DNA of 64,000 nucleotides from Amoebophrya sp. A120 (Eukaryota; Protista; Dinoflagellata): positions 1,291,858 through 1,355,857 of the forward strand of contig CAJINV010000014.1 of NCBI GenBank assembly GCA_905178155.1, read 5' to 3'. Position 1 is the first letter of the stretch; every line of letters starts with the position of its first letter. Made by a program: the position numbers and the translations under genes. Of this stretch, positions 1-64,000 are shown one piece after another. The notes below the pieces were generated by a model, which made no database searches, was not told where the DNA came from, and worked only from the letters and a program-made list of their open reading frames with translations.

Positions 1-110
1 ATACGGTTCATCTCGCCTTTTAGAGTAAGAAAGTAGAGATGCGATGAAGAAGTCCAACTTGGATTTTCATCTAGCAGATTCTAAATGAACTACTAGGGAT
101 AGGAATAGCT

Positions 111-2434
111 ATGGCCTCCACAACCTCCACGTCGATTGCAGCCAACAACACGTCTTTGCCCCTCATCCGCGGTCTCTTGGACCAACTGCAGGCGCACATC
201 GAGGAGTATTCCATGAGTACCAACCGCACCCGGTGGAAACGGTTGAAAAACGACATCATCCTCAAAGACCAGGATTACGAGCAGGCACTGAAGCGACTAG
301 ATCCCAAGAAGGGCGACTATGCATTGCAAATATGTCTGGGTCTGGAAAAATGCCAGGTTTGTCATGCTCTGCTAGCATGACTGTCAACGTCAAGTCTGTC
401 ATGCAAGGTACCCACAAGCGCCACTTTTGTGTCATGCAAAAACCCAGCACCAGCTTCTCATGCAGAATAGGCAACACCAAGCGACTCAAAAACCTGTCAT
501 GCTGAGCCGGCATTCCTGGCGTTCTCTTGATTCGCCAACCAGCATCAGAAGTTTCAGACCCAGACACATTTGCATTTCATAGCGACCTGGAAGTCCCGAC
601 GTTCGTTGAGGCCCAGTTGAAGGACGACCTATCGGCGCTGGGCACCGTGGCGGCGGATGTCGCTGGGCACAGTTTTTTGTAACCTCTAAAGGCACGCTTG
701 ATGAACTTGTTAGCTGTACCAATTCAAGAACAAATCTGCGTTTTTTTTGCAACCCGGAAGAGCGTAGTAGAACAAGGACAAGCTGGTTGGTACCGGTCGT
801 CACCTCCGGAGTTGTGCACGACTTGACACCGATCCTGAAAATGCCAGTTTTGGCTCACCATAATTTGATGACCAATCACGACGCGGTCGAAAATTTCTCA
901 TTTGGAATCCGAATTCAACAAGAGCTGTTGACCACAACGAAGCCTCTTCTACATAAACCGGCTCGATTTTTTTCAAGAGCAGCCAGCTCTTTTGCGGACC
1001 AGGACGGTGCCGCTGGTGATGCTGTAGACAACAACGTTGCCGCAGGCGAAAGCAGCACAGTGGGTGCCCAGGCAGGGGATGGAACTACAGGAGATGCGGC
1101 TTCGCCTACCCCCGCTCCTTTCTTCATCGACCCCGTCGACGGGAAGCGTACGTCGATGGAATTGAAGCAGTTTCCGGACAAAATCCCCTCTGTGATCTCC
1201 CCGTTGGACAACGTCCGGATAAAGCAAGTCTTTAACGTTCTCGGAAACAAGGCGATCACTTCCGCAGAGGAAGCGACGACAAACGAAAACACATCTGGGT
1301 GGCCGAAGAATTTCTGGAAGAAGTTCAACCAGCTGGTGCTCTCGAATGTGTGGAACGATTTCAAGGCGGCGTGTCAAGCCGGAAAGCTGGACAAGAAGGG
1401 CAAAAATAACACCCCCCTCGGGTGGGCGCCGCGCATCGAGGAAAAGAAGATGCAGATGGCCGAGGGGTGCGAAGTCATTTACCAGAGCTTGAAGAACAGG
1501 ATCGGGAAAGCGAAGGATTTAGTGGTTGGAAAACAGGACTACTTTGCGGTGCCCGGTGACCCAGTGGAGGAGTTCAACACCCCTGGAGGCGGGGGAGCAG
1601 AAGACGAACCACCGGTGAGTTTCTCGATCGATCCCTCTGAAGATGAGGGGGCAAGAACATCAGAAGTAGAACAAGCAGGACGAGGACCTTTTTACTACCC
1701 GGTTCTCCAGGGCCCGAACCAATTCCACAAGTTGTGTATGCCGGGCGGCGGCGACAAATCCTGGCTCGTGAACTTGGAACGCACCTGCAACGCCTACCAC
1801 AAGGAGCGGCAGGCGGAGTTGCAGGCCGAGGAGCCGGCACCGGAGGACGTTTTCCGGAATCCGGAATTGGCGAGCGCCGACGCGTCGCCGGCAGCTGTGG
1901 CGGAAAAGGAGGCGAAGAAGGAAGAATTCCGGAAGAGCATGGCGAAGATCCACGACGCCGGCGGGGGTCAGGTGGAAAAGCCGCTAGCGTCCTCTTCTTC
2001 CGGCACGGCTATCAGGTCGATTGACGGCCGGGGCTATGAACTGCAAAAGTATCGTACTCGCAACATGAATGCACTACAAATTTTCTCAGCATGAGAAATA
2101 AAATTTGTAATGCTGATACTGATTTGCCTTGACAAAGAAAATTGTAATGCAAGACCTGCATTTATACGAGTAAGATACTTTTGCACAGCAACATAGGGGC
2201 TGGCCGCCCATCCAACTACCGGATTTCAACGTGAAAAAGTTGCTGCAAAAGAGCGACTTCTCTCTCGAGGACTTAGAGAAGAAAGGCCTGCAAATCCGGT
2301 GCATTCCGCTGGAGAAGTGGGACCCCAGTGTGCCGAACAAAATGAACACGATTGTGGAACCGCTAGTGACGGAGAGTACCAGCACGAGCTTCAAAGTACC
2401 CGACGGGTCGGTTCGAGAATTTCTGGAATTGTGA
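111..2434 (+). CDS. Multi-exon host gene, unknown protein (5' and 3' ends uncertain)
   Basis: ORF pieces 111-317, 587-~671, ~940-2034 and 2201-2434 join after intron removal. Removing 318-581 plus one GCGAC gives KKGD|LEVPTFVEAQLKDDL. Removing 2035-2195 plus one GGGGC gives DGRG|WPPIQLPDFNVKK. Further probable non-canonical introns lie near 672-740 and 809-939 (less certain). Confidence 0.65.
318..581. mobile_element. Introner/MITE, family B copy 1 (264 bp, TSD GCGAC)
   Basis: TAT...ATA ends. TIR tatgcattgcaaatatgtctgggtctg / cagacccagacacatttgcatttcata. GCGAC at 313-317 and 582-586. Removing 269 nt restores the frame. Confidence 0.9.
2035..2195. mobile_element. Introner/MITE, family A copy 1 (161 bp, TSD GGGGC)
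   Basis: TAT...ATA ends. TIR core tgcaaaagtatcgtactcg / cgagtaagatacttttgca. GGGGC at 2030-2034 and 2196-2200. Removing 166 nt joins ORF 787 to the frame of ORF 2231. Confidence 0.9.
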
Positions 2435-3851
2435 ACAATTTTTTCCATGAAGCTCTACTGATGTGTACTTACAGGACGAGCCGCTTGTTCATTGGCTTTC
2501 TGCTGTTGACGTTCCTCTTGTCATTGATTGTGGCGCGTTTTGCACGGGCTGACTCTTGACATGATCCTTGACGTAATATAATAAATACCTGACTATGACT
2601 TCCCGGACGGAGGCTGGAGCCCTCTGAACGCAATCATACCGCGGCACTGTTCTACAACCTGAGCCTGAGCGAAGTATGCAGAATTTCATGGTGTCTTTTC
2701 TGCAGCTAGACTTCTTTTTCCAATTCTACACAAATGGAAATTCCAGAACGACCTTAGTATTCGCATTCGGTTCTTCTGTGCTGCAGATATGGAAAGCGAA
2801 GCCTCGGTCGTGAAGCTTATGTGCTGGCGCCTACTTGTGTAGCAATAAATATGTTCCTGCTGTATGTTGCGCCAGGCGTTGTATAGTACTAGCACCGCGT
2901 CCACCAGTCCAGCACCTGGAAGATAATCACATTCTCGGTAAAAGTGCTGTGGTACCTACTCTCGTGCAACACTATCGTACAAGGACACCGACACAAGAAC
3001 GACTCGGTGATGAATTGTAATTACCCATCTCGTCCAGGTCCACGTCCACGTGCATGAAAGATACAGCTCGTCCTTGCTCAGATGATCATCGTACCGGAAG
3101 ATTTGTTTCTGTCGGTTTTATGCTGATGAAACCTTTGACAGCATACACGGTAACTGTAAAGTAGCGCCAAGATGAAGGCCAACCAAGAACGTCGTGATAG
3201 TTTCTACAACGTTGTCACCACGCAAATAAACAGGCCCATTTCCAGCAAAACCCCTTGCAAGATACACATTTGATTCGTCCTCAGAAACAAGCACATGAAC
3301 TTCATATTTGCTGCCGTTTGCGATTTCTTTTTGGAGGATGATGTGACGAATTTCTAGATCAATTTCAATTATTCTTATGCCGAATTCGAACTAGAGGCGC
3401 AACTTCTTTTTTCTCGCTAATGATCTAAATTTGACACAATATTCGAATCCGATTAGAAATTAATCCCATGTCATTCGGCACAATATGACTACACCTCAAT
3501 TTTGTACGGAAAAGCGATACAATTCGCTATTCTCTTGTCGCGCTGCTTTATTTTGGTGATACAGTTTGAGCTCTAGAAGTTTCGCTTTGACTATTCCATT
3601 TTCGGTAAAAATACGTCGTGTATTGGTATTCACAAAGAGTTTCACGGGTTCGGTGGATGCGCCACCTCGCAGCGGAAAAAGTTCTCGCAGCTTTCCGAAA
3701 TAAAAGTAGCACAGGAATTTTCAACACCAGCGGCACTTCCTCATCGTCGTGATCGTCGCGAAGCCGCTGTAACTACAAACCTAACCATCAGAGCTGTTGC
3801 CACCGTCACAGCAAGAGGTAAAACCGCAGCCACACCGAAGATATAGGAGCG

Positions 3852-5220
3852 ATGCAGTCGCGCGGCAACGCGGGTCAGCCTCAGGGACCTTCGCAGCCCA
3901 AGCCCAAAGCGAAGAAGAAGCAGACCATTGAGGATATCAACGAGATTAAGAAGGACCTGGTGAAGCCCTTTCGCACGCTGCACAGCACGTACGACCCCTT
4001 TCAACAGATTCACGGGTTTGGCGACGGGTCGGTCTACTTCGCGGAAGATGCCTGCGGATTCGATCAAATTGTGATAGACGAGTACTGCGACGCCTTTCGG
4101 CTGTCCGACGAATTTGGGGACGGGTTTGTGAATTACAAGGACCTACCGGTCATCATGATCCGGGTGGGTGCGTTTCCGCGATACAGCCTTCCGGAGCTGG
4201 GCGAAATCGACCGCGGCACCGCCTCGACGTAATATTGTGATTTTTTTTATGTTCTTGATCAGATCAGAGACAAGGCGGCCTTCATTCAAAAGATCAGCGG
4301 CAGGCGCTGGGGCAGAGTGCCGAGCGCCAACGGGGGAGAACACTGGCAACTAGAAAGCGACCAAGAAATTCGCTTTACGGTGACGGGAGAAGATTTCTGC
4401 GAAAACACGGGGCGAGAAATCAAAGACGTTGCGGGCCAAGCCTTCTACCGCAACCAGGAAGGCCTGTGGGTTGCGGAGTGACGCCGGCCGTCACAAATCT
4501 GTGTTCGAGTGTACGTCCACTCAAAGAAGGATGAGAAAAGACAATTTACAATGTCACGGACAAACACAAAGATGATGATGATGATGATGATCAGATCAGA
4601 CCTACAGACCACTTTTGAAATAATTCAATGGTTTTTCTCGTCATGTCGTGGTCGTGCTCGTCGTGTATCATGAAGACCTGCATGCAATGGTTTTGCGCTG
4701 CGTATACGATCCCGGCACAATGAAAATAAGTAAGTAAATCAATCCTTATCCTCCAAATCACAGTCCCTGGGTGTTTAAGCGGTTGGAGCATTGCGTGAAT
4801 GGGATCGACGAAGAGGGCACGAACATGTACGATTTTCAGTTCTTTCTGAAGTTGATGCGGAAGTGGGACGAAAACGGCCACAAGTACCTCGGGCAAGACG
4901 AGCTGTTGAATGCCTTCCGGATTTTGGATCTAGACAACAGCGGGTTTATCACAAGCAACGAGGTCAGGCAAATCATGAACGTGTTCGGCGACAAACTGTC
5001 GCTGGAAGAAGCAGATGGTATGCTGGAACTCGCAGACTTGGACGGGAACGGAAACATCAACTACGAAGAGTTTGTCGGGATCGTCGTCCAACAGATCGTG
5101 AAGAAGGGAAAACCACGGCAAGACTCCTCCGTGTCGGGTAACACGAGTCGCCCGCATAGCCGATTAAGTGGCGCGGGGGGAGGGGGTCTGGGGGCGACCA
5201 GTATCCCCGCGGGAATTTGA
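3852..5220 (+). CDS. Calmodulin/centrin-like EF-hand protein, 3 exons (3852-4228, 4268-4477, 4764-5220)
   Basis: EF-hand loops DEFGDGFVNYKD, DEEGTNMYDFQF, DLDNSGFITSNE and DLDGNGNINYEE. GT-AG introns 4229-4267 and 4478-4763 keep the frame. Confidence 0.85.
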
Positions 5221-6290
5221 TGTTGAGAGAGCAGGAACAAATTGAAATTCTCTCATCAGATTAAAGGAACGAATTTTTTATGTAGGCTTCATTTCTGCAA
5301 ACGAAACTTTCGTACAGATAAAAAGATTGTAACGGTAATACTACTAGCTTTTGAAAAAGGTTCAGACTTTTGATACCCCGGTGGGTCATCTGAATTTGTA
5401 TGGTCGTGAACATAGCTCTGCTGAAATAGTGCTTCGGAATACTATACGTCATTCTGGGTATTATTTGCGGACCCAAGTCCACAGTAGAACGTATGGCCGG
5501 GGTACAAGCCGGTCTAGGGGGCGGGGTTCGAGCTCCCTCTGAAGGTGAACAATGAGGCCTGTTTCTGTTTCGGGCATACTCCGTTTGTATTTTTTTACTC
5601 CCCTAGCGTTTGTTTTGTTGTTTTAACTTGCGTTTTCATGTTTGAAAAAAAAACCGTGAACAATAATCAAGAAAGTACTAGAGAACTGGACAGATGAACA
5701 TTTGTGGAACTTTTTTTCGTACTATAAACGGTAGTAAAAAGAGGTAAGCTAGAAGGTCTTGACGAACAGGACGCCGTACCGGCACTGGAGATCAGAAATA
5801 GTACTCATATCGTGGCGAAGTAAGTACTAGCACAGGCAGCTTCATCTTGAGATGGTACGACGTAGAACTAAATTTTGGATGATCGCGAAGATGTTGAATG
5901 ATTTCACTCCCACGGCAACAGTAAAAGTTTTGGTACATAATTTCCAGTATTCACAAAGATACGCGATTCGTAATTTGATTTTGTTCATTAAAAAAAAGCA
6001 AAAAATCCTACATTGTCTCCCGATACTACAAGACGAAACACGACCAGAGGACGTGCCAACAGCTTTTTTTGTATGACAACAATAAAAACCAAAAAAAATA
6101 AAAAAAAATATTTCCGAAGCGGAGACAGGATAAGACTTCATCGGCCAATCAAACATGTTGAACTCGTGGCATTTTGAACTTTTTTATTGATAGCATTGGT
6201 CTACAACAAACAGGCTCTGCTTTTCATCGATCATGAAAGACGGAACACTAGCTACGCCCTTCTAATTTTTCGAACTCTCAGCAGCACTAG

Positions 6291-6767
6291 TGTAGCGACG
6301 GGTGTCCATAGAAACCGTCTGTACACCATTCTCACCGTGTTCGAAGCGCAAAATAGCATTACAGATTTGCGAGGACAACATGAAAAGATCTTTTCTCCGC
6401 AACAACAAATTCCATTCAACAATAAAAATGAAGTAGATCACGAAATTCTTCTTGTGTACGAAAAAACGTAGCAACAATTTTCCAACACTAGAAATTGTAA
6501 TCCGGACTTCATAGCACGCGAAATTGGCGAGGCAAAACAGTGATGATGAATTTGCGCTGCTTCCAAAAACCATTTTGAACCCAAAAACAGTTAGGAAGTT
6601 TGAGACTACGACGTGCCGCAAACTGCATTGAGCACGCCTGTAAATCTTGAAGTTCAACATCTGTGACAAAACTTGAAAGTAAAATTACAATTGTGAATTC
6701 TTGTTCTCTGTGAAATCATCTTCACGAGAAACTTGCATTCTGTGTTCCACTAAGCACTTTTGCTACA
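6291..6767 (+). repeat. 5' LTR (477 bp)
   Basis: TG...CA ends with a 6-bp inverted repeat TGTAGC/GCTACA. Five substitutions versus the 3' LTR by manual comparison. Confidence 0.97.
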
Positions 6768-6768
6768 G

Positions 6769-6783
6769 TGGTACATCAGCCGG
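6769..6783 (+). promoter_or_regulatory. Primer-binding site, probably tRNA-Gly
   Basis: TGGTACATCAGCCGG starts one base after the LTR end. TGG pairs with the tRNA CCA end. The sequence resembles the complement of eukaryotic tRNA-Gly(GCC) 3' ends (TGGTGCAYYRGCCGG); the tRNA identity is inferred. Confidence 0.75.
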
Positions 6784-6900
6784 CTCGAAAAGACACCGGG
6801 TCAAAGAGAACAAACCGGATAAATAATCCGGAGCCAGTTTTTTTGCATTTAAAAACCGGCAATATTAAACAAAATGCTTTATTTAAATCTCAAAACGTCG

Positions 6901-8059
6901 ATGGCAACGCAAAGTGACTTCTTCTTCATCCAAATCCACCAGCAGCAGCTCGTCGGTCAAGGCAAATAAGCCGGTCGCCGACGCGGCCTGGGGCGCAATC
7001 GACTGTGGAGCAGACTGCTCGGTGATAGATAAAAACAAGGATTGGAGGGAAGCAACTGTATGTAATTGGCAGGCGGCAGTAGCAATCGCAGCCGCCTACC
7101 CAGAAAGCAATACGGTATTCGCGGTAACAAATCTGCCGGTGCAAACGTACAACGACGGCGGATCACCGGAAATACACCGAACAGAAGTAATCCTCTCCCC
7201 GCGCGGACTTGAAAAAGTCTTGCTGCTGGACACGGACGAGGTCAATAAGTGCTCGGAAACGCTCTTGGTGAAGTTGCGGGAGCAAGAGGCGGACGGAGAA
7301 ATCCGGCTCTTCCCCCCGAAGGAAAACGCTTTCGTCGGCGGCGTGAACATTAACGCTGAAAAGGCCGAGGTAGGACAAAAATTGCTTCGCACACCGGCGA
7401 CAGTCGAAGAGTACAACTCACCAAAAACCGGGCACGACTACCACGAAATTTACGACACTCTCCACCGCTTCTTCCCGCACGAACAAGACCTCCCAAAAGG
7501 GTATCGATGCAAAACTTGCGGTACGTCCGCAGACCCCGCCTCTCCGCTGTATCAAACCGAGGACGAAACTACAGCGTACGCGTGGGAGGCTGCGAGAAAA
7601 AAGTCGGGAACAAGCACGAGATTGCAATCGTACCGGGGTGGCGCGCAAATAAAGCACGCCCCTGGTGTCAGGGTTCAGTTGGACGACGACACAAGGCGGT
7701 ACTTCGAAGCAGGCCGCCTTGCGCCGAGGTTGAAGGACAACGCGAAAAAACAGTTAGACGCGATTCTCTGCGACATAAACAACACTCCGAGCGCGAGCCA
7801 CTACTGCGACGCCAAGCGTGTCCTCGATTACGAGCTGAAGACCTTGGCGGGAAACAACACGGAGTGGGTGCAAGCGACGTTCAGCTGGTTCAAGAAAAAC
7901 AATTTGGGACCGGATCACGACACTCGGTTCGTCTACGTGAACCCCTCCGAAATCACGCCCTGGGACGTGGTGAACGCTTTCGCGCAATTCGACTATCCCG
8001 CCTTCCAATTCCTTGACTGCGACCTAAACCGCATTAGCGCAGACGAGCTGGAGTGCTAA
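6901..8059 (+). CDS. Retroelement upstream ORF (ORF0, ~381 aa) with a retropepsin-like motif
   Basis: Open frame 6914-8059 has no in-frame ATG. ATG 6901 is one base out of frame. Motif AIDCGADCSVI has its Asp at 7001. Confidence 0.7.
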
Positions 8060-8067
8060 ACAATTCT

Positions 8068-11000
8068 ATGAACGACACCACGGGGACGCCAGCGTCGCCA
8101 GCCATGTCGAGCATGGAAGAAGCACTTGACGACCTCCAGGAAGCGGAGCAAAAAACAGCCGCCGCGGGAGAGCAGCAGCAACAAGAAATCGGGCTGGTTG
8201 TCAGGGCAACAGAAGGAGAAATAACAGTGTCCGCGGGCGGCGAACCGCAAACCCCGGTGCTGTTCACTTCTCTGTCTTCAAATGTCTCAATGCCAGATGC
8301 AGAAAGCGGAAACCGCTTGCAGCCGCCGCGGGGAGCGAATACAGAAATAAACTTCAGCCTCAGCTCGATAACAAACGAGTCATTTCTTGCAGAATTGCTG
8401 GCCTTGTGCGAGAAGAACAGGGACGAAATGACGACGAAAATCGGCAGCGTTGCGGCAAACTGCGAAAACGGGATTGCCGGGCTACATCGTCGACTGGAGC
8501 TGCAGCACAGCGGCACTCGCGGAGAAATCGCGACACTGCAAAATCGCGACTCGATGCTGGACAACAAAATCCAAGATTTCAAAGGGGAATTATTGCAGAA
8601 CCATGTTACGCAGATTACCGCGGTGGAGAAAATCCAAGCGGACTTCTCCGCCCTCGAGCAAAACTTCGGAGCAATTATCGGCCAGCATCTCAAACAGCAG
8701 CTGCTCGCAGTCCTCGCAAACGACCCGCAGTTCCACGCGCTACACATCATGGTCAATAAGCCCCAGGCAATGGAAATGGTGCAGGAAGCAATTAGCCGTT
8801 CGTACAAGCTAGCAGAGCTGTTTGGAAAGCTAGAAGATAGGGTAAACATCCAGGTGCTGGTGGCATTGCAACAGGTCCCACAAGTCCGGGATCTGGTGTC
8901 GTCGGTCTGCGAGCTTGTCTTGAAAAACGAAGCAAACCAGAAGGCCATTCAAGCCACAGCACAAGCGGTTGCGCAAGACGTGGCAGACGCAGCCAGCGAC
9001 AACCTCATCATGTACAAACAGCAAATCGAATTTCAGGTCGATGGCCAGGCGACAAAGCAAGAGCAGACTCAACAAGACCAAATCCTCATCGATCAGCAAA
9101 TCCGCTCCCTCGCAGAAGATAGGCAGAATCTAGCAGGCCGCGTGGAGAAAACCGAAGAAGCGATAGTCTTGCTCCAGCACGCTGCGACAATAAACGCTGA
9201 AAATCCGCCTGCTGCGCATAACACGCAATCAGCCAACTCCGAAATCTCGGCTCTGTTCCCAGATATGACGCTGGCAACGCGCATGGAAAAGTTGGAGCGT
9301 CGGCTACAAACGGACGATGAGTTCGCTCAACGCCTTTGCAAGCTCGAAATCTCATCAGCTATCAAGCCCTTGCAGGAATCTCTGGAAAAACTGCAACTGC
9401 AACCGCCGCAGCAGCAAGCGAGTCTGCAAGTCGAACCGTTGGCAAGTACGGATGCAGAAACGACCAGTAAGCTTGATGGCGTCTTCGAGCAGAAGCAACA
9501 TGAGATAAATGATTTCTTCGTGGACAAAAAGAAAATTTTCGTTGACGAAATGCAAAAATCCAAAGCCGAAATTGAAAGTTTCTTTGCAGGAAAAAAGAAG
9601 GAGGTCGACGACGCGCGTGACAATCTTGCCGAATTGCGCGCGTCGCTGCAGGAAAAACTCGACAAGCTCGGAGGCGAAGATGTCGTGAGCCGGCAGCTTC
9701 TGCTGGAGGAGAAGTGGAAACAGCTCGACCATAAGCTCCACGAAAGCCAGGTCTCGCTGCAAACCAAGCTGGAGCAGCTAAACGAAACTAAGGAGCAGCA
9801 CCAGGACGACTTGCGGGACGCCAAACTCAACATAAACCTGCACAACAGCCAGCTGCAAATCCTTACGGACCTTCTGCAAACCAAAGCGCCCAACAGGAGA
9901 GAAAACGATAATAGGACGGTAAGCGACCGGTTAGTCGAGCTCGAGGATGCGGTGCAAGAGTGGAATGAAGCCGCAGAGCGGCACAGCTTCTTCGACGAGG
10001 CCGAATACCTCACATGCCCGCAAGCAGCTCCAGCAACTGTAGGGACGCAAAGCGAGAGAATTAGCACGACAATCCAGAACAACCCAGGACAAGCCGCAGC
10101 CGCGCAGGTTTTTGACATCTCCACGCCAGCCAAAGCCGGGGAAATCCGAGGTCAAGATCCGCTGTCGCAGCAGCAAGCACTGATGTCGCCGGAGCAGAAA
10201 GAATACGCGAGAAACCTCTCGGCCGCGCAGCCGCGCTGCAGCGCGGAAGCAGACCGTGACCCTCCAGCAATCAGAACATCATATCATCCGCCCGTGCAAA
10301 GCTCGACTCTACAGGCCGCGAACATCTGTGATGCAATTATGTCGCAGAAGAAGACTCCCGCATCCGTGAATTCGCAAAGAGGCGCATTCGCAGCAGGGTT
10401 CGGTGCTGCCGCTCCTCCGCAGGGTGCACATTATGCGCCGCGATTCTCCAGCTCCAGTGCCGCAAGCAGCGAGATGCACTACTACTCCGAGCAAAATTTT
10501 AACTTCGGAAATTCGCCGCCGGCAAGAGCAATGCCTGCCCCGCGTGAAAGCAACCCGTACACGGAAACGGCGCAAAATAGAGAGGCAGCATTCTCGTTCT
10601 TTGCCCAGCAAAACCAACAGCAAGGCGCATATGCGTACCCGCAGCAAAACGAGCAGCAACAGTACCAAATCGCGAACTTGCCCACGGGAAGCTGGGCGTC
10701 GCATGACTTTGCAGGAGCCAACCTCCCGTCCCTCCGACAACAGCAAAGCGGTGCGTTCTTTGAAAAAACGCTGTCGCGGCGGGGAAGCGCGGAATCGGAC
10801 GTTGGAGACAGCGCCAGTGTAGTGGCGTCAATCGCCGGGGTTTCCGCAACCGCCTCCTCCGCAAGCGCAAGCAGCAAGCTCGTATCAGCAGTTGGCGACG
10901 GTGTAGGACAAACGGAATATTTCGCAGCCGAGCTCGTACCACGAAATGAGCGCGCGTGGCGCTCGCGCTTCGGAGGCACTGCAAAAATCCTCGCAACAGA

Positions 11001-14000
11001 ACAGGATAAGGACGACGCGGCGAGCGGAATCTATCCGATCGCGCATCTCCTGCAGCGAGCAAAACTTCCACTTCGTATCAAAGACGCAGAAGGCGTGCCC
11101 GAGGACGCAGAAATCCAGCAATTGTTGCTGTCCGAGGACGAGAACAACGAAACATCACTCCTGGTCCACGCGTACATCGCGAATAACGACGACGCACAGG
11201 CATTCGCGAGACTGCAGGAGCACGAAAAACTGACGGTGTGGAAGCTCAACTACGACGATTCGCGCAAAGCTATCTCTGACCACTTCGAGGTAAAACCAGT
11301 CGACGTCCGCCTGATTATGTTCGCGGGCAGCCTCAACCTCTGCTTCAAAATAAAACCGCAAGCGAAAAAAGACGGAGGAAAAGGCACAAACATGAACGAG
11401 TGGATCAAGCGGCTCAACCAAATGCGGAATTGCAAGATCGTCGCGAAGCTTAGTGATATCAAATCCTCGCAGAGCCAGCTGCAGGCGCTTGACGATGGGC
11501 AGGAATTAGACGCGCTGAAAAGCGATGCCGAGCATGACTACAAACTCGCGCACATGGTGCTGAAACGAAAACCCAACCAAGAGGACCTGTCGCCGGATTT
11601 CGTGGAGATGCTCCAGCAGGTAGACGAGAAATTGAAGGACGCCCGCTCCAGAAACAAGAGTCACGGCGGCAATTTTTCTCTTGCAAAATGGAAGGCGCAG
11701 GGACTAGAAAGCATGCTGTCGCTGATCAACGTCGTGCACGCCCAGGCTACGGGGGAAATCGAGCTGGATTATAAAAAGGCCTTCGAATACATCGGTCAAA
11801 AGTGGCAAGAGAGATTCGAAGTCCCGCTGGATGGAACTGCTGTCGCGAAACTCCGCAAACAGGTCGTCTTCGAGCACAAGCCACCGGCAAATGCGGCCGT
11901 GATCGACATCCAGTCGTGGATAGAACAGCATGAGCACAGGCTGACGCGGATGATCGAATATTGCATCGGTTCGAAGCAGCAGGTCCCAAACCTCGACGCT
12001 ACGCCAGACCGAGACTCCACCGCGCAGGAATTGAACAACCTGTACCACGAAGTGTTGCAACAATTCCGCACCGAGTTCGACAACAGCATGATGTCGCACA
12101 AGCCAACGCCGCTCCCACCAAACAAGCACACGCCGCGCATCGTGCTAACCGCCTACAAGGAAATCGTAATCTATAAAGTCCAGCTTGCCCGCCAAACAGC
12201 AGTTCTCTCTCCTGGTGAAAAAACTTCTCCGCCAGGTGGAGGTGCAGCAAACGGCGGCCGAGGTGGTGCAGGAAACACAAGCAACCCCGATGCTACTGTG
12301 AAGAAAGCTGCAGCTGCAGAGCGAAGGGCGGCCGCGCTACGAGAAAAAGAGGAGGCTGCTCGGAAACTCCAGGAGCAGCAACATCTCGATGCAGCAAACG
12401 CCGCTGCGGCAGCCGCAAGACAACAGAACGCAGAGGTGCCCGTGTGGACGATCAAGTGCAAGGGAGTAGGTCACGTTGCACAGGAGTGCAAGAAAAATCT
12501 GGAGATCCAGAAAGAGGGCAGCAAATACACAATCATCCTCAACACCACCGAGCTTTGCAAAACCTGCAACGGGAAGCACGCGCTGTTCAAGAGGCTGGTT
12601 GGAAACCCAAACGCACCGCTAATCGCAATGACGTGCCCAAAAGACCTCGCTGCGCTCCCAGATTCGCATTACAACAAACTTAAAAAAGAAGGTAAAGTCG
12701 ATGATAATACCGTTTGCGGAATGAGCATACAGCTTTGTAAAAACGATGCTGGAGAACTTGTCAAGTACAATCCAAAAGGAAAAGGAAAGGGCGGTTCCAG
12801 CAGCGATAAGAACTGGCGAAGCAACAGTAAGCAGACGGACGACGGCAAAGCAGACGGAGGACGAAGACCGCCCCCTGCGGGTGCTGCTGCTGCTGCTGCT
12901 GCTGCTGCTGCGGCGGCAGGCGGGGCTGCGCAAGCTGCAAAAGCGACCGCGAAAAAAGCTGCTGCGCCGGCCCAAGGAGAAACTATCATCGGCGTTCCGA
13001 AGATGATGCCGGCACCGAGGCGCGCTGCGGCGCTGCGAAGCTGCACTGTGTCGGATGACGGCGTCTTCCCAGCGAAGCGGGTGAAGAAAATGACCAGCGA
13101 TACGACGCCAGAAGGGCACTTCGTCCAATTCGAGATTGGCAATAGCGGCCGCAAGTACTGGTGCCAAATAGATACCGGTGACGACTTCGGCAACATCATC
13201 GACCCGGAACAGTACGAAGATTTGTTGAAGAACCATGAAGCGGAAATCGAAGAGGGATTTGTTGAGTTGGGTAAAGACTGCAGCCTCGCTGCGGGGCAAT
13301 TCGCCCCGTCTGCCCAACGCCTCCGGTTCTCGAAGTCAGTGCATGTAACAATGACAATCCGCGACAAAAATAATCCCGAATTGTTTATGATGCACAAAGC
13401 GCTGTACTTGGTTTCTGAAATTCCAATAGGACAACCTTTCGCGCTTTCTTTGCAAACCGCGCAAGCCATGAATCTGGTCCCGAAGGAAATTCAAATCCCC
13501 GTCGATGACGGCACCGGTAACAAGCTGTTGATCACACCGCAACAGGGAAAAGCCGCGTCCTCGCTTCACCTTTCAAACATCCGGAAGTTGAAAAAACCGT
13601 GCCAACAGTCCTACGAGCAGGTCGATCCGGAAACAGTGCTGACCTACGCGCCGAAACCGTACCTCGAACCAATCGAAGTCATGGACATCGAATTGGAAGT
13701 CCCAAGAGAAAAAGCGGTGGGTTACGGCTATTTTGCTGTTGCACCGACAAAACAGCTCGAGAAACGGCAAGTTTGGTTCACACCGGTGGTGGCGCCTCAA
13801 ATCATCCCAGGCAACGCAGGCACAAAACAGCAGCGGAGAGTGGTGTTGAATTTGCAGATCGAAAGCCTCGACGTCCGTGCAGCAATGCTTGACGAAGGGG
13901 AGGTGAAGGTAACAATCGCGACGGGCCCGGCGCGGCAAGCAGTGGTGAGCCGCGAGCTCGTGAAAAAACATCTGGCAGAGGACATGCCGGTGCTTCTCGA

Positions 14001-14547
14001 CGAAGAAGTCTGTGATAAGTGGATGCGAAAGCTGTCGAGCACGGAGCTAGAGGAAGACCTCAAGCACATTCGCACTTCGAAATTCCACGCGAAGCAGGCC
14101 TCGCTCGAGACCCGGGATGAGGATGCTATTGTAGCCCTGCAAGAGGAAATCCGCAAAGCGCGGGAGGAGGAGGAATCAGGTGAACCGCTCGCGAAAGTCA
14201 CCCACGACCACTACATCCGAACTTGCAGCGAGGAACTCTCCAAAGAAACAACTCATCGTCTTGCCGTTTCAGCATCACACATCCTCGCGACGCACCAACC
14301 CGGCGAACCACAGCCAGTCTTGAAGGGCTGCATCGCAAAGTGGACTATGGGCCCGAACGAGGAAGCTGCAGCTGCCCGTCCGATTGAGCTCAACCGCTAC
14401 AACGAAATCGCCATGGATTATCACGTGGAGGAAGCAATTCGATCCGACAAGGACGAACCTTACGGCTGGCAGCAAATCAATGGTCCTGCGGGGCCGCCGC
14501 GCATCATCTCTCCTGGGTTTCTGGTGAAACACGTGAAGAAAGACTAG
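8068..14547 (+). CDS. gag-pro: Gag-like polyprotein with aspartic protease and the N-terminal part of RT
   Basis: Long predicted coiled coil (~8400-9970). Degenerate zinc knuckle CKGVGHVAQEC (12457-12489) plus CKTCNGKH. Protease motif CQIDTGDDFGNII (DTG 13171-13179). RT entry motifs RPIELN...IISPGFLVKHVKKD end at an in-frame TAG (14545-14547). Confidence 0.85.
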   Translation: MNDTTGTPASPAMSSMEEALDDLQEAEQKTAAAGEQQQQEIGLVVRATEGEITVSAGGEPQTPVLFTSLSSNVSMPDAESGNRLQPPRGANTEINFSLSSITNESFLAELLALCEKNRDEMTTKIGSVAANCENGIAGLHRRLELQHSGTRGEIATLQNRDSMLDNKIQDFKGELLQNHVTQITAVEKIQADFSALEQNFGAIIGQHLKQQLLAVLANDPQFHALHIMVNKPQAMEMVQEAISRSYKLAELFGKLEDRVNIQVLVALQQVPQVRDLVSSVCELVLKNEANQKAIQATAQAVAQDVADAASDNLIMYKQQIEFQVDGQATKQEQTQQDQILIDQQIRSLAEDRQNLAGRVEKTEEAIVLLQHAATINAENPPAAHNTQSANSEISALFPDMTLATRMEKLERRLQTDDEFAQRLCKLEISSAIKPLQESLEKLQLQPPQQQASLQVEPLASTDAETTSKLDGVFEQKQHEINDFFVDKKKIFVDEMQKSKAEIESFFAGKKKEVDDARDNLAELRASLQEKLDKLGGEDVVSRQLLLEEKWKQLDHKLHESQVSLQTKLEQLNETKEQHQDDLRDAKLNINLHNSQLQILTDLLQTKAPNRRENDNRTVSDRLVELEDAVQEWNEAAERHSFFDEAEYLTCPQAAPATVGTQSERISTTIQNNPGQAAAAQVFDISTPAKAGEIRGQDPLSQQQALMSPEQKEYARNLSAAQPRCSAEADRDPPAIRTSYHPPVQSSTLQAANICDAIMSQKKTPASVNSQRGAFAAGFGAAAPPQGAHYAPRFSSSSAASSEMHYYSEQNFNFGNSPPARAMPAPRESNPYTETAQNREAAFSFFAQQNQQQGAYAYPQQNEQQQYQIANLPTGSWASHDFAGANLPSLRQQQSGAFFEKTLSRRGSAESDVGDSASVVASIAGVSATASSASASSKLVSAVGDGVGQTEYFAAELVPRNERAWRSRFGGTAKILATEQDKDDAASGIYPIAHLLQRAKLPLRIKDAEGVPEDAEIQQLLLSEDENNETSLLVHAYIANNDDAQAFARLQEHEKLTVWKLNYDDSRKAISDHFEVKPVDVRLIMFAGSLNLCFKIKPQAKKDGGKGTNMNEWIKRLNQMRNCKIVAKLSDIKSSQSQLQALDDGQELDALKSDAEHDYKLAHMVLKRKPNQEDLSPDFVEMLQQVDEKLKDARSRNKSHGGNFSLAKWKAQGLESMLSLINVVHAQATGEIELDYKKAFEYIGQKWQERFEVPLDGTAVAKLRKQVVFEHKPPANAAVIDIQSWIEQHEHRLTRMIEYCIGSKQQVPNLDATPDRDSTAQELNNLYHEVLQQFRTEFDNSMMSHKPTPLPPNKHTPRIVLTAYKEIVIYKVQLARQTAVLSPGEKTSPPGGGAANGGRGGAGNTSNPDATVKKAAAAERRAAALREKEEAARKLQEQQHLDAANAAAAAARQQNAEVPVWTIKCKGVGHVAQECKKNLEIQKEGSKYTIILNTTELCKTCNGKHALFKRLVGNPNAPLIAMTCPKDLAALPDSHYNKLKKEGKVDDNTVCGMSIQLCKNDAGELVKYNPKGKGKGGSSSDKNWRSNSKQTDDGKADGGRRPPPAGAAAAAAAAAAAAGGAAQAAKATAKKAAAPAQGETIIGVPKMMPAPRRAAALRSCTVSDDGVFPAKRVKKMTSDTTPEGHFVQFEIGNSGRKYWCQIDTGDDFGNIIDPEQYEDLLKNHEAEIEEGFVELGKDCSLAAGQFAPSAQRLRFSKSVHVTMTIRDKNNPELFMMHKALYLVSEIPIGQPFALSLQTAQAMNLVPKEIQIPVDDGTGNKLLITPQQGKAASSLHLSNIRKLKKPCQQSYEQVDPETVLTYAPKPYLEPIEVMDIELEVPREKAVGYGYFAVAPTKQLEKRQVWFTPVVAPQIIPGNAGTKQQRRVVLNLQIESLDVRAAMLDEGEVKVTIATGPARQAVVSRELVKKHLAEDMPVLLDEEVCDKWMRKLSSTELEEDLKHIRTSKFHAKQASLETRDEDAIVALQEEIRKAREEEESGEPLAKVTHDHYIRTCSEELSKETTHRLAVSASHILATHQPGEPQPVLKGCIAKWTMGPNEEAAAARPIELNRYNEIAMDYHVEEAIRSDKDEPYGWQQINGPAGPPRIISPGFLVKHVKKD

Positions 14548-17500
14548 ACCACAGGAAAAATGAAGCCAGTCCGCCGCAAGCGCATTGCGATCAACTACCA
14601 GCTGCACAACGTAAAAGCCAGGGGGTGTGCGTGGGTCCCAGTGCAAAATAGAAACCTCTTCTACAAAAGCCGGAAGTTTAAATTCGTGCGCGACGCGTTC
14701 TTCGGGTTCAGCACGCTGCGAATCAGCTACAAAACGTCGGCGCTCGCTGCGTGGTCAACAGGATTACGAAGACGTCCTGTCATGCGACCAAAACGGTGTG
14801 GGCTAGGGCCGAAGCAGAACCCAAACAACTTCTCAATGCGAAGCGAGACAGCGTTCGGGTGGCAGCAAAACGCGAAAGGAGAATATAGCACCCACGTGTT
14901 CATGGACGATGTGAAAAACAGCGGCGACGATATTCAAACCGAAGTCGCGGGAGCAGTCTTTGCATCAAAAGAAAATGACCACTACCCGGTGCTGCTGTGC
15001 GACAGAGAAGACTGGGAAATTGATTCGGAACCGGACGCCGAGTCGGAAGAAGAAGCCGTGGACTCCGGGCTTCCGCTGGATCCGAAAATGCACGCGAAAT
15101 TCCGCCAGGAACCGGAGGAGGTGATGGCGCGTAACGCTGCGGAGCTGAAATTCGACCGCGAGGTTATGCGCAACACTTGCAACCGCAGCCGGTTGTATAA
15201 CACCGGCTTCGAAAATATCAACGACCAGTCGACTGTGCTGCCGCGTGAAAAAATCGCCACCCCTGCTTGCATGCAAGAGACCGATCGCGGAAAGATTGAA
15301 GCCCACACAATTGATGCTTTCGCTACTCTTGCATGGCAAACTGCCTTCGAGCAGGACTGGAAAAAAATAATCGCGATTATCACGACTGATCTTGATGGAA
15401 ATGTGTTGCACGCAGCGCTCCAGACCGAATCCGGTATCACGCTTGAAGCCGCGATCGCGCCTGTTAGCGGTGCAAACAACAGACCGCGCGACACGATTAC
15501 CACATGGATTTTTTCGGACGCGAAAACCGCCGAAAAGTACCTCCACCTGCACCGGAAAGTGTGGTACGAAAACGACGTAGTCGATGCGGACGCCCGGATC
15601 AACGCGCAGGCCAAACTCTGCGGTTTTGCTTTTAGCATTGCAAAACTCCAGCCTGCGTCTCTGACTGTCAAGTGGCTAGGGGAAATTGTGCATTCCGACG
15701 GCGGTACCGGGATCAACCCGGAGCAAATAGAGAAGCTTCGCGAACTTGCAAAGGAGGCTTCGAAGGACGCGGTAACGGCAGTAGTGCACATCTCGAGCTG
15801 GGAGGGAGTGAGAAACTACATCTACAACCACGCCGAAGCGGTGCTGCCGCTCCGCCCGTATCTGCTCCCAAAAAACAATCCCAAGCACAAGCCCATCGCC
15901 CTCTTCAAAACCGACGTCGCAGCACATGATGCACTAGTCAAAGTAGCAAAAAAGGCAGACCCGAAGCTACGAAAGTATCCTATAGACTGGCAAACAATCC
16001 TCTACTTCGTCGGGTTTGGCGACGCGTCGAAAATTAAGTGGAGCGTGAGCCTGTGGGGCTCGTACGAAGAAGAACCAAAAATGCGGCTGCACGACAACGC
16101 GGATCAGATGTGGCGCACGGAGCTAAGCTGGCCAGCAAAAACTAGAGAGCTCCGCTGCATGAAGAATTTCTTCAAGTACCTGTACCCGCTGACGGAAGGT
16201 GTAAATCTCGTCTACTGTCACGACCACCTGTCAAACAGCCCAGAACAGCTCCTCTCCTCCCTTGACGGCGTAAACGTCGATGAAGTAGTCAAACGCGACA
16301 TCCACTTCCTCAAGCCATTTCTCGCTACGACGTGGTTCCTCCACCTGGGCGGAACCGCTCTCCGCTTTCCGGATGGCAGAAGCCGCTTCTATGACCTCGA
16401 AGACTTCAACCTGCAAAAAATCGTCCCAAAAGAAGCGTGCGACATCGCGAAAGTGGCGTTGTTTTGGCTTCTGAATCCAACCGCACGGGAAGATCCAGAA
16501 TGGAAAGCGAAGTTCATTCAAATGGGTAAGGAGCTGGCAGAAATGGTGGATGACGACCAAGCCTTCGAAGATGAAGCCGAGATGGAAGGTAAAATTTCAG
16601 CGGTGCGAAAACTTGGCGCGCCGCAATGCGAAGACGCAGGGCTGCAAACCGCGCTCCTGTGTGTGGACCCCGAAGGACCAGATGCACATGTCGCCACAAT
16701 CGGCAGGGTCCGCAGCTTGTGTTGGGCAAACACCACCCACGCCTGTGTGCGGGCGGCGAAGAACGAAAAGAAGCAAAAAACCAGTAGCAGTTCTAGCAGC
16801 GCCGGCGCCCAGAAGCCGAAGGAGGAGGAAAGCAAAATCAAGCCCACCTACGGCGGACGCGGCAGGGTGGACTGGGAAGAAATTTTCGATGAACCGACAG
16901 CGGTGATTCGCCCAAAGCGCCTCTACACCAAGCGCGACGTGCAGGTCAAGTCGGGGCATGAGTACTTCAACTATGTGCTTGATGTGGAAGTCACGCAGGG
17001 CGGAAAAACAGAAAAGATCACGCGCTGGTTCGGCCGGAATAAGTTCAAGAAGCTCGACAAAAATCTATCCGACGAGCAGGCTACAAAAATGGCTTACGAG
17101 GAGGCGCTTGCGTTTTTGCGGAAAGCCGTTGGCTTGCGGTGGGCAGAGGAGCAGAAGCAGCTCGAGCACGGATACCACGGGGACGTAAACCATAACTTCA
17201 TTATCCTCGATCCGATTGCAAGCGAAACGAACAACCCGGTCCCGCAATTCGCAAACGACTTCACCTGCCGCAATGTGATGTTCAAAGACCAAAACTACTG
17301 CGACAACTACCTGATTCTGCGCGAAGCAGTCAACTGCACTTACGCACGCTGCAGGGGTCACGGCGACGTCGTGCTGCACAAGCCCTCAGAAAACGACGAC
17401 TTTACGCCGCTGCACGATGTTGGCGTCCCTGTGGAAAGCGAGTTGAAGTGGACAACAGCAAATAAAGAGCTCCATGAAAAAGTTGCTCTTCCGCTCCTGC

Positions 17501-18822
17501 AGCGCTGGTTTGGTAAACAGGCCGCAGACGGCGATGACATTCCCTCCGGAGACTCCAAGCCCGACGGGGAGAAAGCCGTGCCGCCGCTGCCACAGGAAAA
17601 TCTGATTCCGCGCGAGGAGGGAGTACAAGCCAGTCCCGCTGCTGTGCAACAGCAGGCTGCCGCAAACGAGCCTGCGCAGCCTAAGCCGCATGAAGAACCC
17701 GCTGCACCTGCGCCACAGGAAAAACGGCAACCCGACGCCGTGGCACAGGTCGAGGACCTTGCGCAGGAAGAGCAGGCAGAAAGCGATACTCCGGCAGATA
17801 AAATTTACAAGTACAATTACCGCGGACACCGTGTCCCGGACGAGTTTGTTTTCAAAACAGCAACCGAGGGGCAGAAATATTCCGACCCGTTCCCACCGAT
17901 GAAGACGAAAAACACCTTCTTTGTCGCAGGGATAAACGCCGGCTCGGATGACCTGCACTTTGGCGGCGCAGGCTTGAACAAACGCTTCCAGGAGGTCCTC
18001 GGTGATAAGAAAACCAGCACCCTCTGGGACGTCGCTGCGCAGAAAAAATTCCACATCGAGCTCGAGAAAAAGCTGCTCGCGCAACCAGGTGAAGTGTTCT
18101 CCTGCGACGACAAGGAATTCCTCGAAAAATTCAGCAAGCGGTTTGCGGTCGGGATTGCAACAGGAGGTAAATCGCGAACAGCAACAGTCTTCCTGTCTGC
18201 AGAAAAATCAGACCGGTTCCGCGTCATGGTCTACGCCGTTGGCCCACGCGGAGAAATTTGCTCGAAAGAAAGCTTCTTGGCAGGAATACGGCTTACGACA
18301 AAGCAGATTGTGAACGTAATCCACCACTATAACGACTACGCGCAGCGGAAGATCAAAACAGTACGGATGCCACTTTTGTCGGGCGGGCTCTACCGCAAAC
18401 CGCGAACCAGCCCGGCGAAAATAGCAGATGCGATTCTGGAAACGTTCCTTGAAGAGTACAGCAAAATTGAAAAGAAAAACCGCTTCACCGTCGAGTTCGC
18501 CATCGCAGAAAATGCGTTCTCCGAGGCCTATCGTGAAAACAGGGAGATCATCGTCAGCAAGAACGCCAAGTCGGTGTGTTCTCTTGGCGCAGGCGCGGTC
18601 CGTGCGGCAAGCAAAAAGAAAAAGAAACCGCTGCTACCGGACTTTGACCTCGACTTTGGCGATGAAATCGACCTCAGTCTCTTCCCCGTCGAAAGCAACC
18701 TGCAGCAGGACGAGGAAATAGAAGCGGGCGGCCATACGCTACAGGAACACTTGAACCGCTCATCTACGAAGCGGTCGACACCGAGCAGGAAAGAATACTA
18801 CGATCGCTGCCCGAGATGTTAA
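14548..18822 (+). CDS. pol: Pol: RT, RNase H, AP2-like domain and Macro domain (same frame as gag-pro, after the TAG)
   Basis: RT motifs RIAINYQLHN, FVRDAFFGF, CGLGPKQNPNNF, FMDD (14899-14910) and VKWLGEIV. Ty3-type RNase H motifs GDAS (16021), TRELRC, HDH and PDGRSR (~16386). Macro motifs INAGS-GGAGLN, YAVGP and MPLLSGGLY (~17917-18537). Confidence 0.9.
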   Translation, partial: TTGKMKPVRRKRIAINYQLHNVKARGCAWVPVQNRNLFYKSRKFKFVRDAFFGFSTLRISYKTSALAAWSTGLRRRPVMRPKRCGLGPKQNPNNFSMRSETAFGWQQNAKGEYSTHVFMDDVKNSGDDIQTEVAGAVFASKENDHYPVLLCDREDWEIDSEPDAESEEEAVDSGLPLDPKMHAKFRQEPEEVMARNAAELKFDREVMRNTCNRSRLYNTGFENINDQSTVLPREKIATPACMQETDRGKIEAHTIDAFATLAWQTAFEQDWKKIIAIITTDLDGNVLHAALQTESGITLEAAIAPVSGANNRPRDTITTWIFSDAKTAEKYLHLHRKVWYENDVVDADARINAQAKLCGFAFSIAKLQPASLTVKWLGEIVHSDGGTGINPEQIEKLRELAKEASKDAVTAVVHISSWEGVRNYIYNHAEAVLPLRPYLLPKNNPKHKPIALFKTDVAAHDALVKVAKKADPKLRKYPIDWQTILYFVGFGDASKIKWSVSLWGSYEEEPKMRLHDNADQMWRTELSWPAKTRELRCMKNFFKYLYPLTEGVNLVYCHDHLSNSPEQLLSSLDGVNVDEVVKRDIHFLKPFLATTWFLHLGGTALRFPDGRSRFYDLEDFNLQKIVPKEACDIAKVALFWLLNPTAREDPEWKAKFIQMGKELAEMVDDDQAFEDEAEMEGKISAVRKLGAPQCEDAGLQTALLCVDPEGPDAHVATIGRVRSLCWANTTHACVRAAKNEKKQKTSSSSSSAGAQKPKEEESKIKPTYGGRGRVDWEEIFDEPTAVIRPKRLYTKRDVQVKSGHEYFNYVLDVEVTQGGKTEKITRWFGRNKFKKLDKNLSDEQATKMAYEEALAFLRKAVGLRWAEEQKQLEHGYHGDVNHNFIILDPIASETNNPVPQFANDFTCRNVMFKDQNYCDNYLILREAVNCTYARCRGHGDVVLHKPSENDDFTPLHDVGVPVESELKWTTANKELHEKVALPLLQRWFGKQAADGDDIPSGDSKPDGEKAVPPLPQENLIPREEGVQASPAAVQQQAAANEPAQPKPHEEPAAPAPQEKRQPDAVAQVEDLAQEEQAESDTPADKIYKYNYRGHRVPDEFVFKTATEGQKYSDPFPPMKTKNTFFVAGINAGSDDLHFGGAGLNKRFQEVLGDKKTSTLWDVAAQKKFHIELEKKLLAQPGEVFSCDDKEFLEKFSKRFAVGIATGGKSRTATVFLSAEKSDRFRVMVYAVGPRGEICSKESFLAGIRLTTKQIVNVIHHYNDYAQRKIKTVRMPLLSGGLYRKPRTSPAKIADAILETFLEEYSKIEKKNRFTVEFAIAENAFSEAYRENREIIVSKNAKSVCSLGAGAVRAASKKKKKPLLPDFDLDFGDEIDLSLFPVESNLQQDEEIEAGGHTLQEHLNRSSTKRSTPSRKEYYDRCPRC

Positions 18823-29061: not shown

Positions 29062-29653
29062 AGTGAGCCGAGTAGAAGCGGACAAAAGCTGCACATCCGT
29101 CGTGGGTGCTTACTCTACTTCTTCTACTGGAGCGGACCACAGCGTCGAAGACAGAAGCAAGAAGAAAGCGCGTGCGGGGCAAGGCCGCTACGCAGTTCCA
29201 GTAGAGTTATATGCTAGTTAAAAGAAAAGACACTGGTCAAGTACTTACTATCGGAATCAGCATTTGCTTGTGCAAAGTGCGACGTTCATCTTGCTCTGCA
29301 GAAGCTTCATATATCGATTTATTTGGTGAAATGCAGGATGGTTGCTTGCCGTGGTTTCCGCGTAGTTCTGGGTGCGAAAACTTGCGCTGCCTGAGAAGTC
29401 TTTTCAAAGATCATCGTGTTCCAGCGCTAGGACAACTCCCCTGCGTTCGATAAAGTTGGGGCCTTTCTGTTTGACGACCTTATATGTGGCAACAGTGGCG
29501 TGATCATCTTTGTATCTATCAGGAACAAGATCAAGATCAAGAACGACCTGTAAGAGACTTTCTCACTGCAAGTTAGGTGGCCTGATGATGACGACAGCGT
29601 TTGAAATATTGCCTACTTTCTTCCCATAGACAGAAGTACAATCATTTGAGCTG

Positions 29654-32600
29654 ATGTCCGTGGACCGTGTCCGCACCTGCCTGGAGCTTTTCCACACCTG
29701 GGAGCTTCCCCACAAGCCACATGTCGCAGACGGGAGCAAAGTCCGCGAGTGGTTCTTTGAAAATCAGAATCTTTACGTGGACATCAAGGGTTCTTGTGGA
29801 GACGCTACCACAGCCGAAATCGAGAAGTACCACCAGGAACAAACGAGCAGCAGCAGCAGTCGTGGCACTTCCTCCGCATCATCTTCTACAGCGAGAGTCA
29901 AAAAAATTTCCCTTGGACCACGGAAGATCGTCTTCAAAAATCAGCATATTGACGATCTTCAAGACGCGCTCCTCGCTCGGCTCAACCAGGCGGAAATCTT
30001 GTTCTGTCATGTGTGGCCCATCGTGGAGCACGCCCTCGGTGGTACATCAACATCCACGGCTACCCGGCGCACTGGTGGCGCACGCGGCTCCCCACCTTCC
30101 TCGGCGGAAGAGGTTTCGTCGGTAGTACGGGAAAGCATCAGAAATGATTATGCTGACGAGGAACAAGAGCCCACACGGCAAATCGTCGAGGGAATGCGGC
30201 GCTTTCGGGACGAGGCGCTTCGCAAATGCGTTGACGGCACCCACTTGCCCACTGCGGAGTTGAGAGCGGTACTTACTAGACCTAGAGTATAGATAGATTC
30301 GTGTTGTACCATGATCTGTGTTGGGAAACTACGACTGACACTGAGATGGAGCTTGGGCGAACTTTTGACGCAGCTGTTTCTCACTAGTACTTGTATTAAC
30401 GACTTTTGTGCTCTAAAACGATACGACTGAAAAACAGATCATCACCGGTATTAGCCATACTCCCGGTGTGGATACCGGGTTTTGGCAGGGTGTTTCGGAA
30501 GCCATCCCGGAAACGGAGTTCCTACCCTTGCGCGACTTTTCTGACGCCTTGCACCTCTGGCTGTTGCAGGATTATGACATTGCAGGAGAACATAACAACG
30601 AACGGGACAAGCAAGCTGATGATCGAGTAAACGACGACGCTGATGAAATTCACTCCGTAATGACTGGATCGGTGACCGTGTCGCAAGACCAAAGCGTGGA
30701 CGTGCTGCAGGTGGAGCAGTATAAGGCACAGAAGGCTTCACCGCGCGGCCCAACCATTCTTGCAAGAACAACGACGTCCCGGCACAACGAAAAAAAGAAC
30801 GCGAGGAACAACAGCAAGCGCAGCAGCACGCAGGAAGGCGACTATACTAAGAACTTCCAGCATCGAGATCCTCTTCATCTCTCAAAGTCTTCAATTTCAA
30901 GCAGTTTAAAGAATACAAGTACCAGAGGGGACGAACTCCGGGCCGCAGGGGAGGAGGAGGATTTTTCACACCTTTTTGCTTTGCCAGATGCTGTCGTCCG
31001 GCGAACGCGACGTGCCGTTCTTCCTGGAGGGTCAGGAGCGTTTGCGTATGACGATAGTACCTTGACCACTGGCACTGTCAACCAGGCCCCCCCTTATTTG
31101 TCCGAACAGATTCAGACGGTGATGGAGTCGTGGCTGCCCGATCTCGCGCACCTCGGTAAGATAAGCAGAAGGAACGGAGTAGTTCTCGGGGAGGACTACA
31201 AAAGAACAACCGACGCAGTTGTAGAAGTAGGATCGATTTTTAGCAATGCTTCTGCTGCCTCGAGAATTCATTTTCCAACTACCAGAGAGCCACGGCCACC
31301 TTCTCCGCGCTCATCAAACTACCCGCCCACGAATCTTCTGCACCATCTGGCCTCCCAATTCGAGCAGCTCCTGCAGCTGTGGGAGCAGCAAGCCCGAAAC
31401 TTCGAGCGGAGACACCAGCAGTCGGAGCAGAAAGCGACCCAGTTGAAGAAGCAGATCGACCTTTCTTTCGCGGAATTCGAGGAACTAGAACAGGAAAACC
31501 GGAAACTGCAAGAAAATGTCGGGAGGGCGGAAAAAAGAACTTCGGAATTGCAGCGGGAAAAAGTGCGGTTGGAACAAGCAAACACCGAGCTGGAGCGGAG
31601 GTTTTCGAAACTGGAGGAGGAGGAGGAAAATAGGACAAACTACGCATCAGGCAAGAATATTAGAGAAACAAGTGGCAGCTCAAGTAGTTCTGCTGCTAAC
31701 AGCTGCGCCCCTGCTAGAAGCGGTACAACTACCTCAGTCGGCGTAAGTTGCAACCTGCTGGTTCCGCACGCGAAGCTGTCTTCCTCTAGCTCCTCCAGCG
31801 AAGTCGACGATAGTACGAGCCTGTTTTCCTTCGCAAATAGAGGACAAACTCGGCAGCTCGGAATGATTCCTGACCATATTGCCGAAGCTGTGGGTCGTGC
31901 TTCATCATTGGGGACGGACAACAAGAAGAGTAATAAACATAAAGCGCCGGCAAAGAATGAAGATGTTTCGAGTCCGCCTCCGCGCATCGGAAGTCTTAAT
32001 CGACACCGTGCCGGAAGCGGAGATCAGGAGGAACCGTTTCTGGAGATTATCGAGCTCCGCGAGCAAGTGGCTGTTGCCGAGCGGGATAGGCAGGTGAAAG
32101 TTTAGGGTTTCTTCTTGTCTTCTGTGAAACAGCACCAATACAGACTTTCTTTGCACTTGCACTGCGGCAGTGGTGCCCACATGATTATGAACGTGATGTT
32201 ACAACAGCAACACTTCTTCGTTGAAATTGAAAATCTTGAAATCTCCTTTCAATTTTACAGGAAGCCGCAAACCAGCTTACCCGTGTGGAGAATTTGTTGA
32301 TCCAAAAGTCCGAGGAGCTACACACCGCAAACACCGAACTGGAAGGCCTGAAGGACCAGCATGAAAAATTCGGGAACAGTCGTACAGAAGGAAACAGGAG
32401 GACTTTGGCCGCCGTCGAGGCAAAAGCTACTGAGAACAAGCAAGAAAGCTACATCGATCAAGAGCAAGATGAAGATCTCGCCCTGCTTCGAAAACAGTTG
32501 AAGCAAAAAGACCGGCTGATCCAGGGTCTGCGAAATGTCCGCTCGGAACTGTTAGAGAACGCGGTCGAGTATAAAAATTATCAGCAGGCGTTGTTCACGA

Positions 32601-34300
32601 CCCGGGGTGGGAGTAGAAGTACCTCTACTACGAGGAATGTAAAGCGCACAAATCATGGCGATCAACATGACCACTATCATCGGGCGGAACAAGGACCCGT
32701 CGCCGTCGCCGTGTCCGACGACGATGAAGAAGAAAAATCTCCAAGGACCCGGGCACTAAAGCGACAGGTGCAATTTTTCAAAAAGCAGGCTCTGGCGATG
32801 GAAAGACACGTTTTGGAGTTGGAGCATGACGGTGATGATCATGATGGTTTTGGTTCATTTACCGCCGAAAATAGACTGCACGATCATCTCCCCGGAGGTG
32901 GACGAGAAAAAAAGCAGACCGTTCCTTCAACAGAATCTCTCGCAGAGCTGTCTTCACCCTCACCGTCTAAAAAAACGAAAGGCATGTTGCTTGGACACAA
33001 TGACGCACAAGTGCTTACACTGGACGAGAACCATGGGATGAAAGATGAGCAGAAGAACAAGAACGCCAACAGCGCAGCAAGCAGCTCCTCCTCAACCACC
33101 GCGAAGACGACCGGTACTGGTACAACAAACACGACTAGGTCTTGTACCACAAAATCTTCAAGGAAACCTCTGACGGAGACGGCAGCCATGTTCCAGCAAC
33201 TGATTGCGGAAATTCAAACGTTGGAGACGCAGAAAGCAGACTGCGAAGGGGAGATCCGGCGGCTGGAGCGAAAAGTCCGGTTTTACGAGAAAAACATGGG
33301 CCTGTACAGCAACAGCAGCAGCGCAGCGACGAGGACAAGAACTTCCGGAGATTCTTCGGGGGCGCCGGCAGCGAGGACTTCTGGTCGTTTGGAAGAAACT
33401 GTAAATGGCGCTGGAATTCTGCAACTTCACGTGCATAGCTCCGCGAGGACAACATCAACCACGACGAGAACATCCATCGTCAACGACAGTACTAAAGCGG
33501 ACCAGAGTGTGCGGCAAAAGGTGCTCCAGCAGCAGAAGAAGAGAAGAAGTGGAAGTAACACGACAGGCGGCAATTTGTTCTTTTACAATGTAGCGGAAGA
33601 TGGAGACGATCAAGAGCAGCGTCTCGCACACAACGAACAAGGAGATATGTTCTTGGCGCAGAATGCTGCTTTACCTTTACCCCCAACGTCCACGGTCGTC
33701 CCAGTTGTGTTTTCCCCTGCTCAGCGACGCCCAACTTCTACGAGGACGCGCTACGACAAGATGAATTTCAGCGGTGCGACTTCGAATCGGGAAGTAGATC
33801 GGAAGATTCAAAACGGTTCATCTGCACTGGCTTTCAGTCCGTTTTCGAAAACGAAATCGGATGGCGCTGCGAAGATTATGCTGGCCTCAAATAAGACGAG
33901 CAAGAACGTCAATTCTTTGCGAGGACGAGGAGGGGAGCAGCGGATTAAAACTCCCCCGGCCGACGAGATAAGAACAACTGCGCAGAAGAAGAAACTGTGC
34001 CCAGTTTATTCGACCGAGGAGGATGAAATAAAACACAATAAAGTAAATCCACACGAAGACTTTCTAAGCGTGGCACAGCAGGGGCGACGAGGTGGGTACT
34101 ACGTTTACGACGACGACCTTAGTGGGGAAGATGGCGCCATCGCGAGAAGAACTCAAGGAGGCACGAGAGAAGAAAATGCTTCGTCGAAGAAGAAAAAGAA
34201 AAACAAGAATGGTGACGGTAGCAATAGTGGTCTGAAAAACAAGAAGAAAAGGTCCTATGCTCCTTCTTCTTCACCAGTTGCACAGTGTCCGACGCAGTGA
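29654..34300 (+). CDS. Multi-exon coiled-coil, low-complexity protein (upstream exons likely)
   Basis: GT-AG introns 30269-30437 and 32094-32260 join ORFs 29654, 30468 and 32285 in frame (ELRA|IITG, ERDRQ|EAANQ). Heptad-rich segments. Confidence 0.75.
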
Positions 34301-35938
34301 GCAGGGCCGCGATGGTGATGCAGTCGGCTTTCACTTTCATCGCTTAATACCGCATGATCCAGATGGATCCTCATGGTGGTCATACTTGAACGCATTTCGG
34401 ATTGTACTAGGCTTTGTCTTTGGTATGTTGATCTACATTTTTCACGATATGTTTTGTTGTTTCCGTTTCAAGTAGAATTTGTTTCGATTTTGCACAAGAA
34501 AAAGCATCTTCCTGTCGCGGCGGCGCGTGCCACGTGCACGACCCTCGCTAGGAAAGACATTTGTGAACGAAGAACATTTTCGCGTTTCCAAGAAAGAGAT
34601 GGCACATGGTGAGAACATCATGATGATGATGATGTTGTTTGCGCATTCAGTTTACTACCTCTCACAAAGAAGGCATTGCAGTCCTCGTGGCGCTGTACTT
34701 GCAAAGTGCTTCGCTTTGGCCAAATGATGTGATGATGACCACGGTCGTCGGAGAAAGAGCCGAAGTTCTATGGCGGAAGGTGAAGGTCAAGGAAGATCTG
34801 CTAGAAGAGCAGCGTTGGTCAGTCTGAAGATAGTTTTCATTTGATTCATCGATCTGCTTCTGCAGAAAGGAACGGCTTCAATGATGTCCTGTCGGGCAGA
34901 GGAAGACTCACATCGCGCGCGTATTTTCAAGAATTTGGAACTTTCTGGGGTAGAATGGATTTATTCATCGAAAAGTTTCAGACCTAATGAGTGCCCGTGG
35001 TAGTTTTACTGCTGCTTGATGGCATATTAGATATGGAAAAGAAATCATGGACTGCGTTTATTTGTGTTGGTGTGCACGCGCGCATCATGGTTTAACTCTC
35101 CTTACGTCAATTGTAATGCGCTTTCACAACTAATTCTGACTCATCTAACAAACAAGAACAATTAGAATCCGGCGGCACAATTGGCGTGTTTTTTCATCAA
35201 TCGATCTGGAGCTAGTAAGTAGCTCTTCAGTACAAGACGCAAAAAACCTGTATTTTTTTTCTCCACGTCTTCACCAATTCTGTTTCTGATTAAATAAAGT
35301 AGTGATTGCAGGAGTCTCTGCCTCACAAGATGCAAATTTCGGTTGCTGGTCGTGTTGAAGACCGTTGAGTGAAAACGCACACACCAAGCAGGCGGCGTCC
35401 GCTTCCTTTACCGCGGATCAATGGAGCAGACCAGCACTGCGCTGCCCGTCAAGCCAGAGATGAAATGCCAGCTTGCTGGCCACGACCAAGAGGGGCCGCA
35501 GGAGGTACGTATACTTAAGTGCTGCAGCGCTACTGAGACTGATGAAAGATCAGTTGCTGTGCTATGAATAAAATAAGTCGAAGGAGCATAATGCGTTAAT
35601 AATTTCAAATTCGAACTACAACTCATTTCACATGCAAAAATACCCTGAAGTGAAGAAATGTTTTCGATTTTTGTCTCTTTAGGTGTCAGAAAGGATCTCG
35701 GATGATCCCAGGCGTGTCGACGAGCAGATCGCGTGCGCGGTAAGTGGAAAAATCATCAGTGCGTTCAAATTGATGTTGCGTAGCTGCAGCACGGATTGCT
35801 CGCAAGTCTATCGAAGTTTCAGTTTGTGGGGTGTGCAGTATGTGATTTTCTTGCTCAGAAGATAAAGACGAACAAACAAGTCTTCTACTTGTAATAAACT
35901 TGTGTGCGAAACAGAATCCATCGACCAGCGTGACCGCG

Positions 35939-38900
35939 ATGGCCGCGGGAGGTGGACATGGCGAAAATGAGCTGCCTGCTGCCGGCGCGGATGAAGCTGA
36001 AGCAGTTCTTCAAACGCAGGACGATCTTGACAACGAGAAAGAAAAGAGAAAGACTGTCATGCGCCGCATCACGACTCCCGATTTTTCCACGGTAATTGTG
36101 GCAGGAACATCACGTTTTGAGAAAAATGTGACACCGACCCCCGCCAGGGATGAAGCTAGCCCCCATGTTGAGCATGATCCACTCCATCTCAACATCGCGG
36201 CCAAAAGACCGTCGGTGACGGTTACGGAAGCCACGGGAACACCAGCAGTGTTGGGCGACGAGGAGGGTTTATTTGTGACCCCCGAGCATCAAATTACAGT
36301 ACCGTCACCCGGAAGAACCAGCGACGAGAAGAACGATAGAGCTTCATGCGATCATGATTTGTTTGCGAAACATAAAGATGTAGAAGTGGACCACCAGCAC
36401 CACCAAGTGCTGACCCCGAAACGACAGGATCATGGGGACGATGGCCTTGACGTCGACGGGGAAAGAACTCGGCGCATGATCAACCAATTTGACGAGAAGA
36501 TTCTTGACCATGAGGAAAAAACGAAAAGCAGCTCTTGTGGAGAGCAAGTAACGGCTTGCGCTGCTGTACTCGTTGAACAAAAAGAAGAGCCCTCGTCCGT
36601 TGCTCCTCTTCTCGATCTGGGTCTATTCGATGAGGTTCCAACTCCAGAGCTGCGGCTCCTGTCAGGAACAACACAACAGCAGGTAATTGCAACGGGGGGC
36701 GCGAGGACAAACGATCTGAATCAAAAGCCAACTACCGGAGTCGATTTCTCGGGCCTGGATTCCTTGTTCGGGCTTCCTGCAGCTCACTCTGAACATCACC
36801 TCCCCGCCGTTCCGGACAATAAGACGACGCTGGACGTCGTGGTTGAGAACAGAAGTACTTCTAAAACTGCTATCGCTTCTACCGCCAACATGAAAATAAA
36901 TTTGTCCTGCGCTAGATCGTCATCAACTTCATCTGAGACATGCGACGATGTTTTGTCTCTCCTGGAGCTGTTGGAAGAGCACACGTTGGAAAAGGTTACT
37001 TGCAAGAACGTTTCCCCCGTGCTGCAGGCGAGGAAGGAGATAGTCCTCTGGCATACGGAGAAGCTACTTGTCAACATCTACGGGGCGGTCAGAGCTCCTT
37101 CAAGCGGTGAAGAGATTCTCGTGGAAAAATGCCGGAGGATCATGCTTCTCCGAGGACCAAGAGGACGTACCAACAAGGCGGTTTCTCCGTGGCGGAAACA
37201 GCTCCAAGAGCAGGAACTACAGGCGGAAGACCGGACTAGAATGTTGGCAGTGAGTGCCTCTGTGAAGCAGGTAGTTGTAGGAGCTTCTACTACCCTAGTT
37301 CATCATCCTGGTGCAAGTAGATCTGGTGCTGAACATGATCCAGAAATGCTTGCTCCACCAAAGCTGGAATCCAAGCAGCTGGTGGACTTTCTGCTGCGCA
37401 TGAAGGATGTGTGCCACGCCGATTACTTCGACTTGCTCTACGAGATTGGTTTCCCGATCGCCTTGGAAGCATTGCAAAGCTTGGCTGTGCAACAGGAAGT
37501 CGGACAGCAAAATGGCACCGATGGTGAAAATGAAGGCGGGCCACGTGAAACTACACAAACTGCACAACTAGAAATCCTCTCCTCAGCTACTGTAAAAGCC
37601 AGCAATTCTACTTCGTCCAGCACGTCACAAGCTACACCACCTTGTTTCGCTGCGTTCGTTTTCCACCTCCTCACCCCTTTTTTGTGCAACCGGTATTCCC
37701 GGATCATCGCCGGGAAATACCTGGAGCAATACAGCGAGCTGATACACCTGCACGGGGCGGAGCCGGTGGCAAACGTTCTTTTCGGGGATGAAAATAGCCA
37801 CGACCCTTGTTGTGACGGCGGCGCGGGTGGAGAGGGTACTAGTCGTGCTGACATCTTCAAACGGTTGCAAACAATAGCACAAGTAGGACCACCAGGGCCC
37901 GATGATGCCAGTGAAGTTCACTGTTTGCTGAACACCTTGGAGAATCGGAAAGGGAGCAACAGCGAATATCTGCACACGGGGAGAAAACTCGCGCTCAGCT
38001 TCAAAATCAAGCGAAAAGAATTGCTCAGTTTGCATGGTTCTTCTAGTACTAGGGGGAAAAAGGAGATGAAGATGCTGGGTTGTGCGAAAAATAACACGAA
38101 AACCACTATACGACCCGATGAACATGAGGACCTTCTTGGTTTGGACGTTTCTTTCAAGAGAGTGAGATGGAAGGACACAGAGCCCTGTGGAGGTGGCCCT
38201 TTGGTGGAAACGATCATCAGGACTGCGGAAGACTACGAGCGGGAACGAGTGTACGGTTCTTACGTCGAGAATTACGGCAGCTTTTCTACACCCAAAAACT
38301 GCATTGGCGGTCCTCGTGGTGCAAGAACTACTAAGTTCGATGATCCCTTCCTGGCAGTCCTGGACAAACTCGCCGACGAAAAGCACACCCCCACGCCGGT
38401 GGCGAAGGGGAGAAAGCGGATTGAGCAGGATCTTCCTGATGATCCGCTCGCTTCTCTATTTGGCTTTGCGCCGAGCCCAAGCCGAAAGGAGAGGGAGGAG
38501 GAAAGGAAGAAGGAAAAGCGGCGGGAAGAAAGTCTGCTAGTGAAATCTCGTCTGCTGGATTTGGAAAGTTGCGAGGAGCAGGAGGACGCTGGGGGTGTGC
38601 TTCGAGATCATGATGGTACGAGCGCGGCAGAGGCTGTGGATGATAAAGTAATAGAGGGTAGTACTAGCTGCGTACATGATGCTAAGAAAGCCTGCCCTCT
38701 GGCTGACCTCTTTGCTATCAACGAGGACGCTAGTGTGATGGCTGCACGACCTAATACCGGTGAGCATCTCCCTGACCAGTCGAGCGCTATCGTGACAGCT
38801 AGCGGTACTACGAGCGCCGGCGCAGCAGCTCAACCTTCTGGTGCTGATACAAACAAGAAACAGAATGCCTTTCTTCTCCTCCTTCCGCTGTTCGACCCTT

Positions 38901-41900
38901 TACGGTGCGAGATCTCAGGAAAGTACCCCACTCTGCCCGCGATTCGCATGCCGGCACCTCCGCCGTTCACAAAGACGGCAACCTCGACGCTTTACTCTTC
39001 CAACAAGGTGGTGGCCTCTGAGAAGGCGAAGGCAGGAAAAACGGTTGGATTTTCGGGGGTTGAGCAAATCAAGATAGACGACAAAATCACAACACTCGTC
39101 CCACTGACGACAGCGACAGAAGGCGTAAACCGAGCTTCAGATAGTGGACCGCCACGACGAACTATCAGCGCAGCTGCAGCAGCTGTTTTGGAGCCGCTGC
39201 AACGAACGGCACCGCCAGAGGCAAATGCGGGGGCAAGAAGCAGGTCAATAATAGCTGCAGCGCCGGCACTTGCCGCTGTTCCGCAAGCCCAGTGCTCTCG
39301 GACCAGGCCTGGGTGTGAAGGTTTCGAGTTTCAGAAGTTGTTCCCCGGCAAGTTCGCGGAAATGAAAAACGTGCTCCGGGACCGAGCCCTGCTCGAGCGG
39401 CAGACCGTAGCGTTCCGCTACCTCGTTGCGGAACTGAAGTCGCATAAGCCCCTGCCCGTCCCGCCCAGGTTTCTGAACTACCTCGATGGGTGGAAGCTCG
39501 CGGCCTCGCAAAACCCGAGCGGCAGTCTGGCGGACAGAATTTTCCTGGGTACGAGAGTCCGGGAAAAACCGCTGACGCACTTGGTGCTCAGCTACCGGTT
39601 TTTTCTCGACAGAAGCGGCATGGATTTGCAGGAGAAGTTTTTCCGGGAGGATTTCGTGACCTGCAGGTCTTTGCTTGCTGCTACGCTGCATGTCCCGGAG
39701 AGCAGTGTTGAAGATTTGAAAATCTTCTATTTGAACAACGTGCTGAGCAGCGCGTTTGGCGGTTGTGGTAAGAACACCAACAGCAGTAGCGCGAAAAAGA
39801 GCAAGACGAGCAAAGGTGGGAAAAATAAAGTAGACAAGAATCGTGCCAATAAGGGGAAGGGGAGCAAGCAGACGAATCGTCGGGGCTCCAAATCGGACGA
39901 CGAACTGTTCGAAGATGATGAAGTTGAGTACGCCGTGAACATTTTTCTAGTGCAGTTTCTCATTCAGCTCCCGGACAAGTACAGGGTTCTTCCTGCGGTT
40001 AAGAAAACGACGACGGCGGTGTCGAAAGTAGCTGCCGCGGCCCCGGCCACGAGGGCAGCTATCAGTACAACGCTTACTCCATTGCCACGAGCCACCGCAC
40101 CGACTGCCGCTTCCAGTACCATATCTGCGGTAGGTGGAGTAGCTAGTACAAAGAAGCCGGCGGCGTCCACGACGACGGCTACGAGCGCTGCAGCCCGATA
40201 CGCGGACATCAAGGCCAAGTTGAGCAGCGTCCTGCCATCGAGGTCGTCGGCAGTCAGCAGTATCAATAAAGCCGCGAGCGCGGCGGGACCGGGACCGGGA
40301 GCAACTACAGCGCCGGGCGTAGCTCTTGTAGGTACTACTGCGTCGCAGCCAGCAGCTCGCGCGTCCACGTCTACCACGAGCGCGGCAGCAGCTGGAGCAA
40401 CAGGAGTAGGAGCAATGAAGCCTGGGAAAATTTTAATTTGCAGGGATGGCACAATCGTCAGAAACCTGTCCGTAGTTCAAGAACAGCAAGCCACTACTGC
40501 CGGAGCAATGTTAAAAAGCGCGGGAAGTAGTAGTAAATGCACAGGGCCGCGGGGGGCACCCGCTCCTTCAGGTGTCGTACTACCAGGAACACAGAGTCAG
40601 TTGCAAAGCAGAAATACAGAACCTCTGGAAAAAATTTCCAGTCTGATAGACGCGGACCTCTTGGATTTGCAAGACAATGGTCCCGCAGCTACAATCGGCC
40701 GCGCGGCGCAAGAGGTAAAGCACGACCACGACCCGCCGCCGGCACAGCAGCAGAAAAGCCGTTTCGTCGCCGCTTCATCGATATCCTACGTTACCGCGGA
40801 CATGCGCGAGAATCAGAGTCCGTGCAGCGATCTCGGGCCGCCCGGGATGGAGAGGTTCTCGCTTGATCCAACCATTATGATCGACGGAGTAGAAAGTAGT
40901 CCTGCAGCGAATGAAAAAAAAAGTAAGATCGAAGATGAAGTGTCGCCATTGGTTTCACACTACTGCGCGACCAAGTCGCATTCGAATACAAAAATCTCCA
41001 CTTCTAGTAGTGGTGGTGCTGAACAGACGGCAACTGCAACGATAGCTAGACCCCCACCTGCTGCGAATTCCAGTTCCACTTTGCTAGACCGCATCATGGA
41101 GAGCAACCATAGCACCGCTTCGGATTCATCTGACCAAACCGCAAGAAACCTGATGATTCCGTTCCCCCCTGGCCTTGGTGTGGCGCCCGAGGCGGTCCCA
41201 CAGCAACAGGATTTGATCAGTTTCGATGTTGTCCCGGACGACGGACGACCTGATGTTGCGTGCTCTGGGAAAGAAGTTGGTGGCACTTCTGCTGCGCCGG
41301 ATGTTGTAGGAGTGCAGCTGATCCAGAATGATGAGTGCCGTGAGCAGACGTCACAACTCGCGGGGGCCAGCATACAAGAAAGCTGCGTCGAAGAGGAAAT
41401 AAGTCCTACTCCACCACAACTCGAACTGCCCTGCCTGCTGCAGACCAGTGCTAGTGCACCAAAACTTCTTCGTCCGAAGATGCAACTCGATGGGGGAGGA
41501 CCAGGACCAGAAGTTGTCACACCAGCAGGCCGCTTTGCTCATGCTCCACATCAAGACGAATCGGAGTCGGACGGCATCCAGCTGGGCGCAAACTGCGTGA
41601 GCGGCTCCAACTATTCATCGGGAGTAGAGGAGTCTTGTTCGCCCCGCGGCAGTGCGGGCCAGCAAACCGGGTTTGTGAACAGCTCGGACGGCGAAATTTT
41701 CTCCAACGGAAGTTGTGGAGCAGGAGCAATACCAATGAACGGCACGACCGGGGGCAAATCATCTGTGGTAACGAGCACCTTTCTGCAAAAGAACATGATG
41801 TTCACGATGGGGGCCCGCGGAGAAGGCACTTCTTCTTGCGAAGATGTAGTTGACCCAATCAACATGGTTGGAACACTCAACCAGGCCGCCGTTGTCACGA

Positions 41901-44900
41901 CTGACATTCTCAGCACGTCAACGCCCGGAGGCTGTACGACCAGTTCGGACACCGATGAGCAGCGCCTTGTTTCCTCTTCCGGGGGAGAGCGACAGCAGCA
42001 AAAGCAAAAGGGTAGTGCTTCTGGTGGTGCGTTGGTCTTCTGGAAGGAGAGGGAGCAAGCTGCCCGGGACGCGCGAAGAAAAAGACAGGAGGAGATTATC
42101 GCTGCAGTAACGAGCGACTCGGACGCGGCTGCTCAACAACTTCGTGGTCCTGCAGTTCTTTCGGTGCACCGCGGTGCTGCTGCTTCTGCGTCCTTGCAGC
42201 TCCGGGAAGCTCCTGGTGCTGTCCGAGTGTCATATGTAGGTCTTGGGGGTGAAGAAAAGGATTCTAGCACCACCGCGGTTCTCTCGGGGAGAGTAGAACA
42301 AGAACAACCCCAACAAGAGCATACTCTTGATACCCCGGTTGTAGCCACGACGGATCGGACGGGAAACTTGGCCGGGATGACGGGCCGAAACTCTACGAGC
42401 AGCTCCGGGACCTGCACAAGTGCTGCAAGAAGAAGGGACAACTACATTTCGGTAGGACCGCGGCCACATCTACAACAACAGCCGCGCAGAGTGCTAGCAA
42501 CTCCAGACCTACTTTTCTTTGACGAGCCTGTTGATGTTGACGTCGTCCAGGAAGAGCCGCAGCAAACTCTCGAAAACATCGATCTGCAAGAGTATTTCTC
42601 GGACGTTGGGACAGTGACCGCTGCGTCCTTGTCAGCGCTAATGTCTGCTGCTCGAGATGCTTCTCGCGGCGTTCGAAGCAATTGCAGCTCCTCCATTCTG
42701 TCAACAATCTCTTCGCAACAAAGGGAAAACCAACGAATTCTCGACCTCGGGTCCTCTCGTTCTAGACGAAAGGGAAGACGATCGAGGGCGGAGAGAAGGA
42801 GACTTATGAAGAAAAACAAGGGCGAAGCAAACAAGTCCAGCCAGCAACGAGGACCCCCGAGTATCTTGGAACAGCTTTATCAGAAGATCGAACGAAGGAG
42901 CGGCTGCTCTGATGTGCTACATGTTGCGCGGCGTTCTTCTTTGAACGGCGTAGTAGGCCGTTGTGAACCGACGTCGAAACGACCAGGGCTTGCGAAGATT
43001 GGACGGCAGGGCTTGGCCCTTGTGGACGGCAGAAAGAACTCTGGAAGTTCGTCAAATGTGACCCATTGTCCACCGCGCAGCAGGGGCAACGTCATGCCGT
43101 CAATTATCTCGGAAGACGACGATCTGATCGACCTTACCGGAGGTAGTTTCTTCGCCGAAAGTGAAAAACTGGAGGGAAATCAAAACGAAAATCAGGAAAG
43201 CAGTGATGATGAAGGTGAAACAGAGGAAGAGGATGCTGAACTCTACACCGGCGCCTTGTGGTCGGATTTGACAAAAAGCGACAACCAGCAGGTTCGTCAG
43301 ACTAACGATGCTTACTACAACGACGAGGACCCATCCTCGACTCTGTACGAACGATTTCTCCAGGAGTTTGCAGCTGCGTCAGGAGCAGTGCAACAGTTGA
43401 ACACAGAGGACGAAGACGAAAATACAAACAAGAAGCAGAGAAAAGAACAGCTCCGGGAGCTGCAGAAAAGGATGCAGCAGTTGGAACAGCCGGAATCAGA
43501 AGACTCCCTTGATACAAACACGGACTCATCATCTGAATCAGAAACAAGTGGAGACGAGGAAAGCGATGACGGGCTACACTTGAAGGTAATCAACCTGGCG
43601 AAGGACACAAGTTTCATCGACGAGCGACAGTTTTCAGCCTCGCGCAGCAAGCTCACTCCACTGGCGAACGCGCGGGCACCAGGGCTTTTATTTAATGCTT
43701 CTAAGGCTCCTGCTCCGCAGCTGCAGATGAACAGGAATGGAAAAATAAACACGGCAAACAGTAGAAGAAGCCCTTACATGCAGCAGCAGTACCTGTTGTG
43801 GCTGAAAAAGCAGTCCGAGATGACCCAGACCATCAACAACCGAGCTGAATACGCGTATCAGCAGGAACTTCGGAAACTTCGGGGAGACGGAGATTCTGCG
43901 TCTGCCGCAAAATTTGACAAGAATTTCGAGGCGATGCTGAAAGAACAGAAAAACGCGGCGCGATTATTTCCGACCGGCGCAGAGGGTAAAACTAAAAACT
44001 GTGCTGGTGACAAAGAACTGCAGAAACTACGGGAGGAGGTAGAATACGAACGGTTTCTGCAGCAAGAGCAGGAAATATTGACCGCAGAACAGATGAGGAA
44101 AGAACAAATGATGAAAGACGACCAGCCTGACTTCTCGAAGAAAATTCCGAAGAACGAGATTTACGAGCTGCTGCAGCAGGGAATAAAGCTTCCGCCGGAG
44201 TTGATGGTCAGGGAAGAGATCGTGGAGGGGTTGGATGATCATGGGACGTCGAGAAGAAAATCTGCCAAGAAGAGAACATCATCTTCAAAAGTGCTTGCTC
44301 CACATCAGCAAGACGAGGGTCGTGAGTCTTCGCATGTTGGAGATCACTTCTTACCACAAGACACAACGACGACCCAAATAAGTCCCGAGGAGCGCTTGCG
44401 AATCGCTTTTTCCGACTTGGAAAAGATTTTGAAACGGGGCAATGGAGCGGACGAGAACGAAAATGAGTCAGGCGAAAGAACAAGTTATCAGCTTTTCCCA
44501 ACATCTCCAAACTCAGAAGGAGACACACGGGAAGCTGTAGATTTGGACGAGGAGGGTGAAGATGATGGGATGAAGAGCAGGATGTTTCCAAGATCGCTAC
44601 GTGGTCCAAAACGTTCTTTCTTCTCCGCGGTGTGCCATCCTGCATTGCTTTCCTCATCCGTAAACAAGTTCAAGCCCCGAGTCTTCACCGCTTGGCTTGC
44701 CAGACTACAAGTGTTGTCGAAGCGCAAGAATCGGGATGCGTGTCTCCGGGTGGAAAAAGCGTTGCCGCGGTTTGTGAGAGGGGGAACGTTTTGGAAAACC
44801 ACTACCAAGATGTTGAAGACGACTTCCAGCAAAGTATCCAACGAATACACTAGCTGCGCTAGCCGAAAGGGAGTGAAATTTGTTAACAACCATTTCAAAC

Positions 44901-47900
44901 ACCACTACCATGCCGTCAAAACCAACAGCCGAATCCGCTTACTCTTCCGAAATCAGGTGTTGCCCCTGCACTACGGAAGGCTCAGATTTCCGAAGAGATT
45001 CGAGTACTGGCAGTTTGGACAGAACAGAGACACAAGTTTCTCCTCCGAATCACAACTTTCTTACTACTATCCGGATTTCTGCTATGACGACGAGAATTGG
45101 CGATTGTTCAAGAGGCACGAGTTTTTGAAGCAGCGGGCAGAGTTGGACATGTTGAGGCAGCTGCAAAAAGCGATCCGGAACATTGCGGAAGGCACGGACG
45201 ACAGCGTCGTCCTCGGTGGTGGTAGGTTGGATGAGTTAGGTACTGATTCCGATGATGAGGAGGTAGATTTTCCCTGTTCATCATCCAGCGACGACGATGA
45301 TCTTGGCGTTGCTTCTCGTAAGAAATTGTCTACCGGTAATAGACGTCAACCGACAAAAATGTTCGATGCTTCTGGCCGTCCGCAGCTGGCGATACTGGGA
45401 CGACGAGATACTGCGGGTCGTGATGTGTATAGCCAGGGGGCGAACACGATGGGCGAGAAAAAATGCAATTCTGAGCAGCAAGATGCTACAACGCAGCACT
45501 ACACCCACTTCCGCAAGCCGACCCCGGACTCGGCCGCCATCTCTTTCGAGTGGCAGCAGAACGAGCAGCACCCGCTGGATAAAGTTGGGACGATCATCAC
45601 GCGGGCGGACGGGGCAGTGCTCGTGGTGTCAAACATCGAGTATGTGGAGCTCGCCGGGTGTGGCTTGCGACGCAAGATTGACATGGTGAAAGTGGCGACG
45701 GTTGTGGCGGAAAGAATTGAAGAAGAGGAGGAGGAGGTGGAGAAAATAATCGAAAATGCCAGCAGCTCAACTGAGGAGAATAACGGCAAGGAAAAAAACA
45801 GCGGGCCACACAGGGGTCATGATTATGCACCAAGGGCAGGCGAGGACGCGGCGCAGGATCAAGGCGACCAGGAGGGAGATGTTCTTGTTCTTGACACGAT
45901 GAACACGAAGACCGAGGAAGGCCTAACGGCTACCGGACTTCGCGCAACGGCGGCTCCGAGCGGCACCAGCAAGAACACCAAAGATGTACTGAAAGTGGAC
46001 GACGACAACGACGACCGGCAAGAAATCGATGAGCGTCGACGTCCCATGTATCGGTACAAGCTGCACACGCGGAGACCGGTTTTGCTTGCGGAGCTGGCGG
46101 AGTGGGAAAAGGCCATTTCCGTCGAAATGCTGCAAAAGGTCACCGCCTGGCAGGGGGGATCTTACCGACGACTTGGGAACAAGGAGAGCCAGAAGTTCGC
46201 AGCTCGTAAAAGAACAGACGAAGACGAAATGATTGCAACATCCTCTACTAGTACAACCTGCGAAGAGAATGAGGATGACGGCAATCCAGTGCTTGCTGAT
46301 TTTGATGACACAGACGAAGGAGATGCCAGATTCCGCGACTTTTTCGCTGTAGAGGAGTTTGAAAGTTTGACTTTTGACGAAGAACTTGAAAACGACACAA
46401 AGCAGGACCTTTACGCGGAGCCAGGGGAAGGACAGCTACAAGATGAGGACAGAGCACCTACAAACGATGGTCCGCTGCAGAGTAAACCAGGACCTACAGG
46501 TGGAGATAAACATGAAATAACGGTGGAGACGCGTTTGGTGGTTGCAACAACTGGAACCAGCCCGGTCGACAAGCACGGGCAGGAAGAAGACGGAGAGGAT
46601 GTAGTTTGCGAATCGGCAGCTGGTGGTCCTCCCCTTTTCGAGAATCGGAAGCAGGAAAACGACATTCTTGTGCTGCGCGTGCCATGCCGTACTGAGTTTT
46701 GTAAGAATTCAGCATGTACAGGGTGTATTTTAAGTTTTTTCTGTGTAGTAAATGGCATGATGTAGTAGTCAGAGCTGCAGAAAAAGTTCATGTCTATTCA
46801 ATGAATAACCCATTCAACACAAACTAAACAGACGGCTGCGGTGGCGTACCCTGCACGCGGCAGTGGGCTGTGGACGAGGATGATGACCAAATTTTCACTG
46901 TGTACCAAGACGGCCACGACTACGATTGGGGGAGCCCTCCGGAGATGAAGGGGGATGCTGATCATGCACGCGATCACTACTACCCTGATCATGTTGCAAA
47001 TCACGACTTTCCTTCCCGGCACGTCTGGAACCTGTGCACGAGCATCACGCTGACCAACCTGGACACACACAGCAAGGACTTGCTGGATTCACCCCACGCG
47101 ATTCTCCGCACTTTTGTCCCGTTGACCGATTTTTCAGCAACTGCCTCCGGCTTCAATTCCTTTTCCCCCTCCGGTCGGAATGCGAAGAACGTGAGAAAAG
47201 TTTTCGAGTCGGAAATCAAACGACAGGAAAAAATCCAGCTGGCCGCGGCGCGAGAAAATAAAGCTGCGGCGATGCGGGAAAATAATAATCGTGTTGAAGA
47301 TCTTCAGGCGGGAATAAATACTGAAGTAGATACACCAGAAGAGACCACTCGAGTACCAGATTTTCATCCTGACAACCCCGCTCCAGATCTTGACCAGCCG
47401 AACCTGAAGTCCGTCGTTGCGACCCTTCGGGCAGACTTCTCGCACGTCCAGAAGTACGGCTGTAGTATCCAGGATCGGAAAAACCTCGAGAACCAGCGGA
47501 GGAAATTTGATATGGACTGCAAAAGTATCGTATTCGTATGAATGCATTACAAATTTCCTCAGCATGAGACAGAGAATCTGTAATGCAAATTTACCCTAAG
47601 AAAAAGATTTGTAATGCATGATTGCAATACGAGTACGATACTTTTGCACAGGATATTTGAAGAAAAGTACGAGCAGAACGAGTTGTGGAAGTTGTGCTTT
47701 TTGAAAGGCTTCTACGCAAGAAAAGAACTGTGTAACTGTAAATCTGTGATGCAGAAAATGCAAAACAGTTACACTTGTCATGCTCGACATGCATGATCGG
47801 CTCGCTTCATATGTATGTGTTTTCCTTCCTATCTGCGCATAACAAGTTTTTCCTGTCATGGCAGACAAACTTGTGATGCTGTTTTCGCAAGAGACTTGCA

Positions 47901-50900
47901 CTAACACAGTTTTTTTGTTCGATAGCTTCGAGTACCGGTTGCGACCGGCGACGCCCTACAACCCGTATAATTGGGACAACTACAGCGCGAAAGACGTCAG
48001 CGATTTGATGCTCTTTTCTAGCAGTCAACAGCTTTGTGCTAGTGGGGCAGGAGCTCCTTCGGGCACCCATGGCGACGCGTTGTCAGTAATGGCGCAGGAG
48101 AACTCGTCTTCGGGCGCCGGTTGTAGTTCTGCCACGGGATTATCGTCTAGTCATACGCCGTCAATTGTGGACATGAGCATGATGAATAGCTCGACCACTA
48201 CTTCGAGTTTATTCGGATTCGGCTTGCTGCCAGCGAGGACCTTCACGCCGGGCGCGAAGATGAAAACCGCAACAATGACGACGATCTTCATCCCGCGAGC
48301 GTGGCGGCAGTTTGGACACCCGAAACAACTGTATCACTCGGATAATTTGCTCCGACACAGAAGAGTGTTGTTGCAACAAGAAGGAGGAGGACCACATAAT
48401 AGCACGCACGAAGGGCCGCCGCAACACCAACACCAGCTGCAAAAATCGCTGCTGGCACTGCAGAACAGTACAGCTTGTGCCTCTTCTATGCAGCCGAACG
48501 CGCATCGCAGAACCCTGGACAGGCTTACTGGGTTCGATGAGGAGCGAGCTTCCGACCGCAGGCAGGAGGGGTGGAGTAGGAAGTGCTTGACGGACATCGA
48601 TTGTGAGAAATCCGTGCAGGAGTTTCTTGCGGAAATTGTGGGCAGTGTGGAACGGGAGATCAGTGGGCCTGTTGTGGAGGACGAAGTAGGAGAACGAGGG
48701 GAGCCAGCTTCTGCAAACGAAAGCACATCTGCTTCACACGAACAACACGAAGGCACGATACGTGCAGGAGGTCGCGGTCCCGCGCGAGATGAACTACTAC
48801 ACGGCGACTTCATTTCTGAAGACCCTGAAGAGGTAGCGCTTGCTGCCGCATCCGGCGGACAAGGACCACGTATTTTTCCCCAGCTCCAGAGGACGGACAG
48901 CGCCAGCAGCTCCTCGTCTGCGGACGAAGAGGAAGTTGTAGTAGATCGAAATCGAGGTGGTGGTCTGCAATTACAACAACTCTCGCAAGAACGTCGAGAC
49001 CAGCACGACGAGCAGAACAACAACTACAGTCCTGAAGAGCTTGAAGCGAAGAGGCGGAAAGAAACGAGGAGAAAGCTGGAGAAAAGGTTCGGGGTTCTGT
49101 TCCAATCCGAGGAGAAGCTGAGCTTGCTGCAAAGAGCCGTCGCGGGGCTGGTTCGGGAAGAGCAAATGCGGACGCAAGATGAGAAAAAGAAGGAGTTGAG
49201 AAGCACCGTTTTCGAGTATTACAATGAAATAAGCCCCCACCCCATATCAAAACAAAATTTCTGATGCTGGATTTGCGTGCACAAATCTGATTTGTCTTGC
49301 AGTAGAGGACTGCGGGCCCACATCATGCGAATGTAGAGAGGTTCTGGCCTAGGCACTTAGCATGGGGAACGTCTATACTGTAGGACCAACAGCATTGCAA
49401 ACCGCCTGCATAATGGGGCGGATCCCATGCCGTTGCTCTCTTGCAAGACAGACGTGATTTGTGGTCACAAATCAGCATCGCAAATTCTCTGAGGCGATGC
49501 TTTTCGATATGGGGAGGGGGATCTTTCCTTTTGATATCGAAGCAATTTCTCTGGAGAGTTTGGAGAAGTGGGAAGAGGTATCCTGTGCAAAAGTATCGCA
49601 CTCGTAGTAATTGCATTTATGCATTACAAATCTCTTTCTCAAGGTAAATCAGCATTACAAATTCAATTTGTAATGCTGGGGGAATTTGTAATGCAGTTTA
49701 TACTAGTACGATACTTTTGCAATGCATAAGAGGAATACGAGAAAGAGAGGCTCTCCGAAGAGCAGAAATTTTCGTCCGCCGCGTTGCTGCACGAGAGGAT
49801 GGTAGAGGAAGTTGGGGACGAGGAGAAAATCGCCTTCATCTTGAAGGATCCTACTAAAATAAATGTTGCTCCTCCTCCTGCCGCCGGCGGTCAGCAATTA
49901 TACAATTATGTCAACAATAATTATTCCAAAACCGCCTCGTCCAGCATGAACAAGCAGCAAAAGCACCAGTTTTTGTTTCAAAAAGCGCTCGAAACTGAAT
50001 CCCACCCGGCGAACAGCGTAATCAACGACGAAATTCAGAAACAGCTGCGCGTGGCTATGACCTGCTCAAGCGTTACAAGAATCTCAAACGTTACAATAGA
50101 ATCTGGGATGTGTCTTGCAGGATGAGCATGACAGACTCGCAGAGCGTTCCACTTTCTGCAATACAAATTTCGCCAGATTATAGTGCGGCTTGGAGCTCCG
50201 AAACTTGTCATGCGCAATCCTGTGGGAAGAGGCTAGATCATGCACTCTTGCATCACAGATTTCCATATTCTATTGCAACGTTTGAGATTGTAACACCTGA
50301 GCGGGTTATAGTGGCCGAGGTGCGGGGGGAGAAAAAGAAGGACCTTCAAGCTATTCACTGCAAAAATGTCTCGGTCTGGAAGAGTGGAACTTGTAATGCT
50401 GTCTGCGGATTCTACAAATATCTGTGTTGCATGAGCAGCAAGAAGCGTCCAGCTCTTGGCACGCACCAGAAAGGGCATTTGTCATGCGTGATAAGCATCA
50501 AGAAGCTCTCACAAAATCTGTGATGCTAGGACCTGCATCACTGACCTCATGGGTCATGCAAACTGTGCATGACAAACCCCGACTCTTCCAGACCCAGACA
50601 TATTTGCATATGATACAAGCGGAGCTGAAACAAATCGCGGCACTGATGAAGCAGGACGGGGACATGCGGCGGAAATTGGAGAAGTTGAACAAAACAGTAG
50701 CGCAGCGGTCGAATATCGCAGCGAGGAAGAACAAGGCGAAAAACAACTTGTACTATGGCAGGAACAACAATAAAAGCGGCTACATCAGCAATCTTGCGCC
50801 CATTCCAGAGGGAAGTGAGAGCGAAAATGCAGCTTCTTGCGAGAAACTAAACAAGCAGGACTTCTACAGAGACCACGGCGATGTCGTGTCCGACGATGAT

Positions 50901-51479
50901 GATTCATTATTCCATGAACAACAAATTGCCTCCCTGAACAGCGACAAGTATCTGTCCCAAGAAGCAGAGAAAATCGCGCGGAAGCGGCAGAAACTCCAGA
51001 CGGAGCTGCAGAACCGGAAGAGCAAGGCGCGCGCGCTCTGTCAGGAGTGCGGTATTCCCGTGGAAAATCTGCTATTGGAAGAGGCTGGGGAGGAGCGAAA
51101 GCGGGTAGGGAAAGGGCTGACGTCGGGGACAGGACCACAGGGAACAACAATTGTGAGTACTTCTTCTACAGCACCAGCTTCGAGAGCCAGTTTGTTCGCA
51201 GCAATCGACGACTTGCGGAAGACAAAACAGGACCTATACGACTACGGCGCGACGAATCTCGAACTTCTGCTTCACAAAAAAACTTCACCGCAGTTCTTGA
51301 ACAGTCCGGCTTGCGCCCGCGTTGCAACCACCGTCGCAGAAAAAGTCGAGCAAGCGGTGCTGGAAACCGGCGAGAATCTGGCAGCTCTGACCGGCGGCAC
51401 ACAAGTGGTGACCACAACCATGTCACCGGAAATGTATTTCCAGCAGGAGTTTTTTGGAAACGACAACGAGGCTGACTAA
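35939..51479 (+). CDS. Giant low-complexity protein, ~4673 aa in 8 exons, function unknown
   Basis: Exons 35939-46688, 46832-47510, 47661-47712, 47930-49216, 49542-49578, 49734-50055, 50316-50351 and 50621-51479 sum to 14022 nt, with the frame kept at every junction. One GT-AG intron (46689-46831) and six introners. Upstream exons are possible. Confidence 0.8.
47511..47655. mobile_element. Introner/MITE, family A copy 2 (145 bp, TSD TTTGA)
   Basis: tatggactgcaaaagtatcgtattcg / cgagtacgatacttttgcacaggata. TTTGA on both sides. Removing 150 nt gives RRKFEEKYEQ. Confidence 0.92.
47713..47924. mobile_element. Introner/MITE, family D (212 bp, TSD GCTTC)
   Basis: TAC...ATA ends with imperfect TIR aactgtgt / acacagtt. 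GCTTC at 47708-47712 and 47925-47929. Removing 217 nt gives LKGFEYRLRP. Confidence 0.8.
49217..49536. mobile_element. Introner/MITE, family E (320 bp, TSD TCGAG/TCGAA)
   Basis: TAT...ATA ends. Long imperfect TIR including ccccaccccatatc / gatatggggaggggg and gtcttgca / tgcaagac. Removing 325 nt gives STVFEAISLESLEK. Confidence 0.85.
49579..49728. mobile_element. Introner/MITE, family A copy 3 (150 bp, TSD AGAGG)
   Basis: tatcctgtgcaaaagtatcg / cgatacttttgcaatgcata. AGAGG on both sides. It can be spliced as canonical GT-AG 49578-49732, giving KWEE|EYEKER. Confidence 0.92.
50056..50310. mobile_element. Introner/MITE, family C (255 bp, TSD GTGGC)
   Basis: About 70-bp imperfect TIR tatgacctgctcaagcgttaca...atctcaaacgttacaatagaat / attctattgcaacgtttgagattgtaacacctgagcgggttata. 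Removing 260 nt gives KQLRVAEVRG. Confidence 0.92.
50352..50615. mobile_element. Introner/MITE, family B copy 2 (264 bp, TSD CAAGC)
   Basis: tgcaaaaatgtctcggtctggaagagt / actcttccagacccagacatatttgca. Same length as 318-581. Removing 269 nt gives KKDLQAELKQ. Confidence 0.92.
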
Positions 51480-53350
51480 GTAGTTCTTGACACTAGTTTC
51501 GTATTCTCCCTCACGTGCAGATCCTGCACCGACCGGAATGTGTCGCTAATGGGTTTTCAGGGTTTTTTCCTGGGTTAGGGTTATTTATTCGAGATAGCGC
51601 CTTGCACGATTTCAGTCAACATTCTATGAACAAAGAAAATCAAAATATCATGCAGGAAAAACTGTGAAAACTCCTGAGAACACGTTAAGCGTAGACCTTT
51701 TCCACCTTGTTCAACATTAACGAGAAGCGAGCCATTATTTCTTCACAGGAGCAAATTAAGCATGAATCCTTCTCACGGCCACGATAAGGATTGTTTTGGA
51801 TCTTATCACTATCATGTTGGAGAAACATCAACAAGTTTTGCTCTGAGCAGTTGAGTAGCCACCAGGAACCGTTTTTGCAAATAAAAAATGACCCCAGCAT
51901 TAAGTAAATTAGATTTTGAATTTGTATTTGCCAGCAGCTTCTTTTTGGCGCGGGCAGGAGTTGTACACATGGGTTTTTCTACTTTCCCGCCTCCCTATTA
52001 AAAATGAACCTGACGATTATCATTTTGATTGTCAATGCCTGACGGTTAAGTATGAAACAACAAGAATACCAAAGCCAATACGTCCTGCAGCTGCGGAGAC
52101 GTCTGCCAATTCCAATTCCGTCTGCCAATTAGGTAAATGGCTAGAGTAGTAGAAGCAGGGGCGCGAGGTCTAGCAGCAGCTCTTGTCTTCGTTTCTTTTT
52201 TTTTCATCTTCGCGCCCTGATATAGAGCAGAATGAAAAAAAATGCCTTTCAGCCGGAGAAACAGCTGTCAGCCAGAGCCTCATCCGCCTGGGGCTACGCG
52301 CCTGGCCTCCGGTGCGTAGTGCCAGGCGGCTGCTTAGCTACTACCCCTATTGCCAGTACTCTAGCTACTTAGTTAGCATAGGGCACTTCACTAGCGTGGC
52401 TAGCATACTGCTGCCATAGGTTTTTTTTCGATGATGATAAAAGTTGAGAAACCGGGTAGCTGGGTTAGCCCGGTAGTGCGCCGAGTGACCCAGCATCGGA
52501 CGGGCGCGCAGGCTCTATGTTTCCACCGGCCCTATGGGTGCCGTTTGTCATAGGTTTGCTATATAGCAGCAGACTTTGGGTTTACACATGCAGCATATGT
52601 AGGACGCTGCGCGCAGAAGTGCAGACGCTTTCGAACGTGCCTGCATATCCTACATGCCCTACATACCCTACGCGTTGCATGTTTCTCACTGCGCGCGCGC
52701 AGCGCGCGCCCCGAGAGTTTTTGTTTTCTGCGTGCAAACGTATGCCGATCCGAGCGCGTGCAGTGTGCGCCACGAAAAATCTTTTCCGTCCTGCATTCAT
52801 CTCCCGATCGGCGCGCGCGCGCCCAAGAAAAGTAGACCCCTATCTGCATTTTTTTTTCTTCGCGCGCGTCCAGAAAATTTTTTGGGCTACGGGTCTGCAT
52901 GGATGTGGCGCCGCTCATCGCGCCAGGTGGCGCGGCGGGTTAGTTTCGACGTTCGTGCGAGACCAGAAAATAGAACTGCCGAAATGTGTCAAAGTCCTGG
53001 CATAAGTTGGCGACATACCCCACGCACCCTATGCGCGGCATGTGCAGGATGTTGCTGAGGGTTACGGGCTTCAAGCTTATTGCGTACGCCTTTCGCTAAC
53101 AGGTAGGTGGGGGGGAAGTAGGCCAACACCATAGCAGTGCTGGCCTTCGGTGGTTGGGGGGGGGTTGCGGTGGTTTCTGGATTTCTACCTCTATTCCTTT
53201 TTTCATCTACTTCGCTATAGTCATCCCTTTACCTTTTCTCTTTAATTATAGAGTTCCTTCATATGTCGATGTCCCGAATAGATAAGTGGGGGGGGAAGTA
53301 GGCCAACACACAACACCATAGCAGCGGGGGGGGAAGGGTGCCGGAGGGAG

Positions 53351-53477
53351 GGTGGCGATGGGTGGCGATGGGTGGCGGTGGGTGGCGATGGGTGGCGGTG
53401 GGTGGCGGTGGGTGGCGGTGGGTGGCGGTGGGTGGCGGTGGGTGGCGGTGGGTGGCGGTGGGTGGCGGTGGGTGGCG
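53351..53477 (+). repeat. G-rich decamer minisatellite (GGTGGCGRTG)x12.7
   Basis: Directly visible perfect 10-bp period. Confidence 0.97.
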
Positions 53478-54605
53478 CTCGGTCGTGCTGGTTTTTGTAC
53501 CCAGATAGCTACATATATACATAGGCTACTCCATTCATAGTCTAAAAAAAAAATGAACATAGTGCTATAGCTATAGACCATATATTATAAAGATGTATGA
53601 AGATAGATAAGCGGGGGGGAGTAAGGGAACACCATAGCAGCGGGGGGAGAAGGGTCGTGGAAGGGTTTGTCGTCTTTTTCCCTTTTTTCCAAAACCTTCA
53701 AACACATCGGGAGTCAACTTCGCTGCAGTTCTTGCACAAGTAGGAAAAAAATGCCAATCACGATGCTACTGCTCCTATTTGCTCTCATACCAAGAATACC
53801 AAAGCCAATACGTCCTGCAGCTGCAGAGATATAGTGCTTGCAGCTTATGGCTTTCGCTTTGATTACCCCTACGACGGCGGGTGAAGTTCAGGCGTCGAAA
53901 TACTGCAAAAGAACTTCCAAAAAACTTTGAAAATTTCAAATTTTCTTGGTCGCCAGAATGAAAAAAAAACCGAAAGTTGCCCGCCCACTTCCAAAAAAAA
54001 AAATGGGCTCTTGACAGTACGTGGAAGGAAAAAAAAAACTCGGAAACGACACGCAGGCCCAAAAAAAAAGCTGCAGGGGGAGGCTGAGTCTGGGTTTTCC
54101 TATTTTGCTCTTTCGCCCCATAGCAAAAGAGCTGCTCTGTGCTTCATGGGCGCGACAGAAATCACACTCTCCCCTTCCAAAAAAAGAAACCCCTCGCCCG
54201 GTAGTAACTCGGCGAAAAAAATGGCACTGCTGCGGCAGTGGTCTGCGAGCGAATTTCTGTGCAGCTACGCTTGGCGGCCTTTCGCAATATCAAGCGCCAC
54301 AGTTACGGCGTGAAACGGGGCCGGCCCCGGGTCCGGCCGCCAATTATCGGCGACCGGCATCGCGGGATCCGCTCGTAGCTGGCTGCCTTTTTCAGCCCTC
54401 TATGAATGACATGGGAAAAGTTCGTAGAGAATACCATGCGGCACGCACCCCGCGCCGGCGGCACGGTGGGAGTTGGTTGGCCCAAATGGCGCGGTGTTCG
54501 GGACGGCCAAAGTGCCCGAATCCGCTCGGGGAAGGTGTTAAAAACGCAGGCATTTTCCTGGCCCGACTCTGTCTGTGGCCAGAAAAATCGCGAGTTTTCC
54601 TGCTC

Positions 54606-54835
54606 AAAAGACTTTGAAAAGACTTTGAAAAGACTTTGGAAAGACTTTGGGGAAAGCGCCCAGAAGTGCGCGCTTTTTGAAAGCTTCGCCCGATGTTATG
54701 GTCAATTTTGGCCATGCAGAAACGGGAGCGTTTTCCAAAGTCTTTTCGAAGTCTTTTCCAAAGTCTTTTCAAAGTCTTTCCAAAGTCTTTTCAAAGTCTT
54801 TTCAAAGTCTTTTCGAAGTCTTTTCAAAGTCTTTT
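54606..54835. repeat. 11-bp repeat AAAAGACTTTG (x4) facing its reverse complement CAAAGTCTTTT (~x9)
   Basis: Arrays at 54606-54650 and 54736-54835 in opposite orientation. Confidence 0.92.
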
Positions 54836-55850
54836 GCTCCGACTTTGGCGAGGCGCCAGGCCTCAAACTTATGGCATGGGAAGTTGGCCCATACCGTCGG
54901 GATTCGGCCAGTCGGCCGGGTCCAAAAGAAGCAAAAAAGGCCACTTTTGGCCATTCTTGTGTTGCCATGCCGCCGGGGCTGCGCGCGTGCCGCATGGTAT
55001 TCTGGGCACCAAAGTCGCAGCGCCGCGAAGTTGGGAGGCGGCGCGGCGCATGTGACATCTGCGGGGTCGCAGTACCGCCGGCGCTGCGCGCGTGCCGCAT
55101 GGGTATCTGGCCGCATCTTTCCTAGCGCCGCCTCCGAAGCGGAAGCAGTTCGCGGCGCCGCGATTTTGGGGGCATGTGACACACGGGGCGCCGTAGTGCC
55201 GCCGGCGCGGCATGCGTGCCGCATGGGTATCTGGCAGCGTTTTTCCTTCTGCCTACGTCGCGCCCCAAGTGGGCCCACTGCTTTACCACGCCGCGCAGTC
55301 CTCTATTACAGCAACAAATGGCGACGAAGCTCCGCGCGCCCTATGATGAAATTCTGGCTACCTGGAAGAGCGGGGCTCTAACAGGACAGGGGGGGCAGGT
55401 GCAGCGCTGGGGGGATAGAGGGCAGCAATGCGCTGCGATGTTCTTTTTCGCGCTTTTCCTTTTTGCCTGCGTGGCTGTGTTTGGCGCAGCTATTTCGGCT
55501 ACCCAGGGAGGCGTCCTCCTAGCGGGGTGGGTGGTGTGGTCGGTAGTATCGTCATGCTTCGGCGGGGTATTTATACACTCTCTCGCGTCAGTCTTTTGCC
55601 CGAGTGGAGCGGTTTCCTCGCTGTATCGGTGGGGGCCGCGCTTTTTTCCTTGGGCGGCCGCGATTGGCCAAATGAATTCGGGTGGGGCTCTGGGTTCCGA
55701 CCTCCAAGCGCGGGCGCTTGTTCTTTGGGCCCCACCACCCTCCCCCGGCGCCCTCCCTCGGCTTCAGTGTATCGCCAAACAGAATGGGAAGCCGGCCAAG
55801 GGGTTTGACCATGACCCTGCACCGCTCAAACAGAATGGAAGGAAAGGCCC

Positions 55851-55968
55851 GGAGGTTGGCCATTCACCAAAAGGCAAAGGGCGGGAGTTTGGCCATTCAC
55901 TAGGAGGGGAACGTCGGGAGTTTGACCATTCACCAGAAGGGCAGGCTCGGGAGTTTGCCCACTCACCC
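55851..55968 (+). repeat. 33-bp tandem repeat (~3.5 units) with core GGGAGTTTGRCCATTCAC
   Basis: Units near 55851, 55884, 55917 and 55949, abutting the third 25-mer. Confidence 0.85.
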
Positions 55969-57761
55969 ACAAGAATACCAAAGCCAATACGTCCAATTGA
56001 GACATAGCGCTTGCAGCTTATGGCTTTCCACCTTTTCGCTTGGATGTCTGTGAAATAAAGCCAGCAAGAATGATAAACGACAGCGCACTAACGTTGTTGC
56101 ACTAGTAAACGGGCGTTATTTTGTATCTTTGTGAGGTTCTTGCGTACTATGGAGGGTGGCGTGCGTTGCTTCTGAGTCATTTCTTTGCTGCTTCGAGCAG
56201 TTAGGCCCTCCCTAGAAGAAGTGTTGATTTCTTGTTGTGTTTTCGTTGTATTGAAAGTAAAACAGCTCTTTAGAAAGAATTTAGGTCCTCGAAAAAGGGT
56301 CGAAAAGTCAATGCAAGAATCAAACTGATACACACTCATAGAACATAAAAAAAGTTTTGCTACGTCAACACCAGTTTTCCAGAAATTTTGATTTTGTGAA
56401 TTGAGTACGGTCAGTACGTCTGAGAAATTTGTTTATTCTTGTATCAATGGCCCGAAAAGAAAACTAGGCTAAAATGTTTGCGAAATTCAGATCCGGTCGT
56501 TTGCTGTAATAAATTTCTATCATCAAGGTGCTGCTAATATGGTGTTTTTTTTATTGAAATAGGCCTACTTCTTAGGTGACCACGAGTAACAGTAAGTGCA
56601 AGCTAGTGGAAGTAGTTCATCTAGTTGGCAAAAAACCAAAAATTCTGACTGGTGGTAGCTCGTCCTCGTCCAGGAAAAACAAAGGAACAACCACGAGATC
56701 CGCGTTCACTACCGCTGCGTAAAAATGAGGAAGAAAATATGCGCGTCGTCAAAATGCGACTGCGTATGTTCTTCCGATGAAGCGCTGCTGGATTTTCCCA
56801 TCGTTCCAGTTGGCGTGCTGTCGAAGGCAACGAACAGTTTTCAATGTTTTGCGGTCTTTTGGCCCCCCGAGATCAATTAAACTGTTGCATTCAAATAACC
56901 TCCTCTTCCTGCAATCAAATAAACCGATCTAGGCATGGACTTCATGATGTAGTTGTTGATCCATCTTCAAAAACCAGAAGCAAGGGAACGACACCCGCGC
57001 CGAGTTGATCCGACGGAGAGGCGGGTTGAAAATTGTCATCAAAAAATGCTCGTTCTCTATTTGTTATTGTTTTTGCGATTAGCTGCTTGTTCCAAAAGAA
57101 TTGCATTACTGGTCTGGATCTTGATCTTCTCTGATCTCAATGGTAAAAATCCGCGGCTCGTCAGTTGTGATCTGTTTGTTTCTTCGAGATCTGCTGCAAA
57201 AAGCCCCTGTGCGAAATATATAATGTGCAAAACCAAAGATGTTGATCCCATGTTATGTATCGAGAACTGAAGCATTTTTTGCTTTCTACAGAATTTATCT
57301 TTTCATTTTTTTTTTCCGTCCGGTGAACCAAACAGCAGGGGGTGGTCATCCTGGTCTCTCAGGCGCAATATTCTGTTGAGGCGGTTTTAGTTCGACATGA
57401 TTGGTGTGACAATGCTAGCTACTTCCGTTTCATTACCACTCATGATCTCGCTCCTTTTGTACTAGAAAGCCGTTGTTGTAGAGGTTCTTGATCGTTCGAA
57501 GAAAAGACCCTAATTTGTTTCACGCACTTGGATGGCACCGCGTCCCTGCGCGGGGTAGTTCGTCGTCTCCCGCTCCCAGTAGTTGTATTAATTGACAACC
57601 TGCCTTACTGCAAGACCAAGAGCTTCTCGACCACATGACGCACCCTAGTTGTACTCTTTAATACTAGCCGCGACCACCGACCGCAAGAGCAGAAGAATTC
57701 GCATTTTTATTGACCTCCATCGCGGACGACGAGGACGAAAAAATAAACGTCGCGAATAAAA

Positions 57762-60700
57762 ATGCCCCAAGGCAAGTTTATCAGCGGCTACCCGATTTTT
57801 CCGCACGGGAAAAAGAGTTGGCAGTACCAGAGCCGGGTTTTATCGGAGGCGGCGCAAAAGTTGCCCAACCTCGTTTTTGATTTTTACGCCTGGGACGACC
57901 TGCGGTTCGTGAGTCCAGAGAGGATCTTCGCATCCCATGTCGAGCACAAGCGGCTGAAAGATGAGAACGGGGAGGTGTTGACACTGGACGCATCTTCTGC
58001 TGCATCTGAAGCAGGAAGACAGGCGAAGAATAACAGATTTTCCGTAGCCGATAAGACCATCGGGGCTTCGTCTTCAAAGGAACGTCCTCCGAAGAAGAGT
58101 GGGGTGTTGAAACCGGGAATAAATACCGCGTTCAAACCGGATGTCAGTGAAGATTTCGGGACGCGAAACGCAACGGCTTCGCTGCTCGAGGGGCAGAGTC
58201 CGGACAATTGGAACAACTTCTATGGGGACAATAACGAACAGAATGTGTCGCTCACCCCGCCGGCAGTAGAAGAAAATGCGGACCAAATCCCGCCGGGGCG
58301 GCCGACGCCCGCAACTATCATGCACCCAACGATACCCGGGGGGCCGGGAAAAATGAATCCAAAGACGGGGCAGAAAAATCCAACCATTACCGAAATGAAG
58401 GCCAGCAAATACACAATTCCATGTATTCTTTTAAGTTGTACATTTTTCGATGGATTTGATACAATAGCGAACATCAGATCATGCAGGTACAACCACCACA
58501 GAAGCCTTCTTCTCATTCTCTGTTTGATGCGAAAATCTGTCTATGTTTTAGAAAAATCTGTTGGTTCGCCTTCGCTCAAAGAAATAGGTACATCGAAGCT
58601 CTATCGCTCTATCCACTTCGACCTCTCAAATAAAACAGGTCCCCACCCCGTGGTCGAGCATGGCGAGCGGCTGTTGATCGACCGAAAACTTTTCGATGAC
58701 CTCTGTGTCTGGCAGCGGCGGTCCGGGCCGAAGGCCATGTTTACCGTCAGCCTGATCGTGCCCACGTATTCGGTCGATCAATGCGAGGAAAACCATCCCG
58801 TGCTGCCGCGTCTGAATAAGCCGGTATAGACAATATAAATATGAGCTAGTTTTTTTCTGCTTGTAGCATGTGTATTTGTGTTTCTGTAGCTTTATAACCA
58901 CCCCACATTCTGTTTCTGGCGCGGCTGCTGCTGCGAGGAAAGTAACTTCGGCACTTCCGGCAGTAAACATGACATTCCATCGACACGTCGACACAAACTA
59001 CTCACAGGACATGGACCTCGTCTGCATCGGCGCCGCCACCCTGTATTGGGATCACCAGGTGGGCGACGTGGATGACCAGGGAGAGCCCATTCCGTCGGTC
59101 TGCATCCCGTACTTCGGCACGATTTTTGGGCTTCGTGGACAGAAGCTCGGGGAGATCTTCATGCACTACATTCTGGAGACGCTCTCGCACACACTTTGGA
59201 ACAAAGAGGCCCACTTCCGCGCGCACGAGGAAAAAATTTCGCTCATGCAGGAGCACAACCTCGCCACCGACCTCGATTACATTGGGTGGCGACACACAAA
59301 CAGCCACCTCGGGAAGTTCGGGCGTCTGGTGAGCAACAAGAGACCGAATAATCGCGACGAGGGCCGGGTGTGCGAACTTTACTTACCCGCGACGAAGAAG
59401 GCGGTCCCGTTCTGGCAGAAGATGGGGGGGCAGCTGATTGAGGTGTTGAACGAAGACAATCTCGCCAACGAGGACTCTCCCTCCGCGGCAGGAGGAGACA
59501 ACAACAACGCGACCCAAATAAAGAAGCAAAACATCGTGAACTACGCCGACCAAACGCTGGTTCTCGGGACGAAAAACGTGAAAAACGACCCGTTCAAGAG
59601 GGAACACATCTGCACGGGGCAGGTGGCCGAGGAGATGCACTGCTTCTCGCAAAGCACCACGCAGCTGTTTTACATCGACTATTTGGAGGTTTTGGAAAGA
59701 ACGAAAATTCCGCTCCTCCCGAACGCAGCGGCTTTACACTCCTCCTTCCTCACGGCGGAGAACTTCTGGCTGTTCCGGGAGGAGAGCCGCGCCAGGGAGG
59801 CGCGGTTGCGGATCAAGATGTTGCCGACGTCCGACGTGAAGAAGGACGTGGACGGGTGGACGTTACTGCACGAAGCGGCGCAAAGCGGGGACGACACACT
59901 CGTGGACGCTGCGGTGCGGCGACGGGTGGACCCGCAGTCACCGGATCACGAGTGGAAGCAAACGCCGATCTTCTATTCGGCGAACCTCAACAAATGCGAC
60001 GTACTTGATGTTTTATACTGATTCGCAGCTTGTTCACCTTTTGTTTTCTTTCACCATCATGCAATCTTTGGGGTTTTTTTCCTTTTCGTCGCAAAAAACT
60101 CCTCAGAAATGAAGTTTCTTCACGTTCACCCCAGAAATATTAAAATTGACCCTTCCAATCATCTCCAGGCCATCGCGATCATGATAAAAGCGGGTGCCAA
60201 AGCCAAGCACTACGATGTGAACGGGCAGCCCGCGCTTTTCTACGCGGCCAAGCACAACAGTCTGGAGGCCGCGAAGATGTTCGTCGAGGAGCATGGCGTC
60301 AGCAAAAACACCCGCGACGCGTGCCGCAGGAACGCGTTTTACTATGCGCAGCAGAGCGACCAAAACGGGTCCCACGCGGAGATGATGAAGCTGCTCGCGG
60401 TGGAGGAAGACAGTGACGAGAGCGATTCCAGTTCGGACGAAAAGCAGAAAAAGGTGAAGACCCGCAACCCCTCCGCGCGCATTGCGGCCCAACGGGCCCA
60501 GCAGGAGCAGCAGCTGCGCTGGGCGGACTTACCCTACTGTCCGAGTGCCGAGGCACAGATCAAGCACAAGCTGATGTCGGGGGGAAGTAGCTCGGCGTTG
60601 CTGAAACCCTCCGGCCACGCGGCACAGAATCTCCAGTTGTTGACGAAAGGAGGCGGGGGTGGACCTCCGGGAGGTGTGGCCGGGAATAACAGGACAGGTG

Positions 60701-61305
60701 CTGGGACGAGTGGTAGTTCTAGCTCCTCCTCGACTTTGGCCGGCGGGACGAGTGCAGCTGGTCGTGGTGCAACGTCACAAGCAGCAGCGGCACACGCACA
60801 GCACCAGATGTTTCTGCAGCATAAAGGCGGCAGTGGTCCACCCCCAGGGAGCGGTGGAAAGATGAACGCCGCGGCGGGCCAGCATAACTTTTCCGCCCAG
60901 CAGAAGGCAGCGGCCGCGCAGCACTTCGCCGCACATCACAAAGGGCAGCACTATAGTAATTACCCAGGTGGAGGTCAGCATCCGCAATACAACAGCCACG
61001 CAGCCGCGGTACAACAACAGCAGCACAACATGCTGATGAAAGGAGGTGGACCAAATGCAGCTCAAAAATCTCATCTACCCCGCACGAACAGCGGACAGAA
61101 GTCATCACATGTACTCCTCCCACCGCCGCCGAATCTCAATCTCGGAGGACCGCCACGCGGTCCAGGTTCGCTTCCTGCGCAAACGCTGTTACCCTTAGAC
61201 GACGGGATATCCGCCTCGGCGGCGAAATTGATGCGCCCAGGTGGGGGAATGAACCAGAACCGGCGGCCTGGCATGGGCGGCAAGGGCGGGAATAAGGGGA
61301 AATAG
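57762..61305 (+). CDS. Multi-exon GNAT (GCN5/IDM1-like) acetyltransferase with ankyrin repeats and a G/Q/P-rich tail
   Basis: GNAT motif A-like CIPYFGTIFGLRGQKLGEIFM and motif B-like LYLPATKKAVPFWQKMG. Ankyrin motifs DGWTLLHEAA, WKQTPIFYSA, NGQPALFYAA and RRNAFYYA. GT-AG intron 60001-60168; the other introns and the start are uncertain. Confidence 0.8.
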
Positions 61306-62597
61306 AGCGAGCTGGAAATAAGCAGCGGCGGCGACCGATGGCGGTGGTGGGAAGGAACGTCGGCTACTACGTATAGTACGACGTGCTGTGAAATAAATCC
61401 CGGAGCGGAACAAGCCACCTAATTTTTGGAAAGAAGGAACAAGCGACGTAAGTTCTTGTTTAAGCGACAAAAATGTTGGCGGTAGGCTAGCAACAGCGGG
61501 AAACAGTAGAAGACCAAGCTCCTCTCCCTCAACACCCTCAGCTGCTGCAACGACGTTTACGGGCGACAGAACCAGCACGGCGATGAGGCCGCGGCTGGGA
61601 AAGGGAATTCGAGTTCCACAATCAGAGAGCAGTGGGGTCGGTTGGGCTCGCGCGCGATGTGAAAAATGTCCGCGCGTCGAAAGGTGGCTGCGGGGGTGGT
61701 GCGCACGCTAGGAAGTAGAGTGCAGAACCAGAGGACGGGGACGTCCCGGACGAAATGCAGCAAGCGAAACGAGCAAAGGCAAACTAATGCCAATCCACTC
61801 GGCGAAGGAAATTCGGAAAGAACCCGGCCCACCCTGTCCCGTCCCGACGCGGCCCGGGCCCGGCGGAGAGGACGCGACGGTCGCACTTGAAGCCGGCGGG
61901 GGAACTGCGGCTAATAGATGAGGGAGTGCGCGGCTTGTGTCTTTGTTCAGGCGTTGATCGATGGTGCCGCCAGCCTTTGAAAAGGGCGCTGAAAATATAT
62001 TCGGGCGGAAGACTGGGAAAACGAAAACGAAGGACCACAACCGTGCTACCGGGGAATGCAGAGGTGGTTATCCCCTGGACGGGAAAGGGTCCAGGAAATA
62101 CATGGAATGTTTCGTCAAGCGACTACGACATGTTTTATTGTTGAGAGAGACGCAAAAATCAAAATCTTGTACCTCCAGCGACTTCTATGCGAATACGACT
62201 TTTTTTCAGACTGCCAGTATCATGGCAAGCAACTGCATCATGATAAATACAGACGCGATCTCTACTAGTATTCGAACCTTGGGAGGACGACCCACCGAGC
62301 AGAAAAATGCTCGAGAGGGACGCAAAGGCTCCGTCATCCGTGTTTGTGTGTTCCGACAATAAAGCATTTCTTTTTCGTTCTCTTTTTCATCACCACGATT
62401 TTGGTGTGTGGCCTCAACACAATTTTGATGTGTGGCCTTGATGGTGGGCCGCGCAGTTTTCCGAGACCTTCTGAATGTAGGCACGCAGTAGTGAAGTTCA
62501 AAATGATCGCAAATAGAAATATCGACACTCAGTAAATTGATCTGATTTTATTAATTTAAGAGCAACGTTGAGCAATTCCAATTTACCAGACGAGCAA

Positions 62598-63518
62598 ATG
62601 GAGGCTGAACACGAGCTGCAACGTGCCGCTGACGTTACCCCGAATGCTAATGAGCGAAAAATCCGCGACTCCGACACCGACTCAACGTCAACATTCTCTG
62701 CCTCTGCTCCACCTGCCCCCAGGATGGCTACAGTTGACAGCACGAAAGAAGAAATCCAAACTAGAGACAAGAAGCGCACTGGACGAGAGAAGAAGGAGAA
62801 GAAAAACAAAAAAGCGGTCGAGGATGTTCTGTGCGTTCCCGTTTCAATCAACGATGCCACCTGCCCGCTCTGCTTCGAGATCATAGCGGGGCCTGTGTAC
62901 GAGGCGACTTGTTGCGGAAAATTGGCCTGCGAGGGCTGCGCGATCGATTGCGTTTCAACGCGTAGAAGCAGCTGCTTCAATTGCCGCCAGAGTGCACCAG
63001 ATGATAACGTGAACATCTTCGGTGGCGGTACCGGTAGTACTGGCAAAGAGGACGAGAAGTCTAGTGCTGATTCGTGTTTTACCTTCCGCCAAAACGAGTT
63101 CGCGACCCGGATGTTTCGGCAAGGGAAAGTAAAATGCAAAAAATGCAGGAAGAAGGTAACTCTGATCGTTTCGTTACGTCTTAGAAATGACGATCATCAA
63201 GAAACTAGGCGGCCTTTAATTCAGGAGCGACTGATCATGTTTTTTATCTTTTGGCGGCGAAAAATGAAAATCGTTGGCCAAAAATTCAAATTTGTCATGG
63301 TGAAGGTACCTCTGAAAGACTTCCAGCAGCACTCAAAACCGAAAGAACACTACTGGTACTGGGACGGGCTTCATCGGAAAAATTACGTCTGCCCGCACGC
63401 AAACTTGCAGTGCCCCTACAACTGTGGATTTACCGGTGAGCTTGACGACCTGAAGATGCATATTGCGAAGGATTGCCCAATGGTAGTTATAATGCTTGAG
63501 CGCGATCGCTTTCGCTGA
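62598..63518 (+). CDS. RING-finger plus TRAF-type zinc-finger protein (putative E3 ligase); probably continues towards the window end
   Basis: CPLC...CCGKLACEGC...CFNC followed by CPHANLQCPYNCGF...HIAKDCP. In-frame GT-AG intron 63156-63305. Confidence 0.8.
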   Translation: MEAEHELQRAADVTPNANERKIRDSDTDSTSTFSASAPPAPRMATVDSTKEEIQTRDKKRTGREKKEKKNKKAVEDVLCVPVSINDATCPLCFEIIAGPVYEATCCGKLACEGCAIDCVSTRRSSCFNCRQSAPDDNVNIFGGGTGSTGKEDEKSSADSCFTFRQNEFATRMFRQGKVKCKKCRKKVTLIVSLRLRNDDHQETRRPLIQERLIMFFIFWRRKMKIVGQKFKFVMVKVPLKDFQQHSKPKEHYWYWDGLHRKNYVCPHANLQCPYNCGFTGELDDLKMHIAKDCPMVVIMLERDRFR

Positions 63519-64000
63519 TGATCTTCCATCGTGCTGGCTTTCGTCAGTACTCATAGCGAGAAATATGGAGATACACGATGCAAAAACTGGGCAGATGTAC
63601 TAGGTGTAGGAGCGCAGTCTCGACATTAAGTACCATTTTGACCATGCATGATGTTTGTTGACTTTGAAAACATACTATACATCAACAGGGCTTTCGTACT
63701 CACGACAAGAAGGCTTTAGAAATGTGTGGTGGCGGAGCAGGCCTTGCGCGTTCTGTTAAGATTATCTGCAATTTGCTTACCGTCGGGCCCGGGATGAGTC
63801 CTATCGATCCGCTCGATTTCCTTCTGGCTCTGAATCACGCCGGCGTCCGATTGACTAGCAGTATTTTTTCCAAGTTGGTTTTGCGGCCGCCGGATAAAAG
63901 CTGTATTTATTACCAGAGGTATGGGGAGCATTACCAGAGCGCGTACGTGGACCTCGAGCAAGAGCATCGGCTGAGTGGAACAACCGCAGACCCGCAGAGC

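Follow-up and report, generated by a model that had tools for sequence, protein, structure and literature searches.

Introner families in Amoebophrya sp. A120 share TAT..ATA ends, a 5-bp target duplication and an internal motif, consistent with non-autonomous DNA transposons

The 64-kb stretch of Amoebophrya sp. A120 DNA that was analysed (the window) contains eight introners of five families, all with similar ends and a 5-bp direct repeat at their borders (Table 1), and these elements match the published introners of A120. They are very probably non-autonomous DNA transposons with a 5-bp target site duplication (TSD), and a single transposase superfamily probably accounts for all of them. The fuller explanation that we favour, held with somewhat less assurance, is that they are non-coding elements with terminal inverted repeats (TIRs), spread by cut-and-paste by one integrase-like (IS3EU/GingerRoot-like) transposase type and removed from mRNA together with one of the two duplicates.

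Table 1. Introners and host gene features in the window (positions are those of the window)
Feature	Position	Strand	Length	Ends	TSD	Evidence for removal
Family B introner	318..581	+	264 bp	TAT..ATA	GCGAC	Intron status from reading frame
Family A introner	2035..2195	+	161 bp		GGGGC	Intron status from reading frame
Ordinary GT..AG intron of host gene	46689..46831	+	143 nt			Removed in transcript contigs
Host gene, 3' part with six introners	46832..51479	+				One open frame after removing each element + 5 nt
Family A introner	47511..47655	+	145 bp		TTTGA	150 nt skipped in transcript
Family C introner	47713..47924	+	212 bp	TAC..ATA	GCTTC	217 nt skipped in transcript
Family D introner	49217..49536	+	320 bp		TCGAG/TCGAA	325 nt skipped in transcript
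Family A introner, orientation opposite to 47511	49579..49728	+	150 bp		AGAGG	155 nt skipped in transcript
Family E introner	50056..50310	+	255 bp		GTGGC	260 nt skipped in transcript
Family B introner	50352..50615	+	264 bp		CAAGC	269 nt skipped in transcript

A sequence-only reading of the window had placed eight introners with TIRs and 5-bp direct repeats at these starts, and the coordinates bear this out, with a mismatch in one repeat (element 49217; elements are named by their first position). TAT begins seven of the eight and TAC the other (47713), and all eight end in ATA. Scanning the window for TAY..RTA ends that have TIRs and flanking 5-bp repeats, at most one mismatch being allowed, returned nine matches, namely the eight elements and a doubtful 83-bp match at 52660. 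When the repeat had to be exact there were seven matches at length 5 and none at lengths 4, 6 and 7; the control gave one exact match summed over 30 block-shuffled windows. The division into five families also holds, three of them represented by single elements, and families A and B do have TAT-N4-TGCAAA in common, the right end of element 2035 carrying extra bases within the TIR. The interiors had been called largely unrelated; alignment between families does fail, yet a repeated motif of the T[G/C]TNATGC type is present in every one of the eight. The elements combine a short border direct repeat with a hairpin fold, as do A120-type introners, the predicted RNA hairpins having z-scores of -5.1 (element 318) and -7.6 (element 49579).

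The rule holds well beyond the window. The proposed scan for N5-TAY...RTA-N5 was run on 561 kb of related loci, a biased sample in that the pattern used to pick the loci came from family A and contained TAT. There were 426 matches against none in each of three shuffles, and the catalogue of 422 entries came down, once five internal or chance pairs were dropped, to about 417 elements of the same type, with 15 multi-copy families. TSD length was assessed in families whose ends could be set independently of the repeat. Among 155 copies of family A, 119 have an exact repeat at 5 bp and 147 one within a single mismatch, with none exact at 6 bp and two at 4 bp; eight copies are without a 5-bp repeat. 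Family B (68 of 84 exact at 5 bp) and three further families (11 of 20, 7 of 9 and 10 of 12) gave none at 4 or 6 bp. Family 5, tested from its core, showed TAY..RTA in only 4 of 33 pairs because this core is tandemly repeated. Each TSD position shows all four bases among the catalogued elements, and the 5-bp repeat is essentially any sequence.

The ends of family B, which were not chosen for TAT, read TAT in 201 of 219 cases, TAC in 7 and TGT in 1; in family A, TGT begins three of the 155 left ends. Positions 11–14 from the element end are A in 680–776 of 844 ends, some families departing from this, and the first 16 bases contain little common to the families beyond TAT. TAT ends alone are not diagnostic, since one TIR element with such ends, nested in another element (at L007), has an 8-bp repeat and lacks the motif. 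In DNA run X1, 80–257 contigs break at exact element ends, with unrelated flanks. Short length, TIRs, a TSD of fixed length and many dispersed copies are thus all found, as in MITEs. A single target copy at empty sites is a further MITE trait, which the sequence-only reading had made a test of its account at orthologous sites. It was seen here at two paralogous sites: locus L020 (91–98% identical to locus L004) lacks two of the L004 elements, which belong to different families, and has one copy of each 5-mer.

Six of the elements interrupt one host gene. Removing each element with 5 nt leaves a single stop, the terminal one, in the 3' part of this gene, compared with 18–40 in other frames or with other removal lengths. 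The RNA evidence consists of transcript contigs from one sample, with the library type guessed; these represent spliced RNA, because the ordinary GT..AG intron of the same gene is removed from them. All six splice joints skip the element length plus 5 nt, in four of four runs of this sample, and the removal takes place at non-canonical sites, as in A120-type introners. The intron status claimed for all eight elements is therefore supported by transcript contigs for those at 47.5–50.6 kb and by frame restoration for the other two: taking out the element and 5 nt leaves a frame without stops at 318 and restores the reading frame at 2035.

The splice register is read from just two elements, one with a mismatched TSD and one with possible GT..AG borders. 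The transcript across 49217 retains the fifth base of the right TSD copy (a joint ambiguity of 4 instead of 5), which puts the 5' cut within the left TSD. For an intron that begins with the final TSD base, element 49579 has GT..AG borders. Such borders are possible in one of the six RNA-tested elements of the window, which as a group do not have canonical U2 intron borders, and among oriented coding insertions only 10 of 203 could have GT-AG; no drift towards GT or AG was seen in mismatched TSDs. Family A insertions sit in genes either way round (23:22 among the 45 of 73 copies assignable). We propose that coding insertions are tolerated in either orientation because the exon is restored exactly: with one duplicate removed an exon insertion would be harmless, and the protein would be unchanged whichever way the element lies.

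The internal motif is new relative to the sequence-only reading. Its consensus, AAATTTGTNATGC, occurs in about 3–5 copies per element, in both orientations, and is present in 394 of 402 members of the 15 families, with a density of 14.4 per kb inside elements against 1.3 per kb outside. Within the window 28 sites of the T[G/C]TNATGC type fall in the 1771 nt of the eight elements and 27 in the other 62 kb. Read as its reverse complement, the commonest element end looks like the consensus: of the 80 ends scoring at least 5 bits, 79 have the best match 2 nt in from the terminus. Pairing of motif with motif in predicted RNA folds involves only 82 of 243 sampled motifs, and the motif may act on DNA or on RNA. 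A motif common to the families adds support for a common mobilizing protein.

The shared ends, the 5-base target duplication, the motif and the exact removal together make it likely, but unproven, that one kind of transposase spread all the elements. The earlier attribution of all families to one DDE transposase type is accordingly strengthened by the ends, the TSD, the single-copy empty sites and the motif, and weakened in that the transposase was not found in the 625 kb covered and the TIRs diverge beyond TAT. Because the families share so little of their first 16 bases, the case for a single superfamily is stronger than that for a single enzyme. In the mechanism envisaged here, a transposase supplied in trans would bind to both the TAT ends and the motif copies, inserting the element at a 5-nt staggered cut without target preference. 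This enzyme may have a retroviral-integrase fold, since TA..TA ends and TSDs of 4–6 bp are typical of that clade and one published A120 family with these ends has integrase-like remnants. The hairpin would then draw the two element ends together, and a modified spliceosome may cut within the TSD copies, the final base of the left copy probably being the first of the intron. Against this explanation, the 5-bp TSD departs from the usual 6 bp of IS3EU/GingerRoot, and the divergence of the TIRs would fit several cognate enzymes.

The end/TSD rule was also expected to lead to the autonomous partner, and in the 625 kb covered (about 0.5% of the published 115-Mb genome) it led to none. All long TAT-ended candidates there were either a short element with another insert or elements without a recognizable ORF. 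An 813-bp element in L007 proved to be a family B copy containing the nested 8-bp-repeat element mentioned above. In a 1104-bp element in L012 the longest ORF, the only one scanned, gave no Pfam match. An 815-bp TAT-ended element in L032 resembled the published family 38 (see below) and turned out to be a family 5 element with an insert, 190 bp of which also occur within an element of another family; it had no Pfam match, and a search of representative proteins returned one near-identical protein and one repetitive protein. Queries of the integrase type gave no match in the related loci, though transposases of other types may be present among their 1333 ORFs, and stand-alone relatives of the window's integrase were absent at near lengths, which is weak evidence. 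Scans of viral contigs came back empty in two cases and otherwise gave two matches, both by chance within coding DNA; scans of prokaryote genomes gave 0 and 13 matches.

The divergence of the TIRs between families past their first three bases could instead mean that several related transposases were at work, one per TIR type, and that the shared motif is a host or splicing signal, selected because elements lacking it would stay in the mRNA. A strand-symmetric splicing cue would need just such a motif in both orientations with insertions either way round, and U1 snRNA is undetected in A120. However, the likeness of the motif to the reverse complement of the commonest end is what repeated transposase sites would show, and one TSD length occurs in all five families testable without confounding; we regard this alternative as rather unlikely. 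A young Ty3/gypsy element of 19 kb also lies in the window; its TSD is 5 bp long, and the catalytic motifs of its integrase are visible. Integration of the introners by this resident enzyme, possibly after reverse transcription of excised intron RNA, would explain the absence of DNA transposase finds in A120. One strong motif copy, noticed post hoc, sits in the 477-bp LTR of this element (18.8 bits; 2 of 300 shuffles), but a single copy in this length may be chance. The LTRs end in TG..CA as opposed to TA..TA, left ends reading TGT are rare in family A, and the introners fold as inverted-repeat hairpins that lack an LTR pair and have individual TSDs, which makes integration by this element quite improbable. 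That introners are solo LTRs or TRIMs of Ty3-gypsy was rejected on the same TG..CA ends and on the lack of any alignment between the LTR of the window, the one LTR family compared, and the catalogued elements.

Strong predicted hairpins, and the failure to find a transposase either here (625 kb) or by Farhat et al., would also suit spread by reverse splicing or hairpin-templated DNA repair, with the 5-bp repeats a by-product of splice-site ambiguity and not of a staggered cut. Reverse splicing should create no target duplication, yet the empty paralogous sites have one 5-mer and the filled sites two. Nor do a repeat length sharply at 5 with arbitrary sequence, and family A copies in genes in both orientations, agree with this route, to which we attach hardly any weight.

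Transposition by one integrase-like transposase type, the reading preferred here, bears on how Amoebophrya introners move and are spliced without GT-AG; the initial genome study had rejected a transposase, and most families stayed unassigned in subsequent work. TAT..ATA ends, a 5-bp TSD and the internal motif together form a genome filter for the autonomous element, the motif may be where the missing protein binds, and the true splice sites could be mapped from those copies, about 20%, whose TSDs are mismatched. Much more tentatively, the A120 introners, which number tens of thousands, might for the most part constitute one system, in which an undescribed integrase-like DNA transposon lineage (TA..TA, 5-bp TSD, between IS3EU/GingerRoot and TDD) would recognize arrays of AAATTTGTNATGC, and the same symmetric ends and motif would guide a U1-less splicing that is independent of orientation, free of GT/AG and exact for the exon.

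Inverted-repeat introners have been reported in Amoebophrya, as the sequence-only reading stated. In the accessible text of Farhat et al. 2021 (PMC7789003) the A120 introners have inverted repeats composed of TAT, seven looser bases and then As, direct repeats at their borders (with a 5-bp example in the legend of Fig. S19), hairpins and non-canonical splice sites with GT, CT, AT and TT as the commonest donors. The present elements agree in all these respects, and their family lengths match those published. That account describes repeats of 3–5 nt, variable in length and position, and no family-specific inverted-repeat motif, and in it a transposase was not found in A120 and general mobilization by one was ruled out; the elements here differ in a repeat fixed at 5 bp with TAT..ATA ends, one-copy empty sites and a motif common to families. 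In the available tables of Gozashti et al. 2025 (PMC12130899), A120 family 38 (TIR DNA / Ginger, about 808 bp, 5 copies) is annotated '5-bp TSD, TA/TA Termini', with Copia/Gypsy homology over the putative transposase region, a likeness to our elements in TSD and ends that compares annotation for one 5-copy family. Among the 56 of 58 A120 rows covered, most are 'TIR DNA, unknown', and a TSD length of 5 is given in only 6, the others having 2–11 or none. Much of the signature is therefore already in print, namely TAT ends, 5-bp repeats and one family with a 5-bp TSD and TA/TA termini; a TSD length fixed across families, the shared motif and empty sites were not found in the searched text, exclusive of figures, which may show the motif or a fixed 5-bp repeat.

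Among known transposons, IS3EU and GingerRoot share TA..TA termini, TIRs and little target preference with these elements, and the IS3EU ends and 6-bp TSDs named in the sequence-only reading proved correct, with TAYGG..CCRTA in rust fungi (PMC10045372, PMC6839031, PMC12730594). Their TSD is usually 6 bp as opposed to 5 bp here, and the TIRs of GingerRoot measure 100–150 bp; the accessible parts of these three papers make no mention of such elements acting as introns. With no exact repeat at 6 bp in 155 family A and 84 family B copies, our elements are at most IS3EU-like. Ginger2/TDD transposons resemble them in that Dictyostelium TDD-4 and TDD-5 make 5-bp TSDs with a Gypsy-integrase-like transposase, and differ in their TGTNR termini and in the preference of metazoan Ginger2 for RTATAY targets, as far as the available text of PMC2836005 goes; of the traits of Ginger1 and Ginger2/TDD, the 4- or 5-bp TSD is found here and the TGTNR end is not (TGT counts above). 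MITE-type introners of Micromonas, Aureococcus and Fritillaria are likewise short TIR elements with TSDs that have turned into introns, but in the accessible account (PMC11282704) they bring or co-opt defined splice dinucleotides, whereas in the elements described here a near-random TSD sets the junction.

All eight elements that the sequence-only reading described as introns (named here by their start positions) are recovered, with their ends, terminal inverted repeats (TIRs) and 5-bp repeats, by a whole-window scan for TIR-bearing TAY..RTA sequences flanked by a 5-bp repeat, which gave only one further, doubtful match of 83 bp. Exact flanking repeats were obtained for seven matches at length 5 and for none at 4, 6 or 7, and 30 shuffled windows yielded one exact match in total. 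A scan without any imposed terminal motif regained six of these elements together with the 5-bp repeats; it missed element 2035, the TIR of which is out of register, and 49217, which has one mismatch in its repeat. The division into five families (A: 2035, 47511 and 49579; B: 318 and 50352; three singles) is borne out by alignment.

The combination of ends and 5-bp target site duplication (TSD) also holds beyond the window. The family A pattern was used to pull 143 related loci from metagenome contigs; 133 from one record series (JACKZZ) were merged to 561 kb, and 10 others plus two viral chance matches were excluded. None overlaps the unique DNA of the window. In family A, where ends were set by the internal core and one end of many copies was pre-selected for TAT by the search pattern, the 5-bp repeat is exact in 119/155 copies and within one mismatch in 147/155, with none exact at 6 and no repeat in eight. 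Family B, not pre-selected for TAT, has TAY at 208/219 ends and an exact 5-bp repeat in 68 of its 84 TAY..RTA pairs (92 pairs in all), with none at 4 or 6. Three further families concur (11/20, 7/9 and 10/12), the test of a fourth being confounded by its tandem core. The catalogue of elements from these loci holds 422 entries (15 multi-copy families and 20 singletons), or 417 once five false pairs are removed; three shuffles gave no matches. All four bases are common at every TSD position. Where TSD copies mismatch, position 5 in gene orientation is affected most frequently (14/36) and position 3 most rarely (2/36). In the DNA sequencing run X1, 80-257 contigs break precisely at element ends, with unrelated flanks.

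Two of the related loci, L004 and L020, are 91-98% identical and have one family A insertion in common. L004 carries two additional elements, from two other families, where L020 has one copy of each 5-mer; the flanking repeat is therefore a true target duplication. The single TSD copy anticipated at empty sites was thus seen at two, which are paralogous or haplotypic and not a strain comparison.

The six elements at 47.5-50.6 kb are introns. Deleting each together with 5 nt leaves a single open frame with a terminal stop only, and alternative removal lengths or frames give 18-40 stops. The frame test by itself cannot separate +5 from +2; this is done by transcript contigs (four runs, one sample), which skip 150, 217, 325, 155, 260 and 269 nt, in each case the element length plus 5. 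Since the same contigs also skip an ordinary GT..AG intron (46689-46831), they represent spliced RNA. At 49217, where the fifth base of the TSD is not the same in the two copies, the transcript has the right-hand version, which places the 5' cut within the left copy. Element 49579 has a GT..AG junction if the final base of its left TSD copy is taken as the intron start. Both junctions fit one register, N|TAT, as do the commonest donors published for A120 in the available text (GT, CT, AT and TT; PMC7789003); many published acceptors starting with A are unaccounted for by it unless the published sites mix conventions of strand or placement. Introners are spliced without use of GT-AG: among 203 oriented coding insertions with exact TSDs in the related loci, GT-AG is possible in whatever register for only 10, and neither a donor-position G (64/203) nor an acceptor AG (19/203) is enriched. 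The orientation of family A in genes is 23:22 (45 assignable among 73). Symmetric element features are therefore the likely basis of recognition.

The six introners, from five families, occupy the last 3.1 kb (47511-50615) of a gene starting with a 3639-aa ORF, with intervening exons down to 42-57 nt, and the long host ORFs at 26359-46765, about 20 kb, contain none. This suggests clustered insertion or uneven tolerance.

The interiors of the window elements, taken to be largely unrelated, have a repeated motif in common that the first reading overlooked. The eight elements contain 28 motif sites, compared with an average of 1.8 in shuffles, and in the related loci, which supplied the consensus AAATTTGTNATGC, density is 14.4 per kb within elements versus 1.3 per kb outside. 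The motif is found in 394/402 members and all 15 families, at about 3-5 copies per element. It is similar to the reverse complement of the commonest element end, which suggests that the copies are repeated putative transposase sites. Alternatively, the motif could act in splicing; strong hairpins are predicted by folding, and only 82/243 sampled motifs pair with another motif in the predicted folds. It was not found in the available text, as distinct from the figures, of the literature on Amoebophrya or dinoflagellate introners, transposases or TSDs.

The proposal that one DDE transposase type moves all elements is supported in part, by the extension of the end/TSD rule and by the empty sites. 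The autonomous partner to which this rule should lead was not reached in a sample of about 0.5% of a published 115-Mb genome, where absence is weak evidence; integrase queries against the related loci found nothing. Long TAT-ended candidates proved to be composites or to have no recognisable ORF. TAT ends alone are misleading, because a 523-bp TIR element in another related locus (L007, 2204-2726), nested in a family B introner, has TAT-G6 ends but lacks the internal motif and is flanked by a direct repeat of 8 bp. It probably belongs to another superfamily; an 8-bp TSD recalls hAT elements. Introners at L032 6184-6998, L017 5427-5883, L090 301-613 and L081 26-328 contain inserts that end on one side in an ATG/TGA microsatellite, of which the first two have 190 bp in common at 98% and the last two share a different sequence. 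The inserts appear to be truncated ends of non-LTR retroelements that inserted into introners.

The Ty3/gypsy-type element of the window is of unusual size and strongly diverged, its only two matches being 24-26% identical, and it has several additional ORFs at both ends and no introners inside it. It encodes an integrase and is flanked by a 5-bp TSD, but terminates in TG..CA. Each LTR contains one near-perfect minus-strand copy of the introner motif (at 6355 and 25068, 18.8 bits), which is suggestive but post hoc and may be due to chance.

Other features of the window
Feature	Position	Remarks
Ty3/gypsy-type LTR retrotransposon	6291-25480	19.2 kb; 5-bp TSD ACTAG
Ty3/gypsy LTRs	6291-6767, 25004-25480	477 bp, 99% identical; ends TGTAG..CTACA
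Ty3/gypsy long ORFs	8038-14547, 14548-18822	same frame, one TAA between them within RT-like region
Ty3/gypsy ORF	18666-20627	integrase, H2C2 domain
Non-coding repeat-rich block	52050-56030	GC-rich palindromes
10-bp tandem array	near 53360-53480	
Inverted 11-bp arrays	54606-54836	
Short sequence present three times	near 52061, 53791, 55970	
Host ORF	4738-5220	EF-hand match
Host ORF	58867-61305	ankyrin-repeat match
Host ORF	62541-63518	weak TRAF zinc-finger match

The elements themselves and their TAT ends are already known. In the available text of Farhat et al. 2021 (PMC7789003), A120 inverted repeats start with TAT, followed by seven bases and then As, direct repeats are 3-5 nt, including a 5-bp example, and mobilisation by a transposase is rejected for A120. 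The analysis adds that TSD length stays at 5 bp from family to family, that the families have a motif in common, that empty sites occur and that exactly one duplicate is removed; these additions make it possible to test the splicing rule and to test for the missing transposase. According to the accessible parts of Gozashti et al. 2025 (PMC12130899), one A120 family has integrase-like homology and the annotation '5-bp TSD, TA/TA Termini', most others being left unclassified; the TSDs of a Mutator-type family are listed as 8-9 bp, which means that the TAT/5-bp rule does not extend to every A120 introner. Beyond Gozashti et al., no literature tying Amoebophrya to IS3EU, GingerRoot or Ginger was found, and in the available text of the Gozashti 2022 paper these words are confined to the reference list. 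As described in the accessible portions of the sources, IS3EU/GingerRoot elements share the TA..TA ends but usually have a 6-bp TSD (PMC10045372, PMC6839031, PMC12730594), and TDD elements share the 5-bp TSD but have TGT and not TAT ends (PMC2836005). The window elements thus fall outside IS3EU or Ginger as defined, and are members of the known A120-type introners, MITE-like in their working.

What the first reader, a model, noticed from the sequence alone, without database searches (positions are those of the whole stretch)
17917..18537. Macro (ADP-ribose binding/hydrolase) domain embedded in Pol between RNase H and integrase
Seen in sequence: INAGSDDLHFGGAGLN, MVYAVGP and TVRMPLLSGGLY in the order and spacing of macrodomains (NAAN-GGG, HAVGP, PxxSxGxY). 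Established knowledge: coronavirus and alphavirus macrodomains reverse host PARP ADP-ribosylation, and some macrodomains process Appr-1''-p; they occur only sporadically in retroelements. Inference: the domain could act as a counter-defence factor, or tether the integrase to ADP-ribosylated chromatin in place of a chromodomain (none is visible here). NAAN is changed to NAGS and HAVGP to YAVGP, so it may bind rather than hydrolyse.
Basis: partly seen in the sequence, partly recalled or inferred. Interest (0 to 1): 0.82.

Follow-up and report, generated by a model that had tools for sequence, protein, structure and literature searches.

The report
MAF1-type macrodomain inside giant retrotransposon Pol
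A 19-kilobase jumping gene, likely from a single-celled marine parasite, carries just before its integrase a selectively conserved domain predicted to fold like the ADP-ribose-binding Toxoplasma protein MAF1, which likely removes or binds ADP-ribose tags that the host cell would put on the element.

Summary
Confirmed, with a different family than proposed. The domain (about 17845-18561) lies between RNase H motifs and a Gypsy-type integrase in a 19.2-kb LTR element (477-nt LTRs, 5-bp target duplication). Pfam Macro is below threshold, but the predicted model (pLDDT 90.8) is a macrodomain, closest to Toxoplasma MAF1 (Z 25.8; next macrodomain 16.3). It belongs to a Pfam-unnamed family seen in Amoebophrya, Vitrella, gregarines and one bacterium. 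NAGS and YAVGP are family traits, not decay. The four residues that a published rule links to hydrolase activity are all present by sequence register. Against a roughly 90%-identical sister sequence dN/dS is 0.09. This copy has an in-frame stop in RT and a frame break before integrase; a DNA contig has one more base at that break. Best reading: a long-ago captured ADP-ribose eraser protecting the element (0.45); a non-catalytic reader is the main rival. Activity, donor, host identity and expression are not shown. Macrodomains are reported in fish endogenous retroviruses, and this scan noted TARG1-type ones in other LTR elements; I found no report of a MAF1-type capture.

The parts
6286..6290 (+). 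5' target-site duplication (5 bp)
   Evidence: identical to 25481-25485
6291..6767 (+). 5' LTR, 477 nt, TG...CA
   Evidence: 472 of 477 identical to the 3' LTR
6769..6786 (+). primer-binding-site-like stretch beginning TGG, one base after the LTR; matching tRNA not identified
   Evidence: sequence; no tRNA gene in the window
6887..8059 (+). upstream open frame of 390 codons, function unknown
   Evidence: no significant Pfam or PHROG match
8068..14547 (+). Gag-protease-start of RT: zinc-knuckle-like motifs 12454-12579, protease DTG at 13168-13179, RT finger motif at 14506; ends at an in-frame TAG 14545-14547
   Evidence: Pfam zf-CCHC weak, E 0.058; otherwise motif reading
14548..16386 (+). rest of RT (FMDD 14899-14910, then an insertion of about 190 aa) and RNase H-like domain (GDAS 16018, RELR, CHDH 16216, PDGRSR to 16386)
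   Evidence: motifs; ESM Atlas lead 0.93 to a cluster with RVT_1 19% and RT_RNaseH 10%; no Pfam/PDB match
16387..17844 (+). about 490-aa spacer between RNase H and the macrodomain: unassigned segment, then a Pro/Gln/Glu-rich linker
   Evidence: no significant family
17845..18561 (+). MAF1-type macrodomain (the finding)
   Evidence: model pLDDT 90.8; Foldseek E 4e-13 and Z 25.8 to MAF1; dN/dS 0.09
18562..18822 (+). basic KKKKKP patch, acidic linker and the frame break near 18747
   Evidence: the run X1 contig over 18747 has one more base than the window; no slippery heptamer of the XXXYYYZ type in the overlap
18750..20627 (+). integrase: N-terminal extension, HHCC (19347-19466), D-D-E (19548-19838), GPY/F-like motif (20223), no chromodomain found
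   Evidence: Pfam Integrase_H2C2 E 6e-9; foamy-virus IN 7e-12 and Ty3 9e-10
21542..24937 (+). extra open frames in the 3' region (21542-22057, 23569-24666, 24401-24937), no transmembrane-strength segment, no family
24993..25003 (+). polypurine tract
   Evidence: sequence
25004..25480 (+). 3' LTR
25481..25485 (+). 3' target-site duplication

Best explanation
This Gypsy-like LTR retrotransposon carries in its Pol region, between RNase H motifs and integrase, a selectively conserved domain with a predicted MAF1-type macrodomain fold that likely binds ADP-ribose and likely removes it from the element's own proteins or nucleic-acid ends, which would protect replication from host ADP-ribosylation. 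Shown: LTR element, position, family membership, purifying selection. Predicted: the fold. Inferred: capture long ago from an alveolate-type family (the host lineage's Alba-fused gene is a candidate, not shown); translation as part of Pol and packaging with it; ADP-ribose binding (from the MAF1-ADP-ribose crystal entries); hydrolysis (from four conserved residues); a host ADP-ribosyltransferase acting on the element (no evidence here).
For: Fold: MAF1 chains rank 1-8, including ADP-ribose complexes 6bxt and 6bxw, then classical macrodomains; Z 25.8, rmsd 2.7, 230 aligned. Selection: 21 synonymous and 8 non-synonymous differences over 63 and 210 sites, dN/dS 0.089, Fisher p 2e-9. Residues: Ser34, Gly43, Leu182, Tyr183 fill the four sites that PMC10221186 (section 3.1 read) ties to hydrolase activity; only 4 of 41 homologous rows meet all four, so the element is on the hydrolase-like edge of its family. 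One polyprotein in sister copies: extra base at 18747 in the only contig there, depth 60.9 of 60.9. Old capture: third-position GC 0.64, against 0.63-0.69 for other element regions. Macrodomains remove ADP-ribose caps from 5'-phosphorylated RNA (PMC11920425, passages); reverse transcription makes such ends (own knowledge). Macrodomains also occur in fish endogenous retroviruses (PMC4977317, passage) and a toad ERV Gag (rank 17).
Against: No family member has a shown hydrolase activity in anything I read; 23 of 41 rows have Asp, and MAF1a/b Thr/Ala, at the Asn/Ser site, so the four-residue rule may not transfer, and loop 1 is one residue longer, so the register is from sequence only. The probable sister domain P0011 (Amoebophrya A25) has Arg-Asn at the loop-2 hydrophobic-aromatic pair. 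The diverged sister sequence changes Asn45, invariant in 40 of 40 filled rows, to Ser. The rule itself has exceptions (PMC11920425 abstract). No host ADP-ribosyltransferase could be looked for (no genome).
Confidence: 0.45

Rival explanations
1. Non-catalytic reader: the domain stays attached to integrase and steers the integration complex to ADP-ribosylated chromatin or DNA breaks, taking the place of a chromodomain.
For: It is the folded domain nearest upstream of the integrase N-terminal extension, with a basic patch between; no chromodomain found; MAF1 binds ADP-ribose in crystals although it lacks Asn/Ser at loop 1; P0011 lacks the loop-2 pair.
Against: The element itself keeps all four hydrolase-linked residues; about 260 residues, partly an acidic linker that the protease might cut, separate the domain from the HHCC; known targeting modules of Gypsy integrases are C-terminal (own knowledge). 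Insertion sites could not be surveyed.
Confidence: 0.22
2. Protein-interaction module: like MAF1b, the domain uses its surface to bind a host protein, and the ADP-ribose pocket is vestigial.
For: MAF1b binds RalGAPalpha1 through a surface loop and needs a C-terminal helix for mitochondrial association (PMC10821591, passages); long branch for the element in the tree.
Against: Pocket-lining motifs (NAG, GG, GP, SGG) are the best-kept parts; no signal peptide or membrane anchor, it lies inside Pol.
Confidence: 0.14
3. RNA housekeeping inside the particle: it processes ADP-ribose-1''-phosphate or phosphate-blocked tRNA/RNA ends to ease priming, with no host conflict involved.
For: Fish ERVs carry either macro domains or a cyclic-nucleotide phosphodiesterase (PMC4977317); host-type members are fused to the nucleic-acid-binding Alba domain (P0037 named Alba-like, Pfam Alba weak in P0037 and P0016).
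Against: Most LTR elements prime without such a domain (own knowledge); the yeast Appr-1''-p phosphatase is a distant match (Z 10.5).
Confidence: 0.12
4. Passenger: a captured host fragment kept only so that Pol stays in frame, or kept because it serves the parasite rather than the element.
For: The window copy is defective as assembled (stop in RT, frame break); close copies could not be surveyed genome-wide.
Against: dN/dS 0.09; intact fold at about 30% identity to the nearest relatives; a probable counterpart in another Amoebophrya strain.
Confidence: 0.07

Closest known systems
Toxoplasma gondii MAF1a/MAF1b (PDB 6bxr, 6bxs, 6bxt, 6bxw)
   Same: Same macrodomain subfamily: family profile E 4e-32, Z 25.8 over 230 residues; solved with ADP-ribose (entry titles).
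   Different: MAF1 is a secreted vacuole protein that recruits host mitochondria (PMC10821591) with Thr/Ala at the loop-1 site; this domain is inside a retrotransposon Pol, 18-21% identical in the structural alignments, with Ser there.
Alba-fused and stand-alone macrodomains of Amoebophrya, Vitrella and gregarines (P0004, P0006, P0010, P0037, P0003, P0009, P0014)
   Same: Same family; the three Amoebophrya proteins share NAGSD and are 3 of the 5 best BLASTP scores among the 40 hits, about 30% identity.
   Different: Cellular genes; Ala where the element has the loop-1 Gly; they keep a loop of about 7 residues that the element and P0011 lack. The tree neither shows nor rejects them as donor (AU p 0.43).
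Coronavirus Mac1, alphavirus nsP3 and PARP9/PARP14 macrodomain 1 (MacroD-type hydrolases)
   Same: Macro fold (Z 16.3 PARP9/14, 15.3 alphavirus, 12.6 HCoV-229E) and the four catalytic positions by sequence register.
   Different: 12-21% identity, no NAAN, longer loop 1, about 60 more aligned residues shared only with MAF1; activity untested.
Macro domains of fish and amphibian endogenous retroviruses
   Same: A retroelement that carries a macrodomain (PMC4977317 citing Basta et al. 2009; Rhinella marina ERV Gag).
   Different: Those are vertebrate retroviruses with the domain in an extra ORF or Gag; structural match is weak (TM 0.48, E 6e-5); this is an LTR retrotransposon Pol with another macro class.
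Giant Ty3/Gypsy elements Burro and Ogre
   Same: Very long element with accessory domains inside the polyprotein (PMC6431247, passages).
   Different: Internal region 18.2 kb, under that review's 20-kb limit; the review has no occurrence of 'macro'; hosts are planarians and plants.

Membership tests
Macrodomain superfamily | Macro alpha/beta/alpha fold | tested here: met
   model pLDDT 90.8; Foldseek and VIA lists headed by macrodomains
Macrodomain superfamily | Pfam PF01661 gathering score (22 bits) | tested here: not met
   14.8 bits; 0 of 40 homologues match at E 0.01, so the model does not cover this subfamily
Macrodomain superfamily | Binds ADP-ribose | not testable with these tools
   inferred from MAF1 complexes 6bxt and 6bxw
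MAF1-type macrodomain family | Profile and structural match far above other macro classes | tested here: met
   149 bits with an HMM lacking the element; profile to MAF1 4e-32, next hit 0.14; Z 25.8 against 16.3
MAF1 effector proper | Stand-alone secreted vacuole protein | tested here: not met
   internal domain of a retroelement ORF
MacroD-type ADP-ribosylhydrolases (viral Mac1, PARP14 MD1) | Asn/Ser and Gly flanking loop 1; hydrophobic plus aromatic in loop 2 | tested here: met
   S34, G43, L182, Y183 by sequence register; no residue-level structural overlay was available
MacroD-type ADP-ribosylhydrolases (viral Mac1, PARP14 MD1) | NAAN and HAVGP motifs; nearest structural class | tested here: not met
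   NAGS and YAVGP; nearest is MAF1
MacroD-type ADP-ribosylhydrolases (viral Mac1, PARP14 MD1) | Hydrolase activity | not testable with these tools
   needs an assay
TARG1/DarG-type macrodomains | Nearest structural class and catalytic Lys/Asp | tested here: inconclusive
   TARG1 Z 10.7, DarG Z 12.3, far below MAF1; catalytic residues not examined
Ty3/Gypsy LTR retrotransposons | TG...CA LTRs, 4-6 bp target duplication, PBS, PPT | tested here: met
   the tRNA for the PBS was not identified
Ty3/Gypsy LTR retrotransposons | Order PR-RT-RH-IN with HHCC and DDE integrase of Gypsy type | tested here: met
   PR, RT and RH by motif only
Ty3/Gypsy LTR retrotransposons | RT groups with Gypsy in profile or tree | tested here: inconclusive
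   no Pfam or PDB match; Atlas lead only; no tree built
Chromoviruses | Chromodomain at the integrase C-terminus | tested here: inconclusive
   no chromo family in Pfam scans, but these scans also miss RT here

The most novel reading that the evidence does not exclude
MAF1's fold is an old, unnamed family of ADP-ribose erasers, and a lineage of Amoebophrya retrotransposons took it from the host's own Alba-fused gene to undo ADP-ribosylation aimed at mobile elements. With TARG1-type domains in other LTR elements and macro domains in vertebrate ERVs, this would be a further independent capture, meaning ADP-ribosylation is a general anti-retroelement defence that reaches as far as alveolate protists.
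Probability: 0.25. Interest if true: 0.85.

Novelty: new variant of a known kind. Interest (0 to 1): 0.64.

Why it matters
Viral macrodomains are the classic sign of a conflict over ADP-ribosylation in animals. A different macro class, fixed under strong purifying selection in a probable protist retrotransposon, suggests that the same conflict may involve transposons in lineages with no interferon system. It also places the Toxoplasma effector MAF1 in a wider family that Pfam misses, with cellular, Alba-fused and mobile members, and offers a small soluble domain on which the family's activity can be assayed directly.

Tried and rejected
No whole genome was held, so copy number, insertion sites, host PARP genes and host identity could not be checked; the host is inferred from homologues only. 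Word-index protein searches found nothing: macro in longer proteins, RT-RH in longer proteins, integrase core at near lengths; these are weak negatives. Metagenome scans with integrase and macro and tblastn against phages gave no relative; the viral-contig scan with the alignment could not run. Single-sequence fold failed (pLDDT 39). RT and RNase H: no Pfam, PHROG or PDB match. A segment at 16915-17160 looked AP2-like by eye (recalled pattern); Pfam, PHROG and PDB gave no support. Programmed -1 frameshift before integrase: rejected, no slippery heptamer and an extra base in the DNA contig. The RT stop at 14545 was not among the 40 of 1208 variant rows shown, so its state in other copies is unknown. 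Expression: no RNA holder listed; three RNA runs with the same species label laid 17-38 reads, none in the coding bins; not used as evidence. Donor: element and P0011 join at 84/89 with a long-branch warning; alone, each is unplaced; AU test with the Amoebophrya Alba-fused clade p 0.43. Trees left out P0020 (partial) and, eight more rows. Literature searches listed no paper on a MAF1-type or Amoebophrya retrotransposon macrodomain; only listings and abstract starts were seen for most hits, the MAF1 structure paper and one TE review were not held, and supplements (such as Fig. S4 of PMC7789003) were not seen. No complex prediction was run.

Full report
Observation. The three motifs are in ORF 14548-18822 (+) in the stated order: INAGS at 17932, FGGAGLN at 17959, YAVGP at 18232, LSGGLY at 18376. 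Pfam Macro matches only the second half, 14.8 bits against a cut-off of 22. An HMM from 41 homologous domain rows, built without the element, scores it 149 bits; the best of 500 shuffles scores 5.8, and there is no second copy in the window's six frames.

The element. Two 477-nt direct repeats (6291-6767, 25004-25480) differ at 5 positions, begin TG and end CA, and are flanked by a 5-bp duplication; a TGG-starting stretch follows the first and a purine tract precedes the second. Inside lie a 390-codon frame, a Gag-protease-RT frame with zinc-knuckle-like and DTG motifs, RT with FMDD followed by an insertion of about 190 residues, RNase H-like motifs ending at 16386, a 490-residue spacer, the macrodomain, and an integrase with HHCC and DDE (Pfam Integrase_H2C2 E 6e-9; foamy-virus integrase 7e-12, Ty3 9e-10). 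Protease, RT and RNase H rest on recalled motif patterns and an Atlas lead (0.93; RVT_1 on 19% and RT_RNaseH on 10% of that cluster's members); Pfam, PHROG and PDB searches did not confirm them. As assembled, this copy has an in-frame TAG in the RT fingers (14545-14547) and the integrase in another frame. In DNA run X1 the single contig over 18747 carries one more base (depth 60.9 of 60.9), which would keep macro and integrase in one frame; no slippery heptamer lies in the overlap. X1 may be the source sample, so it is not independent. It covers all 30 bins, shows two sequence types (one about 90% identical), about four times the depth over the LTR bin, and contigs that leave the LTR ends into other flanks (5 before, 5 behind), consistent with further insertions or solo LTRs.

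The family. phmmer over 1.84 billion representatives gave 40 hits at E up to 0.001, best 2e-11, 26-41% identity. None of the 40 matches Pfam Macro at E 0.01. I looked up 21 of the 40: names point to Amoebophrya (P0004, P0006, P0010, P0011), Vitrella (P0037, named Alba-like), gregarines (P0003, P0009, P0014) and Endozoicomonas (P0039); the others gave no organism. The Atlas adds a bacterial Macro cluster and two clusters rich in giant viruses (0.91-0.92). Fusions include Alba (weak Pfam in P0037, P0016), a ubiquitin hydrolase (P0005, P0008), an endonuclease/phosphatase (P0017) and a cytidylyltransferase-like domain (P0036). A profile of the element plus 35 of the 40 hits finds Toxoplasma MAF1 at 4e-32; the next entry is at 0.14. 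With that alignment AlphaFold2 gives pLDDT 90.8, pTM 0.90. Foldseek ranks MAF1 chains 1-8 (E 4e-13, TM 0.79), two entries in complex with ADP-ribose, then Af1521, MacroD2, PARP14 and alphavirus domains at about 1e-6 to 1e-5. VIA-align gives MAF1b Z 25.8 (rmsd 2.7, 230 aligned), then PARP9 and PARP14 16.3. The host is therefore probably a syndinian dinoflagellate or relative; this is inference, since no genome was held.

Selection. In the three stretches where the diverged type is visible (273 of about 680 nt laid) there are 21 synonymous and 8 non-synonymous differences over 63 and 210 sites: dN/dS 0.089, p 2e-9. One of the 21 is shared by both X1 types, and the three diverged contigs may come from different copies. 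By contrast 23 of 31 coding differences fixed between the window and X1's collapsed contigs (from the 40 rows shown of 1208) are non-synonymous, as expected for unselected changes or assembly noise. The stretch from YAVGP to SGGLY is one collapsed contig, so it gave no counts. Third-position GC of the domain (0.64) equals the rest of the element (0.63-0.69), suggesting old residence.

Binder or hydrolase. They are not: Tyr is in 41 of 41 rows and the Gly of NAG in 40 of 41. PMC10221186 (passages and section 3.1 read) ties hydrolase activity to Asn/Ser and Gly flanking loop 1 and a hydrophobic-aromatic pair in loop 2. The element has Ser34, Gly43, Leu182, Tyr183; 4 of 41 homologous rows meet all four. 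Against this: the register is by sequence across a loop one residue longer; 23 of 41 rows have Asp at the first site; MAF1a/b have Thr/Ala; P0011 has Arg-Asn in loop 2; the diverged copy changes the otherwise invariant Asn45; and PMC11920425 (passages) reports activity for domains once thought inactive, so the rule is imperfect. PMC10499325 (passages) gave background on PARP14 only.

Origin. P0011, a partial Amoebophrya A25 protein with two accessions on two contigs, aligns with the element into the upstream linker (28% over 260 residues) and shares a shortened loop (12 and 13 residues, against 15 in one row and 18-26 in the other 39). It may be the same domain in a related element; its DNA context could not be seen. 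The tree joins the two at 84/89 with a long-branch warning, and each alone is unplaced. The Amoebophrya Alba-type proteins share NAGSD and give 3 of the 5 best BLASTP scores, but the AU test only fails to reject them as sister group (p 0.43). The donor is open.

Mechanism. I favour an eraser that travels with Pol and clears ADP-ribose from element proteins or from phosphorylated RNA/DNA ends made during reverse transcription (0.45). Rivals: reader that tethers integrase (0.22), protein-interaction module as in MAF1b (0.14; PMC10821591 passages), RNA-end housekeeping (0.12), passenger (0.07). Only position, family and selection are shown; the fold is predicted; binding, catalysis and the host enzyme are inferred.

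Known and new. Macro domains are reported in fish endogenous retroviruses (PMC4977317, one passage citing Basta et al. 2009, which I did not read) and a toad ERV Gag appears in the viral fold library. Two earlier notes of this scan describe TARG1-type domains in other LTR elements, one at the same position; I did not test them. The Amoebophrya genome paper mentions LTR elements only in general and has no occurrence of 'macro' in its main text (PMC7789003); nor does the giant-transposon review (PMC6431247) or, for 'macrodomain', the dinoflagellate genomics review (PMC11453091). Ten library searches listed no report of a MAF1-type domain in a mobile element; the library lacks most subscription journals and Repbase. 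Verdict: real, a new variant of a known kind, interest 0.64.

Noticed in passing
window 14911-15500: About 190 residues are inserted in RT right after the FMDD motif, with an acidic patch; no family found.
   Followed up: partly
window 16915-17160: Segment in the RNase H-macro spacer that by eye resembles an AP2-type DNA-binding fold (three strands and a helix); Pfam gave only PFU at E 0.006, PDB nothing.
   Followed up: partly
window 18750-19250: Long N-terminal extension before the integrase HHCC, about 170 residues, unassigned.
   Followed up: partly
window 20628-24992: 4.4-kb 3' region with three extra frames, one coiled-coil-like, none with a transmembrane-strength segment, and a short triplicated motif near 21042-21193.
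   Followed up: partly
window 6200-6238: In RNA run X6, 19 reads end in poly(A) at 6238, about 50 bases before the target duplication: the element may sit just downstream of a host transcript's end.
   Followed up: no
window 47511-49728 and 2035-2188: A 2.2-kb stretch bounded by inverted repeats of about 150 nt (83% alike), with a third related copy near 2035-2188; MITE- or DNA-transposon-like.
   Followed up: no
window 53317-55250: A 10-nt G-rich tandem array (53317-53506), an inverted array of 11-nt units (54605-54836) and about 120-nt repeats (54940-55247).
   Followed up: no
window 35846-46765: A 3639-codon open frame with low-complexity tracts and no Pfam family.
   Followed up: no
window 58867-61305: Ankyrin-repeat coding frames.
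   Followed up: no
proteins P0004, P0006, P0010, P0016, P0031, P0037: Alveolate proteins with an Alba-like N-terminus and a MAF1-type macrodomain that Pfam does not see; suggests a nucleic-acid-linked cellular role for the family MAF1 came from.
   Followed up: partly
proteins P0005, P0008, P0017, P0038, P0039: The same domain fused to a ubiquitin hydrolase or an endonuclease/phosphatase, triplicated in P0038, and present in an Endozoicomonas protein.
   Followed up: no
window 6200-24990 against run X1: Differences where the window has T and the contig A or G outnumber the reverse-strand equivalents (T>G 78 vs A>C 43; T>A 71 vs A>T 27); possibly an artefact of contig simplification.
   Followed up: partly
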